From: Sedimentisphaerales bacterium
GTDB taxonomy: Bacteria; Planctomycetota; Phycisphaerae; Sedimentisphaerales; SM23-30
NCBI GenBank assembly: GCA_963663965.2
Contig: CAXXFK010000011.1
Span: 199,667-263,666 of the forward strand
DNA: 64,000 bases
Reading direction: 5' to 3'
Shown: positions 1 to 64,000 of the stretch, piece by piece
Position numbering within the stretch: position 1 is the first letter of the stretch
How the letters are laid out: each line of letters starts with the position of its first letter
Notes under the pieces: model-generated
The model's input: only the letters and a program-made list of their open reading frames with translations
Told to the model about the DNA's origin: nothing
The model's database searches: none
Translations under genes and position numbers: made by a program

Positions 1-3000
1 GCTTGTCTGACCCAGATCAATCGTCGTTTTTCCGGCCAGAATCCGATCAATTTCAGTATGAGCGGCGATAGCCAGATTATTGCTGGTATTCACCGATCCA
101 AGTTTTACCGTACCGATTGATCCTGTTCGGGTATACAGTGGGTCTGAACCGCTTAATACGTAGAAATTACCGGCTGCGTTTGGCATGACACCGGCAGTTA
201 TATAACTTCCCGAGTACAACCCTTTAATGGTTACGCTCGAAATCTCGCCGCCGGCCACCAGCGACAGATCATCATCACCGCCGCCCAACATGCCATTACT
301 GCCCAGATCCAGGCCGCTGGCGCCAAATCCCGCCAGTAAATGCGAATCGATCATATCGCCAGACAACGCGACCTTCTTGATCACACCTTCCGCGCTGATA
401 ATGGCGTTTTCCAGGCTGTCAGCCTTAAACGATTTTATGGAATCGCCGGCGATAACGCCACTGAAATCGGCTTTCGGAGCGGATACCGACCCAATCGCGC
501 CATCAACATAGATCGCGCCGGAGAACATCGTGCCGCCAACCTTGAATGAACCTAATTCTCCGTCCAGGGTCGCGTCGGCCAGCCAGTTTCCATTTGACTT
601 GATCGTGCCAACCTGATCACTCGTTAACGAGCCATCGCCCATCGACGCGACAGACAGACTCTTAATAATGCCATTCACGGTTAGGTCCGTATTGTCACCG
701 ATATGACCGGCAGAAATCGCAATCCCCTTACTGCCGGTTTGAGCAATGGCAATATCCGCGCCATCGACAACATGATTCAGCTTCAGAGATCCGGCCAGCA
801 TATCCAGGTCAATAGCATAGGTATAATCCTCTACGCCATTATTATCCAGGTCACCATCAAGCGTGACATTCTTTAAGGTAAGATTCTTTAAGGCAGTACC
901 GGTAATATTGCCAATGGCAGCACTGCCTCCTTTAGCTGATACACTCAAGCTCGATCGGGTGGTTGTGCCGCTCAATACAATTTGATCGATATTGTTATTG
1001 GTGTCACGGAAGATGCTCGCAGTGCCGCCGCCGGTGAGTTTCACGGTGATCGTATCGCCGTTGTCGTTCAGCCAGACTGAACTGCTGCTGCCGGTATCAC
1101 CGCCTACCTCGGCGCCGATCACGGTTCGCGCCAACAGACTAACGCTGGTTGTGGCGTCCGCCTGGGTGACTGGGTCAATGGTGGTAATCGTAATGGTGTT
1201 ATTCGTCGATTCAAACATCGGGACTAACGCGATAAAGGTCACGTCAACATCATAGTACTGTCCGGGCAATAACACAATATCATCCGTATCGTCATCAATA
1301 TTAACCGTCTCAACAATAAAGAGCGATGACGATGAAGCAAACGCCTTTATGACGAGGTTGTCTCCCAGATCGTTGGTAATCCGGAATGTTTCGGTTTTGC
1401 GTTCTTTGACAGTACTGCTCCGATAAACCAGCGTGCCAAAATCGAGCGTCGAGGGCGTTACATTGACGGATCCGGGTTCTACCCCGCTGCCGCTTAAAGC
1501 AATCACTACCAGAGCGGCATTGGGATCATCCGTTTCGATAACCAGCGTTCCGGAGAAACTGTCCACCGAGGTCGGTGCGAAAGTCACGGGAATATTCAAC
1601 GATTCACCGGCCCCTAAAGCCAGATCGCTCCCGCCAAAGGCTTCCGCCGTAAAGACCGGATCCGTGGCGCCTGACAGGTACCAGTTGGTAATGTTCAATG
1701 CCGTATCACCATTGTTGGTTAACGTAACATAATGCTCATCATTCGTCGCGCCGATAGCCAGATTGCCATAATCCAGGGTGCGGTCGGCGCTGTCGTGTAA
1801 TGAATCAGTAACTTCTATCTGCTGATTGGTTCCCGAGGCGATAATCGGTAAGCGGACAGACCTCGATTTGCCGTCCTGATCAAGATAATATATGTATAAT
1901 TGAGAATTGAGCGCTCCGGAAGTCTGGGGCGTGAACGTCACGGAAATAGTTTGAGATCCGGTCAAAGCCGATATGACAAAATTATCGCCGTCGGTATTGA
2001 TCAAATTCTGAGGATCGGTTTGATAAGAAGTCGGATAAGAACCAAAAGCAAAATGCGTGATCGTGGTATTCAGTCCGCCGACATTGGTTAAATCGAAACT
2101 CAGAATCGAATTCTGTCCGACATATACGGATCCGAAATCCAGGCGATCCAGTGCCTCGCCGCTATCGACATCTTTCAATTCAATCCGCGGCAAATTGGGC
2201 ACTCCCAATCCAACCAGCGCTACGGTGATTAACTGCTCATCATCAGCCGCGGTATCGCTGATAATCTGGAAGGCGGCTTCCAACTCATAAAAATCTTCCG
2301 GATCAGCCGTAATGACGGGAGTAAAGCGGATATCAAAATCATACGTGTCGCCCGGAGCGATCACCACATCTTTAATGACCCCCGGATCGAACTGGATGGA
2401 TGGATCCTGATCGGATTGCACGATCTGGATAATCGTTAACGGGGTGCTTCCGGTGTTTTTAAGGGTCACCGTAAGATCTTTGAAGGATCCCTTTCTGACA
2501 CTGCCAAAATCGATGGTCCCATCCATATTCGGAATTAACACCGTGTTTTCATAAATCTCGATATCCGAACCGGAGATACCCGATCCGGTCAACCGGACCG
2601 GCACATAGGATTCATCCGTATCGCTGGAATGAATAATGAAAGTGCCTTCATACGCTTGCACTTCATCGGGATCGAACAGGATCTCAAACGTCAGGCTATA
2701 GCCGTTCGGCAAGGTGACATCATCGTCCGTGCCCGTCTGATTGACTAAATCGACGGCCTGGGTCTGCAAGGCGCCGTCATTGTCGCGCCAGGAAATATAG
2801 GCCGAGGTAATTTCAAAGACATCGGTATCGAATAACCATTCATAAATATCCAGATCGTCGGTTCCGATGTTTTGCAAAACCAGTTTTTCCGGCCCCGTGC
2901 CGCCTGCGCCGATCACCGCGTCGTCAAAAAGAATCCACTGCGCGTATTTGCGGCCGCTCTTCTGCAGCTCTATCTCTGCGTCGGATTCAATTTCCATTCT

Positions 3001-6000
3001 CACACTAATCTCATCGTATAATTCAAATGGATGGGATAAATGATTGTAGTCATTCGACTGGATCAGGACAATCCCATCATACTTCCCGACAGGAACACCC
3101 AACGGGTCGAACTGCAGATAAAATGCCTGATCCTCTCCGGCTTCCAGTGTCAGGGGAAATGTCGGAGTCCCCACCAACTCAACGGAATCCAACGGCATCG
3201 CATCGCCAAAACCGCCAATTTCTATACCGTAAATGACCAGGTCTCCCGGACCATTGTTAGCCACGGTAAAACTCTGCACCTGATTGCCGTCAGCAGTATT
3301 CAGAATGCCAAAATCCAGCACGTCGTCATCGACCTGAACCGAAGGCTCGATTACCAGCATCGCAGGCAATTCCGCGTCAGGACGGAACTCGCGTATGGCG
3401 TAAGATCCAATCCCCGAAAAATAAGAGACGATCGGATCGCCATCGGCAGTGACAATGATGTCGTTATTCAATATGACGCCCCACAAAACCTCGTTTTGCA
3501 GGCTGTCACTGACCCCCAGAACGCCCCAGGTGTTGGCGCCTTCATAAATCATACCGCCGCCGTCCATAAAGTTGCCGCTATCTGACCGCATACTATAGGT
3601 GACAACAGGGATCAAACCCGGCGTACTCACCATGCTGATATGGGTATAGGCGTTTATGTTATCTACGGTCCTCGGGGCAAAAACGGCATCTTCCCAGTAA
3701 CCGCTCGATAACGTTAATGGATTCCAGCGATAAACGACGATATCCAGGTCTGTCCCGGGATTGCCCGCATTCCAGTAGTCCGGAGGATTTTGCACGGAAT
3801 AGGGGTGTAAGTCAAAATAATCGACAATATTGTCATCATCCACATCAACCGGATCGCCGCCGATATGTTGCGTCGCTAACCACAAATATTGCTTGGGACC
3901 GACGGAAAGATCGTGCAGCACATACATATTCTCTCCGGTGGGCATGCTGGTGGTATAACTATGACCTCCATCCCGTCCATTAATTCCCGAAAAATCGGCC
4001 GCGCTATTTGACGACATCTTATTGCCATAATTGGTCCATTCATTCGACTCCAACCGATAAACGTTAATCGCATAGTGAGCCTCATCGTAACCATCTATAG
4101 GCATTAATGAACTATCCAGGATAAACGCGACATCCGTCGCGGTGTTGCCCGAATAATATAAAGGCAGATTAACGGTTTCATTGGACACGCCGACAACGAA
4201 GTCACGGGTGCCGCCCTGGCCGGTGGGCGCCAGAAATGCAATGGGCTTATAGGCGTCCGAGGCCTCCGTGGTGACAACACACATATTGTCCATCCACAAA
4301 TCGCCGCCACCCGTCGCGTTTACCAGCCGGTATTCAATGTCATAGGTTCCAGCCGGCACGGATCCGACTTTCCAGGCGCCGTAGGTGTATCGATAAGTAT
4401 TGCTGGACGCGATATAATAATACCAGTCTTGACTGCTGGCATCATCAATCGTTTCCTGTTGCACGAATACATATTCTTCCAGCGTATCCTGATTCACTGC
4501 GACAATCTGGATGGTGCTGGTGCCGTTATCGGCGGTCATACGATACCGGAATTTCGTCCACATATCGCCGTAACCATTCTGCGCAACATCCTGCACGACG
4601 TAAGAATGAGCGCCTGCCGCCGCCAGATCGATATGGATGTTGGCCTGAAAATCATCGATGATCTCCAGATTTACCGGAGCCCTGTCATTTCCAACACTGT
4701 TATTGCTGCCATTATTACCGTGGGCGGAATAAAATTCCCAGTCAGTATAACCATCCACGGCATCGACGGTAATGGTGTCGATCCGTACGCTTGCGGTCGA
4801 GTCGTCGTTTGCGGATTTCTCATAAATCACAAAATAATCCAGCCAGACTTCCGCTTCATCCAGACCGGCATTGGTGGTATTGCTTAATTTCGCTTCAACA
4901 AATATCGTATAGGTGACGCCGGCATTTAACGATGTCAATGCGTCGCTGGTATCGATAACGGCTCTCTTCCAATCTCCGGTTTGCGCGCCGGCTTCGATGA
5001 TCCCGCTCGAAATCGTACCGGCCAGTTCGCCAATCTCAGCGATCCCATTGCCGTTCAAATCAACATAGATATTCATGTCCAGCGCTTCTATACCACTCAA
5101 ATCCGTATCGGCGCCGGTCAGCATTTTATATTTGAATTCGATGGCCAGATCGTCATTTTGCGTCACGGTATAGGGCATGCTCATAAATGCGCTGATGTCC
5201 TGTAAGCCGCCTAAGCCGCCATCACCCAGATGCATGATCATCATCGTAATGGGATTGTCCGGGGTAATAGGATTAGCCGGATCCGTATCATCCAGAAACG
5301 ACACCGAAGAATTCGCTTCAACCTTGTCCCACAGTTCCCAGTCGAACAGGGCCGGATCGGTAAGCGGATCAACATTGAATCCGGTTTCATAGGTGGTGTA
5401 ATTCCCGGCGCGACTCAACGTGGCGTCGACCACCACCGCATAATTCCCCGCGTTGAACCGGTTGCCACTGTTCGTAAATAACATTTTTCCGAACGATTCC
5501 AGATCACGCCAGGCCGCATCATCACCCCCCTGGGTCAGGGTATAAGTATAAACATCGGACATGGGCTGGGTCAGATCGGTTTGCGCCGCAATATAAAAAT
5601 CCAGTTCCAGGTACTCGTTCAGGGGTATCTCTGTTCCCAAATCGATAAAGTAATCCAGGTTAACTTCCAGATACCCATTCTGCGTGGTCGTAAAGGGATA
5701 GGCAAACTTGCCGCTGATATCATCAAATTGGGTTAAACCATCTCCCAGGGTCATGACCACCGCGCCATCGCCGGCCAGGCCGGTTACGCCAACATTATTG
5801 ACCCAGGCCGCCTGAGCCAGGCCCGTGGTATCGTCATCCAGGGTAGTGGTGGTATCCTCATCGAGTGCATCATTATTGTCGACATAAATCCACCCACCCG
5901 GGTCTGCGCCATTGAACGTCACATCCACCGCATTTTCCGCATCTTCCGATTGCGAGGCGATACGTTGATAAATGGCCACATTATCCACATTGACCGTTGC

Positions 6001-9000
6001 CGTCTGCAAACCGACAATCGATATATCATCAAAATAAACCTGGGCGTCAATATCACCGCCCAGAATCGCTCCTATTTGCAGCACATGCCGGCCGCCATCC
6101 ATAATGGCATTATAGACCGCGGCGTTATTATCCGGATCCACAGTAATGGTTACGTTCTCCCAACCGGAATCCTCAATATCGGTCTGGGCGTCTACGGGAG
6201 TATCCATCGCCCCGCCACCTTCAACCAGGGCTATCCCGTCTATCCCCGCAAACAGCGTAACTGCGGCTTCGACTCCTTCTGGCAATGCCCCGGTAACAAT
6301 GCGATACCGGAAATTAATCTCTATCGGACCACCCAGGGTAAAATCATGGGCAAAGGAATCCCCAGTAATTCCCAGAACCGGATCGCCGCTGGTGAAATTG
6401 AGCTGTAATAAACTCTCTGTTTCTTGATCCCCGGTATCCGGATCGATAAATGTCTCGGTATTCCAACCGCCATAAGGCTGAACGGTAGGATCGGGATTGC
6501 CCGGTTCCACATAGGCGGAGGTATTGACATGAACCCAGTCTTCATCGTCATTATCGAATTCAAAAATAAAATCCCGGCCGGTCTGGCGAACGACGGCCCG
6601 CAATTCCAGATTGTAATCGCCCGCAATAAATGAACTCCAACCCAACGCCTTGGTGTCAAGGCTAACGGTTTCACTGGTGCCGTATCCCTGGCCGGTAAAT
6701 CCTGCCGCTACCGAATCGATCAGCGCCGATCCCAGCAAAGCATTATTGGTATTATCTTGATTGACACTATAGATATCCAGATATAAATCGACATCGGCAT
6801 TGGCCACCGTCACAGCATCCATCTGATACATCAGCTCAATGACCGCATCGCCCTCGTTTTGCAGCGAAAATTGATAGCCAAACACACCCTGAATATTCAC
6901 CAAAGCATCCGGGGGCGGCAAATCGTTGGGATCTTCCGCATCGGTATTGGGTTCAACGGGCAGTCCCGAGGGTACCAGAAAAGTGAATCCCATCCCGTCA
7001 TCGTATATTTCATTATTCGTTAACTGTAGATAACCGGCGGCGCCCCCCACATTAAAATTGCCAAATGGATCACCCAGATCGGTGGTATTCCACTCCACCA
7101 GATCCGGCATATCGAAATCCGGATCCTGTCCCTGGATCGCATACATGGCGTCGTAATTGGTATCATCCCATCCCCACCATTGACCCCAGTCACCGCCATG
7201 GATATGATTGCCGCCCTGATCCACTTCGCCATCGCCCAGATCGCCAAATGCGTCCCAGTCGAACCCATCAAAATTCGCGTAATACTTTAAACTCAGTTCG
7301 CCGCTCATCGGCAACATGCCATCATCGCCCGCATCGATCCAGGATTGCCCATCCCAGATCTGGGTGACAACATAATCGTTATCCTCTCCATCCCGACTGA
7401 TATAGGCCAGCAGGATCGACCCGTTGGGACCGGCCTGCACCGATATGCCATAATTGGTCTGATATGGGAAACCATCAGCGCCTATGTACATCGTGCCATA
7501 CATATTGCCAATGGGAGCCGCCGCGGCGTCAGTATGCGCTTCGCCATTACCGGATACCCCGTCCCAGACCTTGGTCCAGCCGCCCCCGGCAAATTTATAA
7601 ACATACGGCAATCCGGTCGTGTCATCCAGAAACGCCAACAAGGGCGTTCCGGTCACGCCGAATTCGATTTCGGGCTCGCCTTTTAAATCGAATATCTGCC
7701 CGAAATTGACCGTATCCACGCTATCGGTCCAGGTTCCCGTATTACGATTGAATAAATAAACATGACTGTCATTGTTCTGCGTGGCCGTGGGAACGGCAAT
7801 CATGACATCTTCTTCGGCATTGCTGGAAAAATCCACCATCGCCATTTTGGATTCTATGCCAGGCGGCAAAACCGAGGCGTTCGGCCATTGGCCAAACACA
7901 TCATTGCCGTTGCTGGTGGCGCCCCGTCCGAACTCGTCCCAGGTGTTATTGGCCGGATCGGCATCCGGCGCCCAGTTCGCGACAAAAATTTCGTTTTCTC
8001 CATCTTCGCCACTGAAATCGGAGGTATAAGCGACGATCATCTCACCGTCGGGCGTAATCACGCTATCCGGCATCCAGGCCCGTTCGCCGGCGGCATTCAC
8101 GGTACCCCGAATCACCGTTCGCTGAGAGGCGTTCAACCAGGTGTTGTCGGGATCATAAAGCAGCTTGAATTCGCCATTCTGGTAATAACTCGCGTAAACA
8201 CTGATCTGGCCGGTTATCCTGGGTTCATAAGGAATCGTCGGATCGTTCTCCAACTCTGGACTGGTATCGGGGATAACCGGACCTTCATCGGGATTCAAAC
8301 CCTGCCAGACAATAAACGGGTTCCCCTGACTATTCAGTTGTAACTCAGGGGTAAAATACCAACCCAGACCCGGCGCTACTCCGCCATCATCTAAAACCGT
8401 CAAGTCAGAATCTTGCGCAATACCGGCGCCTGTGGTGGCGATCGTATTAATTCCGGCGTCCTGTAGATCATAGGCCTCCCATACATCGCTGTTCGGCCGG
8501 CGCAATGTTTTAACGTAAATCCCGGCTTGCCCATCCGTTGAGAAGTTCTCCCAGTTATTCCAGTTAACCCAGGTAACCACGATTTCACCCTCAGCCGTAA
8601 TGGCGATATCCGGCTGAACCGACATGGTGGCATCCACACTGATACCCGCATTGCCATCCGAATCGAAACTGGCCGAATTCTCACCCAACTCTTCCCATAC
8701 ACTGCCATCCCATTTCTTTAAAAATATTTCCGTGTTCGTCTGGACTACGGCATCCGACCACACCACCACCGGACGGCCATCCAGGTCAATCGCGATCGAT
8801 GAATCAAAGGATTCACCGTCTGTCGCGCTCACGCCGCCATAAAGTTGAGACGCACCGCCAAACAAACCGGTGTCTTCATCAATCAGCTCAACCCAGGACC
8901 TGTCCTGCAACGTGGGCACGGTGACCGTGTCATCATCATAATTAAATGCAAACTTTTTAACCACAATTTCGCGCTGATTGGTAATGGGGTGCATATCCGT

Positions 9001-9600
9001 ATAGGACACAAACACTTCACCCGATTCAGAAATCGCGATACTGGGCTTGCCTGCGCTGAAGCTGTCGATGGTTCCCAGGGTTCCCCAAAAGGCGCCATTC
9101 CAGCTCTGGACCACTAATGCGCCATTCTGGTCAATATAGGACAGAACAACTTCGCCATCTGGTCCGGAAGCAGCATCTAACTGCATTCCAATCCCTATGG
9201 GAATCACATCACCGCCCCCATTGGTGATATCCCACCACCCCAGATTCTCATTGACATATTGACGAGCATAGATTTCTCCCGATTGCTGCCAGCGATAGGG
9301 GATGGGATCATTGTCGACCAGTTCCATATCGGTTTCAATATTTCCTTCCGTCCAGAATACGATCGGATCGCCATCCGCTGTTAAGGTGATTTCCGTCTCC
9401 GACGGTAACGAACCGACATTCCAGGTGATTCCACCGCCAGAAGCACCCCGCCATCCCAGCTCTGTCCACCATCCGGATGTATCAAGGAGTACCCGGCTTT
9501 CCAGATTTTCCAATCTGAGTTGATTTGCCGAACATGATTTGGTGGTTAATTGTGACTGCTTTTGATTCCTACGATTCTGACGGCGCAGCTTACGAAACAT
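1..9600 (-). CDS. Giant secreted planctomycete surface protein (>3200 aa, 3' end outside window): LEPR-xLL leader, W-rich propeller-like N-terminal repeats, Ig-like/choice-of-anchor D (ASH)-like repeats
   Basis: ATG at 9600-9598 with AAGGAG RBS. N-terminus MFRKLRRQNRRNQKQ...LRLENLESRVLL matches the planctomycete extracellular LExRxLL motif. The same frame reads sensibly at position 1 (..GSIGTVKLGSVNTSNNLAIAAHTEIDRILAGK..). The track lists no minus ORF in this frame, consistent with no stop before the window edge. LDFG-type Ig motifs at about 1.4-3.4 kb. Confidence 0.9.
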   Translation of the reverse strand, partial: MFRKLRRQNRRNQKQSQLTTKSCSANQLRLENLESRVLLDTSGWWTELGWRGASGGGITWNVGSLPSETEITLTADGDPIVFWTEGNIETDMELVDNDPIPYRWQQSGEIYARQYVNENLGWWDITNGGGDVIPIGIGMQLDAASGPDGEVVLSYIDQNGALVVQSWNGAFWGTLGTIDSFSAGKPSIAISESGEVFVSYTDMHPITNQREIVVKKFAFNYDDDTVTVPTLQDRSWVELIDEDTGLFGGASQLYGGVSATDGESFDSSIAIDLDGRPVVVWSDAVVQTNTEIFLKKWDGSVWEELGENSASFDSDGNAGISVDATMSVQPDIAITAEGEIVVTWVNWNNWENFSTDGQAGIYVKTLRRPNSDVWEAYDLQDAGINTIATTGAGIAQDSDLTVLDDGGVAPGLGWYFTPELQLNSQGNPFIVWQGLNPDEGPVIPDTSPELENDPTIPYEPRITGQISVYASYYQNGEFKLLYDPDNTWLNASQRTVIRGTVNAAGERAWMPDSVITPDGEMIVAYTSDFSGEDGENEIFVANWAPDADPANNTWDEFGRGATSNGNDVFGQWPNASVLPPGIESKMAMVDFSSNAEEDVMIAVPTATQNNDSHVYLFNRNTGTWTDSVDTVNFGQIFDLKGEPEIEFGVTGTPLLAFLDDTTGLPYVYKFAGGGWTKVWDGVSGNGEAHTDAAAAPIGNMYGTMYIGADGFPYQTNYGISVQAGPNGSILLAYISRDGEDNDYVVTQIWDGQSWIDAGDDGMLPMSGELSLKYYANFDGFDWDAFGDLGDGEVDQGGNHIHGGDWGQWWGWDDTNYDAMYAIQGQDPDFDMPDLVEWNTTDLGDPFGNFNVGGAAGYLQLTNNEIYDDGMGFTFLVPSGLPVEPNTDAEDPNDLPPPDALVNIQGVFGYQFSLQNEGDAVIELMYQMDAVTVANADVDLYLDIYSVNQDNTNNALLGSALIDSVAAGFTGQGYGTSETVSLDTKALGWSSFIAGDYNLELRAVVRQTGRDFIFEFDNDDEDWVHVNTSAYVEPGNPDPTVQPYGGWNTETFIDPDTGDQETESLLQLNFTSGDPVLGITGDSFAHDFTLGGPIEINFRYRIVTGALPEGVEAAVTLFAGIDGIALVEGGGAMDTPVDAQTDIEDSGWENVTITVDPDNNAAVYNAIMDGGRHVLQIGAILGGDIDAQVYFDDISIVGLQTATVNVDNVAIYQRIASQSEDAENAVDVTFNGADPGGWIYVDNNDALDEDTTTTLDDDTTGLAQAAWVNNVGVTGLAGDGAVVMTLGDGLTQFDDISGKFAYPFTTTQNGYLEVNLDYFIDLGTEIPLNEYLELDFYIAAQTDLTQPMSDVYTYTLTQGGDDAAWRDLESFGKMLFTNSGNRFNAGNYAVVVDATLSRAGNYTTYETGFNVDPLTDPALFDWELWDKVEANSSVSFLDDTDPANPITPDNPITMMIMHLGDGGLGGLQDISAFMSMPYTVTQNDDLAIEFKYKMLTGADTDLSGIEALDMNIYVDLNGNGIAEIGELAGTISSGIIEAGAQTGDWKRAVIDTSDALTSLNAGVTYTIFVEAKLSNTTNAGLDEAEVWLDYFVIYEKSANDDSTASVRIDTITVDAVDGYTDWEFYSAHGNNGSNNSVGNDRAPVNLEIIDDFQANIHIDLAAAGAHSYVVQDVAQNGYGDMWTKFRYRMTADNGTSTIQIVAVNQDTLEEYVFVQQETIDDASSQDWYYYIASSNTYRYTYGAWKVGSVPAGTYDIEYRLVNATGGGDLWMDNMCVVTTEASDAYKPIAFLAPTGQGGTRDFVVGVSNETVNLPLYYSGNTATDVAFILDSSLMPIDGYDEAHYAINVYRLESNEWTNYGNKMSSNSAADFSGINGRDGGHSYTTSMPTGENMYVLHDLSVGPKQYLWLATQHIGGDPVDVDDDNIVDYFDLHPYSVQNPPDYWNAGNPGTDLDIVVYRWNPLTLSSGYWEDAVFAPRTVDNINAYTHISMVSTPGLIPVVTYSMRSDSGNFMDGGGMIYEGANTWGVLGVSDSLQNEVLWGVILNNDIIVTADGDPIVSYFSGIGSYAIREFRPDAELPAMLVIEPSVQVDDDVLDFGILNTADGNQVQSFTVANNGPGDLVIYGIEIGGFGDAMPLDSVELVGTPTFPLTLEAGEDQAFYLQFDPLGVPVGKYDGIVLIQSNDYNHLSHPFELYDEISVRMEIESDAEIELQKSGRKYAQWILFDDAVIGAGGTGPEKLVLQNIGTDDLDIYEWLFDTDVFEITSAYISWRDNDGALQTQAVDLVNQTGTDDDVTLPNGYSLTFEILFDPDEVQAYEGTFIIHSSDTDESYVPVRLTGSGISGSDIEIYENTVLIPNMDGTIDFGSVRKGSFKDLTVTLKNTGSTPLTIIQIVQSDQDPSIQFDPGVIKDVVIAPGDTYDFDIRFTPVITADPEDFYELEAAFQIISDTAADDEQLITVALVGLGVPNLPRIELKDVDSGEALDRLDFGSVYVGQNSILSFDLTNVGGLNTTITHFAFGSYPTSYQTDPQNLINTDGDNFVISALTGSQTISVTFTPQTSGALNSQLYIYYLDQDGKSRSVRLPIIASGTNQQIEVTDSLHDSADRTLDYGNLAIGATNDEHYVTLTNNGDTALNITNWYLSGATDPVFTAEAFGGSDLALGAGESLNIPVTFAPTSVDSFSGTLVIETDDPNAALVVIALSGSGVEPGSVNVTPSTLDFGTLVYRSSTVKERKTETFRITNDLGDNLVIKAFASSSSLFIVETVNIDDDTDDIVLLPGQYYDVDVTFIALVPMFESTNNTITITTIDPVTQADATTSVSLLARTVIGAEVGGDTGSSSSVWLNDNGDTITVKLTGGGTASIFRDTNNNIDQIVLSGTTTRSSLSVSAKGGSAAIGNITGTALKNLTLKNVTLDGDLDNNGVEDYTYAIDLDMLAGSLKLNHVVDGADIAIAQTGSKGIAISAGHIGDNTDLTVNGIIKSLSVASMGDGSLTSDQVGTIKSNGNWLADATLDGELGSFKVGGTMFSGAIYVDGAIGSVSAPKADFSGVIAGDSIKSFKADSLENAIISAEGVIKKVALSGDMIDSHLLAGFGASGLDLGSNGMLGGGDDDLSLVAGGEISSVTIKGLYSGSYITAGVMPNAAGNFYVLSGSDPLYTRTGSIGTVKLGSVNTSNNLAIAAHTEIDRILAGKTTIDLGQTS

Positions 9601-9815
9601 GTTCTATCTCCTTGAAACCAAGTGGTTTAACGGGATGACTCTTTGGTAATTATTCGTTTGGGCGGATAGTAAGAGGGATTCGATAACTCATGCGGATTAT
9701 TAATCGGCACATAAGCGTCTCGATAAAAAGCGGGGCCTATTATGGTCGGCCCAAATACCGTTCTCTGGCTATTTCTTAGCAAAACAATGACTTATCTATT
9801 TTTAGTCAATAGTAA

Positions 9816-9844
9816 AGTGTACCTGAATGCCCAAATATCGTCAA
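9816..9844 (-). promoter_or_regulatory. Candidate sigma70 promoter of the giant gene
   Basis: TTGACG-17 bp-TACACT on the minus strand, ~210 nt upstream of the ATG. Confidence 0.5.
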
Positions 9845-10046
9845 GGCAAAAAGACTGCCCATTAGTGGCGTATTATTTGTCTTTTTTAGTCAGATAAACG
9901 AATTTAAATGATCTGGACTTGTTTCTATCGACAACGTGTGTAAATAGAAACAAAGCCATCTCGTTGACAAATATGTTGTGAGTATTCAACCCCTTCATTG
10001 ATCAGGATAAATATCCTATTATTTGGTTATTTTAAATCATTTTTAG

Positions 10047-10075
10047 ATGACAAGCCTCGATGCAATCGCTATAGT
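10047..10075 (+). promoter_or_regulatory. Candidate sigma70 promoter of the gcv operon
   Basis: ATGACA-17 bp-TATAGT; supports a gcvT start at 10119 rather than 10047. Confidence 0.45.
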
Positions 10076-10118
10076 ATCCCCAATTGGGCCATTTCATGAT
10101 TACTTACTCAGGATTATT

Positions 10119-11357
10119 ATGTCTATGAATAATTTACAACACACAGTATTACATTCTTGTCACATTTCATGCGGCGGCAAAATGGTCAACTTCAATGGCT
10201 GGTCTATGCCAATACAATATTCGCAAGGTATTGTGCATGAACACCTTAAAACCAGGCGCGCTTCCGGCATCTTTGATGTCAGTCATATGGGACGCTTTGC
10301 CATTTCCGGACCCGGCGCAATTGATTTTTTACAATTTACCCTGACAAACAACGCAAAAAAACTCCAACCCGGATTCGCTCACTACACCCTGATAGCCAAT
10401 GAGCAGGGAGGGGCCATCGATGATGCCTACCTCTACTGCTTTGGAGTCAATGACTATTTACTGGTAGTCAATGCCGGCAATAAAATTAAGGATTTGAACC
10501 ACCTTCAAACTCTGCAAAAGAATTTTTCGGGCGTTGAATTACTGGATCTGTCTGATGATCTGGCCATGATCGCGTTACAAGGCCCCGCTTCAAAGTCGGT
10601 TTTGCAACAATTGGATCCCAATGTCCAACTCCCTGATGATGGCAGAAATCATTGTATTATCACTGATTTTCTGGGCTGCCCTATCAAAATCAGTACCACC
10701 GGCTATACCGGAGAACCGGTTTGTTATGAATTATTTGTCCCATGTGCCAAGGCTCCAGATATCTGGCAAGCCCTGAACAGCCACGATCAGGTTACTCCTG
10801 TCGGATTGGGCGCCCGGGATACTTTGCGACTGGAAGCCGCCCTGCCCCTTTATGGCCATGAATTTGGTCTGGATATGCATGGAAACGATATCCCCATTCT
10901 TTCCTGCCCGACAGCCGCATTTGCCGTCGACAAAACCAAGGCCGAAGATTATATTGGTAAAAAGCCTGTTCAACAGCAGTTGATGGCGCTCGATGCCTTA
11001 AAAAAGAAAGACTATAGTTTAATTGAGACACTGCCTTATCGCTTGCGATGTGTAACTCTGAAAGAAAAAGGCATCGCCCGCGAACATTGCCCGGTTGAAC
11101 AGAATGGTTCGCCAGTAGGCTATATCACCAGCGGCACTATGGTTCCCTACTGGATTATTGATACCAGTCAGACCCCGCCGGCCTTTTCGGACCAGAGCGC
11201 CATGCGATCTATTGGATTGGCCCTGATTGACAGCCGGTTGCCTATCGGCGCCGAAATTCAGGTCATCATCCGAAACCGCCCCGTTGCCGCACAAATTTGT
11301 AAAACTCCGGTTGATAACCGGTCTACCTCTATTTGCCTGCCTGTATTATTACCATAA
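10119..11357 (+). CDS. gcvT: Glycine cleavage system aminomethyltransferase T
   Basis: GIFDVSHMG, TGYTGE, GLGARDTLRLEA motifs; CAGGA RBS before ATG 10119. Confidence 0.95.
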   Translation: MSMNNLQHTVLHSCHISCGGKMVNFNGWSMPIQYSQGIVHEHLKTRRASGIFDVSHMGRFAISGPGAIDFLQFTLTNNAKKLQPGFAHYTLIANEQGGAIDDAYLYCFGVNDYLLVVNAGNKIKDLNHLQTLQKNFSGVELLDLSDDLAMIALQGPASKSVLQQLDPNVQLPDDGRNHCIITDFLGCPIKISTTGYTGEPVCYELFVPCAKAPDIWQALNSHDQVTPVGLGARDTLRLEAALPLYGHEFGLDMHGNDIPILSCPTAAFAVDKTKAEDYIGKKPVQQQLMALDALKKKDYSLIETLPYRLRCVTLKEKGIAREHCPVEQNGSPVGYITSGTMVPYWIIDTSQTPPAFSDQSAMRSIGLALIDSRLPIGAEIQVIIRNRPVAAQICKTPVDNRSTSICLPVLLP

Positions 11358-11379
11358 TTTTTTCAAGGAGAATCATTAC

Positions 11380-11760
11380 ATGGCCAATATGAAATTTACT
11401 GAATCGCATGAATGGGCCTGTTTAGACCAGGATACTGGTGAGGTCACGATTGGGATTACCGCGTTCGCCGTCGAACATCTGGGCGATATTGTTTTTCTGG
11501 AATTACCAGAATCCAACGCCTCCATTTCCAAAGGAAAAAGCTTTGGAACGATCGAATCAGTAAAATCAGCTTCGGATATCTATAGCCCGGTCACCGGCGA
11601 AATCGTGGCTATTAATAGCGAATTATGCGATAACCTGGAATGGCTCGAGTCGCCCTATGAAAAAGCCTGGATGATTCGAATAAAAGCGAAGAATCCATCC
11701 GAATTGGATGCCCTGATGGATGAGGCCGCTTACCAGGATTATCTGAAAACCCAGGAATAA
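11380..11760 (+). CDS. gcvH: Glycine cleavage system H protein
   Basis: HEW, GIT.FA..LGDIVF and lipoyl-lysine motif ESVKSASD; AAGGAG RBS before ATG 11380. Confidence 0.95.
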   Translation: MANMKFTESHEWACLDQDTGEVTIGITAFAVEHLGDIVFLELPESNASISKGKSFGTIESVKSASDIYSPVTGEIVAINSELCDNLEWLESPYEKAWMIRIKAKNPSELDALMDEAAYQDYLKTQE

Positions 11761-11784
11761 TCTTTTTCTACAGAAAGGTTTTTT

Positions 11785-13116
11785 ATGCCTTTTATAGCCA
11801 ATACCCCTGCCCAGCAGCAAGAGATGTTGTCGCTGATCGGCCAGAATATGGAAGGGTTGTTTTCCGACATCCCCGCCCCGCTGCGCTGTCAGCCCTTAAA
11901 CCTGCCTGCCGGGTTAAGTGAACAGGAAGTTCGCAAGCACCTTACCGATCTATCCGACAAAAATGCCACCGACCTGATCAATTTCCTCGGCGGCGGTTTT
12001 TATGATCATTTCGTCCCGGCCGCGGTCAACGCCATCGTATCACGCAGTGAATTCTACACCGCCTATACTCCCTATCAGCCGGAATTATCCCAGGGCACCT
12101 TACAGGCGATCTATGAATACCAAAGCGCCATCTGCACAATTACCGGCATGGACGCTTCCAATGCCTCGCTCTACGATGGCGGTACCGCCCTGTACGAAGC
12201 CATGACCATGGCCTTGAGAACCACCGGGCGCTCACGCATCATTATTGATGACAGTGTCAACCCCATCTACCGGGTCATGCTGCACTCCTATTCCAGAAAC
12301 CTCAACATCGAACTGGTTGAAGTACCTAACGCCGATGGCATGATCAACCGCCGCGAACTGGTTCGCCTTCTGAATGACAAAACCGCCGCGGTTATCGTCC
12401 AGAATCCCAACTTCTTCGGTTGCATCGATGATTTCAGTGATCTGGCCGAAATCGTTCATGACAAAGGGGCCTTGTTGATCGTCTCCTGTTATCCGATTTC
12501 ACTGGGCATTCTCAAAACCCCCGCCGAAATGGGCGCGGATATTGTGACCGGCGAAGGCCAGAGTCTTGGATTGCCGCTGTCATTCGGCGGCCCCTACCTT
12601 GGATTTATCGCCACCCGCGATAAGCATGTCCGCAAGCTGCCCGGCCGGATTGCCGGTTTGACCAGAGACCGCCTCGATCGACGTGGCTTCGTGTTAACCC
12701 TGCAAGCGCGTGAACAGCATATCCGCCGGGACAAGGCCACCTCCAACATCTGTACCAATCAGGCCCTCTGTGCCCTGACCGCCCTGGTTTACCTGTCACT
12801 GATGGGAAAATCAGGCTTTCGCGAAGTCGCCCAGCTCTGTGCGGATAAAGCATCTTACGCCTACAATCGCCTGACCGCGATTCCCAAAGTATCGCCCCAT
12901 TTCCATAACCGCTGGTTCTTTAATGAATTTGTTATCGATTTACCCTGTAACGCCTCCGATGTCGCCGGCAAATTGATCGAACGCGGTTTTGCCGCCGGAT
13001 TCCCGTTAAGCCGTTATTATCAAGGCATGGATAACTCGTTATTGATTGCCATAACCGAAAAACGCACCAAACAGGAAATCGGTATGCTGGCAGAATCGCT
13101 GGAGGATATCTTATGA
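11785..13116 (+). CDS. gcvPA: Glycine dehydrogenase subunit 1
   Basis: EFYTAYTPYQPE.SQG, REQHIRRDKATSNICTNQ. Confidence 0.96.
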   Translation: MPFIANTPAQQQEMLSLIGQNMEGLFSDIPAPLRCQPLNLPAGLSEQEVRKHLTDLSDKNATDLINFLGGGFYDHFVPAAVNAIVSRSEFYTAYTPYQPELSQGTLQAIYEYQSAICTITGMDASNASLYDGGTALYEAMTMALRTTGRSRIIIDDSVNPIYRVMLHSYSRNLNIELVEVPNADGMINRRELVRLLNDKTAAVIVQNPNFFGCIDDFSDLAEIVHDKGALLIVSCYPISLGILKTPAEMGADIVTGEGQSLGLPLSFGGPYLGFIATRDKHVRKLPGRIAGLTRDRLDRRGFVLTLQAREQHIRRDKATSNICTNQALCALTALVYLSLMGKSGFREVAQLCADKASYAYNRLTAIPKVSPHFHNRWFFNEFVIDLPCNASDVAGKLIERGFAAGFPLSRYYQGMDNSLLIAITEKRTKQEIGMLAESLEDIL

Positions 13117-14567
13117 AACTGATTTATGAAAAAAGTGTAACCGGCCGGATTGGAGTTCGCCATTGCCTGAGTGATGTGCCCGGTTCCATCAACTTAAATA
13201 AAAACTACCTGCGCGATAAAGAGGCCGAACTGCCGGAACTCAGCGAGCTGGATGTCGTTCGCCATTTCACCGAATTGACCCGCCGCAACTTCGGCGTGGA
13301 CACCAACTTCTATCCGCTCGGCTCCTGCACGATGAAATACAATCCCAAGGTCGCCGAACTCATCGCGCAGTATCCCGGATTCGCGCAATTGCATCCGTTG
13401 TTACCCCAGTTGCGCCTGGGCGGCATGTTGACCCAGGGCGCCCTGCAGGTTATCTACGACACGGATATGCTCTTACGCGAAATCACCGGCATGGCCGCCT
13501 ATACCATGCAACCCCTGGCCGGCGCCCACGGCGAATTGACCGGGATTATGATCATGGCCGCCTATCACAAGGACCGTGGCAACAAAAAATCGGTCATTCT
13601 CATCCCCGATAGCGCCCACGGCACCAATCCCGCCAGCGCCGCCATTGGTAACTATCAAGTCGTCAGTATTCCCAGTGACAAACAGGGTGTCATGGACATC
13701 GAAGCCCTGAAGAAAAATCTGAACGATGAAGTGGCCGGCCTCATGCTGACCTGCCCCAATACCCTGGGCATTTTTAATCCGCACATCAAAGAAATCTGCG
13801 ACCTGGTCCACTCCGTCGATGGTCTTTGCTACTATGACGGCGCCAACCTGAACGCTATTCTTGGCAAAGTACGCCCGGGAGATATCGGCTTCGATCTGCT
13901 TCATGTCAATCTCCATAAAACCTTCGCCACCCCCCATGGCGGCGGCGGCCCCGGTTCCGGCCCGGTGGGTGTCATTGATAAACTCGCAGACTACTTACCG
14001 GTATCGCTGGTAATCAAACGGGATGATGGCACCTATGCTCTGGAATACAACCGTCCCAAATCGATTGGATATATCGCCCCATTCTACGGTAATTACGGCA
14101 TTATCCTGCGCGCCTACGTTTATATGCTCATGCTGGGCCGCGAAGGCCTGTTGCGCGTCTCCGAAAATGCCGTGCTCAACGCCAACTACATCAAAGAGCG
14201 CCTTAAACCCTATTATGACATGTCTCAGCAGGGTATCTGTAAACACGAATTTGTCTTGAGTGCAATCCGTCAGGCGGATAATGAAGTTCGGGCGCTCGAT
14301 ATTGCCAAAGCCCTGATCGACGAAGGCTACCACCCGCCCACAATCTATTTCCCCTTGATCGTCAAAGAAGCCATGATGATCGAACCGACAGAAACCGAAA
14401 GTAAAGAGACCATGGATGGCTTTATTGAGGCAATGATCCGAATTGCCGAAAAAGCCCAGACTGATCCCGAATATTTCAAGGACACCCCACGAACCACCTG
14501 TGTCACGCGACTGGATGAAGCCGCTGCGGCCCGCAATCCCAATATCGCCTGCTCCTGTCTGGGCTGA
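13113..14567 (+). CDS. gcvPB: Glycine dehydrogenase subunit 2
   Basis: YPLGSCTMKYNP, PLP-lysine motif HVNLHKTF.TPHGGGGPG; ATGA overlap with gcvPA. Confidence 0.96.
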   Translation: MKLIYEKSVTGRIGVRHCLSDVPGSINLNKNYLRDKEAELPELSELDVVRHFTELTRRNFGVDTNFYPLGSCTMKYNPKVAELIAQYPGFAQLHPLLPQLRLGGMLTQGALQVIYDTDMLLREITGMAAYTMQPLAGAHGELTGIMIMAAYHKDRGNKKSVILIPDSAHGTNPASAAIGNYQVVSIPSDKQGVMDIEALKKNLNDEVAGLMLTCPNTLGIFNPHIKEICDLVHSVDGLCYYDGANLNAILGKVRPGDIGFDLLHVNLHKTFATPHGGGGPGSGPVGVIDKLADYLPVSLVIKRDDGTYALEYNRPKSIGYIAPFYGNYGIILRAYVYMLMLGREGLLRVSENAVLNANYIKERLKPYYDMSQQGICKHEFVLSAIRQADNEVRALDIAKALIDEGYHPPTIYFPLIVKEAMMIEPTETESKETMDGFIEAMIRIAEKAQTDPEYFKDTPRTTCVTRLDEAAAARNPNIACSCLG

Positions 14568-14667
14568 TATTCGGAAGCCATATAAGACTCTTTCTTACTT
14601 TACTTTATATGTGATAATATCACCCTGCATGAACAAGAGGTTAATTTTATAACACAGGAGAATCCTA

Positions 14668-16041
14668 ATGTATGATGTTGCAATTATCGGTAGCGGCCCG
14701 GGAGGTTACGTCGCTGCCCTGCGCGCCGCATTGCAAGGCGCCAAAACCTGTATTATCGAGAAGGAACACATTGGCGGCACCTGCCTCAATGTAGGATGTA
14801 TCCCCACCAAGACCATGCTGCATGCCGGCGAAACCGCCTGGCACATACGACACGCCAAAGAACTGGGACTGTCTGCCGGAGAACTCACGGTCGACGACAA
14901 AGCATTCATGAAACGAACGGCCAGGGTAGTCTCCACTTTGCGCGCCGGAGTCAACGGCCTGCTCAAAAAACGCCAGGTCGATATCATCAAAGGTTTTGGC
15001 CGATTATCGAATCCCAATACGATTACCGTAGATACTGATGGTAAACAGACAACGGTTCAGGCCCGTTCCATTATCATTGCCACCGGCTCTCAGCCGGTCA
15101 GGCCGGGTTTTCTCCCCTGGGAGAACCCCTGCCTCATGACCACCGATGAAGCCACCTCCGCGACCACGCTCCCCAAAGATATTATCATTCTCGGCGGTGG
15201 TGTTATCGGCTGCGAATTCGCCACGGTCTATAGCGAACTGGGCATCCCGACCACCCTGGTCGAAATGCTGGATTCGGTTGTTGCCAATATGGATGATGAC
15301 ATTATCAAAGCCATCACGGCCAGCCTGAAAAAACGAGGCGTAAACCTCCACACCGGCACCAAACTTGAATCGGTGAAACCTGACAACCAGGGTGTCGTCG
15401 CCCAGCTTAGCAATGGCGAACAAATAAAAGCTTCTGCCATGTTGGTAGCCATCGGCCGCAAACCCAATACCGATGATATCGGCTTGAATACCGTGGGAAT
15501 CACCACCGACAAAGGCCTGATACCCGTAAACGCCCGGTGTCAGACCTCCATTCCAACTATTTACGCCATTGGCGATGCTGCGGTCCCGCTTCAATACGCG
15601 CATGTCGCCAGCCGCATGGGGATCATCGCTGCCGATAACGCGACCGGCCACCCTTCAGAAGATAAACTCAACGTTGTACCAACCGGTATTTACACCCATC
15701 CCGAGGTGGCCTCTGTCGGCCTTTCCGAGAAGCAGGCGAAGGAAATCGGCGAACCCATCCGTATCGCCTCCTTCCCTTATATGGCCTCAGGTATGGCCAA
15801 AGCCTACGGCGAGACGGAAGGCATGGTCAAACTGATTGCCAGTGAAAAACACGGCGAAATCCTGGGCGCGGTCATTATTGGCCCGCATGCCACCGACACG
15901 ATTCAGGAAGTGGCTCTGGCCATGAAAAATGAACTGACCATTGAAGAAATTGCCCACACCATTCATCCCCACCCAACCTTTATCGAAGCTATTGGCGAAG
16001 CCGCCGAGGCTTGGCTGGGCATGCCACTCCACTCTCTCTAA
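14668..16041 (+). CDS. lpdA: Dihydrolipoyl dehydrogenase (L protein)
   Basis: GSGPGGY, GGTCLNVGCIP redox disulfide, C-terminal HPHPTFIE. Confidence 0.95.
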   Translation: MYDVAIIGSGPGGYVAALRAALQGAKTCIIEKEHIGGTCLNVGCIPTKTMLHAGETAWHIRHAKELGLSAGELTVDDKAFMKRTARVVSTLRAGVNGLLKKRQVDIIKGFGRLSNPNTITVDTDGKQTTVQARSIIIATGSQPVRPGFLPWENPCLMTTDEATSATTLPKDIIILGGGVIGCEFATVYSELGIPTTLVEMLDSVVANMDDDIIKAITASLKKRGVNLHTGTKLESVKPDNQGVVAQLSNGEQIKASAMLVAIGRKPNTDDIGLNTVGITTDKGLIPVNARCQTSIPTIYAIGDAAVPLQYAHVASRMGIIAADNATGHPSEDKLNVVPTGIYTHPEVASVGLSEKQAKEIGEPIRIASFPYMASGMAKAYGETEGMVKLIASEKHGEILGAVIIGPHATDTIQEVALAMKNELTIEEIAHTIHPHPTFIEAIGEAAEAWLGMPLHSL

Positions 16042-16061
16042 GGTTTTTCCTTTTCATACCC

Positions 16062-16097
16062 AGAGCCGGTTGTTATGATGACCGGCTCTTTCTTTTT
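16062..16097 (+). terminator. Intrinsic terminator after lpdA
   Basis: Stem AGAGCCGGT/ACCGGCTCT followed by a T-rich tract. Confidence 0.7.
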
Positions 16098-16128
16098 CTG
16101 CCAAAAAGTAATGCTTTTGTACTAAACG

Positions 16129-18234
16129 ATGTCAAAACGGATTGATCAACATACTTTGAATGTGCTGGAATATCCAGCCATCCTGAACATCCTGGCTGGA
16201 TACGCCGCCAGCGATATGGGCCGGGAAGCCGCACAAACGCTCTATCCTTCCACGGACCGGTCCTGGATTCTCCGCCGCCTGGCCGAAACAGCCGAGATGC
16301 GTTTTCTGATCGATCATGACATCCGCATTCCTTTGGCAGGCATGCGGGATATCCGGCCCATTCTGGATCACCTCGGCAAAAAACAGGCCGTCCTCGAACC
16401 CACCGAACTCCTGCAAATTTCCGACACCCTCAGCGCCTGCGCCAATCTGAAAGCATTTTTCTCTTCTTTACCCGGGGACCGTTTCCCCACATTGACTCAA
16501 TTCTCCGATCAATTGGGCAATTTTGAAACCATTGTCGATCCCATCAACCAGAGTATCGACGGAGATGAAACCGTCAAAGATGATGCCTCGCCCAAACTGA
16601 AAGAAATCCGCAAGGAAATGGCCATTCTCAAGGCGGAGATCCAGACAAAATACCAGAAAATCGTCAATAACCCCCATATCCGTAAAGCCCTGGCCAACGA
16701 GCAGTTTTTAACCCGTAACGGTCGCGCCGTCGTACTGGTTAAAGCCAATTACCGTACCCACGTCAACGGCATCGTCCTGGACCGGTCCAACACCGGCGGC
16801 GCGCTCTACATCGAACCTTACGAACTGGTGGAATTATCCAACCAGTTGGAAGATATCACCTTCAACGAACGCCGGGAAGTGGAACGCATCCTCTGGGAAC
16901 TGACCCGCCTGATCATCAGCCACCGCAAGCCGATTCATAACTCGATTATAACCTTATCCCATATCGACCTGACCTGGGCCAAGGCCCGCTTCGGCCAGGC
17001 CTACAACATGTCCGCACCCATCTTAAGCGATCACCACAAACTCAGCCTCCGCCAGGCCCGCCATCCCCTGCTTATCGACCTGTTCAGCCGCCAACAGCAA
17101 ATCACCCCCGAACTGGCCTTTACCCAGGTCGTCCCCATTGATGTCCGGCTGGGCGATGATTTCGACCTCCTGCTCCTGACCGGTCCCAATACCGGCGGCA
17201 AAACTGTCACCCTCAAGACCATCGGCCTCATCCAGCTCATGACCCAAAGCGGCATGCAGATCACTGCCTGGCCGGACTCTTCCGTTCCCATTTACCACTC
17301 CATCTTTGCCGATATCGGCGATGAACAGAGTATCCAGCAAAGCCTGAGTACCTTTTCCGCCCACATGAAACAGATCGTCTCCGTCATCCAGGGCGTTAAT
17401 CGCCATTCACTCGTCCTGCTGGATGAACTCGGCTCAGGCACCGATCCCACCGAAGGCGCCTGTCTTTCAGCGGCCATCTTAACCCACCTGCTGAAAAAAC
17501 ATTGTCATATCGCCGCCACGACCCATCTCGGCCAGCTCAAACATTTCGCCTGGTCCTCGGCGCGTGCGGAAAATGGCTCGGTCCAGTTCGATCTCGAAAC
17601 CATGCGCCCCACCTACCACCTCCTGATCGGCACACCCGGCAGCAGCAATGCCCTGGCCATCGCCCAGCGTCTGGGGATGCAGCCCGATATCATCCGCCAG
17701 GCCCAACAGGACATCAGTGAAGAAACCCAAAGCTCCAATCGCGAATATAACCTGATCCAGGCCACCCGCGAAGAAGCCGAACGCAAACGTCAGGATGCCC
17801 AGGCCATTCTCGACAGCGCCGAAGGCGTGCAGCAACTGGCCATCGAGCGCCTGGAACAATCCACCATTCTCCAGGAAGAAATTCGCCAGCAGGCCGATTT
17901 TGCTATCGAACAATCGATGAAACAGGTCCGCCACCTGGTCGAAAAACTTCAGTTCGACAGCAAAAATGCCCCCGCCCAATGGCGTCAGCTGATCGAAAGC
18001 TACGCGCAGCTATTCATCCAGGCTGCTAACGACACCCCTCTGGGCCGGCGCCAGCAACAGTTCATCGAAAGTCTGCGTAAAGGCGATACCGTCTACCTGC
18101 CCCACCTGCGCACCACCGGACTGGTCATCCGGATCCGCAAAAACCGACAGACCGCCGAAATCGCCACCAGTGACAAAACCCTCGAACTGCCTTTCGATCG
18201 TCTGGCCCCGGCCGATATCGCCAGCCAGCTCTAA
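16129..18234 (+). CDS. mutS2: MutS2 family ATPase, apparently lacking the C-terminal Smr domain
   Basis: TGPNTGGKT Walker A, DIGDEQSIQQSLSTFS, LLDELGSGTDPTEG; ends after a KOW-like segment at 701 aa. Confidence 0.9.
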   Translation: MSKRIDQHTLNVLEYPAILNILAGYAASDMGREAAQTLYPSTDRSWILRRLAETAEMRFLIDHDIRIPLAGMRDIRPILDHLGKKQAVLEPTELLQISDTLSACANLKAFFSSLPGDRFPTLTQFSDQLGNFETIVDPINQSIDGDETVKDDASPKLKEIRKEMAILKAEIQTKYQKIVNNPHIRKALANEQFLTRNGRAVVLVKANYRTHVNGIVLDRSNTGGALYIEPYELVELSNQLEDITFNERREVERILWELTRLIISHRKPIHNSIITLSHIDLTWAKARFGQAYNMSAPILSDHHKLSLRQARHPLLIDLFSRQQQITPELAFTQVVPIDVRLGDDFDLLLLTGPNTGGKTVTLKTIGLIQLMTQSGMQITAWPDSSVPIYHSIFADIGDEQSIQQSLSTFSAHMKQIVSVIQGVNRHSLVLLDELGSGTDPTEGACLSAAILTHLLKKHCHIAATTHLGQLKHFAWSSARAENGSVQFDLETMRPTYHLLIGTPGSSNALAIAQRLGMQPDIIRQAQQDISEETQSSNREYNLIQATREEAERKRQDAQAILDSAEGVQQLAIERLEQSTILQEEIRQQADFAIEQSMKQVRHLVEKLQFDSKNAPAQWRQLIESYAQLFIQAANDTPLGRRQQQFIESLRKGDTVYLPHLRTTGLVIRIRKNRQTAEIATSDKTLELPFDRLAPADIASQL

Positions 18235-19550
18235 CCGCGATTCACCATCAGCGCGGGCTGCCCCGTCGCCTCCAGCACATCACGCCACAACTCCCCTTCC
18301 GGATCGATCTGCTTCCGCTCCGATACCGCCAGTTCTGTGGGGATATGAACGAATTTATTATGGACCAGCCCAACCAGCATCGCCGTTTTTCCCGCCATCG
18401 CGGCATGGACCGCGTTGCTGCCCAGCCGGGCGCAATAAATCGAATCCGTCGGGATCGCCGCGGCGCTGCGTATCATATAACTCGGATCGATATATTTCAT
18501 ACTGACCGGAAAATGCTCCTGATCGAAATGATGCTTGATGGCGTCTTTCAGATACAGTCCGATATCGTTCATCACCACATTGCCCGACGCGTCTTTCTGC
18601 CCGGTATTCGCCAGCAGGTCCATCCCGGCCCCTTCCGCCACCAGGATCACCGCGTGGTTACGACGCTCCAGCCGCTTCTTCAAATGCACCAGCAGCCCGT
18701 TCTCACCCGCCAGTTCAAACGGCACCTCCGGAACCAGTACAAAATTCACATCGTTCATCGCCAGCGCCGTATGGGCCGCGATAAATCCCGAACTCCGTCC
18801 CATCACCTTAACCAGACCAATCCCGTTGATCGCGTCATGCGCCTCAACATGCGCCCCGCTCACCGCCCGCGTCGCTTCCGAAACCGCCGTTTCAAATCCA
18901 AACGAACGCTCGACAAAACTGATATCGTTATCGATCGTCTTGGGAACACCCACCACCGCGATATCCAATCCTCTTTCCAGGGCCTCCCGGGCAATCGCCA
19001 GCGCTCCCTTTTGCGTACCGTCACCGCCAATACAAAACAGAATATTGACCCGGTCCGCCACCAGCCGGTCCACCATTTCACGATAACGATCTCCTTTACC
19101 CCGCGAAGATCCCAGAATCGTACCGCTATGCTGGTGGATATCGTCAACCTCATCCGGCGTGAGTAAAATAGGCGAAAATCGCGAGTCCGCCAACAAACCG
19201 CCATAGCCAAAGCGGTAACCGATAATCTCCCGCACCGAATAATGATACCACAGATTCATCACCACCGCGCGAATCACATCATTCAAGCCCGGACACAACC
19301 CCCCGCAGGTTACAATCCCCGCGCGGACCTTGCCCGGTTCAAAAAAGAGCTTCTCCCTCGGCCCGGCCTTTTCCACCAATTCCATTTGATCGCAATTCAA
19401 CGCATCCCGGTTACCTGACAATTCAATATCATGCATCACGTATTGATCATCCGGCACAAAAGAGGCAATATAATCATCCTTGATATTGGATAATTTCAAG
19501 GGAGAGGGATATCGCGTCTCTCCCAACGACGGTATGGTAAATTCACGCAT
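18231..19550 (-). CDS. pfkA: 6-phosphofructokinase (probably ATP-dependent)
   Basis: TCGGLCPGLN, GGDGTQKG, PKTIDNDI, MGRSSGFIA. Confidence 0.9.
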   Translation of the reverse strand: MREFTIPSLGETRYPSPLKLSNIKDDYIASFVPDDQYVMHDIELSGNRDALNCDQMELVEKAGPREKLFFEPGKVRAGIVTCGGLCPGLNDVIRAVVMNLWYHYSVREIIGYRFGYGGLLADSRFSPILLTPDEVDDIHQHSGTILGSSRGKGDRYREMVDRLVADRVNILFCIGGDGTQKGALAIAREALERGLDIAVVGVPKTIDNDISFVERSFGFETAVSEATRAVSGAHVEAHDAINGIGLVKVMGRSSGFIAAHTALAMNDVNFVLVPEVPFELAGENGLLVHLKKRLERRNHAVILVAEGAGMDLLANTGQKDASGNVVMNDIGLYLKDAIKHHFDQEHFPVSMKYIDPSYMIRSAAAIPTDSIYCARLGSNAVHAAMAGKTAMLVGLVHNKFVHIPTELAVSERKQIDPEGELWRDVLEATGQPALMVNRG

Positions 19551-19552
19551 GG

Positions 19553-20833
19553 TTACACCCGCTCCGCTGCCACTAGATCATCATAGGTTTCCCGCCGGCG
19601 GATCAAATGACATTGCCCGCCATCCACCAGCACCTCAGCCGCCCTGGGCCGCGCGTTATACTGACTGCTCATCGTAAACGCGTACGCCCCGGCCGTAAAG
19701 ACTCCCAGCAAATCGCCTCTTTGCGCCGGCGGCAGCATTCGCTCTTTAGCCAGAAAATCACCCGATTCGCAAATGGGCCCAACCACATCCACCTTTTCCA
19801 AACCATCCATGGGCGGACACTCTTCCCGACGTTCCGGCACAAACGCGTCCCCAACCTGAACCGGCCAGATAAAATGAAACGCCCCATAAAACGCCGGCCG
19901 GATCAGATCATTCATGGCCGCATCCACAATCAGAAACCGTTTGTCGCCGCCCGCCTTGGTATAAATAACCCGGGTCAACAATAACCCACCATTCCCCGCG
20001 ATACTGCGGCCGGGTTCCAGAATCAACTTCAGATTCTGCCCTCTCAACATCGGGATAATTTTATCGGCATACTCCAGCGTGGGGGGCGTCTGTCCGGTTT
20101 GATAATCCGCTCCCAGTCCTCCCCCAAGATCCAGGGTATCCACCGCGAATCCTTTGGCTCGCAACGCGTCGATAAAAGGCAGCGTTTTCTCCAATGCCTC
20201 CACGTAAGGCTCCGCGCTGTAAATCGGCGAACCCAGGTGCAGATGAACCGCCGACAGCGACAGGCTGCTTTCTTTGCCAAACGTTTCAAACACCGTCATG
20301 GCCCGGTCCAGGTCAACCCCGAATTTGGATTCTCGTTTACCCGTGGCGGTATGCCGGTGCGTTTTGGGATCCACATCCGGATTGATTCGCAAGGCGCATT
20401 GTGCCCGTTTGCCCTTATCCCGGGCCAGACGGGCCAGGTTCGCCAACTCTTCTTCCGATTCGATATTAAAATAGGCGATTCCCGCGTCCAGCGCGGCGTT
20501 AATTTCAACATCGGTCTTGCCCACCCCCGCGTAAACCACTTTACCCGGATCACCCCCGGCCTGTAAGACCCGGAACAACTCGCCGCCGCTGACAACATCA
20601 AATCCACTGCCCCATTCATGCAGTTTCTTCAGAATATTGAGATTGCCGCAACTCTTAACCGAATAGCAGATCATCGGATCAAATTCGGCATAAGCCGCTT
20701 TGATTCGATCGTAATGATGCTTCAACGTCGCCTGACTGTAAATATAAACCGGGGTCCCAAATTCCTTCGCGATCCGGTCAACTGGAACATCTTCGCAATA
20801 TAATTGCCCATCACGATACGAGAAAAAATCCAT
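19553..20833 (-). CDS. lysA: Diaminopimelate decarboxylase
   Basis: YSVKSC PLP lysine, SKFG, HLHLGS, EPGRSI, GPICESGD; start reassigned to MDFFSY after a GAGG RBS. Confidence 0.95.
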   Translation of the reverse strand: MDFFSYRDGQLYCEDVPVDRIAKEFGTPVYIYSQATLKHHYDRIKAAYAEFDPMICYSVKSCGNLNILKKLHEWGSGFDVVSGGELFRVLQAGGDPGKVVYAGVGKTDVEINAALDAGIAYFNIESEEELANLARLARDKGKRAQCALRINPDVDPKTHRHTATGKRESKFGVDLDRAMTVFETFGKESSLSLSAVHLHLGSPIYSAEPYVEALEKTLPFIDALRAKGFAVDTLDLGGGLGADYQTGQTPPTLEYADKIIPMLRGQNLKLILEPGRSIAGNGGLLLTRVIYTKAGGDKRFLIVDAAMNDLIRPAFYGAFHFIWPVQVGDAFVPERREECPPMDGLEKVDVVGPICESGDFLAKERMLPPAQRGDLLGVFTAGAYAFTMSSQYNARPRAAEVLVDGGQCHLIRRRETYDDLVAAERV

Positions 20834-21042
20834 AATTACCTCTTGTCTGGCAGTCCAATATCTTACTTGATTACAGAGACTTATATTTTCCAAACCCACT
20901 TAATAACAAGCCGGTTTGCTCTATCAAGCCATGTATATTAATCGAATCACTATGATTTTTCAACTATTCAAATAGGATCATTATCAATCTCCTTAAACCT
21001 CAATTCCAAAAACAATACCCAGGAATTTTTAAATAATTCCTG

Positions 21043-21071
21043 TTGACACCTCTGCCAAAGCCTGATAGTTT
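21043..21071 (+). promoter_or_regulatory. Sigma70 promoter feeding the cobalamin riboswitch
   Basis: TTGACA-17 bp-TAGTTT with a TGn extension, ~30 nt before the aptamer. Confidence 0.6.
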
Positions 21072-21100
21072 GAAAACAGTTAATTGACAACAGAATAATT

Positions 21101-21258
21101 GCATTCAGGCGGCCGCAAGGCCCTAACAGGGAAGACGGTTAGATTCCGTCACGGACGCGCCGCTGTATTCGGGGACGAAAGCCAGTCCCAGCCACTGTCG
21201 AAAGATGGGAAGGCCTGGCAAGTAGGATGAACCGTAAGTCAGAAGACCTGCCTGAATC
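21101..21258 (+). promoter_or_regulatory. Cobalamin (B12) riboswitch
   Basis: AACAGGGAA-gacggt..ccgtc, CGCTGTA, GCCACTG..GGGAAGGC and B12 box AAGTCAGAAGACCTGCC; P1 ATTCAGGC/GCCTGAAT; anti-P1 TCAGGCAGGTC at ~21302-21312. Confidence 0.92.
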
Positions 21259-21352
21259 ATGACTCCGTACCCTAACAGGTTCCATGGCTTCGCGCAACAA
21301 GTCAGGCAGGTCAACCGTCTATTCTATCATTTCAGAATAGTCCGAATGTATC

Positions 21353-21386
21353 AGCCTCATGCTTCCCGAAGCATGAGGCTTTTTTT
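21353..21386 (+). terminator. Intrinsic terminator, probable riboswitch expression platform
   Basis: Perfect inverted repeat AGCCTCATGCTTC/GAAGCATGAGGCT plus a T run. Confidence 0.8.
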
Positions 21387-21701
21387 ATGTAGCATGGGCT
21401 TCCAGCCCATGAAAATATTTCCTGCCAGAGTGGACAACACCCACATTGCCCTGGCCCCTAATAAACAGGCTCACCTGTTACTGCTTCCGTAATTACCACA
21501 AGTCAGACCGAAAGCTTGTGTTCAGGCAATAGTTAATTTGCCTCTTAACTGGCCCGAAGGGCCGATTTCGATTAGCCTGCGGCCCTTCGGCCTTTTTATA
21601 ATTTTGCTATACCCGACGAGGTATCTCAAGGCCTTCAAACCCTTGAGATCTCCTGGAGCATCTGTTCTGTACCAATGTAAACTTCTAACAAAGGACCCGA
21701 C

Positions 21702-22340
21702 ATGAAAAGAACGATCATCGCATTAATCGGTTTATTGTGTACCTTCTCTCAGGCCTCACTGCTCTCCTCGGATATCGAAATCTGGACCGGAACCGGCGCC
21801 AACCAGTCGATCCTGGTCATCGACTGGAATTCCGGCCCCACCCCTCAGTCACTGGCCTGGGGTTTCCGCTGGGAAGGTTCCGCCACCGCGGAAGAGGCGT
21901 TACGAACCGTTGTCACAGCAGACCCTCGTCTGGATTGGCAAGTCGGTACTGCTTCTGATTTCGGCCTGCCCCTCTACGGCCTGAGCTACGATCTCAACAA
22001 CAACGGTATCATCGGCTCCGGCAATGATGAAAGCATGATCCCCACCGATCCCGGCGACCTGCATGCCAACGGCTGGCTGACCGCCGGCTTCTGGGCCCTC
22101 TACCTGGGCGGCCGGTCCGACCTGCCCAACTGGCAATCAGCCACCACCGGTATCTCCGGTTACAATTTAGTTGCCGGCGACTGGATCGGGCTCAGTTTCG
22201 GCCCCGCCCCCACCTGGGACGGCGGCGCCCCCGACGAACCCATCCCCGCCACGGTACCCGAGCCCATCTCCCTCACCCTGCTCCTCACCGGTACCGGCGG
22301 CCTCCTGACCAGACGGTCCAATCCAACCAGAATCAACTGA
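21702..22340 (+). CDS. PEP-CTERM surface protein downstream of the B12 riboswitch
   Basis: Signal peptide MKRTIIALIGLL; C-terminal VPEP + hydrophobic segment + RR; AAGGA RBS. Confidence 0.85.
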   Translation: MKRTIIALIGLLCTFSQASLLSSDIEIWTGTGANQSILVIDWNSGPTPQSLAWGFRWEGSATAEEALRTVVTADPRLDWQVGTASDFGLPLYGLSYDLNNNGIIGSGNDESMIPTDPGDLHANGWLTAGFWALYLGGRSDLPNWQSATTGISGYNLVAGDWIGLSFGPAPTWDGGAPDEPIPATVPEPISLTLLLTGTGGLLTRRSNPTRIN

Positions 22341-22511
22341 TCCACGATATCCTACCCGTACGGGCGGTTCGTGAACCGCCCTGTACGCTCTTAATTACTC
22401 AATCATCTCGCCCTTGCCCACATAGAAACGCAATGCCCTTGCGTCTCTTATCTCAATGCTCCGTCCACCCAGATTATGGCACAATTGCCGATGACGAGCC
22501 GGTTGGCGCAT

Positions 22512-22538
22512 AAAAAAACCGCCCTCAAAGGAGCGGTT
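22512..22538 (-). terminator. Intrinsic terminator for the minus-strand PEP-CTERM gene
   Basis: AACCGC..GCGGTT stem preceded by A7 on the plus strand. Confidence 0.55.
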
Positions 22539-22569
22539 GCATTATTAGCCAATTCTATTGTGCGTAAAC

Positions 22570-23178
22570 TTATTTCCGGCGACGCAGCCAGCCAACCAGG
22601 CCGGTGCCCAGCGACGACAGAATCAAAGCGCCCGGTGCCGGTACGGCATTGGTAACAGTAATATTATCGAAATAAGCATTACCGGCGATCGGATCTTTAC
22701 CGTAGTTATTGAAATCCTCGATCATAATACGGAAATCCTGGGCAGGATCTATGACAATCGAATAATGATGCCAGATGCCGTCATCAGCCAACGGCTCGGT
22801 AAGTCCAAAGCTGCCGTTATAGGGCAGGTCTGAGGCGATCCACATATTGCTGCTTCCATCGGTATAGGAGATGCCCACGAAACCGCCGCCGTTGCTATCC
22901 AATCCGGGTATTCCCAGGTAATCGAACGACAGGATAATCGGGCCTTTCTCATGGCTGATCAATTCACTGGTAAAGACATCGCCGCCCGCGGCATTACTGC
23001 CGAAATTAAGAACATGATTACCGCTAACCAGAGGATCGTTGACAATCTGACCCGTATGAGCGCCGCCGTTTTTACCGGTCCACTGAGACAAACCGTTCTC
23101 AAAATTATCTGAAAAAGTCACATTCCCGAACGCGACCGGCGCGACAAGCAGCGCAATAATCACTATTTTCTTCAACAT
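22570..23178 (-). CDS. PEP-CTERM (VPAPGA variant) surface protein
   Basis: Signal peptide; C-terminus VPAPGALILSSLGTGLVGWLRRRK. Confidence 0.85.
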   Translation of the reverse strand: MLKKIVIIALLVAPVAFGNVTFSDNFENGLSQWTGKNGGAHTGQIVNDPLVSGNHVLNFGSNAAGGDVFTSELISHEKGPIILSFDYLGIPGLDSNGGGFVGISYTDGSSNMWIASDLPYNGSFGLTEPLADDGIWHHYSIVIDPAQDFRIMIEDFNNYGKDPIAGNAYFDNITVTNAVPAPGALILSSLGTGLVGWLRRRK

Positions 23179-23632
23179 TTCTGAATTCCTTTGCTAAAAA
23201 TAATTTCGAAGGAAACACTCCTCCTGCTACTACACTCTGCTATTATACCCTGCCGGCGCCTTTCTTGATCAATAATTTCTGATATTTCTGACTTTCAGCC
23301 TGGCAAGTTAGTAAAACTTTAACGGTTATGTAAAATATCACATGAAAGCGCTGCTTTTATTTTAAAATGAAATTCATGGCACACCCACTATTTTTCATGG
23401 CTAACCCAGCGGTGATGTTTTTTATCAAATCTCAAATTCCTTTCCCTCCATATCCCGCGTATCCTGTCTATGTTTAACATCCCATACTGTATGCGACATA
23501 TTAGCCACCCATGTACCGCACTTTTACTCCAGCTTCCACTTCACTTTTATTCCGCCGTTTACACCGGGGAAAGAATCGAAACCGAAACCAGGCTTAGACA
23601 GTATTTCCCTTACAAAAGTCGCCGCTCCCGGC

Positions 23633-25207
23633 TTACTCTATTTGCTTCCAGGGACTTTGACTCGGTGATGTATGTCCGCCTTTCGGCAATGGCCGGCCCG
23701 GCGTTGCCCCGGTGATGGCATCGGCCGGAATGGCCTTTTTATAATCAATAATTGCACGGCTTAACTGGCTGGGTTTCACCTTAATCGACTTCACCAGCAG
23801 TTCCGGCATATTATACACCCGGGTCATCGAATCGTAACAACAGGGATCCTGTTGCGGTAAAACAAAAGCCTTGTGCGCTTCACCACTGGAATCGATATAG
23901 CTCAAAAATAGCCGGGCAAATCTGCCATCCAGCCGTTTGCTGGTAAAAGCCAGCCACCGGTTGTCACTCGACCAGGAATGCCAGGTATCGCAGTGATGAC
24001 TACTGATGGATAATTTGCGAAACTGCCCGGTTTCGATCTCCAACAGGAATAAATCGCTCCGGGCCTGGTGAATGGGAAAATCACTGTACGGAGAAAGGTT
24101 AAAAATACAAAAACGTCCATCCGGGGAAAATCGCGGTTGCGTAATGCTGCCCTGGACCTGTTGGGCCGTCAGCACGGTTTCCAGTTGCCCCCATTCACCG
24201 CTGTCGGAGTCAAAACTGATCCGCATCAGATCGCATTGCACCTGCGCGTGCTGGTCGGCCGGCAGTTGTGGAGCGCTGCAAAAATACAAATAACGCCCAT
24301 CCACCGACCATTCGGGAAACGTTTCCAGGCGGTCCGGCTGAGTAATTTTTCCCGTGCTGAAAACCTGTTCTGTATCGATCTGATATAAGGCCAGATCGGA
24401 ACCGTTATCGAAAACATCCCGCACTTCATGAGCGGCCGTATGATACAGCATGCTATATTGATTAAGGGAAAATGCGACGATATTTCCGTTGGGATGCCAA
24501 CTCGTAAAGCCGACTTTGCCGGAGCTGATTTCGGTTTTTGTGTTCAAACCGATCACCTTCCCATCCTGAACCTTTAACATCGGAGTACCGTAATCAACCG
24601 AACGCACCTGCAGCAACATACCATCCGGATTGTTGTTGCGAAATCGGTGGCAATGAACACAGCCGGTATCGAATGTACTGTTGTGTAATACAATCGATTC
24701 GTTAAAACTTTCCAGGTCACGCTGATAAATCCCCATATCGGTCCAGCGCACGCAAATTTCGATTTTACGGTAGGCCAGGTATCGATCGATCCCTTCCCGG
24801 GCGACGCTATTGCGGATCGGCTCGAATTTCAGCCAGCTGCCGGATTCTTGCTCCACATAAATATCATAATAGAGGTCCCCCCCCCGGTTGTCATCCAGCA
24901 GCTTTTTCCATGGCCCGGCTGGAATAACGATCTCCGGTTTACTGCCGGTAATGTCAATGGCCTGACCTTGGTCGCCATAAATTTTTACCTGGTACCTCCT
25001 GCCGGCCTCCTGAACCATGAAATTTAACGGGGCGATGTTAGGAGGAATAACGATCTCGGTATAATCCGGGTGGATCGAAGCGGTGCGTTCCGCCACAACA
25101 TAATCTTCAATAATATGATGACGGCAAGAGAAATAGAAACAGGCTATTCCGATCAAAACCACGACCGGAATAAGGAAGATTATAATAGACCAGGGGCGTT
25201 TGATCAT
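23633..25207 (-). CDS. TolB/PD40-like beta-propeller protein with CxxCH and a C-terminal DAITGAT motif
   Basis: N-terminal TM anchor; PD40-like repeats WHPNG, WSVDG, FSPDG, WSSDN; GCVHCH; alternative TTG start at 25216. Confidence 0.75.
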   Translation of the reverse strand: MIKRPWSIIIFLIPVVVLIGIACFYFSCRHHIIEDYVVAERTASIHPDYTEIVIPPNIAPLNFMVQEAGRRYQVKIYGDQGQAIDITGSKPEIVIPAGPWKKLLDDNRGGDLYYDIYVEQESGSWLKFEPIRNSVAREGIDRYLAYRKIEICVRWTDMGIYQRDLESFNESIVLHNSTFDTGCVHCHRFRNNNPDGMLLQVRSVDYGTPMLKVQDGKVIGLNTKTEISSGKVGFTSWHPNGNIVAFSLNQYSMLYHTAAHEVRDVFDNGSDLALYQIDTEQVFSTGKITQPDRLETFPEWSVDGRYLYFCSAPQLPADQHAQVQCDLMRISFDSDSGEWGQLETVLTAQQVQGSITQPRFSPDGRFCIFNLSPYSDFPIHQARSDLFLLEIETGQFRKLSISSHHCDTWHSWSSDNRWLAFTSKRLDGRFARLFLSYIDSSGEAHKAFVLPQQDPCCYDSMTRVYNMPELLVKSIKVKPSQLSRAIIDYKKAIPADAITGATPGRPLPKGGHTSPSQSPWKQIE

Positions 25208-25212
25208 GGCTG

Positions 25213-27159
25213 TCAACTCGATCTGTCCATCAGAAAGAAGTAAAAATAATAGTAAGTATCATGAAAATTTTGTTGCAGAAAATTCCTGGCAGCCACCAGA
25301 TTAAGACCGGGATTCTGGTAATGTTGCATAAACTTCTCGAATCGCTCCACGGTGGAGGCATCTATCCGTCGTCCGTACAAATTGAGCGGTTCGCCGGTCC
25401 TTGCCGTATGGAGCAATATCGCTTCGGCCATTAGTCTGGGAATTTTCCCACTGGGATAATCGTAGTTATCCAGATAAACGACCCCTTGCGCCACCAAATC
25501 ATACTGACCGGTCAGCAGGTAAAAAGCCATCAGATACTCAAAGGCCATGCGATTGGCTTTATTCTTGCGAAACAAATCCAACGGCGTGGTTTTCACGATA
25601 CTATCGCTCGTCAGCATAAATGATCGCTGGCGTTGGATGTCTTTATCCTGACTCAGCTGAGGATCAGCTTCCAATTGCCGCAGGCAGGCTTCCGCCCGGT
25701 CGCGATACCAGCGATCCTCTTTTAAGGCGTTTAGCAAGGTGCGGGCGGCGGCGGGTTGATCCTTGATAATATGGATCTGCGCCAGTTGCCACAAGCCCTG
25801 CGGATAATAATTCAGGATAGCCAGGGCCTCGTAGGCCGCATTTTCCGCATCGTTGATATGGCCCAGTTCATAGAAAATCTCGCTGGTCTTGACATATTGT
25901 TGTATCAATAAGTCGTTGGGCAGATCCTCCTCAGCGGTCAGCAACAAGGCGGCATAGTGCTGCGGGTACAAAAACATATCCTGCAACAGGCGGCCGGAAT
26001 GATAGAGCGCCCGGTCTATTTCATGGCAGATGAACATATCGCTGCTTTGCGCCTGATAAGTCAGTTGCAACAGCTTGTCCCATGATTTTTGCCGGGCCAG
26101 ATAGTTGACCTGCTGTTTTAAACGCAAATCAGGATTGCAGGTGTTCCACAGAATGACGGCCGCCGCCATCAAAATCGCGAGGGTTTCCATCGTCCGGATC
26201 AACCAGCGACTGCTGAGAATTCCCGGAAATTTCTTTCGTACGGGTGGATTGTTTTTTTGGGCCTTGGATTTCTTGTGCGTTTTGTTCTCAGCCTTGTGTC
26301 TCCCGGCCAGATACCGGGATATTCCGGCAACCAATCCCAGGACAGGAAATAAACCGTAAAAACTGATTATCAGAATGACATCTTTTATATTCGTGTTGAA
26401 TGAAAATGACAGGATAACCCGATACGCCTTCATCGGATCCATTTTGAATAGAACAACGTTTAGTAAAAATGGCATGAACAACGCGGTTAACAGCCACAAG
26501 AGTACGGTATTGAATCGCCGCTGATTGAATAATTCGATTAAAACCGTCATCAAGACAAAAACAAGGTATATCTGGACCGCCGTGGCATAGAGTCCCCCTG
26601 CCAGCACGGCAAAAACCAGCAACCGTTCAACGGTCCGCCGGCCAATCAGATACCGATAGCAAAACAGGAACAATAATGCCAGCGCCAGCGCCAGATTCTC
26701 CGCCAGTAATAAAGGATAACAGCGGCTATGTTGGGCGAGCAGAAAAATAGCGGGTATGAACCTCAGCCACCGCATGCGGCGGATACCGATGGTTATCATG
26801 AATTGATCGATACCGATACACAACCACCCGGCAATTGCCGTAATAATCAGAGCGCCGGCCCAGGAATGATAATAAAAATAAGGCAGCCACGCGGCCAGGC
26901 TCATCACCGCTTTACCGGGAAATGCCGGATAGCCATCATAAGCCCCTGTCAGACTATGACTCAGCGGATATAATAAGGTCTGTCCGTGTCCGTGATAGAT
27001 GATGGTTGGATCGATCCAGAGATAGACATAGAGATAACATAACCCCAGAAAAAACACAGTCTGGATCAACCGGCTGATATCACGATTCGATCCCTTGTCT
27101 GCCGGTCCAATAGTATCCATGGACTTAGCCGGATTACATGGCGTACTTTTTACTGTCAT
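25213..27159 (-). CDS. Multi-pass membrane protein with a helical C-terminal domain (DUF6057-like)
   Basis: About 8-9 hydrophobic segments, then a soluble domain with NRMAFEYLMAFYLL and DTYYYFYFF; adjacent to the TolB-like gene. Confidence 0.65.
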   Translation of the reverse strand: MTVKSTPCNPAKSMDTIGPADKGSNRDISRLIQTVFFLGLCYLYVYLWIDPTIIYHGHGQTLLYPLSHSLTGAYDGYPAFPGKAVMSLAAWLPYFYYHSWAGALIITAIAGWLCIGIDQFMITIGIRRMRWLRFIPAIFLLAQHSRCYPLLLAENLALALALLFLFCYRYLIGRRTVERLLVFAVLAGGLYATAVQIYLVFVLMTVLIELFNQRRFNTVLLWLLTALFMPFLLNVVLFKMDPMKAYRVILSFSFNTNIKDVILIISFYGLFPVLGLVAGISRYLAGRHKAENKTHKKSKAQKNNPPVRKKFPGILSSRWLIRTMETLAILMAAAVILWNTCNPDLRLKQQVNYLARQKSWDKLLQLTYQAQSSDMFICHEIDRALYHSGRLLQDMFLYPQHYAALLLTAEEDLPNDLLIQQYVKTSEIFYELGHINDAENAAYEALAILNYYPQGLWQLAQIHIIKDQPAAARTLLNALKEDRWYRDRAEACLRQLEADPQLSQDKDIQRQRSFMLTSDSIVKTTPLDLFRKNKANRMAFEYLMAFYLLTGQYDLVAQGVVYLDNYDYPSGKIPRLMAEAILLHTARTGEPLNLYGRRIDASTVERFEKFMQHYQNPGLNLVAARNFLQQNFHDTYYYFYFFLMDRSS

Positions 27160-27552
27160 AACCGTTATGAACCAAAATATGCAGAAAGCATAGTCCCGTA
27201 TTTCAAAGAATCTGAATATTTAACTGAATTGTCAGAATTCCAGATTGATAATATAGCAAATTTATTTAATAACTTTCAAGTAAAATTTTATCTGGTTTTT
27301 GCCCTGAACTTAAAAGCTCTCACCCATTACCAGGCTTAACCCCTGCCTTTTAAAAATAATCCGTGGCCCAGTCACCCGCTTTATTTCGTGTATTCCGAGT
27401 ATTTCGTGGTTTTATCTTCTTATATTTTAATTACTTAACGTTTTCACCTGCGTCCATCTGTCCCGATGTACATCGGGTTCTGCGTTTAAACCGGCCGTTA
27501 TATTTTCAAACCTTCATAGCCTGGCGGCTTCGTGTAAACCCCGGCTGTTATA

Positions 27553-27850
27553 TTTTTTGTCAGATCTCAAATTTCAAATCTCAGATCCCCTTCCCCCCCG
27601 AACCATAACCATCCTGCCCATATTTATTCCCGTGGCACGGGCATCTTGCCCGTGATTATCTTCCCCTCCGTAAGGGCAATCCCCCGTGGTTGCCCTTCTT
27701 AAATTTTTCCCAATCACATATTTCTACCGTTCAATCCCCAATTTCCCCCGCAATCCACCATCACCCATCCGTTTTGTTTATTTATCAAATCTCAAATTTC
27801 AAATCTCAGATTCCACTCTTCCCGCATCACACTTATCCTGCCCGTGATTG
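27553..27850. repeat. Intergenic repeat cluster: duplicated ~60-bp heptamer-containing unit plus two REP-like palindromes
   Basis: CA(G/A)ATCTCAAATTTCAAATCTCAGAT..ATCCTGCCC at ~27561 and ~27787; palindromes at 27632-27654 and 27670-27697. Confidence 0.7.
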
Positions 27851-27858
27851 TGTTTGAG

Positions 27859-27887
27859 TTGACAGTTCAAGCAATTCCAAATATAAT
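27859..27887 (+). promoter_or_regulatory. Perfect-consensus sigma70 promoter
   Basis: TTGACA-17 bp-TATAAT, 80 nt upstream of ATG 27968. Confidence 0.75.
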
Positions 27888-27967
27888 CGCTGATATTGTG
27901 TCCAGTCTATTGCAGTTATATTTGAAAGCACTATCAATAACCAAACCTGCCTTAAGGAGTTCAGAAA

Positions 27968-29299
27968 ATGGCAAAAAAGTTGGGGCCGAAGAAATCATTC
28001 TGGACACGTGTCGCCCTGTTAATCCTGATTGGATTACCACTTTGCTACTGCGGATATCTGACGATTTTGCACACTCAATGCAAAAAAGTCGAACAGCAGA
28101 TTCGAAACGCTGGTCTGAGTCTGACTTTCGATGAACTGGACGCCCAATATCAGCTTGATCGGGAAAATGCTGCGAACGATCTTATTCAAGCCGGCGAACT
28201 GTTTGAACAATGGATTCTGGATCATAAAGGAAGTGAGTTTCCTGATAGTTATCAGAACTTTGGACAAGATCCGAATACGGACGCAGCCATAATTCAATAT
28301 CTGGCGGAAAACTGCCAGGTTATCGAATGGCTGAATCAAGCGAAATTGACCGGGGCCTGTTACTTTCCCCTTAAACGCGACGGCAACGATATCACTCTGA
28401 ATGCTTGTGCAAACATGCGCTTTTGCGCCAAACTTTTAGTATGTGATGCGATAGTTGCCGCCTGGCATAATAACCCACAAGGTGTGATCGATTCACTTGA
28501 CACAATATACTCACTGGGACATTATCTCATTGGGCAGCCGTTTATTATTAATATTTTATTCGGAAACAGTATGCATCGTCTCGGTTTTAACGCCGTTGAG
28601 CAATTAATCAATCAGAACAAATTAAGCCCCGATTTAACCAGGCAATTGATAACACAACTTGAATCCGTTTACCGCGAAGAGGCTCTGCATCAATCGATCG
28701 CCTCTGAAATTCCTTTTGTTCACACCTCCTGCCACTCAACCAGTTATTATACCGCACCCGCCTGGGCCAATGCCTTGTACTACTTCGTGGGGGGGCCTCA
28801 AATCCTCTTTCGAGACTTTGCCCGGTGTACCCTTGAATATGAGCGAGCCGCTCGTCAACCATGGCCCCAAAAACTTGAGCAGGCAATATCGGTGGCGGCA
28901 AAATACAACCATAAAAAAAGCTGGATCGAAAAATTGATGCGGTCCTTCAATGATTTTCTATCTTCATTTGACTTCACTTATGATCGCTTATTTTTCCTCG
29001 ATCTCGAAATATTACTTCTCCAAGAAATGACTCGAACAGCGCTGGCAATTGAACTCTATCGTTTCGACCACAACAAACTCCCTGAGAGTTTGGCGGGTCT
29101 GGTTCCAACTTATATCTCCGAAATCCCGCGGGATTTCTGCGCATCCTCAGAGACTCCGATCCAATATGAACAAACCCCCAACGGCTACAAACTCTACAGC
29201 GTATTTATAGACGGAGTCTCCAACGATGGAACTGTCAATAAAGAGGATCGGTACGAAACGGGTAATGATCTCGTACTGGAAATTAATTATACCTACTAA
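27968..29299 (+). CDS. Hypothetical membrane-anchored protein with a GspG-like C-terminal motif
   Basis: 443-aa ORF, AAGGAG RBS, N-terminal TM; ALAIELYRFDHNKLPESLAGLVPTYISEIPRD..YKLYSV..DG. Confidence 0.7.
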   Translation: MAKKLGPKKSFWTRVALLILIGLPLCYCGYLTILHTQCKKVEQQIRNAGLSLTFDELDAQYQLDRENAANDLIQAGELFEQWILDHKGSEFPDSYQNFGQDPNTDAAIIQYLAENCQVIEWLNQAKLTGACYFPLKRDGNDITLNACANMRFCAKLLVCDAIVAAWHNNPQGVIDSLDTIYSLGHYLIGQPFIINILFGNSMHRLGFNAVEQLINQNKLSPDLTRQLITQLESVYREEALHQSIASEIPFVHTSCHSTSYYTAPAWANALYYFVGGPQILFRDFARCTLEYERAARQPWPQKLEQAISVAAKYNHKKSWIEKLMRSFNDFLSSFDFTYDRLFFLDLEILLLQEMTRTALAIELYRFDHNKLPESLAGLVPTYISEIPRDFCASSETPIQYEQTPNGYKLYSVFIDGVSNDGTVNKEDRYETGNDLVLEINYTY

Positions 29300-29339
29300 G
29301 CTTTCATATTCTTTTTTTATTCACTCAATCCGGCAAATT

Positions 29340-29610
29340 GGCTGAAAGTCACAGATATTGAGCAAAGCGAAATCCCGAGCCATCGGGATCGGGAGGATCC
29401 TGTCTGAAAAGGCTGTTCATCTTCGTGCTACAATCCTTCAACCCTTTGTTTTCTTAGCAAGCTTTTTGTTCTTACCTTTTATAAGCAAAGTAATTACTAC
29501 ATCTTACCAGATATTTTAATGGTCCTGAACTTTTTATCCTGTCGATCGGCTGAAAGTCCCGATCTATCGTCGGGAGGATCCTGTCTAAACGGCTGTTAAC
29601 CTTTGTATCT
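29340..29610. repeat. Imperfect direct repeat containing small palindromic cassettes
   Basis: GGCTGAAAGTC..TCGGGAGGATCCTGTCT..GGCTGTT at 29340 and 29548. Confidence 0.7.
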
Positions 29611-29826
29611 TCGCGGCTTTGTGTGAACTATTTCTTCTTTTGGTTGCGGCTAGGCTTTATAAAACTCAGTGATTTTTATTTTTTTGACAACACCAAAATC
29701 AACATAATTCTTTAAAAAATAAACTATTAAGAACAAAACCACCGATTTTTCTTTCTAATATTAGCTGCTACAAAAAAATAAATCCACAAATATTATGTTA
29801 TATAAAACGAAAACAGATTATTTGAT

Positions 29827-29855
29827 TTGCTTTTAAATAAAACTCGGTCTATAAT
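29827..29855 (+). promoter_or_regulatory. Sigma70 promoter of module copy A
   Basis: TTGCTT-17 bp-TATAAT; same position as the copy B promoter. Confidence 0.7.
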
Positions 29856-29860
29856 ACCAA

Positions 29861-30650
29861 AGTCGCCCTAATAGCCCTCAAACCCCCGGTGTGCCCCACA
29901 CCCAACCAGCCACGCCCGCAGAGATTCTCTGCGCATGGACTGTGGCGCCTTCAAGCGCTTGTGGGTGCTTACCTGGCCTAGGGCTATCTGATGCGGACCA
30001 GACCCAACCAGCCAATTTATTTTGGCTGTTTTAACAATACGAATGAAATGGGATATACAAATATGACACAACCCGACAACCCAGCCATAAAAGGCTTGAA
30101 AAGCCGAAAGTTCCTAGCCGGGGTCCGTAAGGCCCCGGATAACGATGGTAATTTTATTTTAAACCCACGCCTCGCAGAGGCGTACCGACAGGATTTCGCA
30201 CCGGAGGCGAAAAATAAAACCAGCCATAAGCACAGCGAATACCAACATAAAACGTTGAGCGCAGCGAAATCCCGATCTATCGGGAAAGCCAACGATGAAA
30301 ATAATGACCCTAACCTCAACAACCAAATAAGCTTAACAAAAAATAAAAACTCATCCACCTCAAGGTGGATACAAATAATATCTCGAAGAGATCAAAAGTG
30401 CATAGCCCGCCAATTCATTGGCGGGAATACCCGAACCCGAGTTAGAAAATTTTAAACCCACGCCTCGCAGAGGCGTACCGACAGGATATCTCGCAAAAGA
30501 GATAGATAAAACCAACATGAGCGCAGTGAATACCAATGCAAAACGAAACAAACCCAATGCTTAAAATTATTGCCATAACATCAATAAAAAATTGACTTTA
30601 ACGAAACCCGAAACCATCAGGCTAAAACATATAACAATCTTTTAACAGGA
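29861..30650 (+). ncRNA. Putative structured leader/ncRNA of module copy A (5' domain plus ~1.5 tandem units starting at 30158 and 30451)
   Basis: Homologous to 60504-61600; many hairpins with compensatory changes between copies; no conserved ORF. Confidence 0.5.
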
Positions 30651-30660
30651 GGTACCAACC

Positions 30661-31500
30661 ATGTCATCTTCACTACGAAGACTACGCGCCAACCGTCGTA
30701 ACGCTCAGAAATCCACCGGCCCCAAAACCCCCGAAGGCAAGGCCATCTCATCCAGAAATGCCATCAAACACGGCCTCAGCGGCCAGGACCCCGCCCACCT
30801 CATCGTCCCCGGCGAATCCGAACTCACCTACCTCGAGTTCCGCGCCGCATTGCTGCAAGATCTCAAACCCACCACCTATCTCCAGCGCCACATCGCCGAC
30901 CAGATCGTCTCGGCCGCCTGGCGATTGGAACGAATCGGCCGTATCGAAGCCGAACTGATCGACGCCCGCGTTTACCAACTCCGCCTCACCAACGAAGAAA
31001 TCCGCAAAGACACCGTCATCGATCAACCCTTCGCCCACTCCAGCATCTACCTGCCACGCCACAACGAGGTCGGCGCCGCCTTCACCCTCGAAACCCCCGC
31101 TTTCAACTGCCTGGCCCGCTACGAAACCCACCTCAACCGAATCTTCCAGGCCAAACTCAAACTCCTGCAACAGTTGCAATTACAACAAAAACCAAACGAA
31201 CCCAATACCTACCCGCCAGAGTACCCATTTCCCGACCTGCCCCGCGTCCACATCCCCGATCCCCCCAGAATCCCCACGCACCCCAGCGAAGCCAAACTCG
31301 CCCCCGAATACATCAAAGACCGACTCCCCGAATTGATGAAAGACCACAGCGTAACTGACGACCAGGTCTTCAGTTACGCCTGCAACCGCTACGAAGCCCT
31401 CAACACGTTTGCGAACCAGAACGGCGAAGAAGCCCTCCACGCCCTCGGCATCCCCACCAAACCACCCGCCGATATCCCCATCCAGGAGAATAAGAAATAA
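30661..31500 (+). CDS. Uncharacterised 279-aa protein with N-terminal NAQKSTGPKTPEGK..NAIKHGL motif (HGGxSTG-like), copy A
   Basis: AACAGGAGG RBS; 9 aa differences from copy B with many synonymous nucleotide changes. Confidence 0.85.
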   Translation: MSSSLRRLRANRRNAQKSTGPKTPEGKAISSRNAIKHGLSGQDPAHLIVPGESELTYLEFRAALLQDLKPTTYLQRHIADQIVSAAWRLERIGRIEAELIDARVYQLRLTNEEIRKDTVIDQPFAHSSIYLPRHNEVGAAFTLETPAFNCLARYETHLNRIFQAKLKLLQQLQLQQKPNEPNTYPPEYPFPDLPRVHIPDPPRIPTHPSEAKLAPEYIKDRLPELMKDHSVTDDQVFSYACNRYEALNTFANQNGEEALHALGIPTKPPADIPIQENKK

Positions 31501-31634
31501 ACTAACTCCAACCACAACAACATGCCTTGATTCGATCGGAATGACAATTCAGTCATAACCAAACAGACTCAGTCTGCCTTCATCCTGTCCAGACACATCT
31601 CTCTTCTACCCGTGATTCCCAGCTTTTTTACTGT

Positions 31635-31679
31635 TTCGATTATGACAATTATCACGATTTTTATGATTTTAACGATTAA
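31635..31679. repeat. Degenerate 9-mer tandem repeat (5 units)
   Basis: (G/A)ATT recurs at 31638, 31647, 31656, 31665, 31674. Confidence 0.55.
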
Positions 31680-31817
31680 CAACACTTTAATTCATTAGTA
31701 TGCCTAGAATAAAGAGTGCGTAAGTTTATAAATGTGAGGAATCGAACAAATGGTATTAACGTATTCCAATCGGTATTAAATCATTGTTATGCTTGAACTT
31801 TTTTAAAGGAGACTCAA

Positions 31818-33764
31818 ATGTATAAGTACATACTACTTTTATTGCTTATTCTATCACCGATCCTTATTGCCGAGGATTGCGTGATCCCTGTCCCTGGTGA
31901 TGTCAACGGCGACTGCGTGGTTGATATCAAAGACTTCGAAATCCTTTCCAAAAACTGGCTCAAAGATGGCCGCATGCCAACAGAACTGCCCATCCTGAAA
32001 ATCACGAGTTTAGGTGTATCAGAAGGTCAGGCAGAGGCCCTTGGACAGGCCCTGAAAATCCCATTAAGATACCTGGACAAATCTTCCCCTCTACTTTTCC
32101 TTGATGACGCCGGCTTCCAGAAAGTCCCAACAATTCCTCTGGACGACCCGGAACTGAAAAAACGGCTCATTGCACAATCCGAAGTCGATGGCGAATCCCC
32201 ATTAGCTTTTGACACCATCGATACCAAAGGATTACAGGAAATCGTACCTCCGCCAGACGACTGGGCTCTGAGCCGGGTGCAGGGCGTTCTGAAAGAACTC
32301 AAATTGCTGCCGGTCGAATCATCAGCGGATATCGATCATTCTACCTTTGAAGCGTTTGACCTGGTAGGCCGAACCATCATAGCGCCCGTTATGCTCGATA
32401 CGCGCGTCAACCTTCAGACCACGCTCAATGACATCCCGGTTTTGGGTCCGGGCGAACAACACAGCGTTAGTTTCGATAGTAAGGGCAATGTTACCCAATT
32501 AGTTCTCGCTCGCCGCGGCTTCACTCCCGGCGAAACGGCATTGCTGCTGCCCGCTGTCCAGGCCGCTGCCAAAGTATTTATCAATTCCAACGGCAACTTC
32601 ATTCCCGACAGCGACATCAAGCTCTGCTATTACGCTCCCCCGTTATCCAACAATAAAACCCAGACCCTGATCCCCCATTACGATATCGGCGGAACACTTT
32701 ACGGCCCCGAAGGACAGCAAGCGGCCAAACTCCGTAAACTGGTCCCCGCCATAGACAACTCCGATCTGGTCCCCAGTGTCCAGTTGTTTGCCAGCGCCAA
32801 GGGTAACGTAGTAAACGCTGCCACCGAATACTGGGGCGGTACACCGCCTTATAAATTCCAGTGGTTTTCATCCTCTGTCGATCTGAGTTATATTCCTGAT
32901 GATCAGTCTTCCATTGAATACAACGCCCTGCCCAGGTTGCAAACCGGACCGGAAGTGATCACAGTAAAGCTCACCGATCAAAACGGTGTGACAGTTGAGG
33001 CCAGCCAAACCCTGATTATTTCATTCGATGCGGCCCCCGCTCAAAGCGAACCTGTTTTAGCTAGTCCGGGGCCCACGGAACCTGATTTTGGTGTGGAACG
33101 TGGGGTATCCGACCTGTGCGGCGCCAACCAGAGTGGTTTCGTCAACCGTTTCCTTGCTGAAGGCATCTATAAACGCTTCAACTGGGGCGCCACCACCGCC
33201 TGGGAACAGGACTTTAAAAAGGTTGATGGCGTAACCTATATTGATGAAGCCGATATCGTCTTCTACTGCGGCCATGGCTACGGTGGCGGTTTCACCTTCG
33301 AAACCAATAACGACGATGGTTATCTCACCTACACCGATGCCGTGGGAGCCTGGGGAGGTAAAGACCTTGAATGGCTCACCCTGCTCTCCTGCCAGGTTTT
33401 GAGAGAAACCTATGATAGCAAGAGTTGGGCAACCCGCTGGGGTCCGGCCTTCAATGGTCTGCATCTCCTTTGCGGATTCCAGACCAGCGCCTATGACTGG
33501 CCCAATTTTGGTGGCCGGTTTGCGGATTGGACCCTCGGGCGTGATTTTATCATCATTAAACTACCCCCCATCTCCATTCGTTCGGCTTGGTTCCAGGCCA
33601 AAAAAGAAGAACAACCCAGTTCAGTGGAGGCCGTCGTTATGGGCCCCCTCGGGCCCAATAATCTGCTGGGTGGATTCTATGATTATTTCTGGGGCAAAGG
33701 ACCCGTCAGCTGCGATTTACGCGGCTCCTACATTCGTGGTTTCTGGAGGCAGGTCTATAAATAA
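31818..33764 (+). CDS. Secreted DUF6345-like protein with an N-terminal dockerin-like module
   Basis: Signal peptide; GDVNGDCVVDIKDF..NWL; C-terminal DIVFYCGHG, WGGKDLEWLTLLSCQVL, FNGLHLLCGF. Confidence 0.7.
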   Translation: MYKYILLLLLILSPILIAEDCVIPVPGDVNGDCVVDIKDFEILSKNWLKDGRMPTELPILKITSLGVSEGQAEALGQALKIPLRYLDKSSPLLFLDDAGFQKVPTIPLDDPELKKRLIAQSEVDGESPLAFDTIDTKGLQEIVPPPDDWALSRVQGVLKELKLLPVESSADIDHSTFEAFDLVGRTIIAPVMLDTRVNLQTTLNDIPVLGPGEQHSVSFDSKGNVTQLVLARRGFTPGETALLLPAVQAAAKVFINSNGNFIPDSDIKLCYYAPPLSNNKTQTLIPHYDIGGTLYGPEGQQAAKLRKLVPAIDNSDLVPSVQLFASAKGNVVNAATEYWGGTPPYKFQWFSSSVDLSYIPDDQSSIEYNALPRLQTGPEVITVKLTDQNGVTVEASQTLIISFDAAPAQSEPVLASPGPTEPDFGVERGVSDLCGANQSGFVNRFLAEGIYKRFNWGATTAWEQDFKKVDGVTYIDEADIVFYCGHGYGGGFTFETNNDDGYLTYTDAVGAWGGKDLEWLTLLSCQVLRETYDSKSWATRWGPAFNGLHLLCGFQTSAYDWPNFGGRFADWTLGRDFIIIKLPPISIRSAWFQAKKEEQPSSVEAVVMGPLGPNNLLGGFYDYFWGKGPVSCDLRGSYIRGFWRQVYK

Positions 33765-33798
33765 GCCTCATTAAAAAGGCTTGATTAACGTAGATCAC

Positions 33799-33836
33799 CA
33801 GCGGACCGGCATTTTACCGGTCCGCTGTTTTATTTT
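33799..33836 (+). terminator. Intrinsic terminator
   Basis: 11-bp stem CAGCGGACCGG/CCGGTCCGCTG plus a T tract. Confidence 0.75.
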
Positions 33837-33986
33837 TAGCCCGGATAAAGATGTTGATTTTTAGTCGGTTTTGTGCGATAATACCCGCTTTGATTGCTGC
33901 ATAACACACTAATACAAATATACTTACGCTCATCATTCTTAATTTTTAAATGATGCGGCCCAACATCTAAATGACAAGGATACAGA

Positions 33987-34334
33987 ATGGCTGGATTTGC
34001 AGACTTCGCCAATATTTTAACTAAATTCTCCGACATTCAGAACAACATGAAGGCCATGCAGGAAAAACTCGGCCAGAAAGTGGTTGAAGGTGCCAGCGGC
34101 GGCGGCATGGTCACCGCGAAAATCAATGGCCGGTTCGAAGTACTCGAAATTAAAATCGACCGAGAAGCCGTCGACCCCAACGATCTCGAAATGCTCGAAG
34201 ACCTGGTCAAAGCCGCCGTGAATGCCGCCGTTTTAAAAAACCAGGAAGAAATGAAACAGGAAATGGCCAACGCCACTGCTGGCCTCAATATTCCCGGACT
34301 TTCTGATAAACTAGGCTCCATGCTGGGACTCTGA
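33987..34334 (+). CDS. ybaB: YbaB/EbfC nucleoid-associated protein
   Basis: VEGASGGGMV, DLEMLEDLVKAAVN; adjacent to recR. Confidence 0.93.
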   Translation: MAGFADFANILTKFSDIQNNMKAMQEKLGQKVVEGASGGGMVTAKINGRFEVLEIKIDREAVDPNDLEMLEDLVKAAVNAAVLKNQEEMKQEMANATAGLNIPGLSDKLGSMLGL

Positions 34335-34939
34335 TGAACAAGGCTTATACAGACAGTATTATCAAATTAATGGAAGAATTTGGCAAACTGCCCGGAATCG
34401 GCAAACGAACAGCCGAACGCCTGGCTTACCACATTCTGAAAACTCCCGCTGAAGAAGCCATGAATCTCGCCCGGGCCATTCATGAAGTGAAAACAAAAAT
34501 CAAACACTGTAAACGCTGTTACAATCTCAGCGAACAGGATCTCTGTCGCATCTGCCAGGATACCAATCGGGACCATACCATCATTTGCGTGGTCGAGCAA
34601 CATAAAGACATGATCTGCCTGGAAGAGACGAACCAGTGCCGCTGGGTTTATCATGTCCTCATGGGCCATATCGCTCCCCTGGAAGGCATCTCTCCAGACG
34701 ACCTGACCATTAACGCGCTGATCAAAAGGGTCGACACAGAAGGAATTAAAGAAATTGTAATGGCCACCAATCCCAATCTGGATGGCGATGGCACTGCGCT
34801 TTATATCAGTTCCTTACTCAGTACCAGAAATGTCAAAATCACTCGGTTAGCTAGAGGCCTGCCCAGTGGCGGCAGTATCGAATTCGCTAATAAAAATGTA
34901 TTAATTGACGCCATTAACGGCAGAGTGGCAATGGAATAA
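34334..34939 (+). CDS. recR: Recombination mediator RecR
   Basis: LPGIGKRTAERLA, C4 zinc finger, Toprim ATNPNLDGD, TRLARGLP.G. Confidence 0.96.
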   Translation: MNKAYTDSIIKLMEEFGKLPGIGKRTAERLAYHILKTPAEEAMNLARAIHEVKTKIKHCKRCYNLSEQDLCRICQDTNRDHTIICVVEQHKDMICLEETNQCRWVYHVLMGHIAPLEGISPDDLTINALIKRVDTEGIKEIVMATNPNLDGDGTALYISSLLSTRNVKITRLARGLPSGGSIEFANKNVLIDAINGRVAME

Positions 34940-35163
34940 TCTTGCATATTTATTTAAATAATCGTATAGAATAAAACAACTTAACGATTATAATGCCTGT
35001 ATCGATTAAATCGTATGGCATAATCAGCTAAAGTAATCGCAGACATTTGTAAAAAATTCGGATTATTCAGGGTGGAAATGACTAGTGATAAATAGTAAGA
35101 ATAATTAGTGGCGTTTTAATTAGTTATAATTCAACCTGACTTTAAATTAATAAGAGAATATTC

Positions 35164-36645
35164 ATGAGACTGGACATATCCCAACAGATGAAAATGGATC
35201 AGCGGATGATGCTGGCCCCGAGGATGATCCAGTCCATGGAAATCCTTCAACTTCCCATCCTCGCTCTGCAGGAACGCATCGAACAGGAACTGCTCTCCAA
35301 CCCCACGCTGGAACTCGAAGAACCCAACCTGGATGAAGATGCCGCTTCCGAAACCCAGGTTTCCGATGAAGAAATCCCTTATTCGGAACGGACTCTGACT
35401 CTCAACGAAGATAAAAATAAATCTGAAGACTTCGCCCGGCTGGAAGAACAGGATTATGATTACGCCGACTACATGAATCGGGCTGACTATGTCAGACGCA
35501 CCAACGATGACGGTGAACCGGATCGCAAGCTCGAAGCCATGCAGAACACCGCGGCGCCTGCCCAAACCCTTAATGAATACCTGCATGACCAGTGGTTGCT
35601 GGTTGAATGTGAACCTGTTATTAATCGTATTGGGAAGGCCATAATCGATCTGATTAACGATGATGGCTATCTCTCGATCAATCTGAATGATATCAGGGAT
35701 TTTGTTCAGGAATCTGTCACCGACGATCAACTCGAAGAAGCCTTGGGACTGGTTCAAACACTGGATCCAACCGGAGTTGGCGCTCGCGATCTGACTGAAT
35801 GCATGCTGATGCAGCTTCAGGAACATGAGGGAGAAGATATCAATCTGGCTCGAGATCTGATTTTACGGCACCTGAAGGACATCGAAGGCAACCGTTATCC
35901 ATTAATCGTTAAAAAATCAGGATATTCGATTGAAGAAATCCTGCGAGGCGTCAAGATCATTTCCCGTCTTGATCCCCGCCCCGGTTTACAGTACGGCACG
36001 CCCAATATTAATTATATTATCCCCGATATCATTGTCGAATATGACGAAGACAACGATCTTTATACGGCGCACCTCGCTGACGAAACCGTTCCTACCCTGA
36101 GAATCAATTCCGATTACGCCGGCATGGCCCGCAATCGCCAGATCGACACCAAAACACGGGATTTTCTCAAAAACAATATCCAATCGGCACGCTGGCTCAT
36201 CGAATCAATTCAGCAACGCAAACAAACTCTCTTGAACGTCGTTCAGCAGGTTCTGTTCACCCAGCGTGAGTTCTTCGACAAAGGCGCCCAGGCCCTCAAA
36301 CCCCTGCCCATGGTGGAAGTGGCCGAGAAGCTCGGCATCCATGTGACAACGGTCTCGCGCGCCGTATCCGGAAAATACATGCAAACCCCAACTGGCATTT
36401 ACCCGCTTAAGTTCTTTTTCAGCGGCGGCACCGAAAATGCCTCTGGCGACGCCGTCAGTTGGGATGCGATCAAAGCCAAGTTGCAGGAAATCGTAGACAA
36501 CGAAGACAAAAAAAAACCCTTCAGCGATGATGAACTTGTTGAAGAATTGAAAAAAAATGGCCTCGAAGTAGCCCGCCGCACTGTCGCCAAATACCGTAAT
36601 GTCCTCAAAATCCCCACCGCCCGTCAGCGAAAACAGTTCATTTAA
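35164..36645 (+). CDS. rpoN: RNA polymerase sigma-54 factor
   Basis: Q/L-rich region I, DPTGVGARDL.ECML, RpoN box ARRTVAKYR. Confidence 0.97.
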   Translation: MRLDISQQMKMDQRMMLAPRMIQSMEILQLPILALQERIEQELLSNPTLELEEPNLDEDAASETQVSDEEIPYSERTLTLNEDKNKSEDFARLEEQDYDYADYMNRADYVRRTNDDGEPDRKLEAMQNTAAPAQTLNEYLHDQWLLVECEPVINRIGKAIIDLINDDGYLSINLNDIRDFVQESVTDDQLEEALGLVQTLDPTGVGARDLTECMLMQLQEHEGEDINLARDLILRHLKDIEGNRYPLIVKKSGYSIEEILRGVKIISRLDPRPGLQYGTPNINYIIPDIIVEYDEDNDLYTAHLADETVPTLRINSDYAGMARNRQIDTKTRDFLKNNIQSARWLIESIQQRKQTLLNVVQQVLFTQREFFDKGAQALKPLPMVEVAEKLGIHVTTVSRAVSGKYMQTPTGIYPLKFFFSGGTENASGDAVSWDAIKAKLQEIVDNEDKKKPFSDDELVEELKKNGLEVARRTVAKYRNVLKIPTARQRKQFI

Positions 36646-36758
36646 CACGACCAGCCGGGACTGGCCAATAGAAAATCCCCACATGACCGAAGCCATGTAG
36701 GGATTGATGATTGGACAATATCGATTAAAGAAAATCAAAGCAGGATCGAATTTCGAAA

Positions 36759-38213
36759 CTAATTTGATTCTTTCGCCAGCTTTAGACTTTCGGTCGTCAA
36801 TGCATATCGGGTTTTCATATTTGGCACTTCCCAATCCGGTAGTTTTCCATCGACCAGATATTTCATGAACCGCTCAGTAACCTCACCAAAGTGAGCTTCA
36901 TGTCCGACGCGATATTTATCAGGTACCGTGATCCACCAGCGTTCCCCCTGTTTTTCCAGGGCGATACCGGACCATTCCTTAGCCATGTCATCAACCGCTT
37001 TCTTCAGTGCTGCTTCCCACGCGGCATCCGGCGCCTTGGCTTCTACATACAGCTCAGGCCGGTAATCCTGATCAGCGCCCTGTTCGATAACAATATCAGC
37101 CTTGGAGCCTTTAAATATAGCGTAATGTGTATCTTTGGCGCCTTCCGGTGCTTTGTAATTCCACAACACTTTGGCGCAAGCATTAATCCCTTTGATCGTA
37201 TAATTGATCTGGCCATTGGCATAACACAACAGATTCCCCTGATCATCTAAATTCCCCTTGAGATAATCCGGAAAATCATCCAGATGTGTCACCACACAGT
37301 ATTCTTCTTTGCTCATCACTGTCGGCCAGCGCTTTGCTGCGACCAGTTTAATATCTTTGTCGTACGAAACGGCCTGATCTGGCAGCAAGCCCCAGGAAAT
37401 CAGGTCAACCAGATGATTGGTAACGTCGACAATGCCTTCACCTTGTTGAGTGGTGTCAAAAAACCACCCGGGACGTTTCAAGGCGCTGCCGGCAACAAAT
37501 TTAAAGAAGTGATGCACGCTCTCATTCACAATCGCCGGTTCTCCCGGTGTGCCGGTTAACTGCTCACCAAAAACCTCTGGCATATGGACCAGTTCACGCT
37601 GCAAAACCGAGGTAATTTCACTGCGTTCGGTCATAATATCATAAATCAAAACGCCTTTTTTCTTCGCGATATCAAAAGCTTCCAACAAAGTCTGATACCC
37701 ATCGGCGTCGATACACATCGGCTTGTCGGCCAGCACATTAAATCCTGCTTCCACACAAGCCTTGATATAATCCGCTTTTTTGAGGTTGTTTCCGGATATC
37801 ACCACCACATTTCCTTTTTTCTCGGCGATCATCTTTTCCAGATAATCTTCCCCGGTATAAACAACCTCATTCCATTGCGTCGGATTTTCATCACGGGTAT
37901 TAAATCCTTCGATTCGCTTTAAATGATCTTCAACATCGGCGCCCGCCGGGGCATAAACATGCACGGTTGGATCAACCTGATCATACATGAACTTTTGCAC
38001 CAGGGCCGCGTGAAAATGCCCCGGATCCAGTGTCAGAATTTTAACCTCACCCTTTGCCCCCGTGAATTTCCCGCCACTGGCTCCCTGTGAGGATGCTTTA
38101 TTGGGACAAGTTTCATCGTTACAGGAACTGCAGCCAGTATCCGAATCACAACCTGTTAAGAACATGAATAAAAAAATGAGAGATATTAAAAGAACCATAA
38201 CTTTCATTAGCAT
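36759..38213 (-). CDS. Putative oxidoreductase lipoprotein (Gfo/Idh/MocA-like)
   Basis: Lipobox LTGC; LDPGHFHAALVQK, VLADKPM, GHEAHF. Confidence 0.75.
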   Translation of the reverse strand: MLMKVMVLLISLIFLFMFLTGCDSDTGCSSCNDETCPNKASSQGASGGKFTGAKGEVKILTLDPGHFHAALVQKFMYDQVDPTVHVYAPAGADVEDHLKRIEGFNTRDENPTQWNEVVYTGEDYLEKMIAEKKGNVVVISGNNLKKADYIKACVEAGFNVLADKPMCIDADGYQTLLEAFDIAKKKGVLIYDIMTERSEITSVLQRELVHMPEVFGEQLTGTPGEPAIVNESVHHFFKFVAGSALKRPGWFFDTTQQGEGIVDVTNHLVDLISWGLLPDQAVSYDKDIKLVAAKRWPTVMSKEEYCVVTHLDDFPDYLKGNLDDQGNLLCYANGQINYTIKGINACAKVLWNYKAPEGAKDTHYAIFKGSKADIVIEQGADQDYRPELYVEAKAPDAAWEAALKKAVDDMAKEWSGIALEKQGERWWITVPDKYRVGHEAHFGEVTERFMKYLVDGKLPDWEVPNMKTRYALTTESLKLAKESN

Positions 38214-38231
38214 AACTCCTGTATTGTTATA

Positions 38232-39077
38232 TTAGAGCAAACAATCGATAGCGCCACGTGCGTATCCAACCGACTCAGCCAGACCGGGCAGTGGATTTTT
38301 GCCATCTTTTTCGTATTCAAACGACGCCTTGCCACTGTATTTGATCTGCAACAATGCCTTGAAGACTTTGGGCAAATCGATTACACCTCGTCCCATCTCA
38401 ACGGTCGACCCAGAGCCTTCCGCCTTGCTGACATCCTTCAGATGCAGATCCAGCACCCGCTCCTTATATCTGATTATATCCTCCGCCGGATCAATCCCGC
38501 TTCGCATGGTATGGCCAATGTCCATGCATATGCCAATCCGGCCATCCCGACCGTCAATCTTCTCCATAATGGATTGCGGAGTCGGATACAACTTGTCACC
38601 AGGACCGTGATTATGAATGGCAACCTTAATATTGGTTTCTTTCACTTTTCGTTCCACCAGATCCAGTAATTCATGATTTGGAACACCGATAATGGTTTCG
38701 AAACCGGCCGCTTTCGCGTAATCGAACGCCTGCAAGACTTGCGCTTCATCCTTCATATAGATTACACCGCCACCATAAACATGAATCCCGGCCTCGCCGG
38801 CTTGTTCGATCACTTTCGATATCTGCTCTGGGCGACTTTCCAGCGGTAAATGCATACTCTTAAAAGATATTTCCTTAATCCCCACCTGCTTGGTCATTGC
38901 CAGTGTCTGAGTTAAATCAAAACTCCGGAAAGTATACGAAGCGATACCCAATTCAAAAGGCGCTTTTTTTACTTTTTTATTGGGATTCACCTGAGAGAAC
39001 AACGTTTGATTCAGACTGGCAACCCCCATTGCTGCCATTCCAGTCATTGCGAGAAAATTTCTTCTATTCTGTTTCAT
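38232..39077 (-). CDS. Tat-exported sugar phosphate isomerase/epimerase (xylose-isomerase-like TIM barrel)
   Basis: NRRNFL Tat motif; IHNHGP, DIGH, HLKD, SFEYE. Confidence 0.85.
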   Translation of the reverse strand: MKQNRRNFLAMTGMAAMGVASLNQTLFSQVNPNKKVKKAPFELGIASYTFRSFDLTQTLAMTKQVGIKEISFKSMHLPLESRPEQISKVIEQAGEAGIHVYGGGVIYMKDEAQVLQAFDYAKAAGFETIIGVPNHELLDLVERKVKETNIKVAIHNHGPGDKLYPTPQSIMEKIDGRDGRIGICMDIGHTMRSGIDPAEDIIRYKERVLDLHLKDVSKAEGSGSTVEMGRGVIDLPKVFKALLQIKYSGKASFEYEKDGKNPLPGLAESVGYARGAIDCLL

Positions 39078-39434
39078 ACATTAGTTCCTTATTGAAGTAA
39101 TAGATTTGTTTTCAATCCCGTTATAACTATATAAAGGCCATGAAACAATAAATATTTGAAAAATAATATCTCATGTCTTGAGCAATTATCAACTAATTGG
39201 TATAATATGTCAATCATTATTATGATGTTTGAACAGCTCTCTACGGAAAAACGGCATAAGATATTACACAGTATAAGCTTATAACTGACAATTGCATTGA
39301 TTATTGCATGATTAATTTGTTTTCCGTATCCGCCAAATTCGGCCAAAGAGATAGAAAATTTGACAAAATATAGTATGGCGTTTTTCAGAGGATAATGGTT
39401 TTTTACCCACCAGTCTTAATCAGGAGACAAAATA

Positions 39435-40886
39435 ATGACTAATGAAACCAGTAAACCAAATCGACGGGAATTTATGGCAGATAGCGGCAAGGTCGCGGCA
39501 GGAATGATCGCTGCTGGCGCCTTTGCCACGGAAGCCCTTAAATCCACTGCTTCAGCGGCTTCCTATGGAAAGATTATTGGCGCGAATGATACCATCAATA
39601 TGGCCATAGCCGGCATTCGCAGCCGTGGCAGCAATCATATCGATTCTTTTTCCGGTATGAAAAACGTAAAAATAAAAGCGCTCTGCGATGTGGACGAAAA
39701 CGTACTGAACAACAGGGCGGCTAATCTCGAAAAGAAAAAAGGCTATAAACCGGAAACCTATTGGGATTTCCGAGAAATGCTGAAAGACAAGGATATTGAT
39801 GCCGTTTCTCTGGCTACCCCAAATTTCTGGCATGCATTAGGAACCGTCTGGGCTTGCCAGGCTGGCAAACACGTCTATGTCGAAAAACCTTGCTGCCATA
39901 ACGTCTTCGAAGGCCGCAAAATGGTGGAAGCTGCCCGTAAATATAAATGCCTGGTACAGGTAGGTTTCCAGAACCGTTCCATCAAAAATGTTCGGGCGGC
40001 CATGAAATTCCTCCAGGATGGCGGTATCGGCGATGTCTATATGGCGCGTGGATTATGCTATAAATCCCGCATGAGCATCGGAAAACCCAAAGATGGAATC
40101 GGAACTGGACCGGAATACGATTATTTCGCATTTAACCGTCCAGGCGAAAAATATACCCAGGAATACATGGACAAAGTACATTATAACGATTGGATTGGCC
40201 CTGCCCGGGTACGTCCTTTCAATTATAATCGTTTCCATTACAACTGGCACTGGCAATGGGAATACGGCAGCGGCGATATCGGCAACCAGGGCCCCCACCA
40301 ATGGGATGTGGCGCGCTGGGGCCTGGGTGCCAACGAACACCCGGTCAAAGTCAGTTCCATGGGCGGTTTCTTCGTATGGAAAGATTCAGCCCAGGAAACA
40401 CCCAATACCCAATCTGCCACGGTTGAATACGCTGACGGCCGGGTCATCGAATTTGAAGTACGCGGTGTTTATACCAATCCTGAAGAAGGCATCACCGTTG
40501 GCAACTTCTTCTACGGCACCAAAGGATGGATGCATCTGGATGGCAGCAAATGGAGCACCTATTTCGGTTATAAAAATGAACCTGGCCCAACCTCATCCGA
40601 ATCAGGAGAATTTGCCGATCCCAATGATCCGGCCGGCGCCGGCGGCGGCGGGCATTTCGAAAACTTCATTGCCGCCCTGCGCAATAACGATATCAATAAT
40701 CTCTCCTGCGATATCGAAGAAGGCTACCTCTCTTCAGCGTTGCCCTTGCTGGCCAACGCCTCCTACCGTCTGGGCCGTACCCTCTATTTTGATGGCAAAA
40801 AAGAAAAATTCATCAAAGATCCCGAAGCCGACAAGCTCATCACCCGCGAATATCGCAAACCCTACGTGGTTCCAGAATCGGTCTAA
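39435..40886 (+). CDS. Tat-exported Gfo/Idh/MocA oxidoreductase
   Basis: NRREFM; ALCDVD, ATPNFWH, GKHVYVEKP, GDIGNQGPH. Confidence 0.9.
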   Translation: MTNETSKPNRREFMADSGKVAAGMIAAGAFATEALKSTASAASYGKIIGANDTINMAIAGIRSRGSNHIDSFSGMKNVKIKALCDVDENVLNNRAANLEKKKGYKPETYWDFREMLKDKDIDAVSLATPNFWHALGTVWACQAGKHVYVEKPCCHNVFEGRKMVEAARKYKCLVQVGFQNRSIKNVRAAMKFLQDGGIGDVYMARGLCYKSRMSIGKPKDGIGTGPEYDYFAFNRPGEKYTQEYMDKVHYNDWIGPARVRPFNYNRFHYNWHWQWEYGSGDIGNQGPHQWDVARWGLGANEHPVKVSSMGGFFVWKDSAQETPNTQSATVEYADGRVIEFEVRGVYTNPEEGITVGNFFYGTKGWMHLDGSKWSTYFGYKNEPGPTSSESGEFADPNDPAGAGGGGHFENFIAALRNNDINNLSCDIEEGYLSSALPLLANASYRLGRTLYFDGKKEKFIKDPEADKLITREYRKPYVVPESV

Positions 40887-40909
40887 TGACGCCTAAATCA
40901 AAATCTCCG

Positions 40910-40938
40910 GGGCAGGTTACTCAACCTGCCCTTTTTTT
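40910..40938 (+). terminator. Intrinsic terminator
   Basis: GGGCAGGTT/AACCTGCCC plus T7. Confidence 0.8.
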
Positions 40939-41332
40939 ATTCTTCTATTTCCGCTTTAACGGTCAGCACCGGCAAGCCTGATTCTGCCCGCAACTTATTA
41001 TCTTTACGGATATGGCTTTCGAACACCCCCTCCGGGGGACGTTGCAGTTTCCCATCTGCAAATAATATATTTCGGCGCCCCTTATGAACCGGTTGCTTAT
41101 CGTACGCAATCACCATCTCACGCGGAATTCCTGTATACAAACCTTCTCCACGATAATAATAGGGACACTCCCCCACCGCGAATGGACTCACCGGACACAC
41201 CAGATCCCAGGCGGAAATATAATCTCGATCCACCAATTCCTGCAAAGTTGCCGGATATCTGTCTTCATTTTCCTTGAGATAACGTTTTAAAGCCTCACCG
41301 ATCCGGGCGAGATTTTCATCACAGTGTGACAT
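40937..41332 (-). CDS. Small H-X9-DG domain protein lacking a prepilin N-terminus
   Basis: C..NL..IG.AL..Y start, LVCP, HKGRRNILFADG. Confidence 0.7.
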   Translation of the reverse strand: MSHCDENLARIGEALKRYLKENEDRYPATLQELVDRDYISAWDLVCPVSPFAVGECPYYYRGEGLYTGIPREMVIAYDKQPVHKGRRNILFADGKLQRPPEGVFESHIRKDNKLRAESGLPVLTVKAEIEE

Positions 41333-41335
41333 GAT

Positions 41336-41908
41336 TCAATCCTGAACATCATCCTGATTAAGAGCGCCTTTTTTCGACTGCCGTTTCCGCGCGAAATAAT
41401 CCTGCAAGAGCAGCTTGCACGGCTCTTCCAGAAAATGACTGACCACCTCAATGCGATGGTTCTGTCGACTATCGCTGACTATATTATATAGTGATTCACA
41501 CCCCCCAGTCTTGGGCTCAACCGGCCCATAGACCAACCGATCGATGCGAGACAAAACCAACGCCCCGGCACACATCGCGCACGGCTCCAGCGTCACATAC
41601 ATTGTACAATCGTGCAGACGCCAGTTCCCGACATACTCCGATGCCTGGGTAATGGCGATCATCTCGGCATGTGCAGTCGGATCATTCAGGGTATGGCGCT
41701 GATTATGAGCGCGGGCAATAATTTTATTCTGATGAACGATCACCGCCCCCACCGGTACCTCATCCGCTTCAGCGGCCGCCATCGCCTCTTTTAATGCTTC
41801 AATCATATACCGGGCATGCAAAGCCTCTTCGTCTGGCAGTTCATCCTGATAGATCCGTTCCCTAACAGCATGCAAGTCAAAACTCATCGTAGTGGAATAT
41901 CCTGTCAA
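41336..41908 (-). CDS. tadA: tRNA adenosine(34) deaminase
   Basis: EVPVGAVIV, DPTAHAE, TLEPCAMCAGA; start at 41908 or 41887. Confidence 0.9.
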   Translation of the reverse strand: MTGYSTTMSFDLHAVRERIYQDELPDEEALHARYMIEALKEAMAAAEADEVPVGAVIVHQNKIIARAHNQRHTLNDPTAHAEMIAITQASEYVGNWRLHDCTMYVTLEPCAMCAGALVLSRIDRLVYGPVEPKTGGCESLYNIVSDSRQNHRIEVVSHFLEEPCKLLLQDYFARKRQSKKGALNQDDVQD

Positions 41909-42330
41909 AATTGATGTTCGCAGCGTTTAGGATCTGGCTCAATATCGGACCGGTCATGCCAGTAAGTTTCAGCCGATGGATCCAGCCGGTCATCCAGAAA
42001 TCGTTTGCCCGTCAGCGCCGCCAGAAAATGGATCGGGGTAAAAACCAGGTAAAACAACAGCCACAAAATCACCCGGGTCATCACAAAACCCATCACCACG
42101 GCAAATGTCATCCATACCTTCTGCAACGGCAACAAGGCCCGTGGCGCCAGCAATCCCCCCGCCAGAAAAATTCCTCCCACTATCAACAGCCAGTTATTCG
42201 CCGTCGGCCAAATCCATTCCTTCTTCCACCAGACGATCAAACAGATCACTGCTAGCGCGCCCGCCATCACATAACCAAAACTGCGCAGATCCTTAATTTC
42301 GCTTTTTATCGCCTTAATTTCGTCAAGCAT
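41905..42330 (-). CDS. SxtJ-family membrane protein
   Basis: LRSFG..WM.FA..MG.VMTRVIL..LFYLVFTPI..YW..QF pattern; follows the carbamoyltransferase. Confidence 0.75.
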   Translation of the reverse strand: MLDEIKAIKSEIKDLRSFGYVMAGALAVICLIVWWKKEWIWPTANNWLLIVGGIFLAGGLLAPRALLPLQKVWMTFAVVMGFVMTRVILWLLFYLVFTPIHFLAALTGKRFLDDRLDPSAETYWHDRSDIEPDPKRCEHQF

Positions 42331-42332
42331 AA

Positions 42333-44147
42333 TTAATCCAGTTCAAATTCTTCTTTCCAGTTACTATCATTTTCCAGCGCCTTCTGCTCCGTCTTGTCGA
42401 GCAGATAGTTGCCCAGGATCAGATAATCCATATTGGTACGCATGAAACATCGATACGCATCCTCAGGCGAACAGACGATCGGCTCACCCCGCACATTAAA
42501 CGAGGTATTAATGATCACCGGGCAGCCATGATGTTGATCCAGTTGCTCGATCATGTCGTAATAACGCGGATTGTCATCCCGATGCACCGTCTGCACCCGC
42601 GCGGAATAATCCACATGGGTAATCGCCGGCAGTGTTGATCGCACCACATTCAGTTTGTCGATTCCAAACAGTTTCTGCTGATCCGCGCTCATCTCCCTGC
42701 GGATATCCTTACGTACATCAGCCACCAGCAGCATATAAGGGCTCTCCCGATCCAGTTCGAAATAGTCACTGACCCGCTCCTTAAGAACCGTCGGCGCGAA
42801 CGGCCGGAAACTCTCCCGGAACTTGATCTTCAGATTCATCGTTTCCTGCATCTTCGGAGATCGGGCATCCCCAATAATCGACCGCCCCCCCAGCGCTCGC
42901 GGACCAAATTCCATCCGCCCCTGGAACCAGCCAACCACCTTTTCCGAGGCAATCAGTTCGGCAATCGTTGCCGGCATCTCCTGATCGGTCAGTATCTTAT
43001 AGGGTATTTCGTTAGATTGCAAAAATGCTTCTATCTGTTGTGCGCCATATTCCGGTCCCAGCAATGATCCACCCTGAACGCCCCGTGGTACGGCCTGCCG
43101 CTCGTTGCCCAGGTACTGATACCAGGCATACAACGCCGCCCCCAACGCCCCCCCCGCGTCTCCGGCCGCCGGTTGGATCCAGATATCCTCAAACGGGCCA
43201 TCCCGCAGAATTTTCCCATTACTCACGCAATTCAACGCCACCCCGCCGGCCAGACACAAAGTCGTCTTCCCCGTCACCTTATGAACATGCTGAGCCATGC
43301 GCATCATAATCAATTCGGTCACATCCTGTACTGACCGCGCCAGGTTCATCTCCCGCTGAGTCAATCGCGACTCCGGTTTGCGCGGCGGCCCGCCAAACAA
43401 TTTATGGAACCGCTCATTGGTCATCGTCAAACCGGCACAGTAATTGAAATAGTTCATATTGAGCTTAAAAGAGCCATCGGCTTTCAAATCAACCAGCTCT
43501 TTCAAAATCAAATCGGTATATACCGGCTCGCCATAAGGCGCCAGTCCCATCACTTTATATTCACCCGAATTCACCTTGAATCCGGTATAGTAGGTAAACG
43601 CCGAATAGAGCAATCCCAGTGAATGCGGAAAGCGAATATCTCCCAGCAATCGAATCTGGTTGTCTGTCCCGATCCCGTAACTGGTCGTTGACCATTCCCC
43701 CACCCCATCAATGGTTAAAAACGCCGCATCCTGATAGGGTGATGGGAAAAACGCCGATGCGGCATGCGATTCGTGGTGCTCCGGAAAAATAATCTGCCCG
43801 GCATAGTTCAGATTGTCCTTGATATACTCCTTCATCCAGATCTTCTGCTTGATCCACAACGGCATCGCCTTGATAAATGACCGAATCCCCATTGGCGCGT
43901 AATGCAGATAGGTCTCCAGTATCCGCTCGAATTTCACAAACGGCTTATCGTAAAAAGCCACAATATCTACCTGATTGATGTCCAGCTTACCATAATCCAG
44001 GCAGAACTGAATGGCATGGCTCGGAAAGGAAAAATCATGCTTTTTACGGGTAAACCGCTCCTCCTGCGCCGCCGCGGTGATCTTTCCATCACATACCAGA
44101 CACGCCGCACTGTCATGATAAAAAGCGGATATGCCAAGAATATTCAT
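42333..44147 (-). CDS. NodU/CmcH-family O-carbamoyltransferase
   Basis: ILGISAFYHDSAA, QEERFTRKKHD, GEYKVMGLAPYG, EFGPRALG, NTSFNVRGEPIV. Confidence 0.93.
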   Translation of the reverse strand: MNILGISAFYHDSAACLVCDGKITAAAQEERFTRKKHDFSFPSHAIQFCLDYGKLDINQVDIVAFYDKPFVKFERILETYLHYAPMGIRSFIKAMPLWIKQKIWMKEYIKDNLNYAGQIIFPEHHESHAASAFFPSPYQDAAFLTIDGVGEWSTTSYGIGTDNQIRLLGDIRFPHSLGLLYSAFTYYTGFKVNSGEYKVMGLAPYGEPVYTDLILKELVDLKADGSFKLNMNYFNYCAGLTMTNERFHKLFGGPPRKPESRLTQREMNLARSVQDVTELIMMRMAQHVHKVTGKTTLCLAGGVALNCVSNGKILRDGPFEDIWIQPAAGDAGGALGAALYAWYQYLGNERQAVPRGVQGGSLLGPEYGAQQIEAFLQSNEIPYKILTDQEMPATIAELIASEKVVGWFQGRMEFGPRALGGRSIIGDARSPKMQETMNLKIKFRESFRPFAPTVLKERVSDYFELDRESPYMLLVADVRKDIRREMSADQQKLFGIDKLNVVRSTLPAITHVDYSARVQTVHRDDNPRYYDMIEQLDQHHGCPVIINTSFNVRGEPIVCSPEDAYRCFMRTNMDYLILGNYLLDKTEQKALENDSNWKEEFELD

Positions 44148-44579
44148 CTAACTACTTTCTTTTTAATGATTTAAAGCCATTTAAATTCAAAATCACAATC
44201 CAGACTCGCCTGCGCCAAAACGGTCTGCATGTCCGTAATTATCGGCTATAGCTATAATTACAATTAATCTATCTCAAGTTCATTACTATTATATACCGAA
44301 AACGACCGGAAATAAATATTCCTATTGTGTGAGAATAACACCTGGGCTGTTTAGAAATCTTATCATTCACTGCCATAAATAATTGCATGAAGAAAAATCG
44401 TTCGACCGACTTACGTACCTAATTCGGAGTATCTATAAAGTCGATAGGTTGTTCTAATAATCCAGGCTTGATTTCTTTCCCAAATTTATATGAACAGAAA
44501 CCAATTTAAACGGTTCGTACGAACCGTATTATTTTAAAAGTCCTTATGGCAAAACAGTTTTCGGTCTTAAGGGTTTTTT

Positions 44580-46232
44580 TTATGGCTTCTTTCTGAAATT
44601 TTCGATTCGATGGAACGTAAAGAGATTGCCATCATGCCAACGAGTGGCCGTCCCGCGATGGGTATCCCACGCCGTACGTAAAACAAAAATAATATCTTCT
44701 CCATCAATCTGCATAAACGGATAATTAAAGCCATGATAACTCGAAGAATGCCCCTGCAGAACGGTCTTCTCAAGCTGAAAATCTCCAATACTTCCATTAA
44801 CACTACTTGCGCTATAGAGATTTAGTTTCTCTCGTGTTGCCCCGACACTCGTCAGTGCCCAATACCGATCAGACACAGGATCATACCGAACCGTATACTT
44901 CGCCCCTGTACCTGGAAGCCAAGGTCCGGCATGATTGGGATCGAAGGTTGTGACGGTAATGTCATTGAGATTGGCTAGAACCAGAGAAATCCCTTCCTTC
45001 CAGCCCTTTCCAGGCCGGTAAATCCGATCCTTGCCCGCATTGACAAGAAATCCTTCTTTAGTCTTCAAAAGCGTGCCCTCATTACCCGAATGATACGCCT
45101 CTCCGTTGGTCAAAGTCACATTATTATTTTGACCGACAGTCAATGTCCAATTGGATTCTTGCATAAGGTCCGCTCCGACAGGCGCCGAAAAGAATCCCGC
45201 GCCGCCACTGGTGGAAGCGGCCTTCCAGAGACGGCCATTTATCATATCAACATGCGATGGCGCGTCTTCACCTCCGATTCCCGAAAAAATTGCGGTCGAC
45301 CATGTAGCGCCGTTGTCACTGGTTTTATAAATCCGGGTTTTTCCAGAACCACTCAGATTCTGTCCCAACAGATAGACACTTCCCTTATGCTCGAACAGAC
45401 TGTCACGGTTCACCTTAAGATCACCTTGCACAAACGTCCAGGTCGCCCCCTTGTCTACCGACCGCCAGACAGAGGTCTCGCTTGCGGCAATAGAATGACG
45501 AATACTCGCCCAATAGTCTCCATTGGACAGAATGAGTAGTTTCGGATTCGCCAAGGTTGATACTTTACCGCCCTCAGGCATACTTGTAATGATAACTGCA
45601 TTACACATGAGTGAAGGAGGATTCTCCCAGTAAAGTTCTCCGCTTTCAGCAAAAACAAACGGAGGATGATCCGTCGATACTGAATTGACAGGAAGAGATA
45701 CCCATGTATTCGGAGTTGCATAGCTGTGTTTATAAAGCCAGTAAGGAGAATTGGTATCCGAATAGGGGGTTATGTTTCTACCTGCCTTGTCTAAATAAAT
45801 ATCCGGGTTGGTCCCGGAATTCACTCTGACCCATCCGTCGCCGATTGCAGCATCGCTAGGCATAGCTATCAATAGAGTCCCTGCTGCATTGGCCCTTAAT
45901 CGAACAATCTGATCATTGGTTCGACTGTCTTCTGAGGCGGGCCTGAAATCATGCGTAGCATACTCCATATTTCTAATTTGAGTTGGGATTGAATTTTTCG
46001 GAAATATCAATCCAAGATCCCACGAACTGGTGTCAAGATGGTCGCTCTTATATCGATATGTTTTATTAATCGGCCGGATCATAATCCCGACACCTTCTAT
46101 TCCGATGCGACGCGCCTGGCATTGAGGCACCGTTATAAACAAGAAAGCGGTTAAAGAAGCAACCAATGTTATCCATATCTTTCTGATCGATATTTTATTG
46201 GCACTTATCGCATAATGCATAAAATTGAGCAT
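44580..46232 (-). CDS. Secreted BNR/Asp-box (sialidase-like) protein
   Basis: Asp-boxes SVDKGATW and TSDNGATW; hydrophobic leader; C-terminal HD.N..TFHRIENFR; start uncertain (46232 has an ACAGGGA RBS). Confidence 0.7.
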   Translation of the reverse strand: MLNFMHYAISANKISIRKIWITLVASLTAFLFITVPQCQARRIGIEGVGIMIRPINKTYRYKSDHLDTSSWDLGLIFPKNSIPTQIRNMEYATHDFRPASEDSRTNDQIVRLRANAAGTLLIAMPSDAAIGDGWVRVNSGTNPDIYLDKAGRNITPYSDTNSPYWLYKHSYATPNTWVSLPVNSVSTDHPPFVFAESGELYWENPPSLMCNAVIITSMPEGGKVSTLANPKLLILSNGDYWASIRHSIAASETSVWRSVDKGATWTFVQGDLKVNRDSLFEHKGSVYLLGQNLSGSGKTRIYKTSDNGATWSTAIFSGIGGEDAPSHVDMINGRLWKAASTSGGAGFFSAPVGADLMQESNWTLTVGQNNNVTLTNGEAYHSGNEGTLLKTKEGFLVNAGKDRIYRPGKGWKEGISLVLANLNDITVTTFDPNHAGPWLPGTGAKYTVRYDPVSDRYWALTSVGATREKLNLYSASSVNGSIGDFQLEKTVLQGHSSSYHGFNYPFMQIDGEDIIFVLRTAWDTHRGTATRWHDGNLFTFHRIENFRKKP

Positions 46233-46503
46233 GATTGAATCCCTGTAATCATATCTACCATAAAAAATACACATTGTTAACTAACTGAATATTAATGACT
46301 TAATATAAGAAAATTCAGTTAAAATCAAGACCTTTGTACTTAAGAGATTTGAATATTTTTACTGAAATTATTAATTCGGTCTTTTTTACCTGATAACAGG
46401 TATTCAATGGCTTCCCTGACATATTTCAGTTGAGTTGGGGCTATATTGGAGTTTCCCTACTACCAACATGCATATCAGCTTCAATATCATCATGAAACTT
46501 TAA

Positions 46504-46683
46504 GAGTGTCTAACAAAATAATTTTGTTAGCGAGAACGAGTGAAAAAGTGGTTAGCGAGACCGCAGGAGGCAAATATCCGCGGGCAACCCTTATAATTGG
46601 TTGTTGAGGTTAATTGACACCGAGAACTTAGCGGACCACTTTTGCAGCCGGTCGCAGTAAAAAATTCTATTATTTAGGTGCTC
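46504..46683. mobile_element. 180-bp MITE-like element with TAA target duplication
   Basis: TAA|GAGTGTCTAA...TTAGGTGCTC|TAA; the whole element is an imperfect inverted repeat; no ORF. Confidence 0.65.
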
Positions 46684-46734
46684 TAAGTTTTTAACGCCTC
46701 TGAAAGAGTTAAGCTGTGATTCCCTATAAATTGA

Positions 46735-48162
46735 TCAGCTGGCTCTCGTGATCCCCAGTTTATGCTGCATCTCTTCCAGTGATATCCCTTTGGTCTCCGG
46801 CATCGCCAGCAACACCCAGATCAGTTGACCAATCATGCAAACACCATAAATCGCAAAGATCTTCCAGCCCAGGTTCTCGGCAAACATCGGAAAGGTCTGC
46901 GAAATCACCGCTGCCATAATCCAATGGGTAAAGCTGCCCAGCGCCTGGCCGCGCGCCCGCACGCTATTGGGAAAGATCTCACTGATAAATACCCAGATCA
47001 CCGCCCCCTGTCCAAAGGCATGCGCCGCGATAAAGGCAATAAAACCTATCAAAACGATAGCGCCGCCAGTACCCGAATAAAAACCCCACGTCACCACACT
47101 TAAACTGATAATATAACCAATCGAGCCGACCAGCATCAGTTTCTTTCGGCCAAAATGGTCGATAATCGCCAGTGCCGCCATGGTAAATACCAGATTGGTA
47201 AACCCGATTATCACGGCTTGCGCCATCGCCGAAGTCCCTTCCGCACCCGCCATCTCGAAAATCCGCTTGGTATAATAAATCAAAGCGTTGATCCCGGACA
47301 ACTGATTAAACATCGCGAACGCCACCGCCAATAGAATCGGCTTGAGATATTTCCGCCGAAGAAACGGTTCGCCCAGGCTGGTCGCGTCCTCGCTCAGTGA
47401 CCGCTGAATTGCCGCCACTTCCTCATCCACATTCCCGCTATCGGTCCCCACCCGTTCCAGTACCAACCGAGCTTCGTCCGACCGGTCGCAAGCGACCAGC
47501 CAGCGCGGACTGTAAGGGGTAAAAAACAACATCATAAAAAACAACGCCGCCGGAAATGCCTCCACTCCAAACATCCATCGCCATTCCAGCGTTCCCAGGT
47601 TCATGCAAGTGATGATCCAGTTGGATAGATACGCCAGCAGAATCCCCAGTACGATATTGAATTGGGTTAAAGCCACTAACCGCCCACGAACTTTGGCTGG
47701 CGATAATTCAGCGATATACATCGGCGAGATCACCGACGCCCCTCCCACCGCCAATCCGCCAATGAACCGGAATATACTGAATGACACCATCCCCCAGGCC
47801 AGGGCGCTACCCACTGCCGACACAAAATACAACACCCCCAAGACCTTCAAAATAGCTTTGCGGCCATATCGGTCGGCCGGCTTGCCAAATAATAGCGATC
47901 CGATCACTGTCCCAATTAATGCCGTAGCGACCACGGTTCCATGCCAGAACGCCGTCTTTTGCAGCATCGGTAACTCTTTTTCAGCGTCCTCTGCCACCAA
48001 TTCCGGTCGGCCAAACGACCGGGCCACGGAGGTATACTGGCCATCGAAAAGCGCTTCCAGGGTTTTTTCAGCCCCGGAAATGACCGCCGTATCGAAGCCA
48101 AACAACAACCCGCCCAGTGCCGCCACCAGACCACTCATCAAGAGATAACCGCTGATTTTCAT
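46735..48162 (-). CDS. Sugar porter family MFS transporter
   Basis: GGLLFGFDTAVISG, DRYGRK, YIAELSP..RG, QLSGINA, PETKG. Confidence 0.95.
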   Translation of the reverse strand: MKISGYLLMSGLVAALGGLLFGFDTAVISGAEKTLEALFDGQYTSVARSFGRPELVAEDAEKELPMLQKTAFWHGTVVATALIGTVIGSLLFGKPADRYGRKAILKVLGVLYFVSAVGSALAWGMVSFSIFRFIGGLAVGGASVISPMYIAELSPAKVRGRLVALTQFNIVLGILLAYLSNWIITCMNLGTLEWRWMFGVEAFPAALFFMMLFFTPYSPRWLVACDRSDEARLVLERVGTDSGNVDEEVAAIQRSLSEDATSLGEPFLRRKYLKPILLAVAFAMFNQLSGINALIYYTKRIFEMAGAEGTSAMAQAVIIGFTNLVFTMAALAIIDHFGRKKLMLVGSIGYIISLSVVTWGFYSGTGGAIVLIGFIAFIAAHAFGQGAVIWVFISEIFPNSVRARGQALGSFTHWIMAAVISQTFPMFAENLGWKIFAIYGVCMIGQLIWVLLAMPETKGISLEEMQHKLGITRAS

Positions 48163-48315
48163 ACGTTGCTTACCTTTATTTATAACTCAATTTTAACTAT
48201 CACGCATAGTATGCCATTAAGGATTGATGCCCGTCTGGCTATAAGAAGAGTCGCTATGCGTCACATCTAAATTCATGCGCATTATCGGACATTTTTATAC
48301 CCTCTGGGCTAAAAC

Positions 48316-50787
48316 CTATTGTAGTAAGATATCGATCTCCTCACCGCGCGCCTGTTTCTCCGTTTCATGGTAACCCCCGTAAAAGACCGAATTGCAATCC
48401 AGCCACAGGCCGATCCGCGCCAGCTCGTCCCTGGTCAATTTTATTTCGTGATGATCGCTGGTGACAATGTTCCAGAGTCTGGATGCTCGTGCGCCAACCT
48501 GACCGGCTATGGAATAGGAGGTCTGGTTTTTAGTCAGACCGCTGCCGTTCCCGCCATTTTTCGACCAACTGTAATCCGCCAGACTATGATACGCTTCCGT
48601 CCAGCCCCATTTAGCCGTTTTTGTTCTGCTCAAACCCGGTGCGGTATCCTGTTCGCTATGACACTTGACACAATGCCGATCCAGAACCGGCTGAACCAGC
48701 CGTGCAAAAGTGAGTGGCCGCGAGCCAACCGGACCGGGTTGCAACTTTGACGGTTCGCGCCGCAACGCGATAGGAGAGGCGGCTAATCGTTGGGTTGGCA
48801 TCGTGCGTTTCGGTTCGTGACACCCCTGGCAGGTCATTTGTTCGCCCCGGTGAACGAAAGTGTCTGATCGCATGGTCTGTACCGCCAGTCCGTCTTCGTC
48901 CAGCGCCTGAAAATAGACCGGTACCCCCACCGGCATTTCAAAATAAACGCTGCCATCCGATTCCACCGGCGCCGTCCCCAGAACCCCTCGCGCCAGCGAC
49001 TGTTCGCCTACGCCAATTTTCGGTTCGTTCGCGGCCGGCGTGGTTTTCGGATAGATCTGTATCACCCGCAACGCCTTGATCGGTGTGCCGGCCGGCCAGT
49101 CAAAATCACTGTCGTAAATATTCATAATTGCCACGGTCGCCCGATCGTCACCGGGATGCTGTCGGTCCTCCACAGCCTGTCTCGTTTGGGCGGGGATCAC
49201 CACCGGCCGCTTGCGGGCCCGTAGCGGAATCGGATCCAGGCATGAAATAGCGTCGTCCCGGTAGAGTAGTTCCCGGTTACCGAAACTGTCGATCAGGTAA
49301 ATGCCGTGGTTCTTGCCATCCGGGGCATAAACCGACAGATAAAAATCTTCACTCAGCGGCCAGGGCGTGGCGAAAATCTCGCCGTTGGGCTGGTGCTTGC
49401 CTTTATGCGGCGGGTGCGGCACACCCGGACCCGATTCCGATTCCGGAAAATGGATATCCGGCGTAATTCGCTTAATCGCGCTCATCGCCCCGTCGTCTTC
49501 CTTTCGCTGATCGATCAGTACCAGCGAGCCGTACGCCTGCCCATGATGCGGTGCGGCCACGGCCACAAACGTATGCGAATCCGGCACCGCCCGTATCGAC
49601 ATCTCCATCCAGGGCCGCAACTCACGCGCCGTCGGATAGTTGCCGTGCCAGCTGCGCGGATCGCGGCCATCCGGATAACACAGCCACAAATGATGTGCGA
49701 TATCCGAATCCCGATCCACATAATCCCAGCGGGTATAGACAATCATACCGTCGTTAGTCACACTGGGATGCCATTCATGGGTTTCGTGATAGCTCAGCGT
49801 GATAACATCCGAACCGTCCGGCCGCATACTGTGCAACGTATAGGTCGGATCCGGGCGCAACCCGCAGCGCAGATACCCCCCGCGCCGTTCCGAGATAAAT
49901 GCGATCCGACCGCCCGGCAACCAGACTGGGTCAAAATCGTTGTATCGTCCATCGGTCAATTGAGTCAAATCGTCACCTTCGATACTTGCCCGGAAAATAT
50001 GATAGGTACTTTGCGGTTGCCATAACACTTCGTAAGGCACATAATCGGTCCACTTTTCTACTATCCGGTCAGCCTGGGTCCAGGCGAACAGGAGTTCATC
50101 CGCTTCATAAGATAATTCCAGAGAAATAAACGAGCCGCTTTCCAGCGGTTGGTCTTTCAGGCGGCCCGAATCAATCGTTCGTCCCTCCATCAAATCGATA
50201 ATAGTCGCTTCAACGCCAAATGGATTACGCAGAATATACACCCCGCCGCCCGGCCGGGCATGAAAACCGAAATACTGATCGACCATATGGTTATAACGGG
50301 CCTTATGATGTTTTAGAAATACGATTTCGTCAAAATCCAGCAACGGATTAGCAAATGCTATCCGACGCCGTACCTGACAGACGGCATCAAACAGAGCTTT
50401 TCGCTTGTTTAACTGTTTCACCGGTGTCCGCGACGCCGCCTCACGTAGTGTCCGTACGGTTTCCTGTTCCATTGACAGATCCCCGCACCCGGGCATGGCT
50501 GCTATCCGTGTCAATAACACTTCCGTCCGCCGTAATACCACTTCCAACGGATCTTCATCCGTCTCCCGGATCAACGCGTCCTGTCGCAATGATTCCTTTT
50601 TCAGCCGCTCCCGCGCCAGCAACCCCATACTATCCATCTCGCGATACATTTCCAATTGCCGCTCCAGTGCTAAATACTCCCGCTTCATCTCCCCCTCGGC
50701 ATCATAAACCCAAACCGAACTTTCCCCGGCCAATAAACAGCAACATGTCAACACAACTAAAACTATAGAAATACCAATGCGTTCCAT
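48316..50787 (-). CDS. HzsA-related protein (TolB-like propeller, hydrazine synthase alpha middle domain, two CxxCH)
   Basis: Signal peptide; YTRWDYVDR, LGTAPVESDGS..F..P...PVYFQALD, CQGCH and CVKCH. Confidence 0.8.
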   Translation of the reverse strand: MERIGISIVLVVLTCCCLLAGESSVWVYDAEGEMKREYLALERQLEMYREMDSMGLLARERLKKESLRQDALIRETDEDPLEVVLRRTEVLLTRIAAMPGCGDLSMEQETVRTLREAASRTPVKQLNKRKALFDAVCQVRRRIAFANPLLDFDEIVFLKHHKARYNHMVDQYFGFHARPGGGVYILRNPFGVEATIIDLMEGRTIDSGRLKDQPLESGSFISLELSYEADELLFAWTQADRIVEKWTDYVPYEVLWQPQSTYHIFRASIEGDDLTQLTDGRYNDFDPVWLPGGRIAFISERRGGYLRCGLRPDPTYTLHSMRPDGSDVITLSYHETHEWHPSVTNDGMIVYTRWDYVDRDSDIAHHLWLCYPDGRDPRSWHGNYPTARELRPWMEMSIRAVPDSHTFVAVAAPHHGQAYGSLVLIDQRKEDDGAMSAIKRITPDIHFPESESGPGVPHPPHKGKHQPNGEIFATPWPLSEDFYLSVYAPDGKNHGIYLIDSFGNRELLYRDDAISCLDPIPLRARKRPVVIPAQTRQAVEDRQHPGDDRATVAIMNIYDSDFDWPAGTPIKALRVIQIYPKTTPAANEPKIGVGEQSLARGVLGTAPVESDGSVYFEMPVGVPVYFQALDEDGLAVQTMRSDTFVHRGEQMTCQGCHEPKRTMPTQRLAASPIALRREPSKLQPGPVGSRPLTFARLVQPVLDRHCVKCHSEQDTAPGLSRTKTAKWGWTEAYHSLADYSWSKNGGNGSGLTKNQTSYSIAGQVGARASRLWNIVTSDHHEIKLTRDELARIGLWLDCNSVFYGGYHETEKQARGEEIDILLQ

Positions 50788-51033
50788 ATTCGTATTTTTT
50801 CATTAATCCGGACTATTTTCCATCATTTTGTTGTTTTTATGGGATATTTTTATTTCTTGCTTTGTTAGTCTATATTTGATTAATAGTTACAGAGCTTACC
50901 ATCGAGACCGAAATCCTGAAACAATCCATAAATTAAACAATTCGCAGGTTCTTGCTTGGCTGTTTTATTGGTGGCTTGGCGGCGTTGTGTGAGATACGTT
51001 CTTATTGGTATGCGGCTGGATCGCCCCATAAAT

Positions 51034-53223
51034 TTATCTCCAGATCGATTTGAGATCATGAATATCCAGTGAAACCAGCGTCGCCTGGCCGCCGCTGGCA
51101 AATGCCTCTATCGACGAAATATCACCCGGCTGACGCGACTTGGTAATAAATACCCGGCCCTGGTTGCCGACAATCTCCATCATGGGCCGGTCGACCAGCA
51201 CCTGCACGGTCACTCTGCCATCAACAGGCTTCAAAGACGCCTCGTTGAGCTTATTCGCTTTCGCGTCAAACACCACCCGTTCGCCGCCGATCTGTAATCC
51301 CACCTGGGCCGCTGACCCAATCTCGAAAGTGGCGCGAATATCGAACAATTGATCCGTCGTAGCGACGCTCACCGGCTGTCCATCAGCAAGCGTCCGGTTT
51401 TGAACGCTATGGGTACCAACATGGATTTTCTCAATTTCATGAACCGGTTCGGCAAACAAGCGAACCCCATCCTCCGTGGTACGCAATGTCAGCTCATGCG
51501 GAAAACTGAAGGTCTGATTGAACGGCATTCCATGCATATCAACCCGAACCCAGCCAATCTGAATACGCCGACCATTCGGGGCGCTGTCAAACGTCTGCGA
51601 CGCGTAATAAGCGCCGTAATGCACCTGATGCTTACCGGCGTGTTCCGGCGTAAACACCTTGCCATCAAATGCCCCAATGGCATATTTTGCGTCCGCCGCC
51701 ATCACCACCCAGCGTGAATGATTCGAATCGCCGTCGATAGGGAGCTTAAAAAACTCCGGACACTCATAATAACCATACAAATGGCTTTGCAACGTCCAGT
51801 TTTTCATGTCAGTCGAGCTATAAAACGCGATATTCTGTCCGTCTTTTTCATCATAAACCGCCATGACCCAGTGCCCGCCCAGCTGGCCCGCCCGGGCGTC
51901 CAGCGGCTGCTCGCCATTAGTATAGGCATACCAGATCACCTTGGGGTCACGCCCCGTATGCTTAACGACCGGATTGCCCTCATACCACGTAAAGGAGCGG
52001 CCCCGGTCGTTGCTGTATGCCATCGCCTCACCCGCGCCGGTATCGGTCAGAAAAACCACCATTACATCGTTATCGCCGGTTTTAAATCCGGCCGTATTCA
52101 GCTTATCGACTGTGCCGCCACCCGAAAAACAATCCCCCACTGCCATGGTCTTCGGAAACAGCTTATTGGGCTGCTGTTCCCAGTGCACCAGGTCCGTGCT
52201 GATTGCGTGCCCCCAGGTCATATTGCCCCAGGGCCAGCCCACCGGATTGTGTTGAAAGAACAAATGCCACTCCCCATCCAGATAGACCATGCCGTTACTG
52301 TCGTTATTCCAGCCTACTTTCTGTGAGAAATGAAACTGCGGCCGCGTCGGTTCATCATACCAGGTTTCAGAACCCGGCACCGTGTCCGCCGGACGAACCA
52401 GGGCAAATCCCTCCTCCGTCGCCCGACTGGCCGTCACTGTCGCTGTCTTGCCTTTAAATGCGTCCAGCGTAAAGAAGGCATACCAGTCAACATCGTCAGG
52501 ATTGATCGCCAGTTCTGTGTCATAGAGTCGTACGGGTTTCCCGTCCACCGCAACGGTCAGCCGGCATTTCCGTACGCCATTCTTAATCGGTATCACCAGA
52601 TATTTCTGCGTAACCGTAAAATCCATCGATTGGGTTGCCAATATGGGAACTTTGGGCTTCAAATTGGTTTGAATGATCTGATCGACATTGATATGCCCCC
52701 ATCCCCCTGTGTAGTTATCAACAATTTGAATCGTGACCGGCTTGCCGCGTAAATCGCTGACCGTCCAATATTGCAGCGCCAGTTCTTCACTGCCCCCCGG
52801 TTCCGTATTGGGTCCGGTTGCCGTTCGCACAACGTCACCATCCAGTAACAGGTTTATGCAGGTTTTACCTTCATGTCCGCCACCGCCGATTAAGAACGTT
52901 ATATAATTACAGTCAATCACAAATTCCGGTGAAGTCAGCGTCCCGATCGAGCCATCCCCGCCATAAAAGGAATTAACCAGCCGCTTACCCGCGTAACCGC
53001 TTACCGTCATTTGATTGGGCAGGGTTCCCTCTGCCGGACCCGAACCAAACGCCGTTCCGGTAACGATCCAGTCACCATAGCTTTCCCCTTCAAAATCGGC
53101 CATCAAAGCGCCAGGTGTCGATTCGAGTTTCAACGAGTCATAAGCCAGTACCGTTCCCGTTACCGGATAGGCCAGAAGGGCCGTTAACGAAGCGATCAGA
53201 ATGCTATTAATCAGTTTTGTCAT
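51034..53223 (-). CDS. Secreted GH32 levanase/beta-fructosidase
   Basis: RPQFHF..GWNNDSNG, WGHAIS.DLVHW, FSG, RDP, ECP catalytic motifs; signal peptide. Confidence 0.92.
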   Translation of the reverse strand: MTKLINSILIASLTALLAYPVTGTVLAYDSLKLESTPGALMADFEGESYGDWIVTGTAFGSGPAEGTLPNQMTVSGYAGKRLVNSFYGGDGSIGTLTSPEFVIDCNYITFLIGGGGHEGKTCINLLLDGDVVRTATGPNTEPGGSEELALQYWTVSDLRGKPVTIQIVDNYTGGWGHINVDQIIQTNLKPKVPILATQSMDFTVTQKYLVIPIKNGVRKCRLTVAVDGKPVRLYDTELAINPDDVDWYAFFTLDAFKGKTATVTASRATEEGFALVRPADTVPGSETWYDEPTRPQFHFSQKVGWNNDSNGMVYLDGEWHLFFQHNPVGWPWGNMTWGHAISTDLVHWEQQPNKLFPKTMAVGDCFSGGGTVDKLNTAGFKTGDNDVMVVFLTDTGAGEAMAYSNDRGRSFTWYEGNPVVKHTGRDPKVIWYAYTNGEQPLDARAGQLGGHWVMAVYDEKDGQNIAFYSSTDMKNWTLQSHLYGYYECPEFFKLPIDGDSNHSRWVVMAADAKYAIGAFDGKVFTPEHAGKHQVHYGAYYASQTFDSAPNGRRIQIGWVRVDMHGMPFNQTFSFPHELTLRTTEDGVRLFAEPVHEIEKIHVGTHSVQNRTLADGQPVSVATTDQLFDIRATFEIGSAAQVGLQIGGERVVFDAKANKLNEASLKPVDGRVTVQVLVDRPMMEIVGNQGRVFITKSRQPGDISSIEAFASGGQATLVSLDIHDLKSIWR

Positions 53224-53338
53224 GGTATTTCCTATATACAGCGCGTCTTACCTGTAGCAGACAGCGCCTCCGGCAAAATACTGCCGGAGGCTGCTGTTTT
53301 ACATCCTAAATCAAATCATGTCAACTACTAAGAGTTCG

Positions 53339-55528
53339 TTATTCCAGACAACTGGGATACAGACCACAGTTGAGCCACTCGGAAATTAACGCCGATAAAT
53401 CGGCCAGGTCAACATCGCAGTCATTGTCCAGATCATAAACAGGTTTGGCAAGACACAAATCGCCACCCATCAAACCAGTGTATTCAGCGGCCACATCGAC
53501 AGCCGCCAACGCATAATTATGAACCTTTACCTCATCCAGTGCGCCAATATAAAACTCCGCGGTCGCGTTGGTGGTATTGGTTTTACCAATCAGGAAGTTC
53601 TCATTGGTCTGAACCGCGTGCGGAGCCGGATTATCCGTAGAAGCTTCTAAACCATCGATATAGATTTTGCGAATGTCACCATCGTAGGTTACCACGACCT
53701 GATGCCAGTTGTCGTCTCTCAGGTTAATATGACGTGTGGCGCTGACATCCGCGTCCCACCAGTAATTACGCAACCAGGTGAGATTGTTGTTCAGCGTCAG
53801 CGCGTTGCATGCGTTGCGCGTGCCATAATTACCCCAACCGAGCAAACCGCGATCGCCATTCACGGTGGCGGTCTTGAACCATACGGTCATACTGAATGGA
53901 TAATCGCCTGCCGGAATGTCATTCATGGTGCCATCCGCTTTCATCGTACCCAGAGCGAATCCCCCGTCAAATACCAGGGCCCCGTCGGCCGTACCATCGA
54001 CGCCAACCGCGTAATCAAATGTGGCAGGCGCCGTATAGGTTGGTTCAAGATGATTATTAGAGCCCGACGCGTCAGCCCAGGCCAGATTAGGATCAGAACC
54101 CGTATATTGATCGAGCGGCCAGTATCCAACCAGCCGTTTGATTAATAACTCCGCGGATCGCGTAGTGATCGTACCAACGGAATTGGTCACTTCACAATAA
54201 TAAGTATTCTGATTGGCTAACTGAGCGTTGACGACCACCAGGGTGTCGGTCTGCGTACCGCTGATCGTCTCGCTGTCTGCCAGCGGACCACTGGCGTCAA
54301 ACCATTGATACTCCGCGGGAGTTACGGAGGCGGCGTCAAAGGTGAACGTCGCGCTCTCGCCGGCAAATACATGCTGATCGGATGGCTCACGGACAATAGT
54401 TGGTAACGTTTTGTTCGTTTCGAACATCCAGATCACACCCGGGATATCGTTGGGTTCGGTCGTTTCTGTAACCGACCAGTAATAAATGGAATCTGAATCC
54501 ATGGAGCCTGCCGTCATGCTGGTATCGGTTGTGTCGCCCAGATAAGCGGTCGAAGCCCCGGCAATTACATCATCCAACACTTTGCTGCAATAAACGTTGT
54601 ATCCGGTCGGATTGATTCCCGTACCCGCGTCCCAACTCAATGTCACACCGGATTCACTGGCTATATCCACCGCCCCATCCGCCGGAGTGGGATGCTGCGC
54701 GCGCTCGGCGTAATTATAAAACCGCACCGCGTCCGCATAAGTCGTAGCGACACAGACTTCATCGAACTGGGCCGCTCGTCCCGCTGGATCCACCCAAACG
54801 GCCATTGAGATGCCATCGAAATCCAGATAACCCGGATTCACCAGATCGGGAGATTTTTCCGGCTCGGTATCCAGCGCCGGATTGCGGTGAACGGTAACCT
54901 GGTCCGTCTCCTGACCAAAATCGATCCGAATCACAAACAGTTCGGTATCGGTGCTCGCGGTACCCAGCCAGTTTAAGTGGCGTCCGATGTTGGATGCATC
55001 CTGATTTCGATCCCGAAAAGCGCACACCTGTAAATTGTTACCGCCGATATCATTGCCCACATAAAGAATGGCTCCTCCATCGCCCAGATCATCCCGTTTC
55101 AATTCAAACGCGTAAAAAGGCGAAGTGTAATTCGTTTTCATCAGAAAGCTGATATAGAGTGTCTGACCGGCCTTGCCAATATTGCCATTGTTATTAACGT
55201 AATCGGCAAAAGGCCCATTTGGATCCGTATTGAGAAAACGACCGGCGCGCGAACCATCCCAGGTTGGAATGATCACTTGCATCGAACCGCTGGAATTCTG
55301 ATAAGCCGAATCCGCGCCCGGCCAGATCAGACTGGCTGATTCAACCGTACATTGAGTCGGAGTACCACCCCCGGTCATCCAGGCGCCGCTGAATCCCAGT
55401 GTGGGCGGCGCCTGCCCGATAATGACTCCGGTATCATAACCAAAGCTGTCATACGCGTATACGTCAGATAGCGCCATAGTCCCTAGGCACAAAACCAATG
55501 TCAAGCTAATGAACAGTACAGTTTTCAT
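53339..55528 (-). CDS. Secreted Ig-like/LamG jelly-roll protein with a C-terminal dockerin-like module
   Basis: Signal peptide; YYCEVTNSVG Ig; WHQVVVTYDG..IYIDG..GALDEV LamG; YDLDNDCDVDLADL..EWL. Confidence 0.8.
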   Translation of the reverse strand: MKTVLFISLTLVLCLGTMALSDVYAYDSFGYDTGVIIGQAPPTLGFSGAWMTGGGTPTQCTVESASLIWPGADSAYQNSSGSMQVIIPTWDGSRAGRFLNTDPNGPFADYVNNNGNIGKAGQTLYISFLMKTNYTSPFYAFELKRDDLGDGGAILYVGNDIGGNNLQVCAFRDRNQDASNIGRHLNWLGTASTDTELFVIRIDFGQETDQVTVHRNPALDTEPEKSPDLVNPGYLDFDGISMAVWVDPAGRAAQFDEVCVATTYADAVRFYNYAERAQHPTPADGAVDIASESGVTLSWDAGTGINPTGYNVYCSKVLDDVIAGASTAYLGDTTDTSMTAGSMDSDSIYYWSVTETTEPNDIPGVIWMFETNKTLPTIVREPSDQHVFAGESATFTFDAASVTPAEYQWFDASGPLADSETISGTQTDTLVVVNAQLANQNTYYCEVTNSVGTITTRSAELLIKRLVGYWPLDQYTGSDPNLAWADASGSNNHLEPTYTAPATFDYAVGVDGTADGALVFDGGFALGTMKADGTMNDIPAGDYPFSMTVWFKTATVNGDRGLLGWGNYGTRNACNALTLNNNLTWLRNYWWDADVSATRHINLRDDNWHQVVVTYDGDIRKIYIDGLEASTDNPAPHAVQTNENFLIGKTNTTNATAEFYIGALDEVKVHNYALAAVDVAAEYTGLMGGDLCLAKPVYDLDNDCDVDLADLSALISEWLNCGLYPSCLE

Positions 55529-55955
55529 ATTATTTCTCCATAAAAAAATCCTTTGAGCTTCTTTCGCCGCGACTTCGCATCGACGAAAGATCCGTCAATT
55601 AGTTATAATTAACGACTCATATTTGTTTTGCCTGAATCCTTTGAATTAGTTGTTACTTATACGGCTTACTATTTCTACCACTAACGTTTGAAAAGACCCG
55701 CTTGACTGCAAGTAGAGACGCAATGCTTCGCGTCTTTATTCGTGCGAGCGATCGGATATTTCCATGCCCGATGGGTATAAAGATTGATTCGCTCACCTGG
55801 CGAATCGGATAACACACAATCCTTCCTTGCTATTATGTCGGCTGATCTACACGCCTCTTGCAGTAATCACAATAGACAGTTCACTGGGACTATTCCATAA
55901 CATCACGCTCCTTTCAAACTCCTGCCCCCTCCGTTTCGTCAAATCGAAACCTGAA

Positions 55956-56765
55956 TTATCGTCCGGTTAACGCAAAGCCTGTTCGCCCCCAGATCGCCTT
56001 CACCAGGTTATAGATATCTCGATTGCCATATTGCACTTCCCGCCAGTAGCTGGCGTCATCCGGATTCGGCAGTGCCGCCGCTTTCGTGCCAAACTCTCTC
56101 GTCCGTGGATCTTCCCATAGCCAGGCCTCACTGTGCCCGTCTCCAAATGATAACACCGTCCCCAGACCATGCCGGATCGGCACCGGATCCCACCATCGCT
56201 GCTGCGAATAAAAAATACTGAAGGTGGTTGGCGTGGCAAAGCCCTCATCGATCAATACCATCCGCTCACTGGCCCGCTTCAATTGCGAACGCCGGGTAAT
56301 CACCCAGGATGGATTGGCCCCGGCCGTACCGAATACCCCACTGGCCACCTTCCTGCCATTATCCAGCAACCAGCAGTAACTGTCCGGAAACGAATAGGTC
56401 CGCGCTTCACCCGGCTTGCCGGTCGGGCAGCGATATATATCCAGATTCTGACCGGCATATTTCCACAACGCCCCCCGCCGGATCGCTTCCTCCTGATCCT
56501 CCTGGTTCAGATAATTATCCAGTCCCGTATGATCGACCCACGACCATGAACCCACCGTATGCCCTGAACAGATGTTGTCATCATGATCATCTGCGTACAT
56601 GATCCATACCATCGTCAAACTGCGCACATTATTCAAACAGACCGCCCGTTTCCCCATTTCCCGCGCTTTATTCAAGGCCGGCATCAAAATAGCAACCAGC
56701 AAAGCGATAATTGAAATAACAACCAGCAGTTCAATCAGAGTAAAACCCTTGTATTTCAAACGCAT
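55956..56765 (-). CDS. Prepilin-type N-terminal cleavage/methylation protein (DUF1559/H-X9-DG type)
   Basis: KGFTLIELLVVISIIALLVAILMPAL..ARE, RHGLGTVLSFGDGH; GAGGAGG RBS. Confidence 0.9.
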   Translation of the reverse strand: MRLKYKGFTLIELLVVISIIALLVAILMPALNKAREMGKRAVCLNNVRSLTMVWIMYADDHDDNICSGHTVGSWSWVDHTGLDNYLNQEDQEEAIRRGALWKYAGQNLDIYRCPTGKPGEARTYSFPDSYCWLLDNGRKVASGVFGTAGANPSWVITRRSQLKRASERMVLIDEGFATPTTFSIFYSQQRWWDPVPIRHGLGTVLSFGDGHSEAWLWEDPRTREFGTKAAALPNPDDASYWREVQYGNRDIYNLVKAIWGRTGFALTGR

Positions 56766-57348
56766 CAAACGGGGCCTCCTCGCAAAAAACTGATAAAGAC
56801 ACCTATTTTGGGCAACAATATTGATAACATTGACATCAAATCACCATTTAACATAACATTTGAATTGCTTTATATGTTTTCATATAGTTTACATCACTAT
56901 TCCCATTTAGTCAAATAATATTTTTCATTATACCACCAATTAATCGACCAACCCAATGCCCATCACACCACTTACGCCGTTTGCTTAAAACGCATTATGT
57001 ATTACAATTACAATAGTTTACAATATTTAAACCCACATAAGTGCCAAACAAAAACCAGCCAAACAATCTTAATTCTTGATTAAAATAAACATTTACCCAG
57101 CAATTTAATTTGCCTATCGCCCAACAATATGTTAATATATATGTAAATATTAAACATTGCATTCTCTAATTACTATCCAGCCCGCATAGCATAGGCAAAG
57201 TGTCCATAAGACCAACGAAATTAATAAGTTATAATAGAATCTTTTGCCGGCGTTTCGTTAGGTTTAAATTGCCGGCCAGTTGCCAGGGCAGTATTTTTTA
57301 TAGTTGCCAATTGTATCTTTATGTAAAAAATGTCGAAATAAGTACTAT

Positions 57349-58302
57349 ATGCCAAAAAAACTTTCAACCATAGTAGGTATCGGAGAAGTTCTCTGGGATA
57401 TCTTTGCTGATCAGAAACGATTAGGCGGCGCGCCTGCCAATTTCACTTTCCATTGCCGCCAACTCGGCGGCAACGCCTGCCTGGCCAGCCAAACCGGAAA
57501 CGACCCCCTTGGACACGAGCTACACCAGATCTTAAACAGTAAAGGGATTAACCGGGATTTCATCCCAACCCATCCATCTTTACCCACCGGCACTGTCCAT
57601 GTTCATGTTTCAGAATCTGGCAGCCCCGAATATACCATTGAACCAAATGTCGCCTGGGATTTTCTGCCCTGGTCCTCTCAACTCCAGACCCTGGCCGGCC
57701 ACACCGATGCGGTTTGTTTTGGCTCCCTCGCTCAGCGTAATGCATGCAGTCGCGAAACGATCAGAAACTTTCTCAGTCATACCCCCTCACACTGCCTGAA
57801 AATTTTCGATATCAATCTGCGCCTCCCGTTCCCATCCATGGACATCATTTTAGCGTCATTGGAAATGGCAACCCTTTTCAAGCTAAACGACGAAGAATTA
57901 GCTTACCTGGCCCCCAAACTGAATCTCCACGGTAACCAGACCGAGCTATTGACACAGCTCAAACAAACGTTTAATCTGGATGGCGTCGCCTTAACTCGAG
58001 GCGCCCATGGCAGTATCCTGCTTTATCATGATGCGCTATCGGTCTGCCCGGGAATACCCGCTTCGATTACGGATACCGTCGGTGCCGGCGACGCGTTTAC
58101 CGCGGCCCTGTGCATCGGGATTTTAAAATGCCTCCCGGTTGACACAATCAACGAACTGGCCTGCCGCGTAGGTTCCTATATTTGTACTCAGAGCGGAGCC
58201 ATGGCCCGGCTACCCGATGACCTGATCGCCGGCTTCCATCCGGAACCACAACGTTTGAATACTCATACCAATCCCAATGTGTCTACAATGACACCAAAGT
58301 AA
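57349..58302 (+). CDS. PfkB-family carbohydrate kinase (probable fructokinase)
   Basis: GIGEVLWD, GGAPANF, FDINLR, DTVGAGDAF; located in the GH32 locus. Confidence 0.9.
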   Translation: MPKKLSTIVGIGEVLWDIFADQKRLGGAPANFTFHCRQLGGNACLASQTGNDPLGHELHQILNSKGINRDFIPTHPSLPTGTVHVHVSESGSPEYTIEPNVAWDFLPWSSQLQTLAGHTDAVCFGSLAQRNACSRETIRNFLSHTPSHCLKIFDINLRLPFPSMDIILASLEMATLFKLNDEELAYLAPKLNLHGNQTELLTQLKQTFNLDGVALTRGAHGSILLYHDALSVCPGIPASITDTVGAGDAFTAALCIGILKCLPVDTINELACRVGSYICTQSGAMARLPDDLIAGFHPEPQRLNTHTNPNVSTMTPK

Positions 58303-58341
58303 GATTCCTGTTTATGAAACACAATATGAATCGATGATCTA

Positions 58342-59464
58342 ATGACAACCGAAACCCATAAAGACATAGCGAAATATCGACAGATATACACCAGCGTTCA
58401 CGAGGACATCACCAACGGTCGCTACCATTTCGGCCAGCAGCTCCCCACCGATATGGAACTGGCCGAGCAATTCTCCGCCTCCCGCCCCACCGTTGCCAAG
58501 GCACTCGGCGCCCTCCAGAAACAGGGGCTGGTCGAACGGCGTATCGGTTCCGGTACCTATGTCCGCTACGGCCGCAAAGATCGCCAGCTCCTCAATCTGG
58601 CGCTGCTCATTCCCGGCCTGGGCGAAACCGAAATTTTCGAGTCCATCTGCGGCCACATGGCCCATCTCGCCGAAGAAAAACAGTTCAACCTGGTCTGGAG
58701 CGGCTCCATGGCCGATGATGCCGAAGCCCGCCGGCGCCACATTGAACAACTGGCCGCGCGCTACGTCCAGCAGAAAGTCGACGGCGTCTTCTTCGCCCCG
58801 CTCGAACTCACCTCCGAAAAAGACACTGTCAACGAACATATCGTCTCCCTGTTTGAAAATGCCAGCATCCCCGTCATCCTCATGGACCGCGACATCGCCG
58901 CTTTTCCCAACCGCAGCCCATACGACCTCGTCGGCGTCGACAATTTCCGTATCGGATACCTCATGACCCAACACCTGATTTCTCAGGGCTGCCGGCACAT
59001 CACCTTTGTCGCCCGTCCCTTCTCAGCCCCGACTGTCGACATGAGAATCTGCGGCTACAAGGAAGCGGTTAATCGCATGACCTCAACGACAGATTTCGAT
59101 AATGCCATCGATGTCCACATCGGCAACGTGGATGACACAGCCGGTATCGAAGCCCTCCTCAAGCGCACCCGCCGACTAGGTATCGTTTGCGCCAACGACA
59201 CCCACCGCCGCCCGCCTCATGCAAACCCTCAACCACCTCGGCTGTTCCATCCCCGGCGACGTCGCCGTCGTCGGTATCGACGATGTTAACTACGCCAAAT
59301 ACCTCCAGCCCGCCCTTACCACCTACCGCCAGCCCTGCCAGGCCATCGCCAAAACCGCCATCAACCTCATGCTCTCCCGCATCGACGACAACCAACTCCC
59401 CGAACGCACTGTCTACCTTGATGGTAATCTCATCATCCGAAAATCCTGCGGCGCCACCGGCTGA
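58342..59464 (+). pseudogene. GntR-HTH/LacI-type sugar-binding regulator (AraR-like) with a +1 frameshift (real or assembly error)
   Basis: Removing one C from CCC at 59201-59203 gives CANDTTAARLMQTL..IPGDVAVVGIDD..PALTT, a 373-aa protein. Confidence 0.85.
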
Positions 59465-59617
59465 CACCTTTACCCGATATCTACCAAGCCCTTTACCACT
59501 ATCCATGTAAATAGGGACAGAAACGAATGGCGGTAGCTTAAGCGGCATGGGCATTCCTCCATTGTTCTCTGGTTCCTTTTAAGCTGGGATACGATTTGGA
59601 TTCATGCGTCATAGCTC

Positions 59618-59659
59618 GTGGTTCACCCTCAAGCGTAACGCAGTGTAGCTTGTGGGTGC
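59618..59659 (+). repeat. REP-like palindrome
   Basis: GTGG foot followed by CACCCTCAAGC...GCTTGTGGGTG; lies just upstream of the RAYT-like remnant. Confidence 0.55.
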
Positions 59660-59727
59660 AATAACGCTGCGATCGAAACAGGCGGACAATGGAAGATTGG
59701 CTATGACACGAAACAAGAAACAGACTT

Positions 59728-59868
59728 ATGGAGACGAATAACGGCTATCGTAAGAAACGGCATGCGTTCAATACACCGGGCCATTCGCGTGAGCAGACTT
59801 TCAGTCGCGTGGGCAATTCGTGGCGGCCAATCTGTGATTTGCCCATGTTGTTTATGGATGGACCATGA
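59728..59868 (+). pseudogene. Possible internally deleted remnant of a REP-associated tyrosine transposase (RAYT)
   Basis: 46-aa ORF METNNGYRKKRHAFNTPGHSREQTFS.. resembles the RAYT N-terminus (R...PGH.HELTFSC); no HUH or catalytic Tyr remains. Confidence 0.4.
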
Positions 59869-59928
59869 GAAAGATACATGAGGCTGCCCGACTGTCTATA
59901 ACCACAAGAGTTTCATTGACATTAGAGA

Positions 59929-60112
59929 GGCCCGACGGGCCGGGAGTTTTTAGCCGTGGCCGTGAGGCCTCGGAAAAGGATGACGAGGAAAACAGAGCCC
60001 TGAAGGGGCGAAAGAAGTTTGTTAAAGAGGAACGATTTGATTAAAATATTCTGTTGGCCCTTCGGACCTTACGAATACCATGACCCTGCATTCCGGAGCC
60101 TGACCCTGCCGG
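59929..60112. repeat. Degenerate composite palindromic repeat (GCCC-GAAG-GGC hairpins)
   Basis: GGCCCGACGGGCC..TTAGCC..GCCCTGAAGGGGCG..GGCCCTTCGGACC; related fragment at 21551-21592. Confidence 0.5.
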
Positions 60113-60261
60113 CCAGTTCACCGCCGGCCCCACCCGGAACCACCTACCGCCTGACCGCCATCACCCGCAGCGGCTACCGGCTGTTCCCGGAAAAACCCCG
60201 GCGACCAGCTTTTATGAATCACGGTGAATACTAGTTTAAAGACATTACCCCAAAGATCTCC

Positions 60262-60409
60262 TCCCATATTTCCCATAAATCCCATTATTCCCATCATTCC
60301 CATCATTCCCATCATTCCCAACCCAATTCCACCGCCATATTCACCATAACAACATACATTTCAGTACCTTATACCCACATACGTCCCATCGGTCCCATTT
60401 GTCCCATAT
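60262..60409. repeat. 9-mer tandem repeats
   Basis: TCCCATnnn x7 (60262-60324) and GTCCCATnn x3 (60383-60409). Confidence 0.85.
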
Positions 60410-60469
60410 TTAATCATAACGCAACTTAAATATATTTGTGTTTTTATTACACAATACTATATATTTTAT

Positions 60470-60498
60470 TTGACTATATCGCAACACCAGTCTATAAT
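60470..60498 (+). promoter_or_regulatory. Sigma70 promoter of module copy B
   Basis: TTGACT-17 bp-TATAAT followed by the conserved AGTCGCCC.AATAGCCC. Confidence 0.75.
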
Positions 60499-60503
60499 CC
60501 CAC

Positions 60504-61600
60504 AGTCGCCCCAATAGCCCCAAACCACCCGCCAACCCCCGGCGTGCCCCGCACCCACCCGGCCACGCCCACAGAGCCCTCCTGCGCATTTTTTGGGGTA
60601 GGCTGTGTGCCGGGTGCCACCCTTCAAGCGCAGCTTGTGGGTGGATTCTTCGCCTTGTGAATTCCAATATGAAATCTGGTATCCAACCAGCCAACTTGTC
60701 GTGGCTGTTTTAACAATACGAATAAAATGGAAATCAACTAACTAAAACAACCTGACATGCTGATTGTAAAAGGCCCGAAGGGCCGACGCCGGGGTCGTAA
60801 GGCCCCGGTCAGCGATAGAAGTTTAATTTTTTTAAACCCGCGCCTCTCCGAGGCGTACCGACAGGATTTCGCACCGGAGGCGAAAATTAAAACTAACCAT
60901 GAGCGCAGCGAATACCAACACAAAACGAAACAAACCCAACATGAAAAAATATCGCCCTAACCTCAACCAAGAATTGAGCTTAACAAAAAATAAAAAAATC
61001 ATCCGCCTCAAAGCGGATACAAATAATATCTCGGAGAGATCAAAAGCGCATAGCCCGCCAATTCATTGGCGGGAACACCCGAACCAGCGTAGAAAATTTT
61101 TAAACCCACGCCTCGCAGAGGCGTACCTGCAGGATTTCGCACCGGAGGCGAAAGATAAAACGAACCATGAGCGCAGCGAATACCAACATAAAACGAAACA
61201 AACCCAACATGAAAAAATATCGCCCTAACCTCAACCAAGAATTGAGCTTAACAAAAAATAAAAAACTCATCCGCCTCAAGGCGGATACAAATAATATCTC
61301 GGAGAGATCAAAAGCGCATAGCCCGCCAATTCATTGGCGGGAATACCCGAACCAGCGTAGAAACTTTTAAACCCACGCCTCGCAGAGGCGTACCGACAGG
61401 ATTTCGCACCGGAGGCGAAAGATAAAACCACCATGAGCGCAGCGAATACCAACACAAAACGAAACGAAGCCAATGATGAAAATAATGGCCCTAACCCCAA
61501 CAACGAAACGAGCTTAACAAAAAATAAAAAAATCATCCGCCTTGGGGCGGATACCACAATTTTGCATTTTAAATTCTAAATTTTAAATTTCTAAACAGGA
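60504..61600 (+). ncRNA. Putative structured leader/ncRNA of module copy B
   Basis: 5' domain homologous to copy A, followed by the tandem array. Confidence 0.5.
60831..61554 (+). repeat. Tandem array of ~268-bp units (2.7 copies)
   Basis: Units start TTTAAACCC at 60831, 61099 and 61366 (periods 268 and 267). Confidence 0.95.
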
Positions 61601-61610
61601 GGTACCAACC

Positions 61611-62450
61611 ATGTCATCGTCACTAAGGAGACTCAGAGCCAACCGTCGTAACGCCCAGAAATCCACCGGCCCCAAAACCCCAGAAGGCAAGGCCATCTCA
61701 TCCAAAAACGCCATCAAACACGGCCTCAGCGGCCAGGATCCCGCCCACCTCATCGTCCCCGGCGAATCCGAACTCACCTACCTCGAGTTCCGCGCCGCGC
61801 TGCTGCAAGACCTCAAACCCACCACCTATCTCCAGCGCCACATTGCCGACCAGATCGTCTCGGCCGCCTGGCGCCTTGAACGGATCGGCCGTATCGAAGC
61901 CGAACTGATCGACGCCCGCGTCTATAAACTCCGGCTCACCAACGAAGAAATCCGCAAAGACACCGTCATCGACCAGCCCTTCGCCCACTCCAGCATCTAC
62001 TTACCACGCCACAACGAAGTCGGCACGGCCTTCACCCTCGAAACCCCCGCCTTCAACTGCCTGGCCCGCTACGAAGCCCACCTCAACCGAACCTTCCAGG
62101 CCAATCTTAAGCTCCTGCAAAAGTTGCAGTTACAACAAAAACCAAACGAACCCAATGGATATCCCCCAGAGTACCCATTTCCCGATTTACCCCGCGTCCA
62201 CATCCCCGACCCACCCAGAATCCCCACGCACCCCAGCGAAGCCAAATTGGCCCCCGAATACATCAAAGACCGACTCCCCGAATTGATGAAAGACCACAGC
62301 GTAACTGACGACCAGGTCTTCAGTTACGCCTGCAATCGTTACGAAGCCCTCAACACGTTTGCGAACCAGAACGGCGAAGAAGCCCTCCACGCCCTCGGCA
62401 TCCCCACCAAACCCCCGGCCGACATCCCCATCCAGGAGGTTAAGAAATAA
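61611..62450 (+). CDS. Uncharacterised 279-aa STGPKTPEGK-motif protein, copy B
   Basis: Same AACAGGAGGTACCAACC leader as copy A; ~97% aa identity (9 of 279 differences by eye). Confidence 0.85.
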   Translation: MSSSLRRLRANRRNAQKSTGPKTPEGKAISSKNAIKHGLSGQDPAHLIVPGESELTYLEFRAALLQDLKPTTYLQRHIADQIVSAAWRLERIGRIEAELIDARVYKLRLTNEEIRKDTVIDQPFAHSSIYLPRHNEVGTAFTLETPAFNCLARYEAHLNRTFQANLKLLQKLQLQQKPNEPNGYPPEYPFPDLPRVHIPDPPRIPTHPSEAKLAPEYIKDRLPELMKDHSVTDDQVFSYACNRYEALNTFANQNGEEALHALGIPTKPPADIPIQEVKK

Positions 62451-62597
62451 GGTAACCTGTTCTGAAAAACCATTCGTTATACAAACTTCAGACTGACCTG
62501 AAAAATCAGTCACCAGAGATTGTATGCCCAAAAATCCCTGCAACCAACTCCGACAGCCAATGAATACCCAACTCCATTAATTCCATTAATTAAAACG

Positions 62598-63452
62598 TCA
62601 ATATTTCATCATCGCCCGCGTCATCCCGGCCACCTGCGCCATCGGCTTAACATCATGAACCCGCAGAATATGCATCCCGGCCATCATGCAACGGCTTACC
62701 GTCGCGGCCGTTCCCCAGATACGCTCCCGTGGATCATCAATATCCAATACCTTCCCGATAAATGATTTCCTGCTGGTACCCACCAGTAACGGCACGCCCA
62801 ACTCATGAAAACGTTCCAGATTCTGCATCAATGTCAGATTATGCTCCAGCGTTTTACCAAATCCAATCCCCGGATCGACAACAATTTGCCCCCGGTCAAT
62901 CCCGCAAGTGATCGCATAGTCAATCCGCTCCTTCAACCAGTCTATAATATCATCAACCACATCTTCATACTCCGGCGCCTGCTGCATCGTCCGCGGTATT
63001 CCCTGCATATGCATCAACACAATCGGAACATTACGCTCCGCGACCAACGGCCCCAGCGCCGTATCACCTGTCAGTGCCGAGATATCGTTGACCATCGACG
63101 CGCCAGCCTCAAGCGCGGCGGCGGCTACCTCTGCCCAGGTTGTATCAATACTGATGGGAATCTCACTCTGCTCACGAATCGCGCGGATAACCGGTACTAC
63201 CCGCTGGATCTGCTCAGCCGCGTCAACCGCTAACGAACCCGGCCGGGTCGACTCACCGCCAATATCGATAATCGCCGCCCCATCCCGCGCCATCTCCATT
63301 GCGTGATTCACCGCGCTGTCAATCTCCAAAAAGCTGCCGCCATCACTGAAGGAGTCCGGCGTCACATTCAATATCCCCATAATAAGCGGTTCCCGCCCCA
63401 GGGTGAGCCGCCCTTGTGGGGTGATTAACTGATAGACCTTGTAGTCCGTCAT
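62598..63452 (-). CDS. folP: Dihydropteroate synthase
   Basis: MGILNVTPDSFSDGG, IDIGGESTRPG, DPGIGFGK, GTSRKSF, RVHDV. Confidence 0.97.
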   Translation of the reverse strand: MTDYKVYQLITPQGRLTLGREPLIMGILNVTPDSFSDGGSFLEIDSAVNHAMEMARDGAAIIDIGGESTRPGSLAVDAAEQIQRVVPVIRAIREQSEIPISIDTTWAEVAAAALEAGASMVNDISALTGDTALGPLVAERNVPIVLMHMQGIPRTMQQAPEYEDVVDDIIDWLKERIDYAITCGIDRGQIVVDPGIGFGKTLEHNLTLMQNLERFHELGVPLLVGTSRKSFIGKVLDIDDPRERIWGTAATVSRCMMAGMHILRVHDVKPMAQVAGMTRAMMKY

Positions 63453-63463
63453 ACGCCTGCTTT

Positions 63464-63854
63464 CTATATCTCACCCGGTCGGATCTTCATCGCCATCCAG
63501 TGGCCCGCTAATGAGCCCACCACAAAGAACAGAATACTCAAGCCATTATTCAAAACAATATTCCAGATCGCTATTCCCAGCCGATTCGCCTCCGCCAGCC
63601 GGCAGGTATCCAAGGTATATGCCGAAAAGGTCGTCAGCGCCCCCAGAAAACCCGTAAATATCATTAGATGTAAATCCGCCAGCAGATCCAGCCGCTGCGA
63701 TACCTGCCACAAAATCCCCGCCAGCAGACACCCCAGGCAATTCACCAGCAAGGTCCCCCACGGAAACATAAGATTCGATGGCATACTGCTTAGCTTCCAG
63801 CGCAATGCCGCGCCCAAAGCCCCCGCCCAGCATAATCAGCAATAATGTCTTCAA
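63464..63854 (-). pseudogene. crcB: Fluoride channel CrcB/FluC with a +1 frameshift (probably an assembly error)
   Basis: Removing one base from the C5 run at 63820-63824 restores MKTLLLIMLGGALGAALRW..FPWGTLLVN..TGFLGALTTFS (129 aa). Confidence 0.85.
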
Positions 63855-63880
63855 TTAAGCCGCCTTTACCTAATGGCACG

Positions 63881-64000
63881 TCAATTCCGATTGCGATAAT
63901 CGGATAAATCAACGCCAAGTAAATGGTTAACAAAATAATCCGACCGCCGGCGCCGCCCATAAGGCGTCTCCAGCGAACCATGTCCCCTGCCGGTTACTAC
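63881..64000 (-). CDS. 3' end of a probable S9 (DPP IV/prolyl oligopeptidase) peptidase
   Basis: VVTGRGHGSLETPYGRRRRSDYFVNHLLG..* resembles the S9 catalytic-His C-terminus. Confidence 0.6.
   Translation of the reverse strand, partial: VVTGRGHGSLETPYGRRRRSDYFVNHLLGVDLSDYRNRN

Follow-up and report, generated by a model that had tools for sequence, protein, structure and literature searches.

The BIMEs of enterobacteria and the BOX elements of pneumococci are mosaic intergenic repeats. Single-strand transposons of the IS200/IS605 type, with their TnpA-less derivatives, have asymmetric ends with subterminal hairpins, and IscB is accompanied by an upstream HEARO/omega RNA. REPINs are characterized as populations replicated by RAYTs (10.1101/2022.05.22.493013, PMC3337134), the RAYT being described as typically single copy per genome (10.1101/119735), and type III toxin-antitoxin systems are presented in one account as pairing a protein toxin with an inhibitory RNA made of multiple repeats (PMC8860590).

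The present analysis concerns a gene unit found twice in a 64,000-nucleotide stretch of a Sedimentisphaerales genome (contig CAXXFK010000011.1, positions 199,667 to 263,666; hereafter the window), each copy encoding a protein named here for its STGP motif. As in the REPIN/RAYT system, the STGP-motif gene is physically tied to hairpin repeats, of which hundreds lie elsewhere in the genome in one Bryobacterales bacterium (G031, with 301 motifs), and the units show long-term persistence and partly vertical inheritance. However, RAYTs are HUH Y1 transposases (PF01797), whereas the STGP-motif protein has no Y1_Tnp match and is modeled as all-helical; RAYTs are described as typically present once, whereas the STGP-motif gene has 26 copies here and 68 matches in G031; and, unlike in a REPtron, the gene in this genome is not flanked by inverted repeats. 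The hairpin modules of the leader are, like BIME and BOX, modular and variable in order and number, but they are much longer (192 and 268 nt), and two thirds of them lie 5' of one gene family, those always being co-oriented with the gene. With ToxIN, CptIN and TenpIN, as these type III systems are described, the unit shares the order of promoter, tandem structured repeats and protein gene, and a tandem array does lie directly 5' of the gene (2.7 units of 268 nt in copy 2). It departs from them in that the protein matches no known toxin endoribonuclease family (PADLOC; Pfam, 0 families), no terminator separating array from ORF was detected, the array is lineage-specific, and the copy number is very high. 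The unit resembles IS200/IS605 elements in its asymmetric ends, subterminal hairpins and lack of inverted terminal repeats, and IscB with its omega RNA in having a structured non-coding region adjoining the ORF; unlike these, it has no TnpA, TnpB or IscB domain, no Rfam family at threshold, and tail stems that are not conserved in sequence. It also differs from a classical insertion sequence, as no DDE, serine, tyrosine or HUH transposase domain was recognizable (sequence searches, with fold matches to coiled coils only), and terminal inverted repeats are lacking.

Organization of the two window copies

The initial annotation described two direct copies 30,950 bp apart, and this spacing was reproduced for the ORFs of 279 codons at 30661-31500 and 61611-62450 (ORF list, genome search). 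The encoded proteins are identical at 270 of 279 positions (9 differences), and the accompanying excess of synonymous change is seen in dN 0.022 and dS 0.26 for the pair. The reported lack of a transposase, integrase or reverse transcriptase domain and of terminal inverted repeats in the window copies was likewise borne out, by Pfam (0 families) and a repeat search, respectively. The unit had, however, been drawn from the -10 box to the stop codon, and both ends required revision. Copy 1 has ~194 nt more upstream (29653-29846; query positions 1854-2047 of the searched segment 27800-29846) in common with many copies, and the stretch 60102-60489 of copy 2 is common to 3-4 other copies, being 85-91% identical to sites on contigs C42, C3 and C16 that lie ahead of further copies or arrays. 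The similarity of the window pair begins at the -10 box because the two carry different upstream variants. Beyond the stop codon, most copies have a common ~80-nt tail with a hairpin, and the tails of the window copies are diverged.

All features of both copies are on the + strand. Copy 1 begins with an AT-rich 5' end, upstream variant A (29653-29826), which starts near CTTTATAAAAC, was delimited by its match to many other copies in the coverage profile with a first base uncertain by ~10 nt, and includes a small TGTTGA..TCAACA-type hairpin present in most copies. There follow a promoter-like site, TTGCTT-17-TATAAT (29827-29855), the GC-rich leader start, or H5 domain (29856-30150; alignment of 24 H5 starts), ~1.3-1.5 diverged hairpin modules and then the Shine-Dalgarno region AGGAGG (30151-30660; direct repeats, module tiling), the ORF, and a diverged 3' tail (31501-31578) with the hairpin ATGAC-AATTCA-GTCAT at 31541-31556. 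Copy 2 opens with upstream variant B (60102-60469; sequence match to other copies) and the promoter-like site TTGACT-17-TATAAT (60470-60498; promoter scan), which matches 11 of 12 consensus positions and is kept in the family. Its H5 leader start (60499-60828) holds an Acido-Lenti-1-like double hairpin below threshold (60771-60808), and is followed by the array of 268-nt hairpin modules (60829-61554; repeat finding), an AT-rich 56-nt segment with the Shine-Dalgarno sequence (61555-61610) that is 94-100% identical in 15 other loci, the ORF, and a diverged 3' tail (62451-62529) with the hairpin GACTGA-N9-TCAGTC at 62491-62511. Both tails were recognized by 26-copy alignment and folding, and their ends were placed from those of other copies.

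A sigma70 promoter had been assigned to each copy; the strong consensus of copy 2 agrees with this, whereas the site of copy 1 was read from the sequence and escaped the consensus scan. As for the leader repeats, TRF recovered the expected 2.7 units of 268 nt in copy 2, with 92% matches. In copy 1, for which ~1.5 units had been proposed, TRF returned no array, and a repeat search gave ~1.3-1.5 diverged units in the form of direct repeats of 42 nt and 30 nt, 291-293 nt apart (30156-30197/30449-30490 and 30225-30254/30516-30545).

A family of 26 units in one genome

The copy number is not two: the 7.2-Mb genome contains 26 intact ORF copies with 92-100% amino acid identity, and 2 fragments. The common layout consists of the AT-rich 5' end, promoter, GC-rich leader start, hairpin modules, 279-aa ORF and ~80-nt tail, and the coverage profile and boundary comparison reveal unique downstream flanks and abrupt 5' edges. 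The -10 box and the following CCAAAGTCGCCC are conserved in 23 of the 26 copies, with 29 such sites genome-wide. No inverted repeats between unit ends were found in the window or elsewhere in this genome, nor were target duplications seen in this genome, which offers no clean empty site; the flanks at the G031 locus with an empty counterpart are diverged.

The dN/dS calculation that had been suggested for the copies indicates strong purifying selection, with a mean of 0.094 over the 325 pairs of 26 copies (pairwise dS 0.15-0.43) and the lowest value, 0.033, in residues 1-60. Singleton codon variants are 51 synonymous to 36 non-synonymous, and shared variants 133 to 36. All four gametes are present in 56% of 8,515 informative site pairs among the copies; the units exchange segments heavily. 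No near-identical unit copies were found (minimum dS 0.15), whereas true insertion sequence copies in the same genome are 99% identical; an active mobile element would not typically show such divergence. The family is old in this genome, purifying selection keeps its units intact and frequent gene conversion homogenizes them, and it therefore behaves rather as a resident population of sequences, and less as an insertion sequence in active spread. The intergenic regions of this genome are also full of other repeat families.

Leader modules and 3' tail

The leader modules form a variable mosaic of 192- and 268-nt hairpin units, 137 of which were located in the genome. The initially noted association of array and ORF holds across the family, as 88 of the 137 lie in leaders upstream of ORF copies and all 88 have the orientation of the ORF. 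One hairpin of the module exists in two forms that differ by compensatory changes, TTTCGC/GCGAAA and TATCTC/GAGATA, in a ratio of ~52:46 over the 137 genomic modules, and mismatches on the + strand are C-A in 46 cases versus G-U in 17. For the predicted H5 consensus structure (24 starts), covariation is slight, being seen in 1 of 34 pairs, with 45 G-U versus 45 A-C. No Rfam family reached threshold in the leader; its Acido-Lenti-1-like (RF01687) hairpins, on the minus strand, score 24.7 bits (the double hairpin at 60771-60808) and 21.8 bits, below the gathering score of 37, and a true match of 37.6 bits is positioned upstream of the copy-2 unit (59928-59973). Window scans found no terminator-like site on the + strand between array and ORF. 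On the minus strand, hairpin h3 and the T-run after it resemble a terminator.

The ~80-nt 3' tail of most copies contains a covarying hairpin and a terminal TGCGCA-like motif. The hairpin keeps its position but has different stems between copies, the stem sequences varying widely, and folding gave a mean z of -2.48 with z < -1.5 in 17 of 26 tails, versus -0.07 and 4 of 26 for the flank control.

Leader DNA was detected in 0 of 30 relatives, no module matches occur at their homologue loci, and the leader array is peculiar to this genome. The array had originally been regarded as an RNA or DNA substrate of the protein. Homologues carry no conserved upstream array, an outcome named beforehand as counting against the proposal, and with the array absent from 30 relatives the idea of a conserved substrate is unsupported family-wide. 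In one Bryobacterales genome the gene is accompanied instead by a hairpin partner of another form, a REP-like motif.

The STGP-motif protein

The protein begins with a basic, arginine-rich and nearly invariant segment, ANRRNAxKSTGPxTxEGKxxSxxNAxKHG, followed by a long antiparallel coiled-coil. Family searches and alignment agree with its initial description as an undescribed protein with a basic, highly conserved N-terminal motif: neither window protein hit a Pfam family at E<=1, nor did any of 65 family members at E<=0.01, NCBIfam, PHROG and PADLOC gave no match, and no known transposase or recombinase catalytic domain or motif appeared in domain searches. Structure prediction, another suggested check, produced an all-helical model, and the fold search yielded only generic coiled-coil hairpins (Foldseek best E 1.1; VIA best Z 7.4). 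The proposed likeness to the HGGxSTG domain (NF041373), of which there was no mention in the literature searched, is confined to a short STGPxTxEGK-like stretch (residues 17-27 versus model positions 28-38); at 10.3 bits (E 0.44) against a curated cut-off of 29, the STGP-motif protein falls below threshold and is not a member. It is best described as a novel, candidate nucleic-acid-binding protein.

Distribution and the Bryobacterales genomes

At E<=0.001 the STGP-motif family comprises 22,328 cluster representatives (50% clustering) and was seen in Acidobacteriota, Planctomycetota, Verrucomicrobiota, Alphaproteobacteria and Actinomycetota. Its occurrence among relatives of the window genome is patchy (7 of 30), and in one Bryobacterales genus it is present in 21 of 21 genomes with 3-68 matches each, the 68 belonging to G031. 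Across 89 loci there is no conserved neighbour gene or synteny. Units in other phyla are compact, reaching from about 90 nt before the ORF to about 40 nt beyond it, and flanking inverted repeats were found at 4 of 71 homologue loci versus 2 in a mismatched control.

A 22-nt REP-like hairpin motif occurs 301 times in G031, versus 0 in the control, and is found ~200 nt upstream of many gene copies; among 100 motif sites listed, 19 precede a same-strand gene match by 1-400 nt, where 0.17 would be expected. Its behaviour is that of a REP/REPIN population, some motifs standing alone and others forming inverted doublets, and some gene copies are flanked by inverted motifs. Motif count does not track gene count within the genus, G045 having 49 gene matches and 1 motif.

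The initial annotation also called for a search for further copies and empty sites. Copies were plentiful in the window genome, the sole member of its genus among the genomes searched, whereas an empty site was seen only in another genus, at one of three G031 loci compared with relatives. At that locus the flanks are shared by a sister genome and two outgroups, in none of which they enclose the ORF unit, with a gap of 142 nt in the outgroups versus 1343 nt in G031, and 187 nt in the sister genome versus 1090 nt in G031 over the aligned span. The "empty" site of G043 retains REP-like material, such that gain and loss are not cleanly separable there. At the other two loci the sister genome is occupied.

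Interpretation of the units

The reading tentatively preferred here, with a likelihood somewhat short of even, is that of a persistent selfish, intragenomically proliferating and self-contained gene unit, whose predicted nucleic-acid-binding protein underlies copying and/or retention. Besides its single gene and the hairpin tail at the 3' end, each unit has a promoter and a long, hairpin-rich leader of its own, and it would be transcribed from the distal promoter; the STGP-motif protein would bind nucleic acid, most likely the unit's own hairpins, in DNA or RNA form, and this interaction may lead to copying and/or retention of the unit. In a bolder and rather improbable form of the proposal, the protein would be the active agent of an unrecognized class of mobile or self-copying element, recognizing its own hairpins, driving copying or gene-conversion-like spread without known transposase chemistry, and seeding hairpin-repeat populations (268-nt modules here, the REP-like motif in Bryobacterales), as a second, independent counterpart of RAYT/REPIN across at least five phyla.

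Alternatively, the gene could belong to a host multigene family, encoding a cellular and possibly abundant nucleic-acid-associated protein, amplified and kept uniform by gene conversion, with the arrays as BIME/BOX-like intergenic repeats that pile up 5' and act on mRNA stability or insulation. This is an unlikely explanation, although it would accommodate the dN/dS of 0.09 with 26 of 26 copies intact, the heavy gene conversion, the presence in all 21 genomes of one genus with one orthologous copy common to two species, the richness of intergenic regions here in other repeat families, and the terminator-like h3 and T-run on the minus strand. It fits poorly with a distribution that is patchy (7 of 30 relatives, 0 to 68 copies) and free of synteny or conserved neighbours, with discrete unit boundaries in unrelated contexts and an empty orthologous site, and with modules linked and co-oriented with the ORF far beyond a general intergenic repeat.

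Non-autonomous cargo, in which hairpin-bounded passengers are moved in trans, for instance by a host Y1 (IS200/RAYT-type) transposase, and the ORF product has a role in retention, regulation or something unrelated, is quite unlikely. Candidate enzymes exist (11 Y1_Tnp matches in this genome and 4 in G031), and this genome has a classical REPtron in which inverted Acido-Lenti-1-type repeats flank the Y1 gene; however, the ends of its IS200-like element (AAAGGGTCAGGAACC) are unlike the unit ends, and the best Y1 locus of G031 has no 22-nt motif within 3.3 kb. The asymmetric unit ends with subterminal hairpins, the Acido-Lenti-1-like double hairpin in the leader and the REP/REPIN-like G031 motif would suit passengers of this kind, but the wide differences between tail stems are a poor fit to a sequence-specific end, and strong purifying selection on the ORF would still need a separate explanation.

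More doubtful again is a type III toxin-antitoxin-like RNA-protein module, whose tandem leader RNA would give rise, on processing, to pieces that bind and neutralize, or regulate, the downstream protein, making each unit addictive. Known systems of this type are described as pairing a protein toxin with an inhibitory multi-repeat RNA (PMC8860590), and the order of promoter, tandem structured repeats and ORF is reproduced here, but no ToxN/AbiQ-type, other PADLOC or Pfam family was matched and the + strand shows no terminator-like site from the array to the ORF. The copies differ in their number of repeat units, as such a module would allow, yet the 268/192-nt modules are a mosaic and not a clean repeat, and the array is absent from homologues elsewhere. 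The arginine-rich N-terminus and purifying selection on each copy are compatible with the idea; 26 nearly identical copies would mean complete cross-talk. Finally, a plain segmental duplication or assembly artefact is hardly credible because, as expected for the multicopy unit first proposed, there are 26 uniquely flanked copies on 20 contigs with dS of at least 0.15 for every pair.

In summary, the STGP-motif family is among the larger protein families without any annotation, and it reaches tens of copies in a genome. If the protein does copy or retain its own unit, as preferred here, it would represent a new kind of intragenomic replicator, and part of the unexplained hairpin-repeat load in large soil and aquatic genomes would be accounted for; if it is a host protein instead, a gene whose 26-68 copies gene conversion keeps uniform would be out of the ordinary and would merit study. 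Under either reading, the units match one small protein to defined hairpins in a way that lends itself to a clear test.

Copies of the unit in the window and its genome

The initial annotation described two copies of a promoter, a repeat-array leader and a gene, and both are real: their 279-aa ORFs lie on the forward strand at 30661-31500 (copy 1) and 61611-62450 (copy 2), encode proteins identical at 270 of 279 positions and, as had been noticed, differ by many synonymous changes (dN 0.022 and dS 0.26 for the pair). Searching the window's own genome, 7.24 Mb in 42 contigs, for further copies returned 26 that are full-length and intact, with 92-100% amino acid identity, plus two fragments. Duplication or assembly artefact as an explanation was excluded. 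Leader DNA is also widespread in this genome, and tiling with modules taken from copy 2 gave 53 loci. When the 26 copies, each with 4 kb of upstream and 0.4 kb of downstream sequence, were compared all-against-all, the units proved to be discrete: similarity to at least 10 other copies sets in sharply 0.6-1.7 kb before the ATG, or at a greater distance where an insertion sequence interrupts the leader, and stops shortly past the ORF, the downstream flanks being unique in the genome.

Most copies open with an AT-rich 5' stretch of about 200 nt (GGTCTTTATAAAACACAGTG...; variant A), which in copy 1 begins at about 29653, and a few carry different upstream DNA (variant B), in copy 2 from about 60102. 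Similarity beginning at the -10 box, as first described, is a property of the window pair alone; other copies share these segments further upstream. In 23 of 26 copies a -10 TATAAT precedes CC(A/C)AAGTCGCCC, the -35 boxes being of the TTGAC(A/T) or TTTGC type, and TATAAT is joined to the leader start at just 29 sites genome-wide. A separate sigma70 promoter had been assigned to each window copy; that of copy 2 (TTGACT-17-TATAAT) is near-consensus, whereas the corresponding elements of copy 1 (TTGCTT-17-TATAAT) were not called by the promoter scan. The promoter is followed by a GC-rich leader start, here termed H5 and about 190-330 nt long, and then by a variable mosaic of hairpin modules. Beyond the stop codon, most copies share a 3' tail of about 80 nt that contains a hairpin and ends in a TGCGCA-like motif. 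The tails of both window copies have diverged, which is why similarity had appeared to end at the stop codon. Tail stems vary by copy (GGATTGA.., ATGAATG.., ACGGA.., GCGAATTGA.., CATCATG..) while hairpin position is constant; the tail hairpins have a mean z of -2.48, with z < -1.5 in 17/26 copies, against -0.07 and 4/26 for a flank control.

Two further details of the ends were observed. In the unit at C11:177618 in the window's genome, the initial ~16 nt at the 5' boundary (GGCTTTATAAAACACA) are directly duplicated in front, perhaps a vestige of the process that forms the end. In the window, an AT-rich segment of 56 nt before the start codon (61555-61610) is 94-100% identical in 15 other loci, is better kept than the DNA of the ORF, and might contain either a proximal promoter (by eye, TTGCAT-16-TAAATT) or a binding site.

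Leader modules and hairpins

With a single 268-nt unit as query, iterated nhmmer found 137 module copies in the genome, the commonest form spanning positions 1 to ~190 (41 copies) and 19 copies being full-length. Eighty-eight of these modules are found in the 5 kb ahead of an ORF copy, every one in the orientation of the ORF, and the remaining 49 are spread over about 25 other places. Several arrays that look solitary are pieces of leaders interrupted by insertion sequences; a second gene family behind solo arrays was considered and rejected, unrelated genes or truncated ORFs and ORF remnants being what follows them instead. A 1,669-bp IS110-like element (411-aa ORF) sits inside leader arrays at C36:6006-7674 and C3:48498-50166, the two insertions being 99% identical, and an ISL3-like transposase gene splits an array on C28; the arrays may be preferred targets.

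The count of 2.7 units in the copy 2 leader was recovered (a 268-nt unit at 92% matches). The 1.5 units assigned to copy 1 fared less simply: Tandem Repeats Finder reports none there, and 42- and 30-nt direct repeats, 291-293 nt apart, mark about one and a half diverged units. As 268 nt is not a multiple of three, leader ORFs cannot be a repeated coding unit.

Each module carries five or six small hairpins. One of these occurs as two compensatory alleles, TTTCGC/GCGAAA vs TATCTC/GAGATA, at about 52:46, which argues for a pairing constraint, although they may reflect a single event. Over five module hairpins read on the plus strand, C-A mismatches number 46 against 17 for G-U, and hairpin h3 with the T-run that follows it is terminator-like on the minus strand. 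In the H5 consensus structure 1/34 predicted pairs covaries, and G-U and C-A are equal at 45 each, with no strand asymmetry. Because this strand evidence is mixed and covariation in H5 is limited to that one pair, a conserved RNA fold is not claimed. No Rfam family reaches threshold in either window leader, where sub-threshold Acido-Lenti-1 matches alone were returned, and no Acido-Lenti-1 match was found near 17 acidobacterial homologue loci.

Evolution of the copies

Over 325 pairs of copies, mean dN/dS is 0.094 (dS 0.15-0.43), falling to 0.033 for residues 1-60, and no near-identical pair exists among the 26. Variants confined to a single copy, with 51 synonymous and 36 non-synonymous changes, are few beside the shared ones, with 133 and 36. 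All four gametes occur in 56% of 8,515 informative-site pairs, also at distances below 100 nt. Short segments are thus frequently exchanged among the copies, and the protein is under purifying selection; with the mosaic leaders added, this is the picture of an intragenomic sequence population and not of insertions made recently.

The protein

The 279-aa protein belongs to a family that is very large and unannotated. An exhaustive HMMER search returned 22,328 cluster representatives at E<=0.001 and 5,639 at E<=1e-10, a word-indexed search gave 1,011 matches, every one unnamed or a "hypothetical protein", and the ESM Atlas returned unnamed clusters alone, commonest in Acidobacteriota. A literature search found no description of the family. 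Pfam matched neither the window proteins nor any of 65 family members, and PHROGs and PADLOC gave no match. The resemblance to an HGGxSTG-type domain proposed in the initial annotation stays below threshold: NCBIfam returned sub-threshold rows alone, HGGxSTG among them with 10.3 bits against a cut-off of 29. Homology spans residues ~4-180, with N14, S18, G20, P21, G26, N33, P70 and W87 invariant in the 65 sequences and K27, H37, R88, R91, E96 and Y154, among others, nearly so.

The AlphaFold2 model is all-helical (pLDDT 78), with the STGP turn, part of the basic conserved N-terminal stretch, placed between two short N-terminal helices, and with helices 73-118 and 145-176 forming a long antiparallel pair. 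Foldseek against the PDB found nothing at E<=0.001 and returned generic coiled-coil hairpins, the VIA wide search reached a best Z of 7.4 with generic helical hairpins alone, and a profile search of PDB sequences found none below E 0.16. Domain fusions were set aside as a clue, those in 20 longer homologues being sporadic and probably spurious. Since a basic, polar and extremely conserved N-terminus is joined to an oligomerisation-type coiled-coil, a nucleic-acid-binding role is the one we infer from sequence and model.

The family in other genomes

Among 30 relatives of the window's genome, seven have 1-3 matches and 23 have none, the completeness of these 23 ranging from 62% to 99%; the genomes searched include no congener of the window's genome. 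It had been proposed that the array is a substrate of the protein; leader DNA is absent from all 30 relatives, and no modules are found at the relatives' loci, so the proposal is not supported for the family at large. A scan of species-representative genomes, with 8 closer sequences as input, returned 80 loci in Acidobacteriota, Planctomycetota, Verrucomicrobiota, Alphaproteobacteria and Actinomycetota, several loci per genome being common. No neighbour gene recurs across 89 loci. The DNA common to copies within a genome usually starts ~90-230 nt before the ORF and extends a few tens of nt past it, at 84-91% identity. Terminal inverted repeats were rejected as a family trait, being found to flank the ORF at 4 of 71 loci vs 2 in a control of mismatched loci.

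In the Planctomycetota, the start codon of homologues L113, L090, L092, L061, L120, L032 and L033 is preceded by heptamers repeated in runs (AATAGTC/AATAGCC-like), and in the first five of these a small hairpin also buries the Shine-Dalgarno sequence (e.g., TAAATCC-GGA-GGATTTA), which hints at translational control of the family.

A hairpin motif, and gain or loss of units, in a Bryobacterales genus

The Bryobacterales genome G031 has 68 gene matches at E<=1e-20 and 301 occurrences of a 22-nt hairpin motif, with 0 for the reversed control. Among 100 exact motif sites listed, 19 sit 1-400 nt upstream of a same-strand gene match, where ~0.17 would be expected, and 7 more lie within 900 nt downstream. 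Certain copies are bounded by the inverted motif over 18-44 nt, and over ~85 nt at one locus; the motif is also scattered singly or as inverted doublets through unrelated contexts, in a REP/REPIN-like manner. For nine sequences from this genome, two of which (L080 and L167) are one locus fetched twice, dN/dS is 0.43. All 21 genomes of the genus carry the family, with 3-68 matches each. The motif is numerous in five of them alone (301, 238, 387, 86 and 29), motif and gene counts are weakly correlated across the genus, and one member, G045, has 49 gene matches and a single motif. The hairpin partner is therefore specific to certain clades and not obligatory.

Three G031 loci were compared with relatives. 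At two of them the sister genome G043 also has the unit, with flanks ~94-95% identical; one of these is L115, for which synteny is lost in more distant genomes. At C6:164256-164969, the sister genome and the outgroups G047 and G050 have no ORF unit between the same flanks, the gap being 142 nt in the outgroups vs 1,343 nt in G031. The outgroup sites hold neither gene nor motif, and the sister site holds motif-related material in another arrangement. At this one locus of three, and with junctions that are not clean, the comparison shows gain or loss of units between species.

Other elements and neighbours

Several other features were recorded in and around the window. The copy 1 neighbours are a DUF6057 protein (25213-27159, minus strand) and a 648-aa DUF6345 protein (31818-33764, plus strand) whose N-terminus looks dockerin-like by eye; copy 2 has a GntR/LacI-type regulator gene on one side and folP-crcB on the other. 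A cobalamin riboswitch lies at 21090-21269 on the plus strand (103.7 bits). The intergenic DNA upstream of both units (29327-29651 and 59514-60100) is a patchwork of other short repeat families that recur at dozens of genomic places.

Acido-Lenti-1 (RF01687), which Rfam lists as an sRNA whose function is unknown, has a match at 59928-59973 on the minus strand. Elsewhere in this genome, a Y1_Tnp gene (C32:102700-103044) lies between inverted matches at 102513-102558 (minus strand) and 103103-103148 (plus strand), which are the 55-61-nt inverted repeats of locus L139 (C32:102513-103148), and a second Y1 gene, at locus L138 (C19:125714-126321), has a match 218 nt downstream. Acido-Lenti-1 here behaves like the REP of a RAYT-type transposase. 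An IS200-like element of ~735 bp with AAAGGGTCAGGAACC-type inverted ends occurs at C22:74080, C11:18156, C30:159552 and C28:556388, the four copies being 91-96% identical except for one pair that lies in a longer shared stretch (~99.8% over 3.2 kb).

Interpretation

The reading we tentatively prefer, though with real reservation, is that of a self-contained gene unit that would multiply within genomes and persist long, carrying cis hairpins that differ between clades; the sole protein it encodes would, by default, be the best candidate to act on it. The weak points of this reading are that the unit is without a known catalytic signature, that recent copies are absent from the window's genome and that the hairpin partner does not occur throughout the family. 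The same copies could instead form a multigene family of the host, with leaders of the BIME type, a reading that we regard as unlikely. Marginally less likely still is that the unit is a passenger mobilised in trans by Y1 transposases; genes for these occur in the window's genome and in G031. The closest analogue is REPIN/RAYT; unlike RAYT, the protein of the unit is not a Y1 transposase and is not single-copy, and in the window's genome it is without flanking inverted repeats. A type III toxin-antitoxin-like RNA-protein module is improbable. The promoter-array-ORF layout is like that of such loci, but there is neither a toxin family match nor a terminator, and the array is not shared across the family.

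What was first noticed is real, exceeds its first description in scale and is largely unexplained. It is doubtful that these units are a categorically new mobile or self-copying system; a hairpin-associated multicopy selfish unit is of a kind already known, and the units are filed as a variant of it.

Follow-up and report, generated by a model that had tools for sequence, protein, structure and literature searches.

The array of hairpin-bearing units near the end of the window (the 64,000-nucleotide stretch of a Sedimentisphaerales genome analysed here) is the leader of a dispersed small element, composed of a left end, a sigma70 promoter, one to three shuffled units and a 279-aa ORF. The explanation that we tentatively prefer is that of a selfish multicopy element, in which a TerS-like gene is combined with its own pac-like sites and which borrows phage packaging. 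It is possible, if rather doubtful, that this is an undescribed kind of minimal selfish DNA, pairing a TerS-derived ring protein with a 12-bp pac-like site conserved across phyla, and existing as 26-75 intact recombining copies free of any transposase. A literature search, with most subscription journals outside its range, found no description of such an element; searches by protein motif and by HGGxSTG gave nothing, and searches by DNA motif strings gave papers unrelated by title.

The tandem array itself is real, with a period of 268, 2.7 copies and 92% matches at 60830-61554 (TRF). The sequence-only reading had placed the whole feature at 60831..61554 and had called it a non-CRISPR array of units of about 268 nt. 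The call holds, in that there are no short repeats with unique spacers: the units are alike over their whole length, and the segments between motifs recur at other loci. The feature as a whole is wider than the array, extending from about 60211 to 62450. On the forward strand it begins with a left-end signature (60211..60226; consensus CTTTATAAAACACAGTG, from alignment of 22 upstream regions), followed by a sigma70-type promoter, TTGACT-17-TATAAT (60470..60498), common to 49 element starts in the genome; the two are about 260 nt apart in the subtype found at 60211, and about 170-190 nt apart in most copies. Two leader modules come next, L2 (60615..60645), the palindrome of which is that of the REP-like inverted repeats flanking a Y1 transposase gene at C30:221195, and L4 (60769..60808), which resembles the repeats flanking another such gene at C32:102700. 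TRF and alignment then delimit unit B1 (60830..61097, in the order H1, H2a, motif, palindromic arm, H3, H4, H5), unit B2 (61098..61364, also examined by folding) and unit B3 (61365..61554), which ends after H3. A ribosome-binding site, AGGAGG (61597..61606), precedes the ORF, P0001 (61611..62450), whose product is all-helical with an N-terminal STGP..EGK..N..KHG module. The leader is probably transcribed, because the promoter is conserved, and an RNA role for it is possible.

A second copy of the element lies in the window at 29656..31500 on the same strand, with the left end at 29656, the promoter at 29827, a related array at 30157-30640 and the ORF P0002 at 30661-31500; its motifs are at 30546 and 31194. 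Short tandem repeats of 7-14 nt lie in or beside the elements (60262-60320, 61566-61595, 27553-27823), and similar ones flank homologs in other genomes.

The 7.24-Mb genome contains 26 full-length, stop-free copies of the ORF, with 92-100% amino acid identity to P0001, as well as one 3' fragment and one 5' fragment. The intact copies sit at unrelated loci, and their neighbours are unrelated host genes. Between promoter and ORF there is one unit in 6 elements, two in 11 and three in 9, only the proximal part being counted where an insertion interrupts the leader. The right end, TGCGC, is found about 73 nt past the stop codon in 17 of the 26 copies and is absent from both copies in the window. 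Module clusters without an ORF end make up 20 of 46, and some of these represent one half of a leader that an insertion sequence has cut in two. Three leaders are split in this way (C36:7694-6069, C3:50186-48561 and C28:397577-398934), and in two of them the same IS110-like element is inserted at the same module, which suggests that this element targets the leader; the labels IS110-like and ISL3-like come from reading of the ORFs, not from a scan.

Each unit is assembled from alternative modules, either H2a or H2b, and either of two spacers, H4-H5 or H6-H7, in all combinations. Sharing of alleles between B3 and unit A1 of the second array, and between B1-B2 and unit A2, had been noticed from the sequence and is visible in the alignment; the shuffling of units between loci that was proposed on this basis is borne out by the free combination of hairpin and spacer alleles, with joints that recur in independent short-read contigs. 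Site-specific cassette exchange at the motif is not supported, as each H2 allele pairs with both spacer types (23/17 and 18/9).

The five hairpins that had been ascribed to every unit fold as described in B2, at -60.6 kcal/mol (z -3.9; 0/200 shuffles equally good), but the set is complete only in B1 and B2, B3 being without the last two; the third hairpin of B1 has a mismatch. The opposite strand of B2 also folds (z -2.2; 8/200 shuffles). The structure-preserving changes quoted earlier are seen in the alignment, but covariation, checked as both-sided stem changes among genome-wide matches, is scant: 2/48 for H3, 1/69 for H1 (five mis-registered H1 matches were not taken as changes), 0/35 for H4 and 0/27 for H5. 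Genome-wide, the stems are almost invariant, and variation is in the loops. The fractions of H1-H5 found within 600 bp of the motif are 70/84, 33/38, 36/43, 57/66, 25/33 and 28/36, with such neighbourhoods making up 2.6% of the genome, and the exceptions listed are array remnants. Two small palindromes are also found as inserts elsewhere in the genome. The five GC-rich hairpins thus look like REP-like DNA palindromes that accreted between sites, outside the functional core; they are probably transcribed and may damp expression.

These data bear on the proposal that the units are processed, structured RNAs which neutralise the product of the ORF. Type III antitoxins are short pseudoknotted repeat RNAs of 34-57 nt, processed to unit length. 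The layout of ToxIN, CptIN and TenpIN consists of a promoter, tandem structured repeats and one ORF, as here; the hairpins fold well on the sense strand, and an intact ORF in every copy would suit an addiction module. The 268-nt mosaic units differ from type III repeats, however, and covariation is scant, as just described. The ORF has no match of ToxN, AbiQ, TenpN or CptN type, an Rfam search of the units gave no family at gathering score, and most homologs have no upstream array, keeping only the motif, on either strand. Moreover, arrays of the motif also occur 3' of an unrelated ORF family (see below). A toxin-antitoxin system of this kind is therefore very improbable, and that part of the sequence-only reading is not supported.

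The A-rich stretches between hairpins, previously taken for linkers, are indeed A-rich, but they are no filler. Each carries the motif AAAC[GA]AA[CG]CCAA, which is conserved across phyla, and the stretch in B2 has in addition a sixth, imperfect palindrome. The copies in the window array are at 60928..60939 (AAACAAACCCAA), 61196..61207 and 61462..61473 (AAACGAAGCCAA), all on the forward strand, and a fourth, at 62144..62155, lies inside the ORF just past the conserved domain, a position found family-wide. There are 258 copies in the genome, against about 7 expected under an order-5 Markov model, 106 of them in module clusters and 152 outside. Dereplication of the outside sites leaves 120, of which 37 have TAA[CG] at +30 and 38 have [ACG]TTA at +51; only one pair of opposite-strand motifs within 1 kb was found.

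The linkage between gene and motif extends to homologs. The motif follows closely on the conserved domain, at 350-1100 nt past the STG codon, in 89/131 homologous loci versus 6/386 control windows, that is, in 48/74 genome loci versus 5/296 controls and in 41/57 metagenome loci versus 1/90 controls; loci that were too short had been dropped, 6 of 80 from genomes and 23 of 80 from metagenomes. The loci span Acidobacteriota, Planctomycetota, Alphaproteobacteria and Chloroflexota, and they are not independent, because many of them belong to one clade. The linked motif may be on either strand, in different frames or past the stop codon, and its orientation at the 3' end of the gene is mixed (33 forward and 16 reverse; 31 and 10). 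A second 9-mer enriched in homologs proved to be coding conservation in one clade. In the streamlined genome of Pelagibacter HIMB058 a single family gene is present, with the motif right past its stop codon.

The amplified motif also keeps company with the gene at the level of whole genomes. Among 41 related genomes, at least 30 copies of AAACRAASCCAAT are found in 4/9 of those with the gene and in 0/32 of those without it; the four rich genomes, from three families, have 156, 130, 78 and 32 copies, and the maximum in the 32 gene-negative genomes is 10. The other five gene-positive genomes, several of them incomplete, have 0-3 motifs. Genome G030 contains two gene matches and many gene-less derivatives made of promoter plus array (18 stretches read). 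A Bryobacterales genome (G305), despite 75 gene matches, has only 5 canonical motifs; motif variants, chosen after inspection, accompany 14/20 and 15/20 copies of its two subfamilies. Since the motif is kept as DNA on either strand, is linked to the gene and is amplified only together with it, it is most simply read as the candidate binding site of that protein.

The protein family is very large and unannotated: a word search finds 969 homologs, and HMMER finds 21,933 clusters when sequences are grouped at 50% identity; the gene is present in 8/40 relatives. Comparison of P0001 with Pfam, PHROG, PADLOC and the sequences in PDB yields nothing named, and no NCBIfam model scores above cut-off. 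A Pfam scan of 120 homologs gave no match, PF01797 included; no recurrent fused domain is found in 37 longer homologs, the phrog_9231 profile has no match in 201 genomes, and NF041373 has none in the own genome. The AlphaFold model of P0001 is all-helical (pLDDT 73.6, pTM 0.55). Foldseek finds no match to it in PDB or in the viral set at E<=0.001, VIA lists generic helical matches only (best Z 8.2, rmsd 3.1, 79 aligned) with no TerS listed, and the Atlas neighbours are unnamed Acidobacteriota clusters. The invariant or nearly invariant residues are R12, N14, S18, G20, P21, N33, H37, G38, E52, P70, W87 and R91, and Y154 is present in 85% of 257 sequences.

The lead towards phage small terminases comes from the N-terminal module. 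Two homologs weakly match one Bacillus phage gene (E 0.9 and 0.2), which directly precedes terL and portal and itself matches three TerS PHROGs. In hhalign comparison with the HGGxSTG-type TerS family the probability is 97.6-97.9% for 42-47 columns at the N-terminus and 3% for the rest of the protein; the likeness ends after about residue 63, and three different TerS PHROGs weakly match 4/119 family members (E 0.002-0.03). A four-copy model of residues 1-180 scores 0.78, compared with 0.00 for the best of three controls (pLDDT 70), on a scale that is rough here, the mark having been reached by 20/30 solved pairs and 1/23 single chains. The runs agree in at least 67% of contacts, with two distinct faces per subunit and with residues 1-39 outside the listed interface. 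The protein is thus predicted to self-associate head-to-tail, although four copies cannot show ring closure. We consider it fairly probable that the protein forms a ring that binds sites of the AAACGAACCCAA type in double-stranded DNA.

A TerS module in a predicted oligomer suggests a hijack of packaging. According to the preferred explanation, the ring protein, seated on motif sites, would recruit the large terminase of an infecting phage, and the chromosome bearing the element would be packaged and moved between cells, as with a minimal pac/TerS satellite. Recombination of incoming with resident copies would produce mosaics, unequal exchange would multiply the site-bearing units into arrays, and gene-less derivatives of promoter plus array would ride along. 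Hundreds of packaging signals would in this manner be seeded in chromosomes, and phage infection would result in directed gene transfer. For this speak the 26 intact ORFs and the selection on them, the linkage of gene and motif, the gene-less derivatives in G030, the N-terminal TerS module, the oligomer model and the viral loci beside TerS-type genes. Known pac sites are 11-19 bp long (PMC11417361), and HK97 TerS binds a 15-bp site that contains an A-tract (PMC10370121).

Several observations speak against packaging. The likeness to TerS is N-terminal only, and no TerL was found in the own genome, which is 94.6% complete, with PF03237 as the sole profile. The mixed orientation of the motif is unlike one-way pac. 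Five gene-positive relatives have next to no motifs, and G305 has many genes and few canonical sites. The family is nearly absent from phages: tblastn against 50,697 phage records gives no match, and IMG/VR contains 3 family loci; terL is not among the recurrent neighbours of 87 family loci. Packaging also leaves unexplained how the element arrives at new chromosomal loci and how a second ORF family comes to share its promoter and motif. This family, P0300, is a multicopy ORFan found at L120:794-1579 (C15:154593) and at some 16 further loci. Its promoter is of the type seen in the element, in some cases its left end is that of the element too, and arrays of the motif lie at its 3' end; homologs of similar length outside the own genome were sought and none was found.

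A scan of viral contigs with RAAACGAACCCAATTT gives 27 loci, 6 of which are beside TerS-type genes, versus 1/80 reversed-motif loci, the control having been compared by peptide pattern alone. The pattern flagged 7/27; two of these were discounted as chance matches, and one locus that it had not flagged was included. Two of the six genes are family members, one is of the HGG type with TerS PHROG matches, and two encode DUF5681, which we take to be TerS-like; at the sixth locus, on a 78-kb contig, the site is about 290 nt before a gene of 160 aa, which is followed by terL. Related YqaJ/ERF elements account for four of these six loci, and in viral contigs the reversed motif outnumbers the real one (120+ vs 27); both points weigh against packaging. 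In PMC8954984, DUF5681 is only listed in a virion proteome. At a number of alphaproteobacterial and viral-contig loci (L102, L103, L076, L083 and L093) an ERF-HNH gene immediately precedes the family gene, and the motif is found just ahead of the start codon; YqaJ is upstream in L102 and L103.

The ORF copies in the own genome are under purifying selection (mean dS 0.28, dN 0.027, dN/dS 0.095 in 325 pairs), with nucleotide identity of 88.9-96.1% among the 26. Among informative site pairs, 56% fail the four-gamete test; in 20 clonal simulations that allowed for heavy homoplasy, this fraction averaged 0.39 and reached 0.55 at most. As the observed fraction is just outside this null, the case for gene conversion rests on the neighbour test, in which incompatibility of neighbouring sites is below shuffled (0.42 vs 0.56, p<=0.0005), and on shared multi-site tracts. 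The copies are old and mosaic. In G305, where 40 of the gene matches were fetched for analysis, the two subfamilies have dS of 0.17 and 0.21, dN of 0.016 and 0.037, and incompatibility of 0.36 and 0.59; ten intact copies of P0300 have dS 0.20 and dN 0.06. An assembly artefact is unlikely: apart from one Y1 copy at 95%, identity among the IS and RT copies of this assembly is 98-100%, and the alleles and joints recur in two public runs. Summed depth in these runs is 40-205 over array and ORF and 0-6 over flanks; this check covers contigs only, from one study, possibly of the source sample. Retrotransposition can be rejected by inference, because the promoter, together with 170-260 nt of the sequence ahead of it, is retained in the copies.

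Purifying selection in the 26 copies and in G305, together with their age and mosaicism, would also be expected of a gene useful to the host and kept multicopy by gene conversion. Such a gene might encode a TerS that acts as a decoy or dominant negative and, along with decoy pac sites, spoils the packaging of phages; alternatively, it might encode a protein that binds the nucleoid and has sites of its own. That the fold can be domesticated is indicated by a single-copy homolog of the helical domain only, possibly domesticated, in 11/11 genomes of one family (L111-L114, L116); this homolog, however, has neither the N-terminal module nor an adjacent motif. The patchy distribution among relatives, the gene-less derivatives and the second ORF family fit selfish spread, and there is no PADLOC match. 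A host function of either sort is distinctly unlikely.

Could the protein itself be a recombinase or transposase of a new kind that acts on the motif plus a downstream palindrome (TAAC-N19-CTTA), with arrays and gene-less derivatives as its non-autonomous substrates, as REPs are for RAYTs? The set of invariant residues and the frequent Y154, the bipartite site, the amplification of the motif only where the gene is present, and the dispersed copies with a common left end all agree with this. But structure searches, which match generic helices only, recognise no catalytic fold, and many of the invariant residues are part of the module common with TerS. A target duplication was not found at any of the 11 elements that have both ends, nor did the paralogous flanks within the own genome yield an empty site. 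There are no near-identical pairs either, the maximum being 96% as opposed to 98-100% for most IS and RT copies, and allele shuffling is not confined to the motif. We regard an enzyme of this type as rather unlikely. Terminal inverted repeats were also sought, and none was found; the left and right ends differ, and a dif-like 11-6-11 site at the element ends gave no match (<=4 mismatches to the dif consensus).

About equally unlikely is carriage in trans, in which the gene would be a passenger cassette moved by resident HUH Y1 (RAYT-type) transposases at REP-like palindromes, and the protein would only bind or protect the site. The match of L2 and L4 to repeats around resident Y1 genes favours such carriage, but these modules are inside the leader and not at the ends of the element. 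P0001 has no PF01797 match, and the 11 Y1 matches in the own genome lie elsewhere. In G305 a 277-copy palindrome is upstream of 31/40 gene copies (16/20 and 15/20 in the two subfamilies) at a nearly constant offset (-245 to -283), with an inverted downstream copy in 7 and 1; it is not beside the two Y1 loci examined, out of 4 matches. Y1 genes occur in 5/5 motif- or gene-rich genomes tested, but they are common anyway (6/14 control genomes), and the cross-phylum motif would be left unexplained. Matches to Acido-Lenti-1 (RF01687) flank Y1 transposase genes (C32:102513-103631, C19:126276), and for this reason the Acido-Lenti-1 'RNA' may be a REP-like DNA repeat; it also matches at 59630-59973 in the window, where the part from 59630 to 59805 matches the beginning of the Y1 locus at C30:221025 with 85% identity.

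Comparison with known systems drew on PMC3733652, PMC11417361, PMC10370121, PMC3174227 and PMC8954984. The closest likeness is to HGGxSTG-type phage TerS with pac, such as BboS125_00065 of Bacillus phage vB_BboS-125: in both, an STGPKT.EGK..N..KHG module is followed by long helices, the oligomer is predicted to be head-to-tail, and a short A-rich site is within or beside the gene. Unlike phage TerS, the family has no Cys-rich N-terminus and no terL, portal or capsid genes nearby; homology past residue 63 is not detected, and the element is chromosomal and multicopy, with its own promoter and with sites multiplied in arrays. In satellites, the TerS of SaPI/PICI redirects phage packaging. The proposed logic, a borrowed TerL and an element-specific site, is that of SaPI/PICI TerS and of PLE, which mimics pac (PMC11417361); unlike them, the element is a single-ORF unit of about 2 kb, present in dozens per genome, with no integrase, replication module or att site.

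With RAYT/REP systems (REPtron, REPIN and TIRtron; PMC3733652) it shares short palindromes, gene-less derivatives that track the abundance of a gene, and the two modules common to local Y1 flanks, but its ORF has no Y1_Tnp/HUH domain, its gene is multicopy, and the conserved motif is non-palindromic. Like insertion sequences and MITEs, the element is scattered over unrelated sites in copies that have the same left end; it differs from them in that a transposase domain, a terminal inverted repeat and a target duplication are all lacking, and in that its copies are old, mosaic and under purifying selection. The features that define type III toxin-antitoxin, IS/MITE, RAYT, satellite, CRISPR and dif elements are, as far as tested, lacking in this element, which by its proposed mechanism most resembles a TerS/pac pair standing alone. 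Its arrays may be present as a cluster in the database of 10.64898/2026.10.21.760802.

The family has no Pfam name, although in Planctomycetota-like and Acidobacteriota genomes its copies have multiplied into the dozens; it hereby gains a candidate site on DNA, an anatomy for the element and a lead from structure. If the packaging explanation is true, the element would rank as the smallest phage satellite of any kind, and would provide pac-like sites for transduction among bacteria of soils and sediments; should the protein be an enzyme, it would stand for new mobility chemistry. Either reading would account for a conspicuous repeat family in these genomes. Elsewhere in the window, a GntR/LacI-type regulator at 58342-59462 is apparently frameshifted near 59200, which may be an assembly error, and a cobalamin riboswitch is located at 21090-21269.
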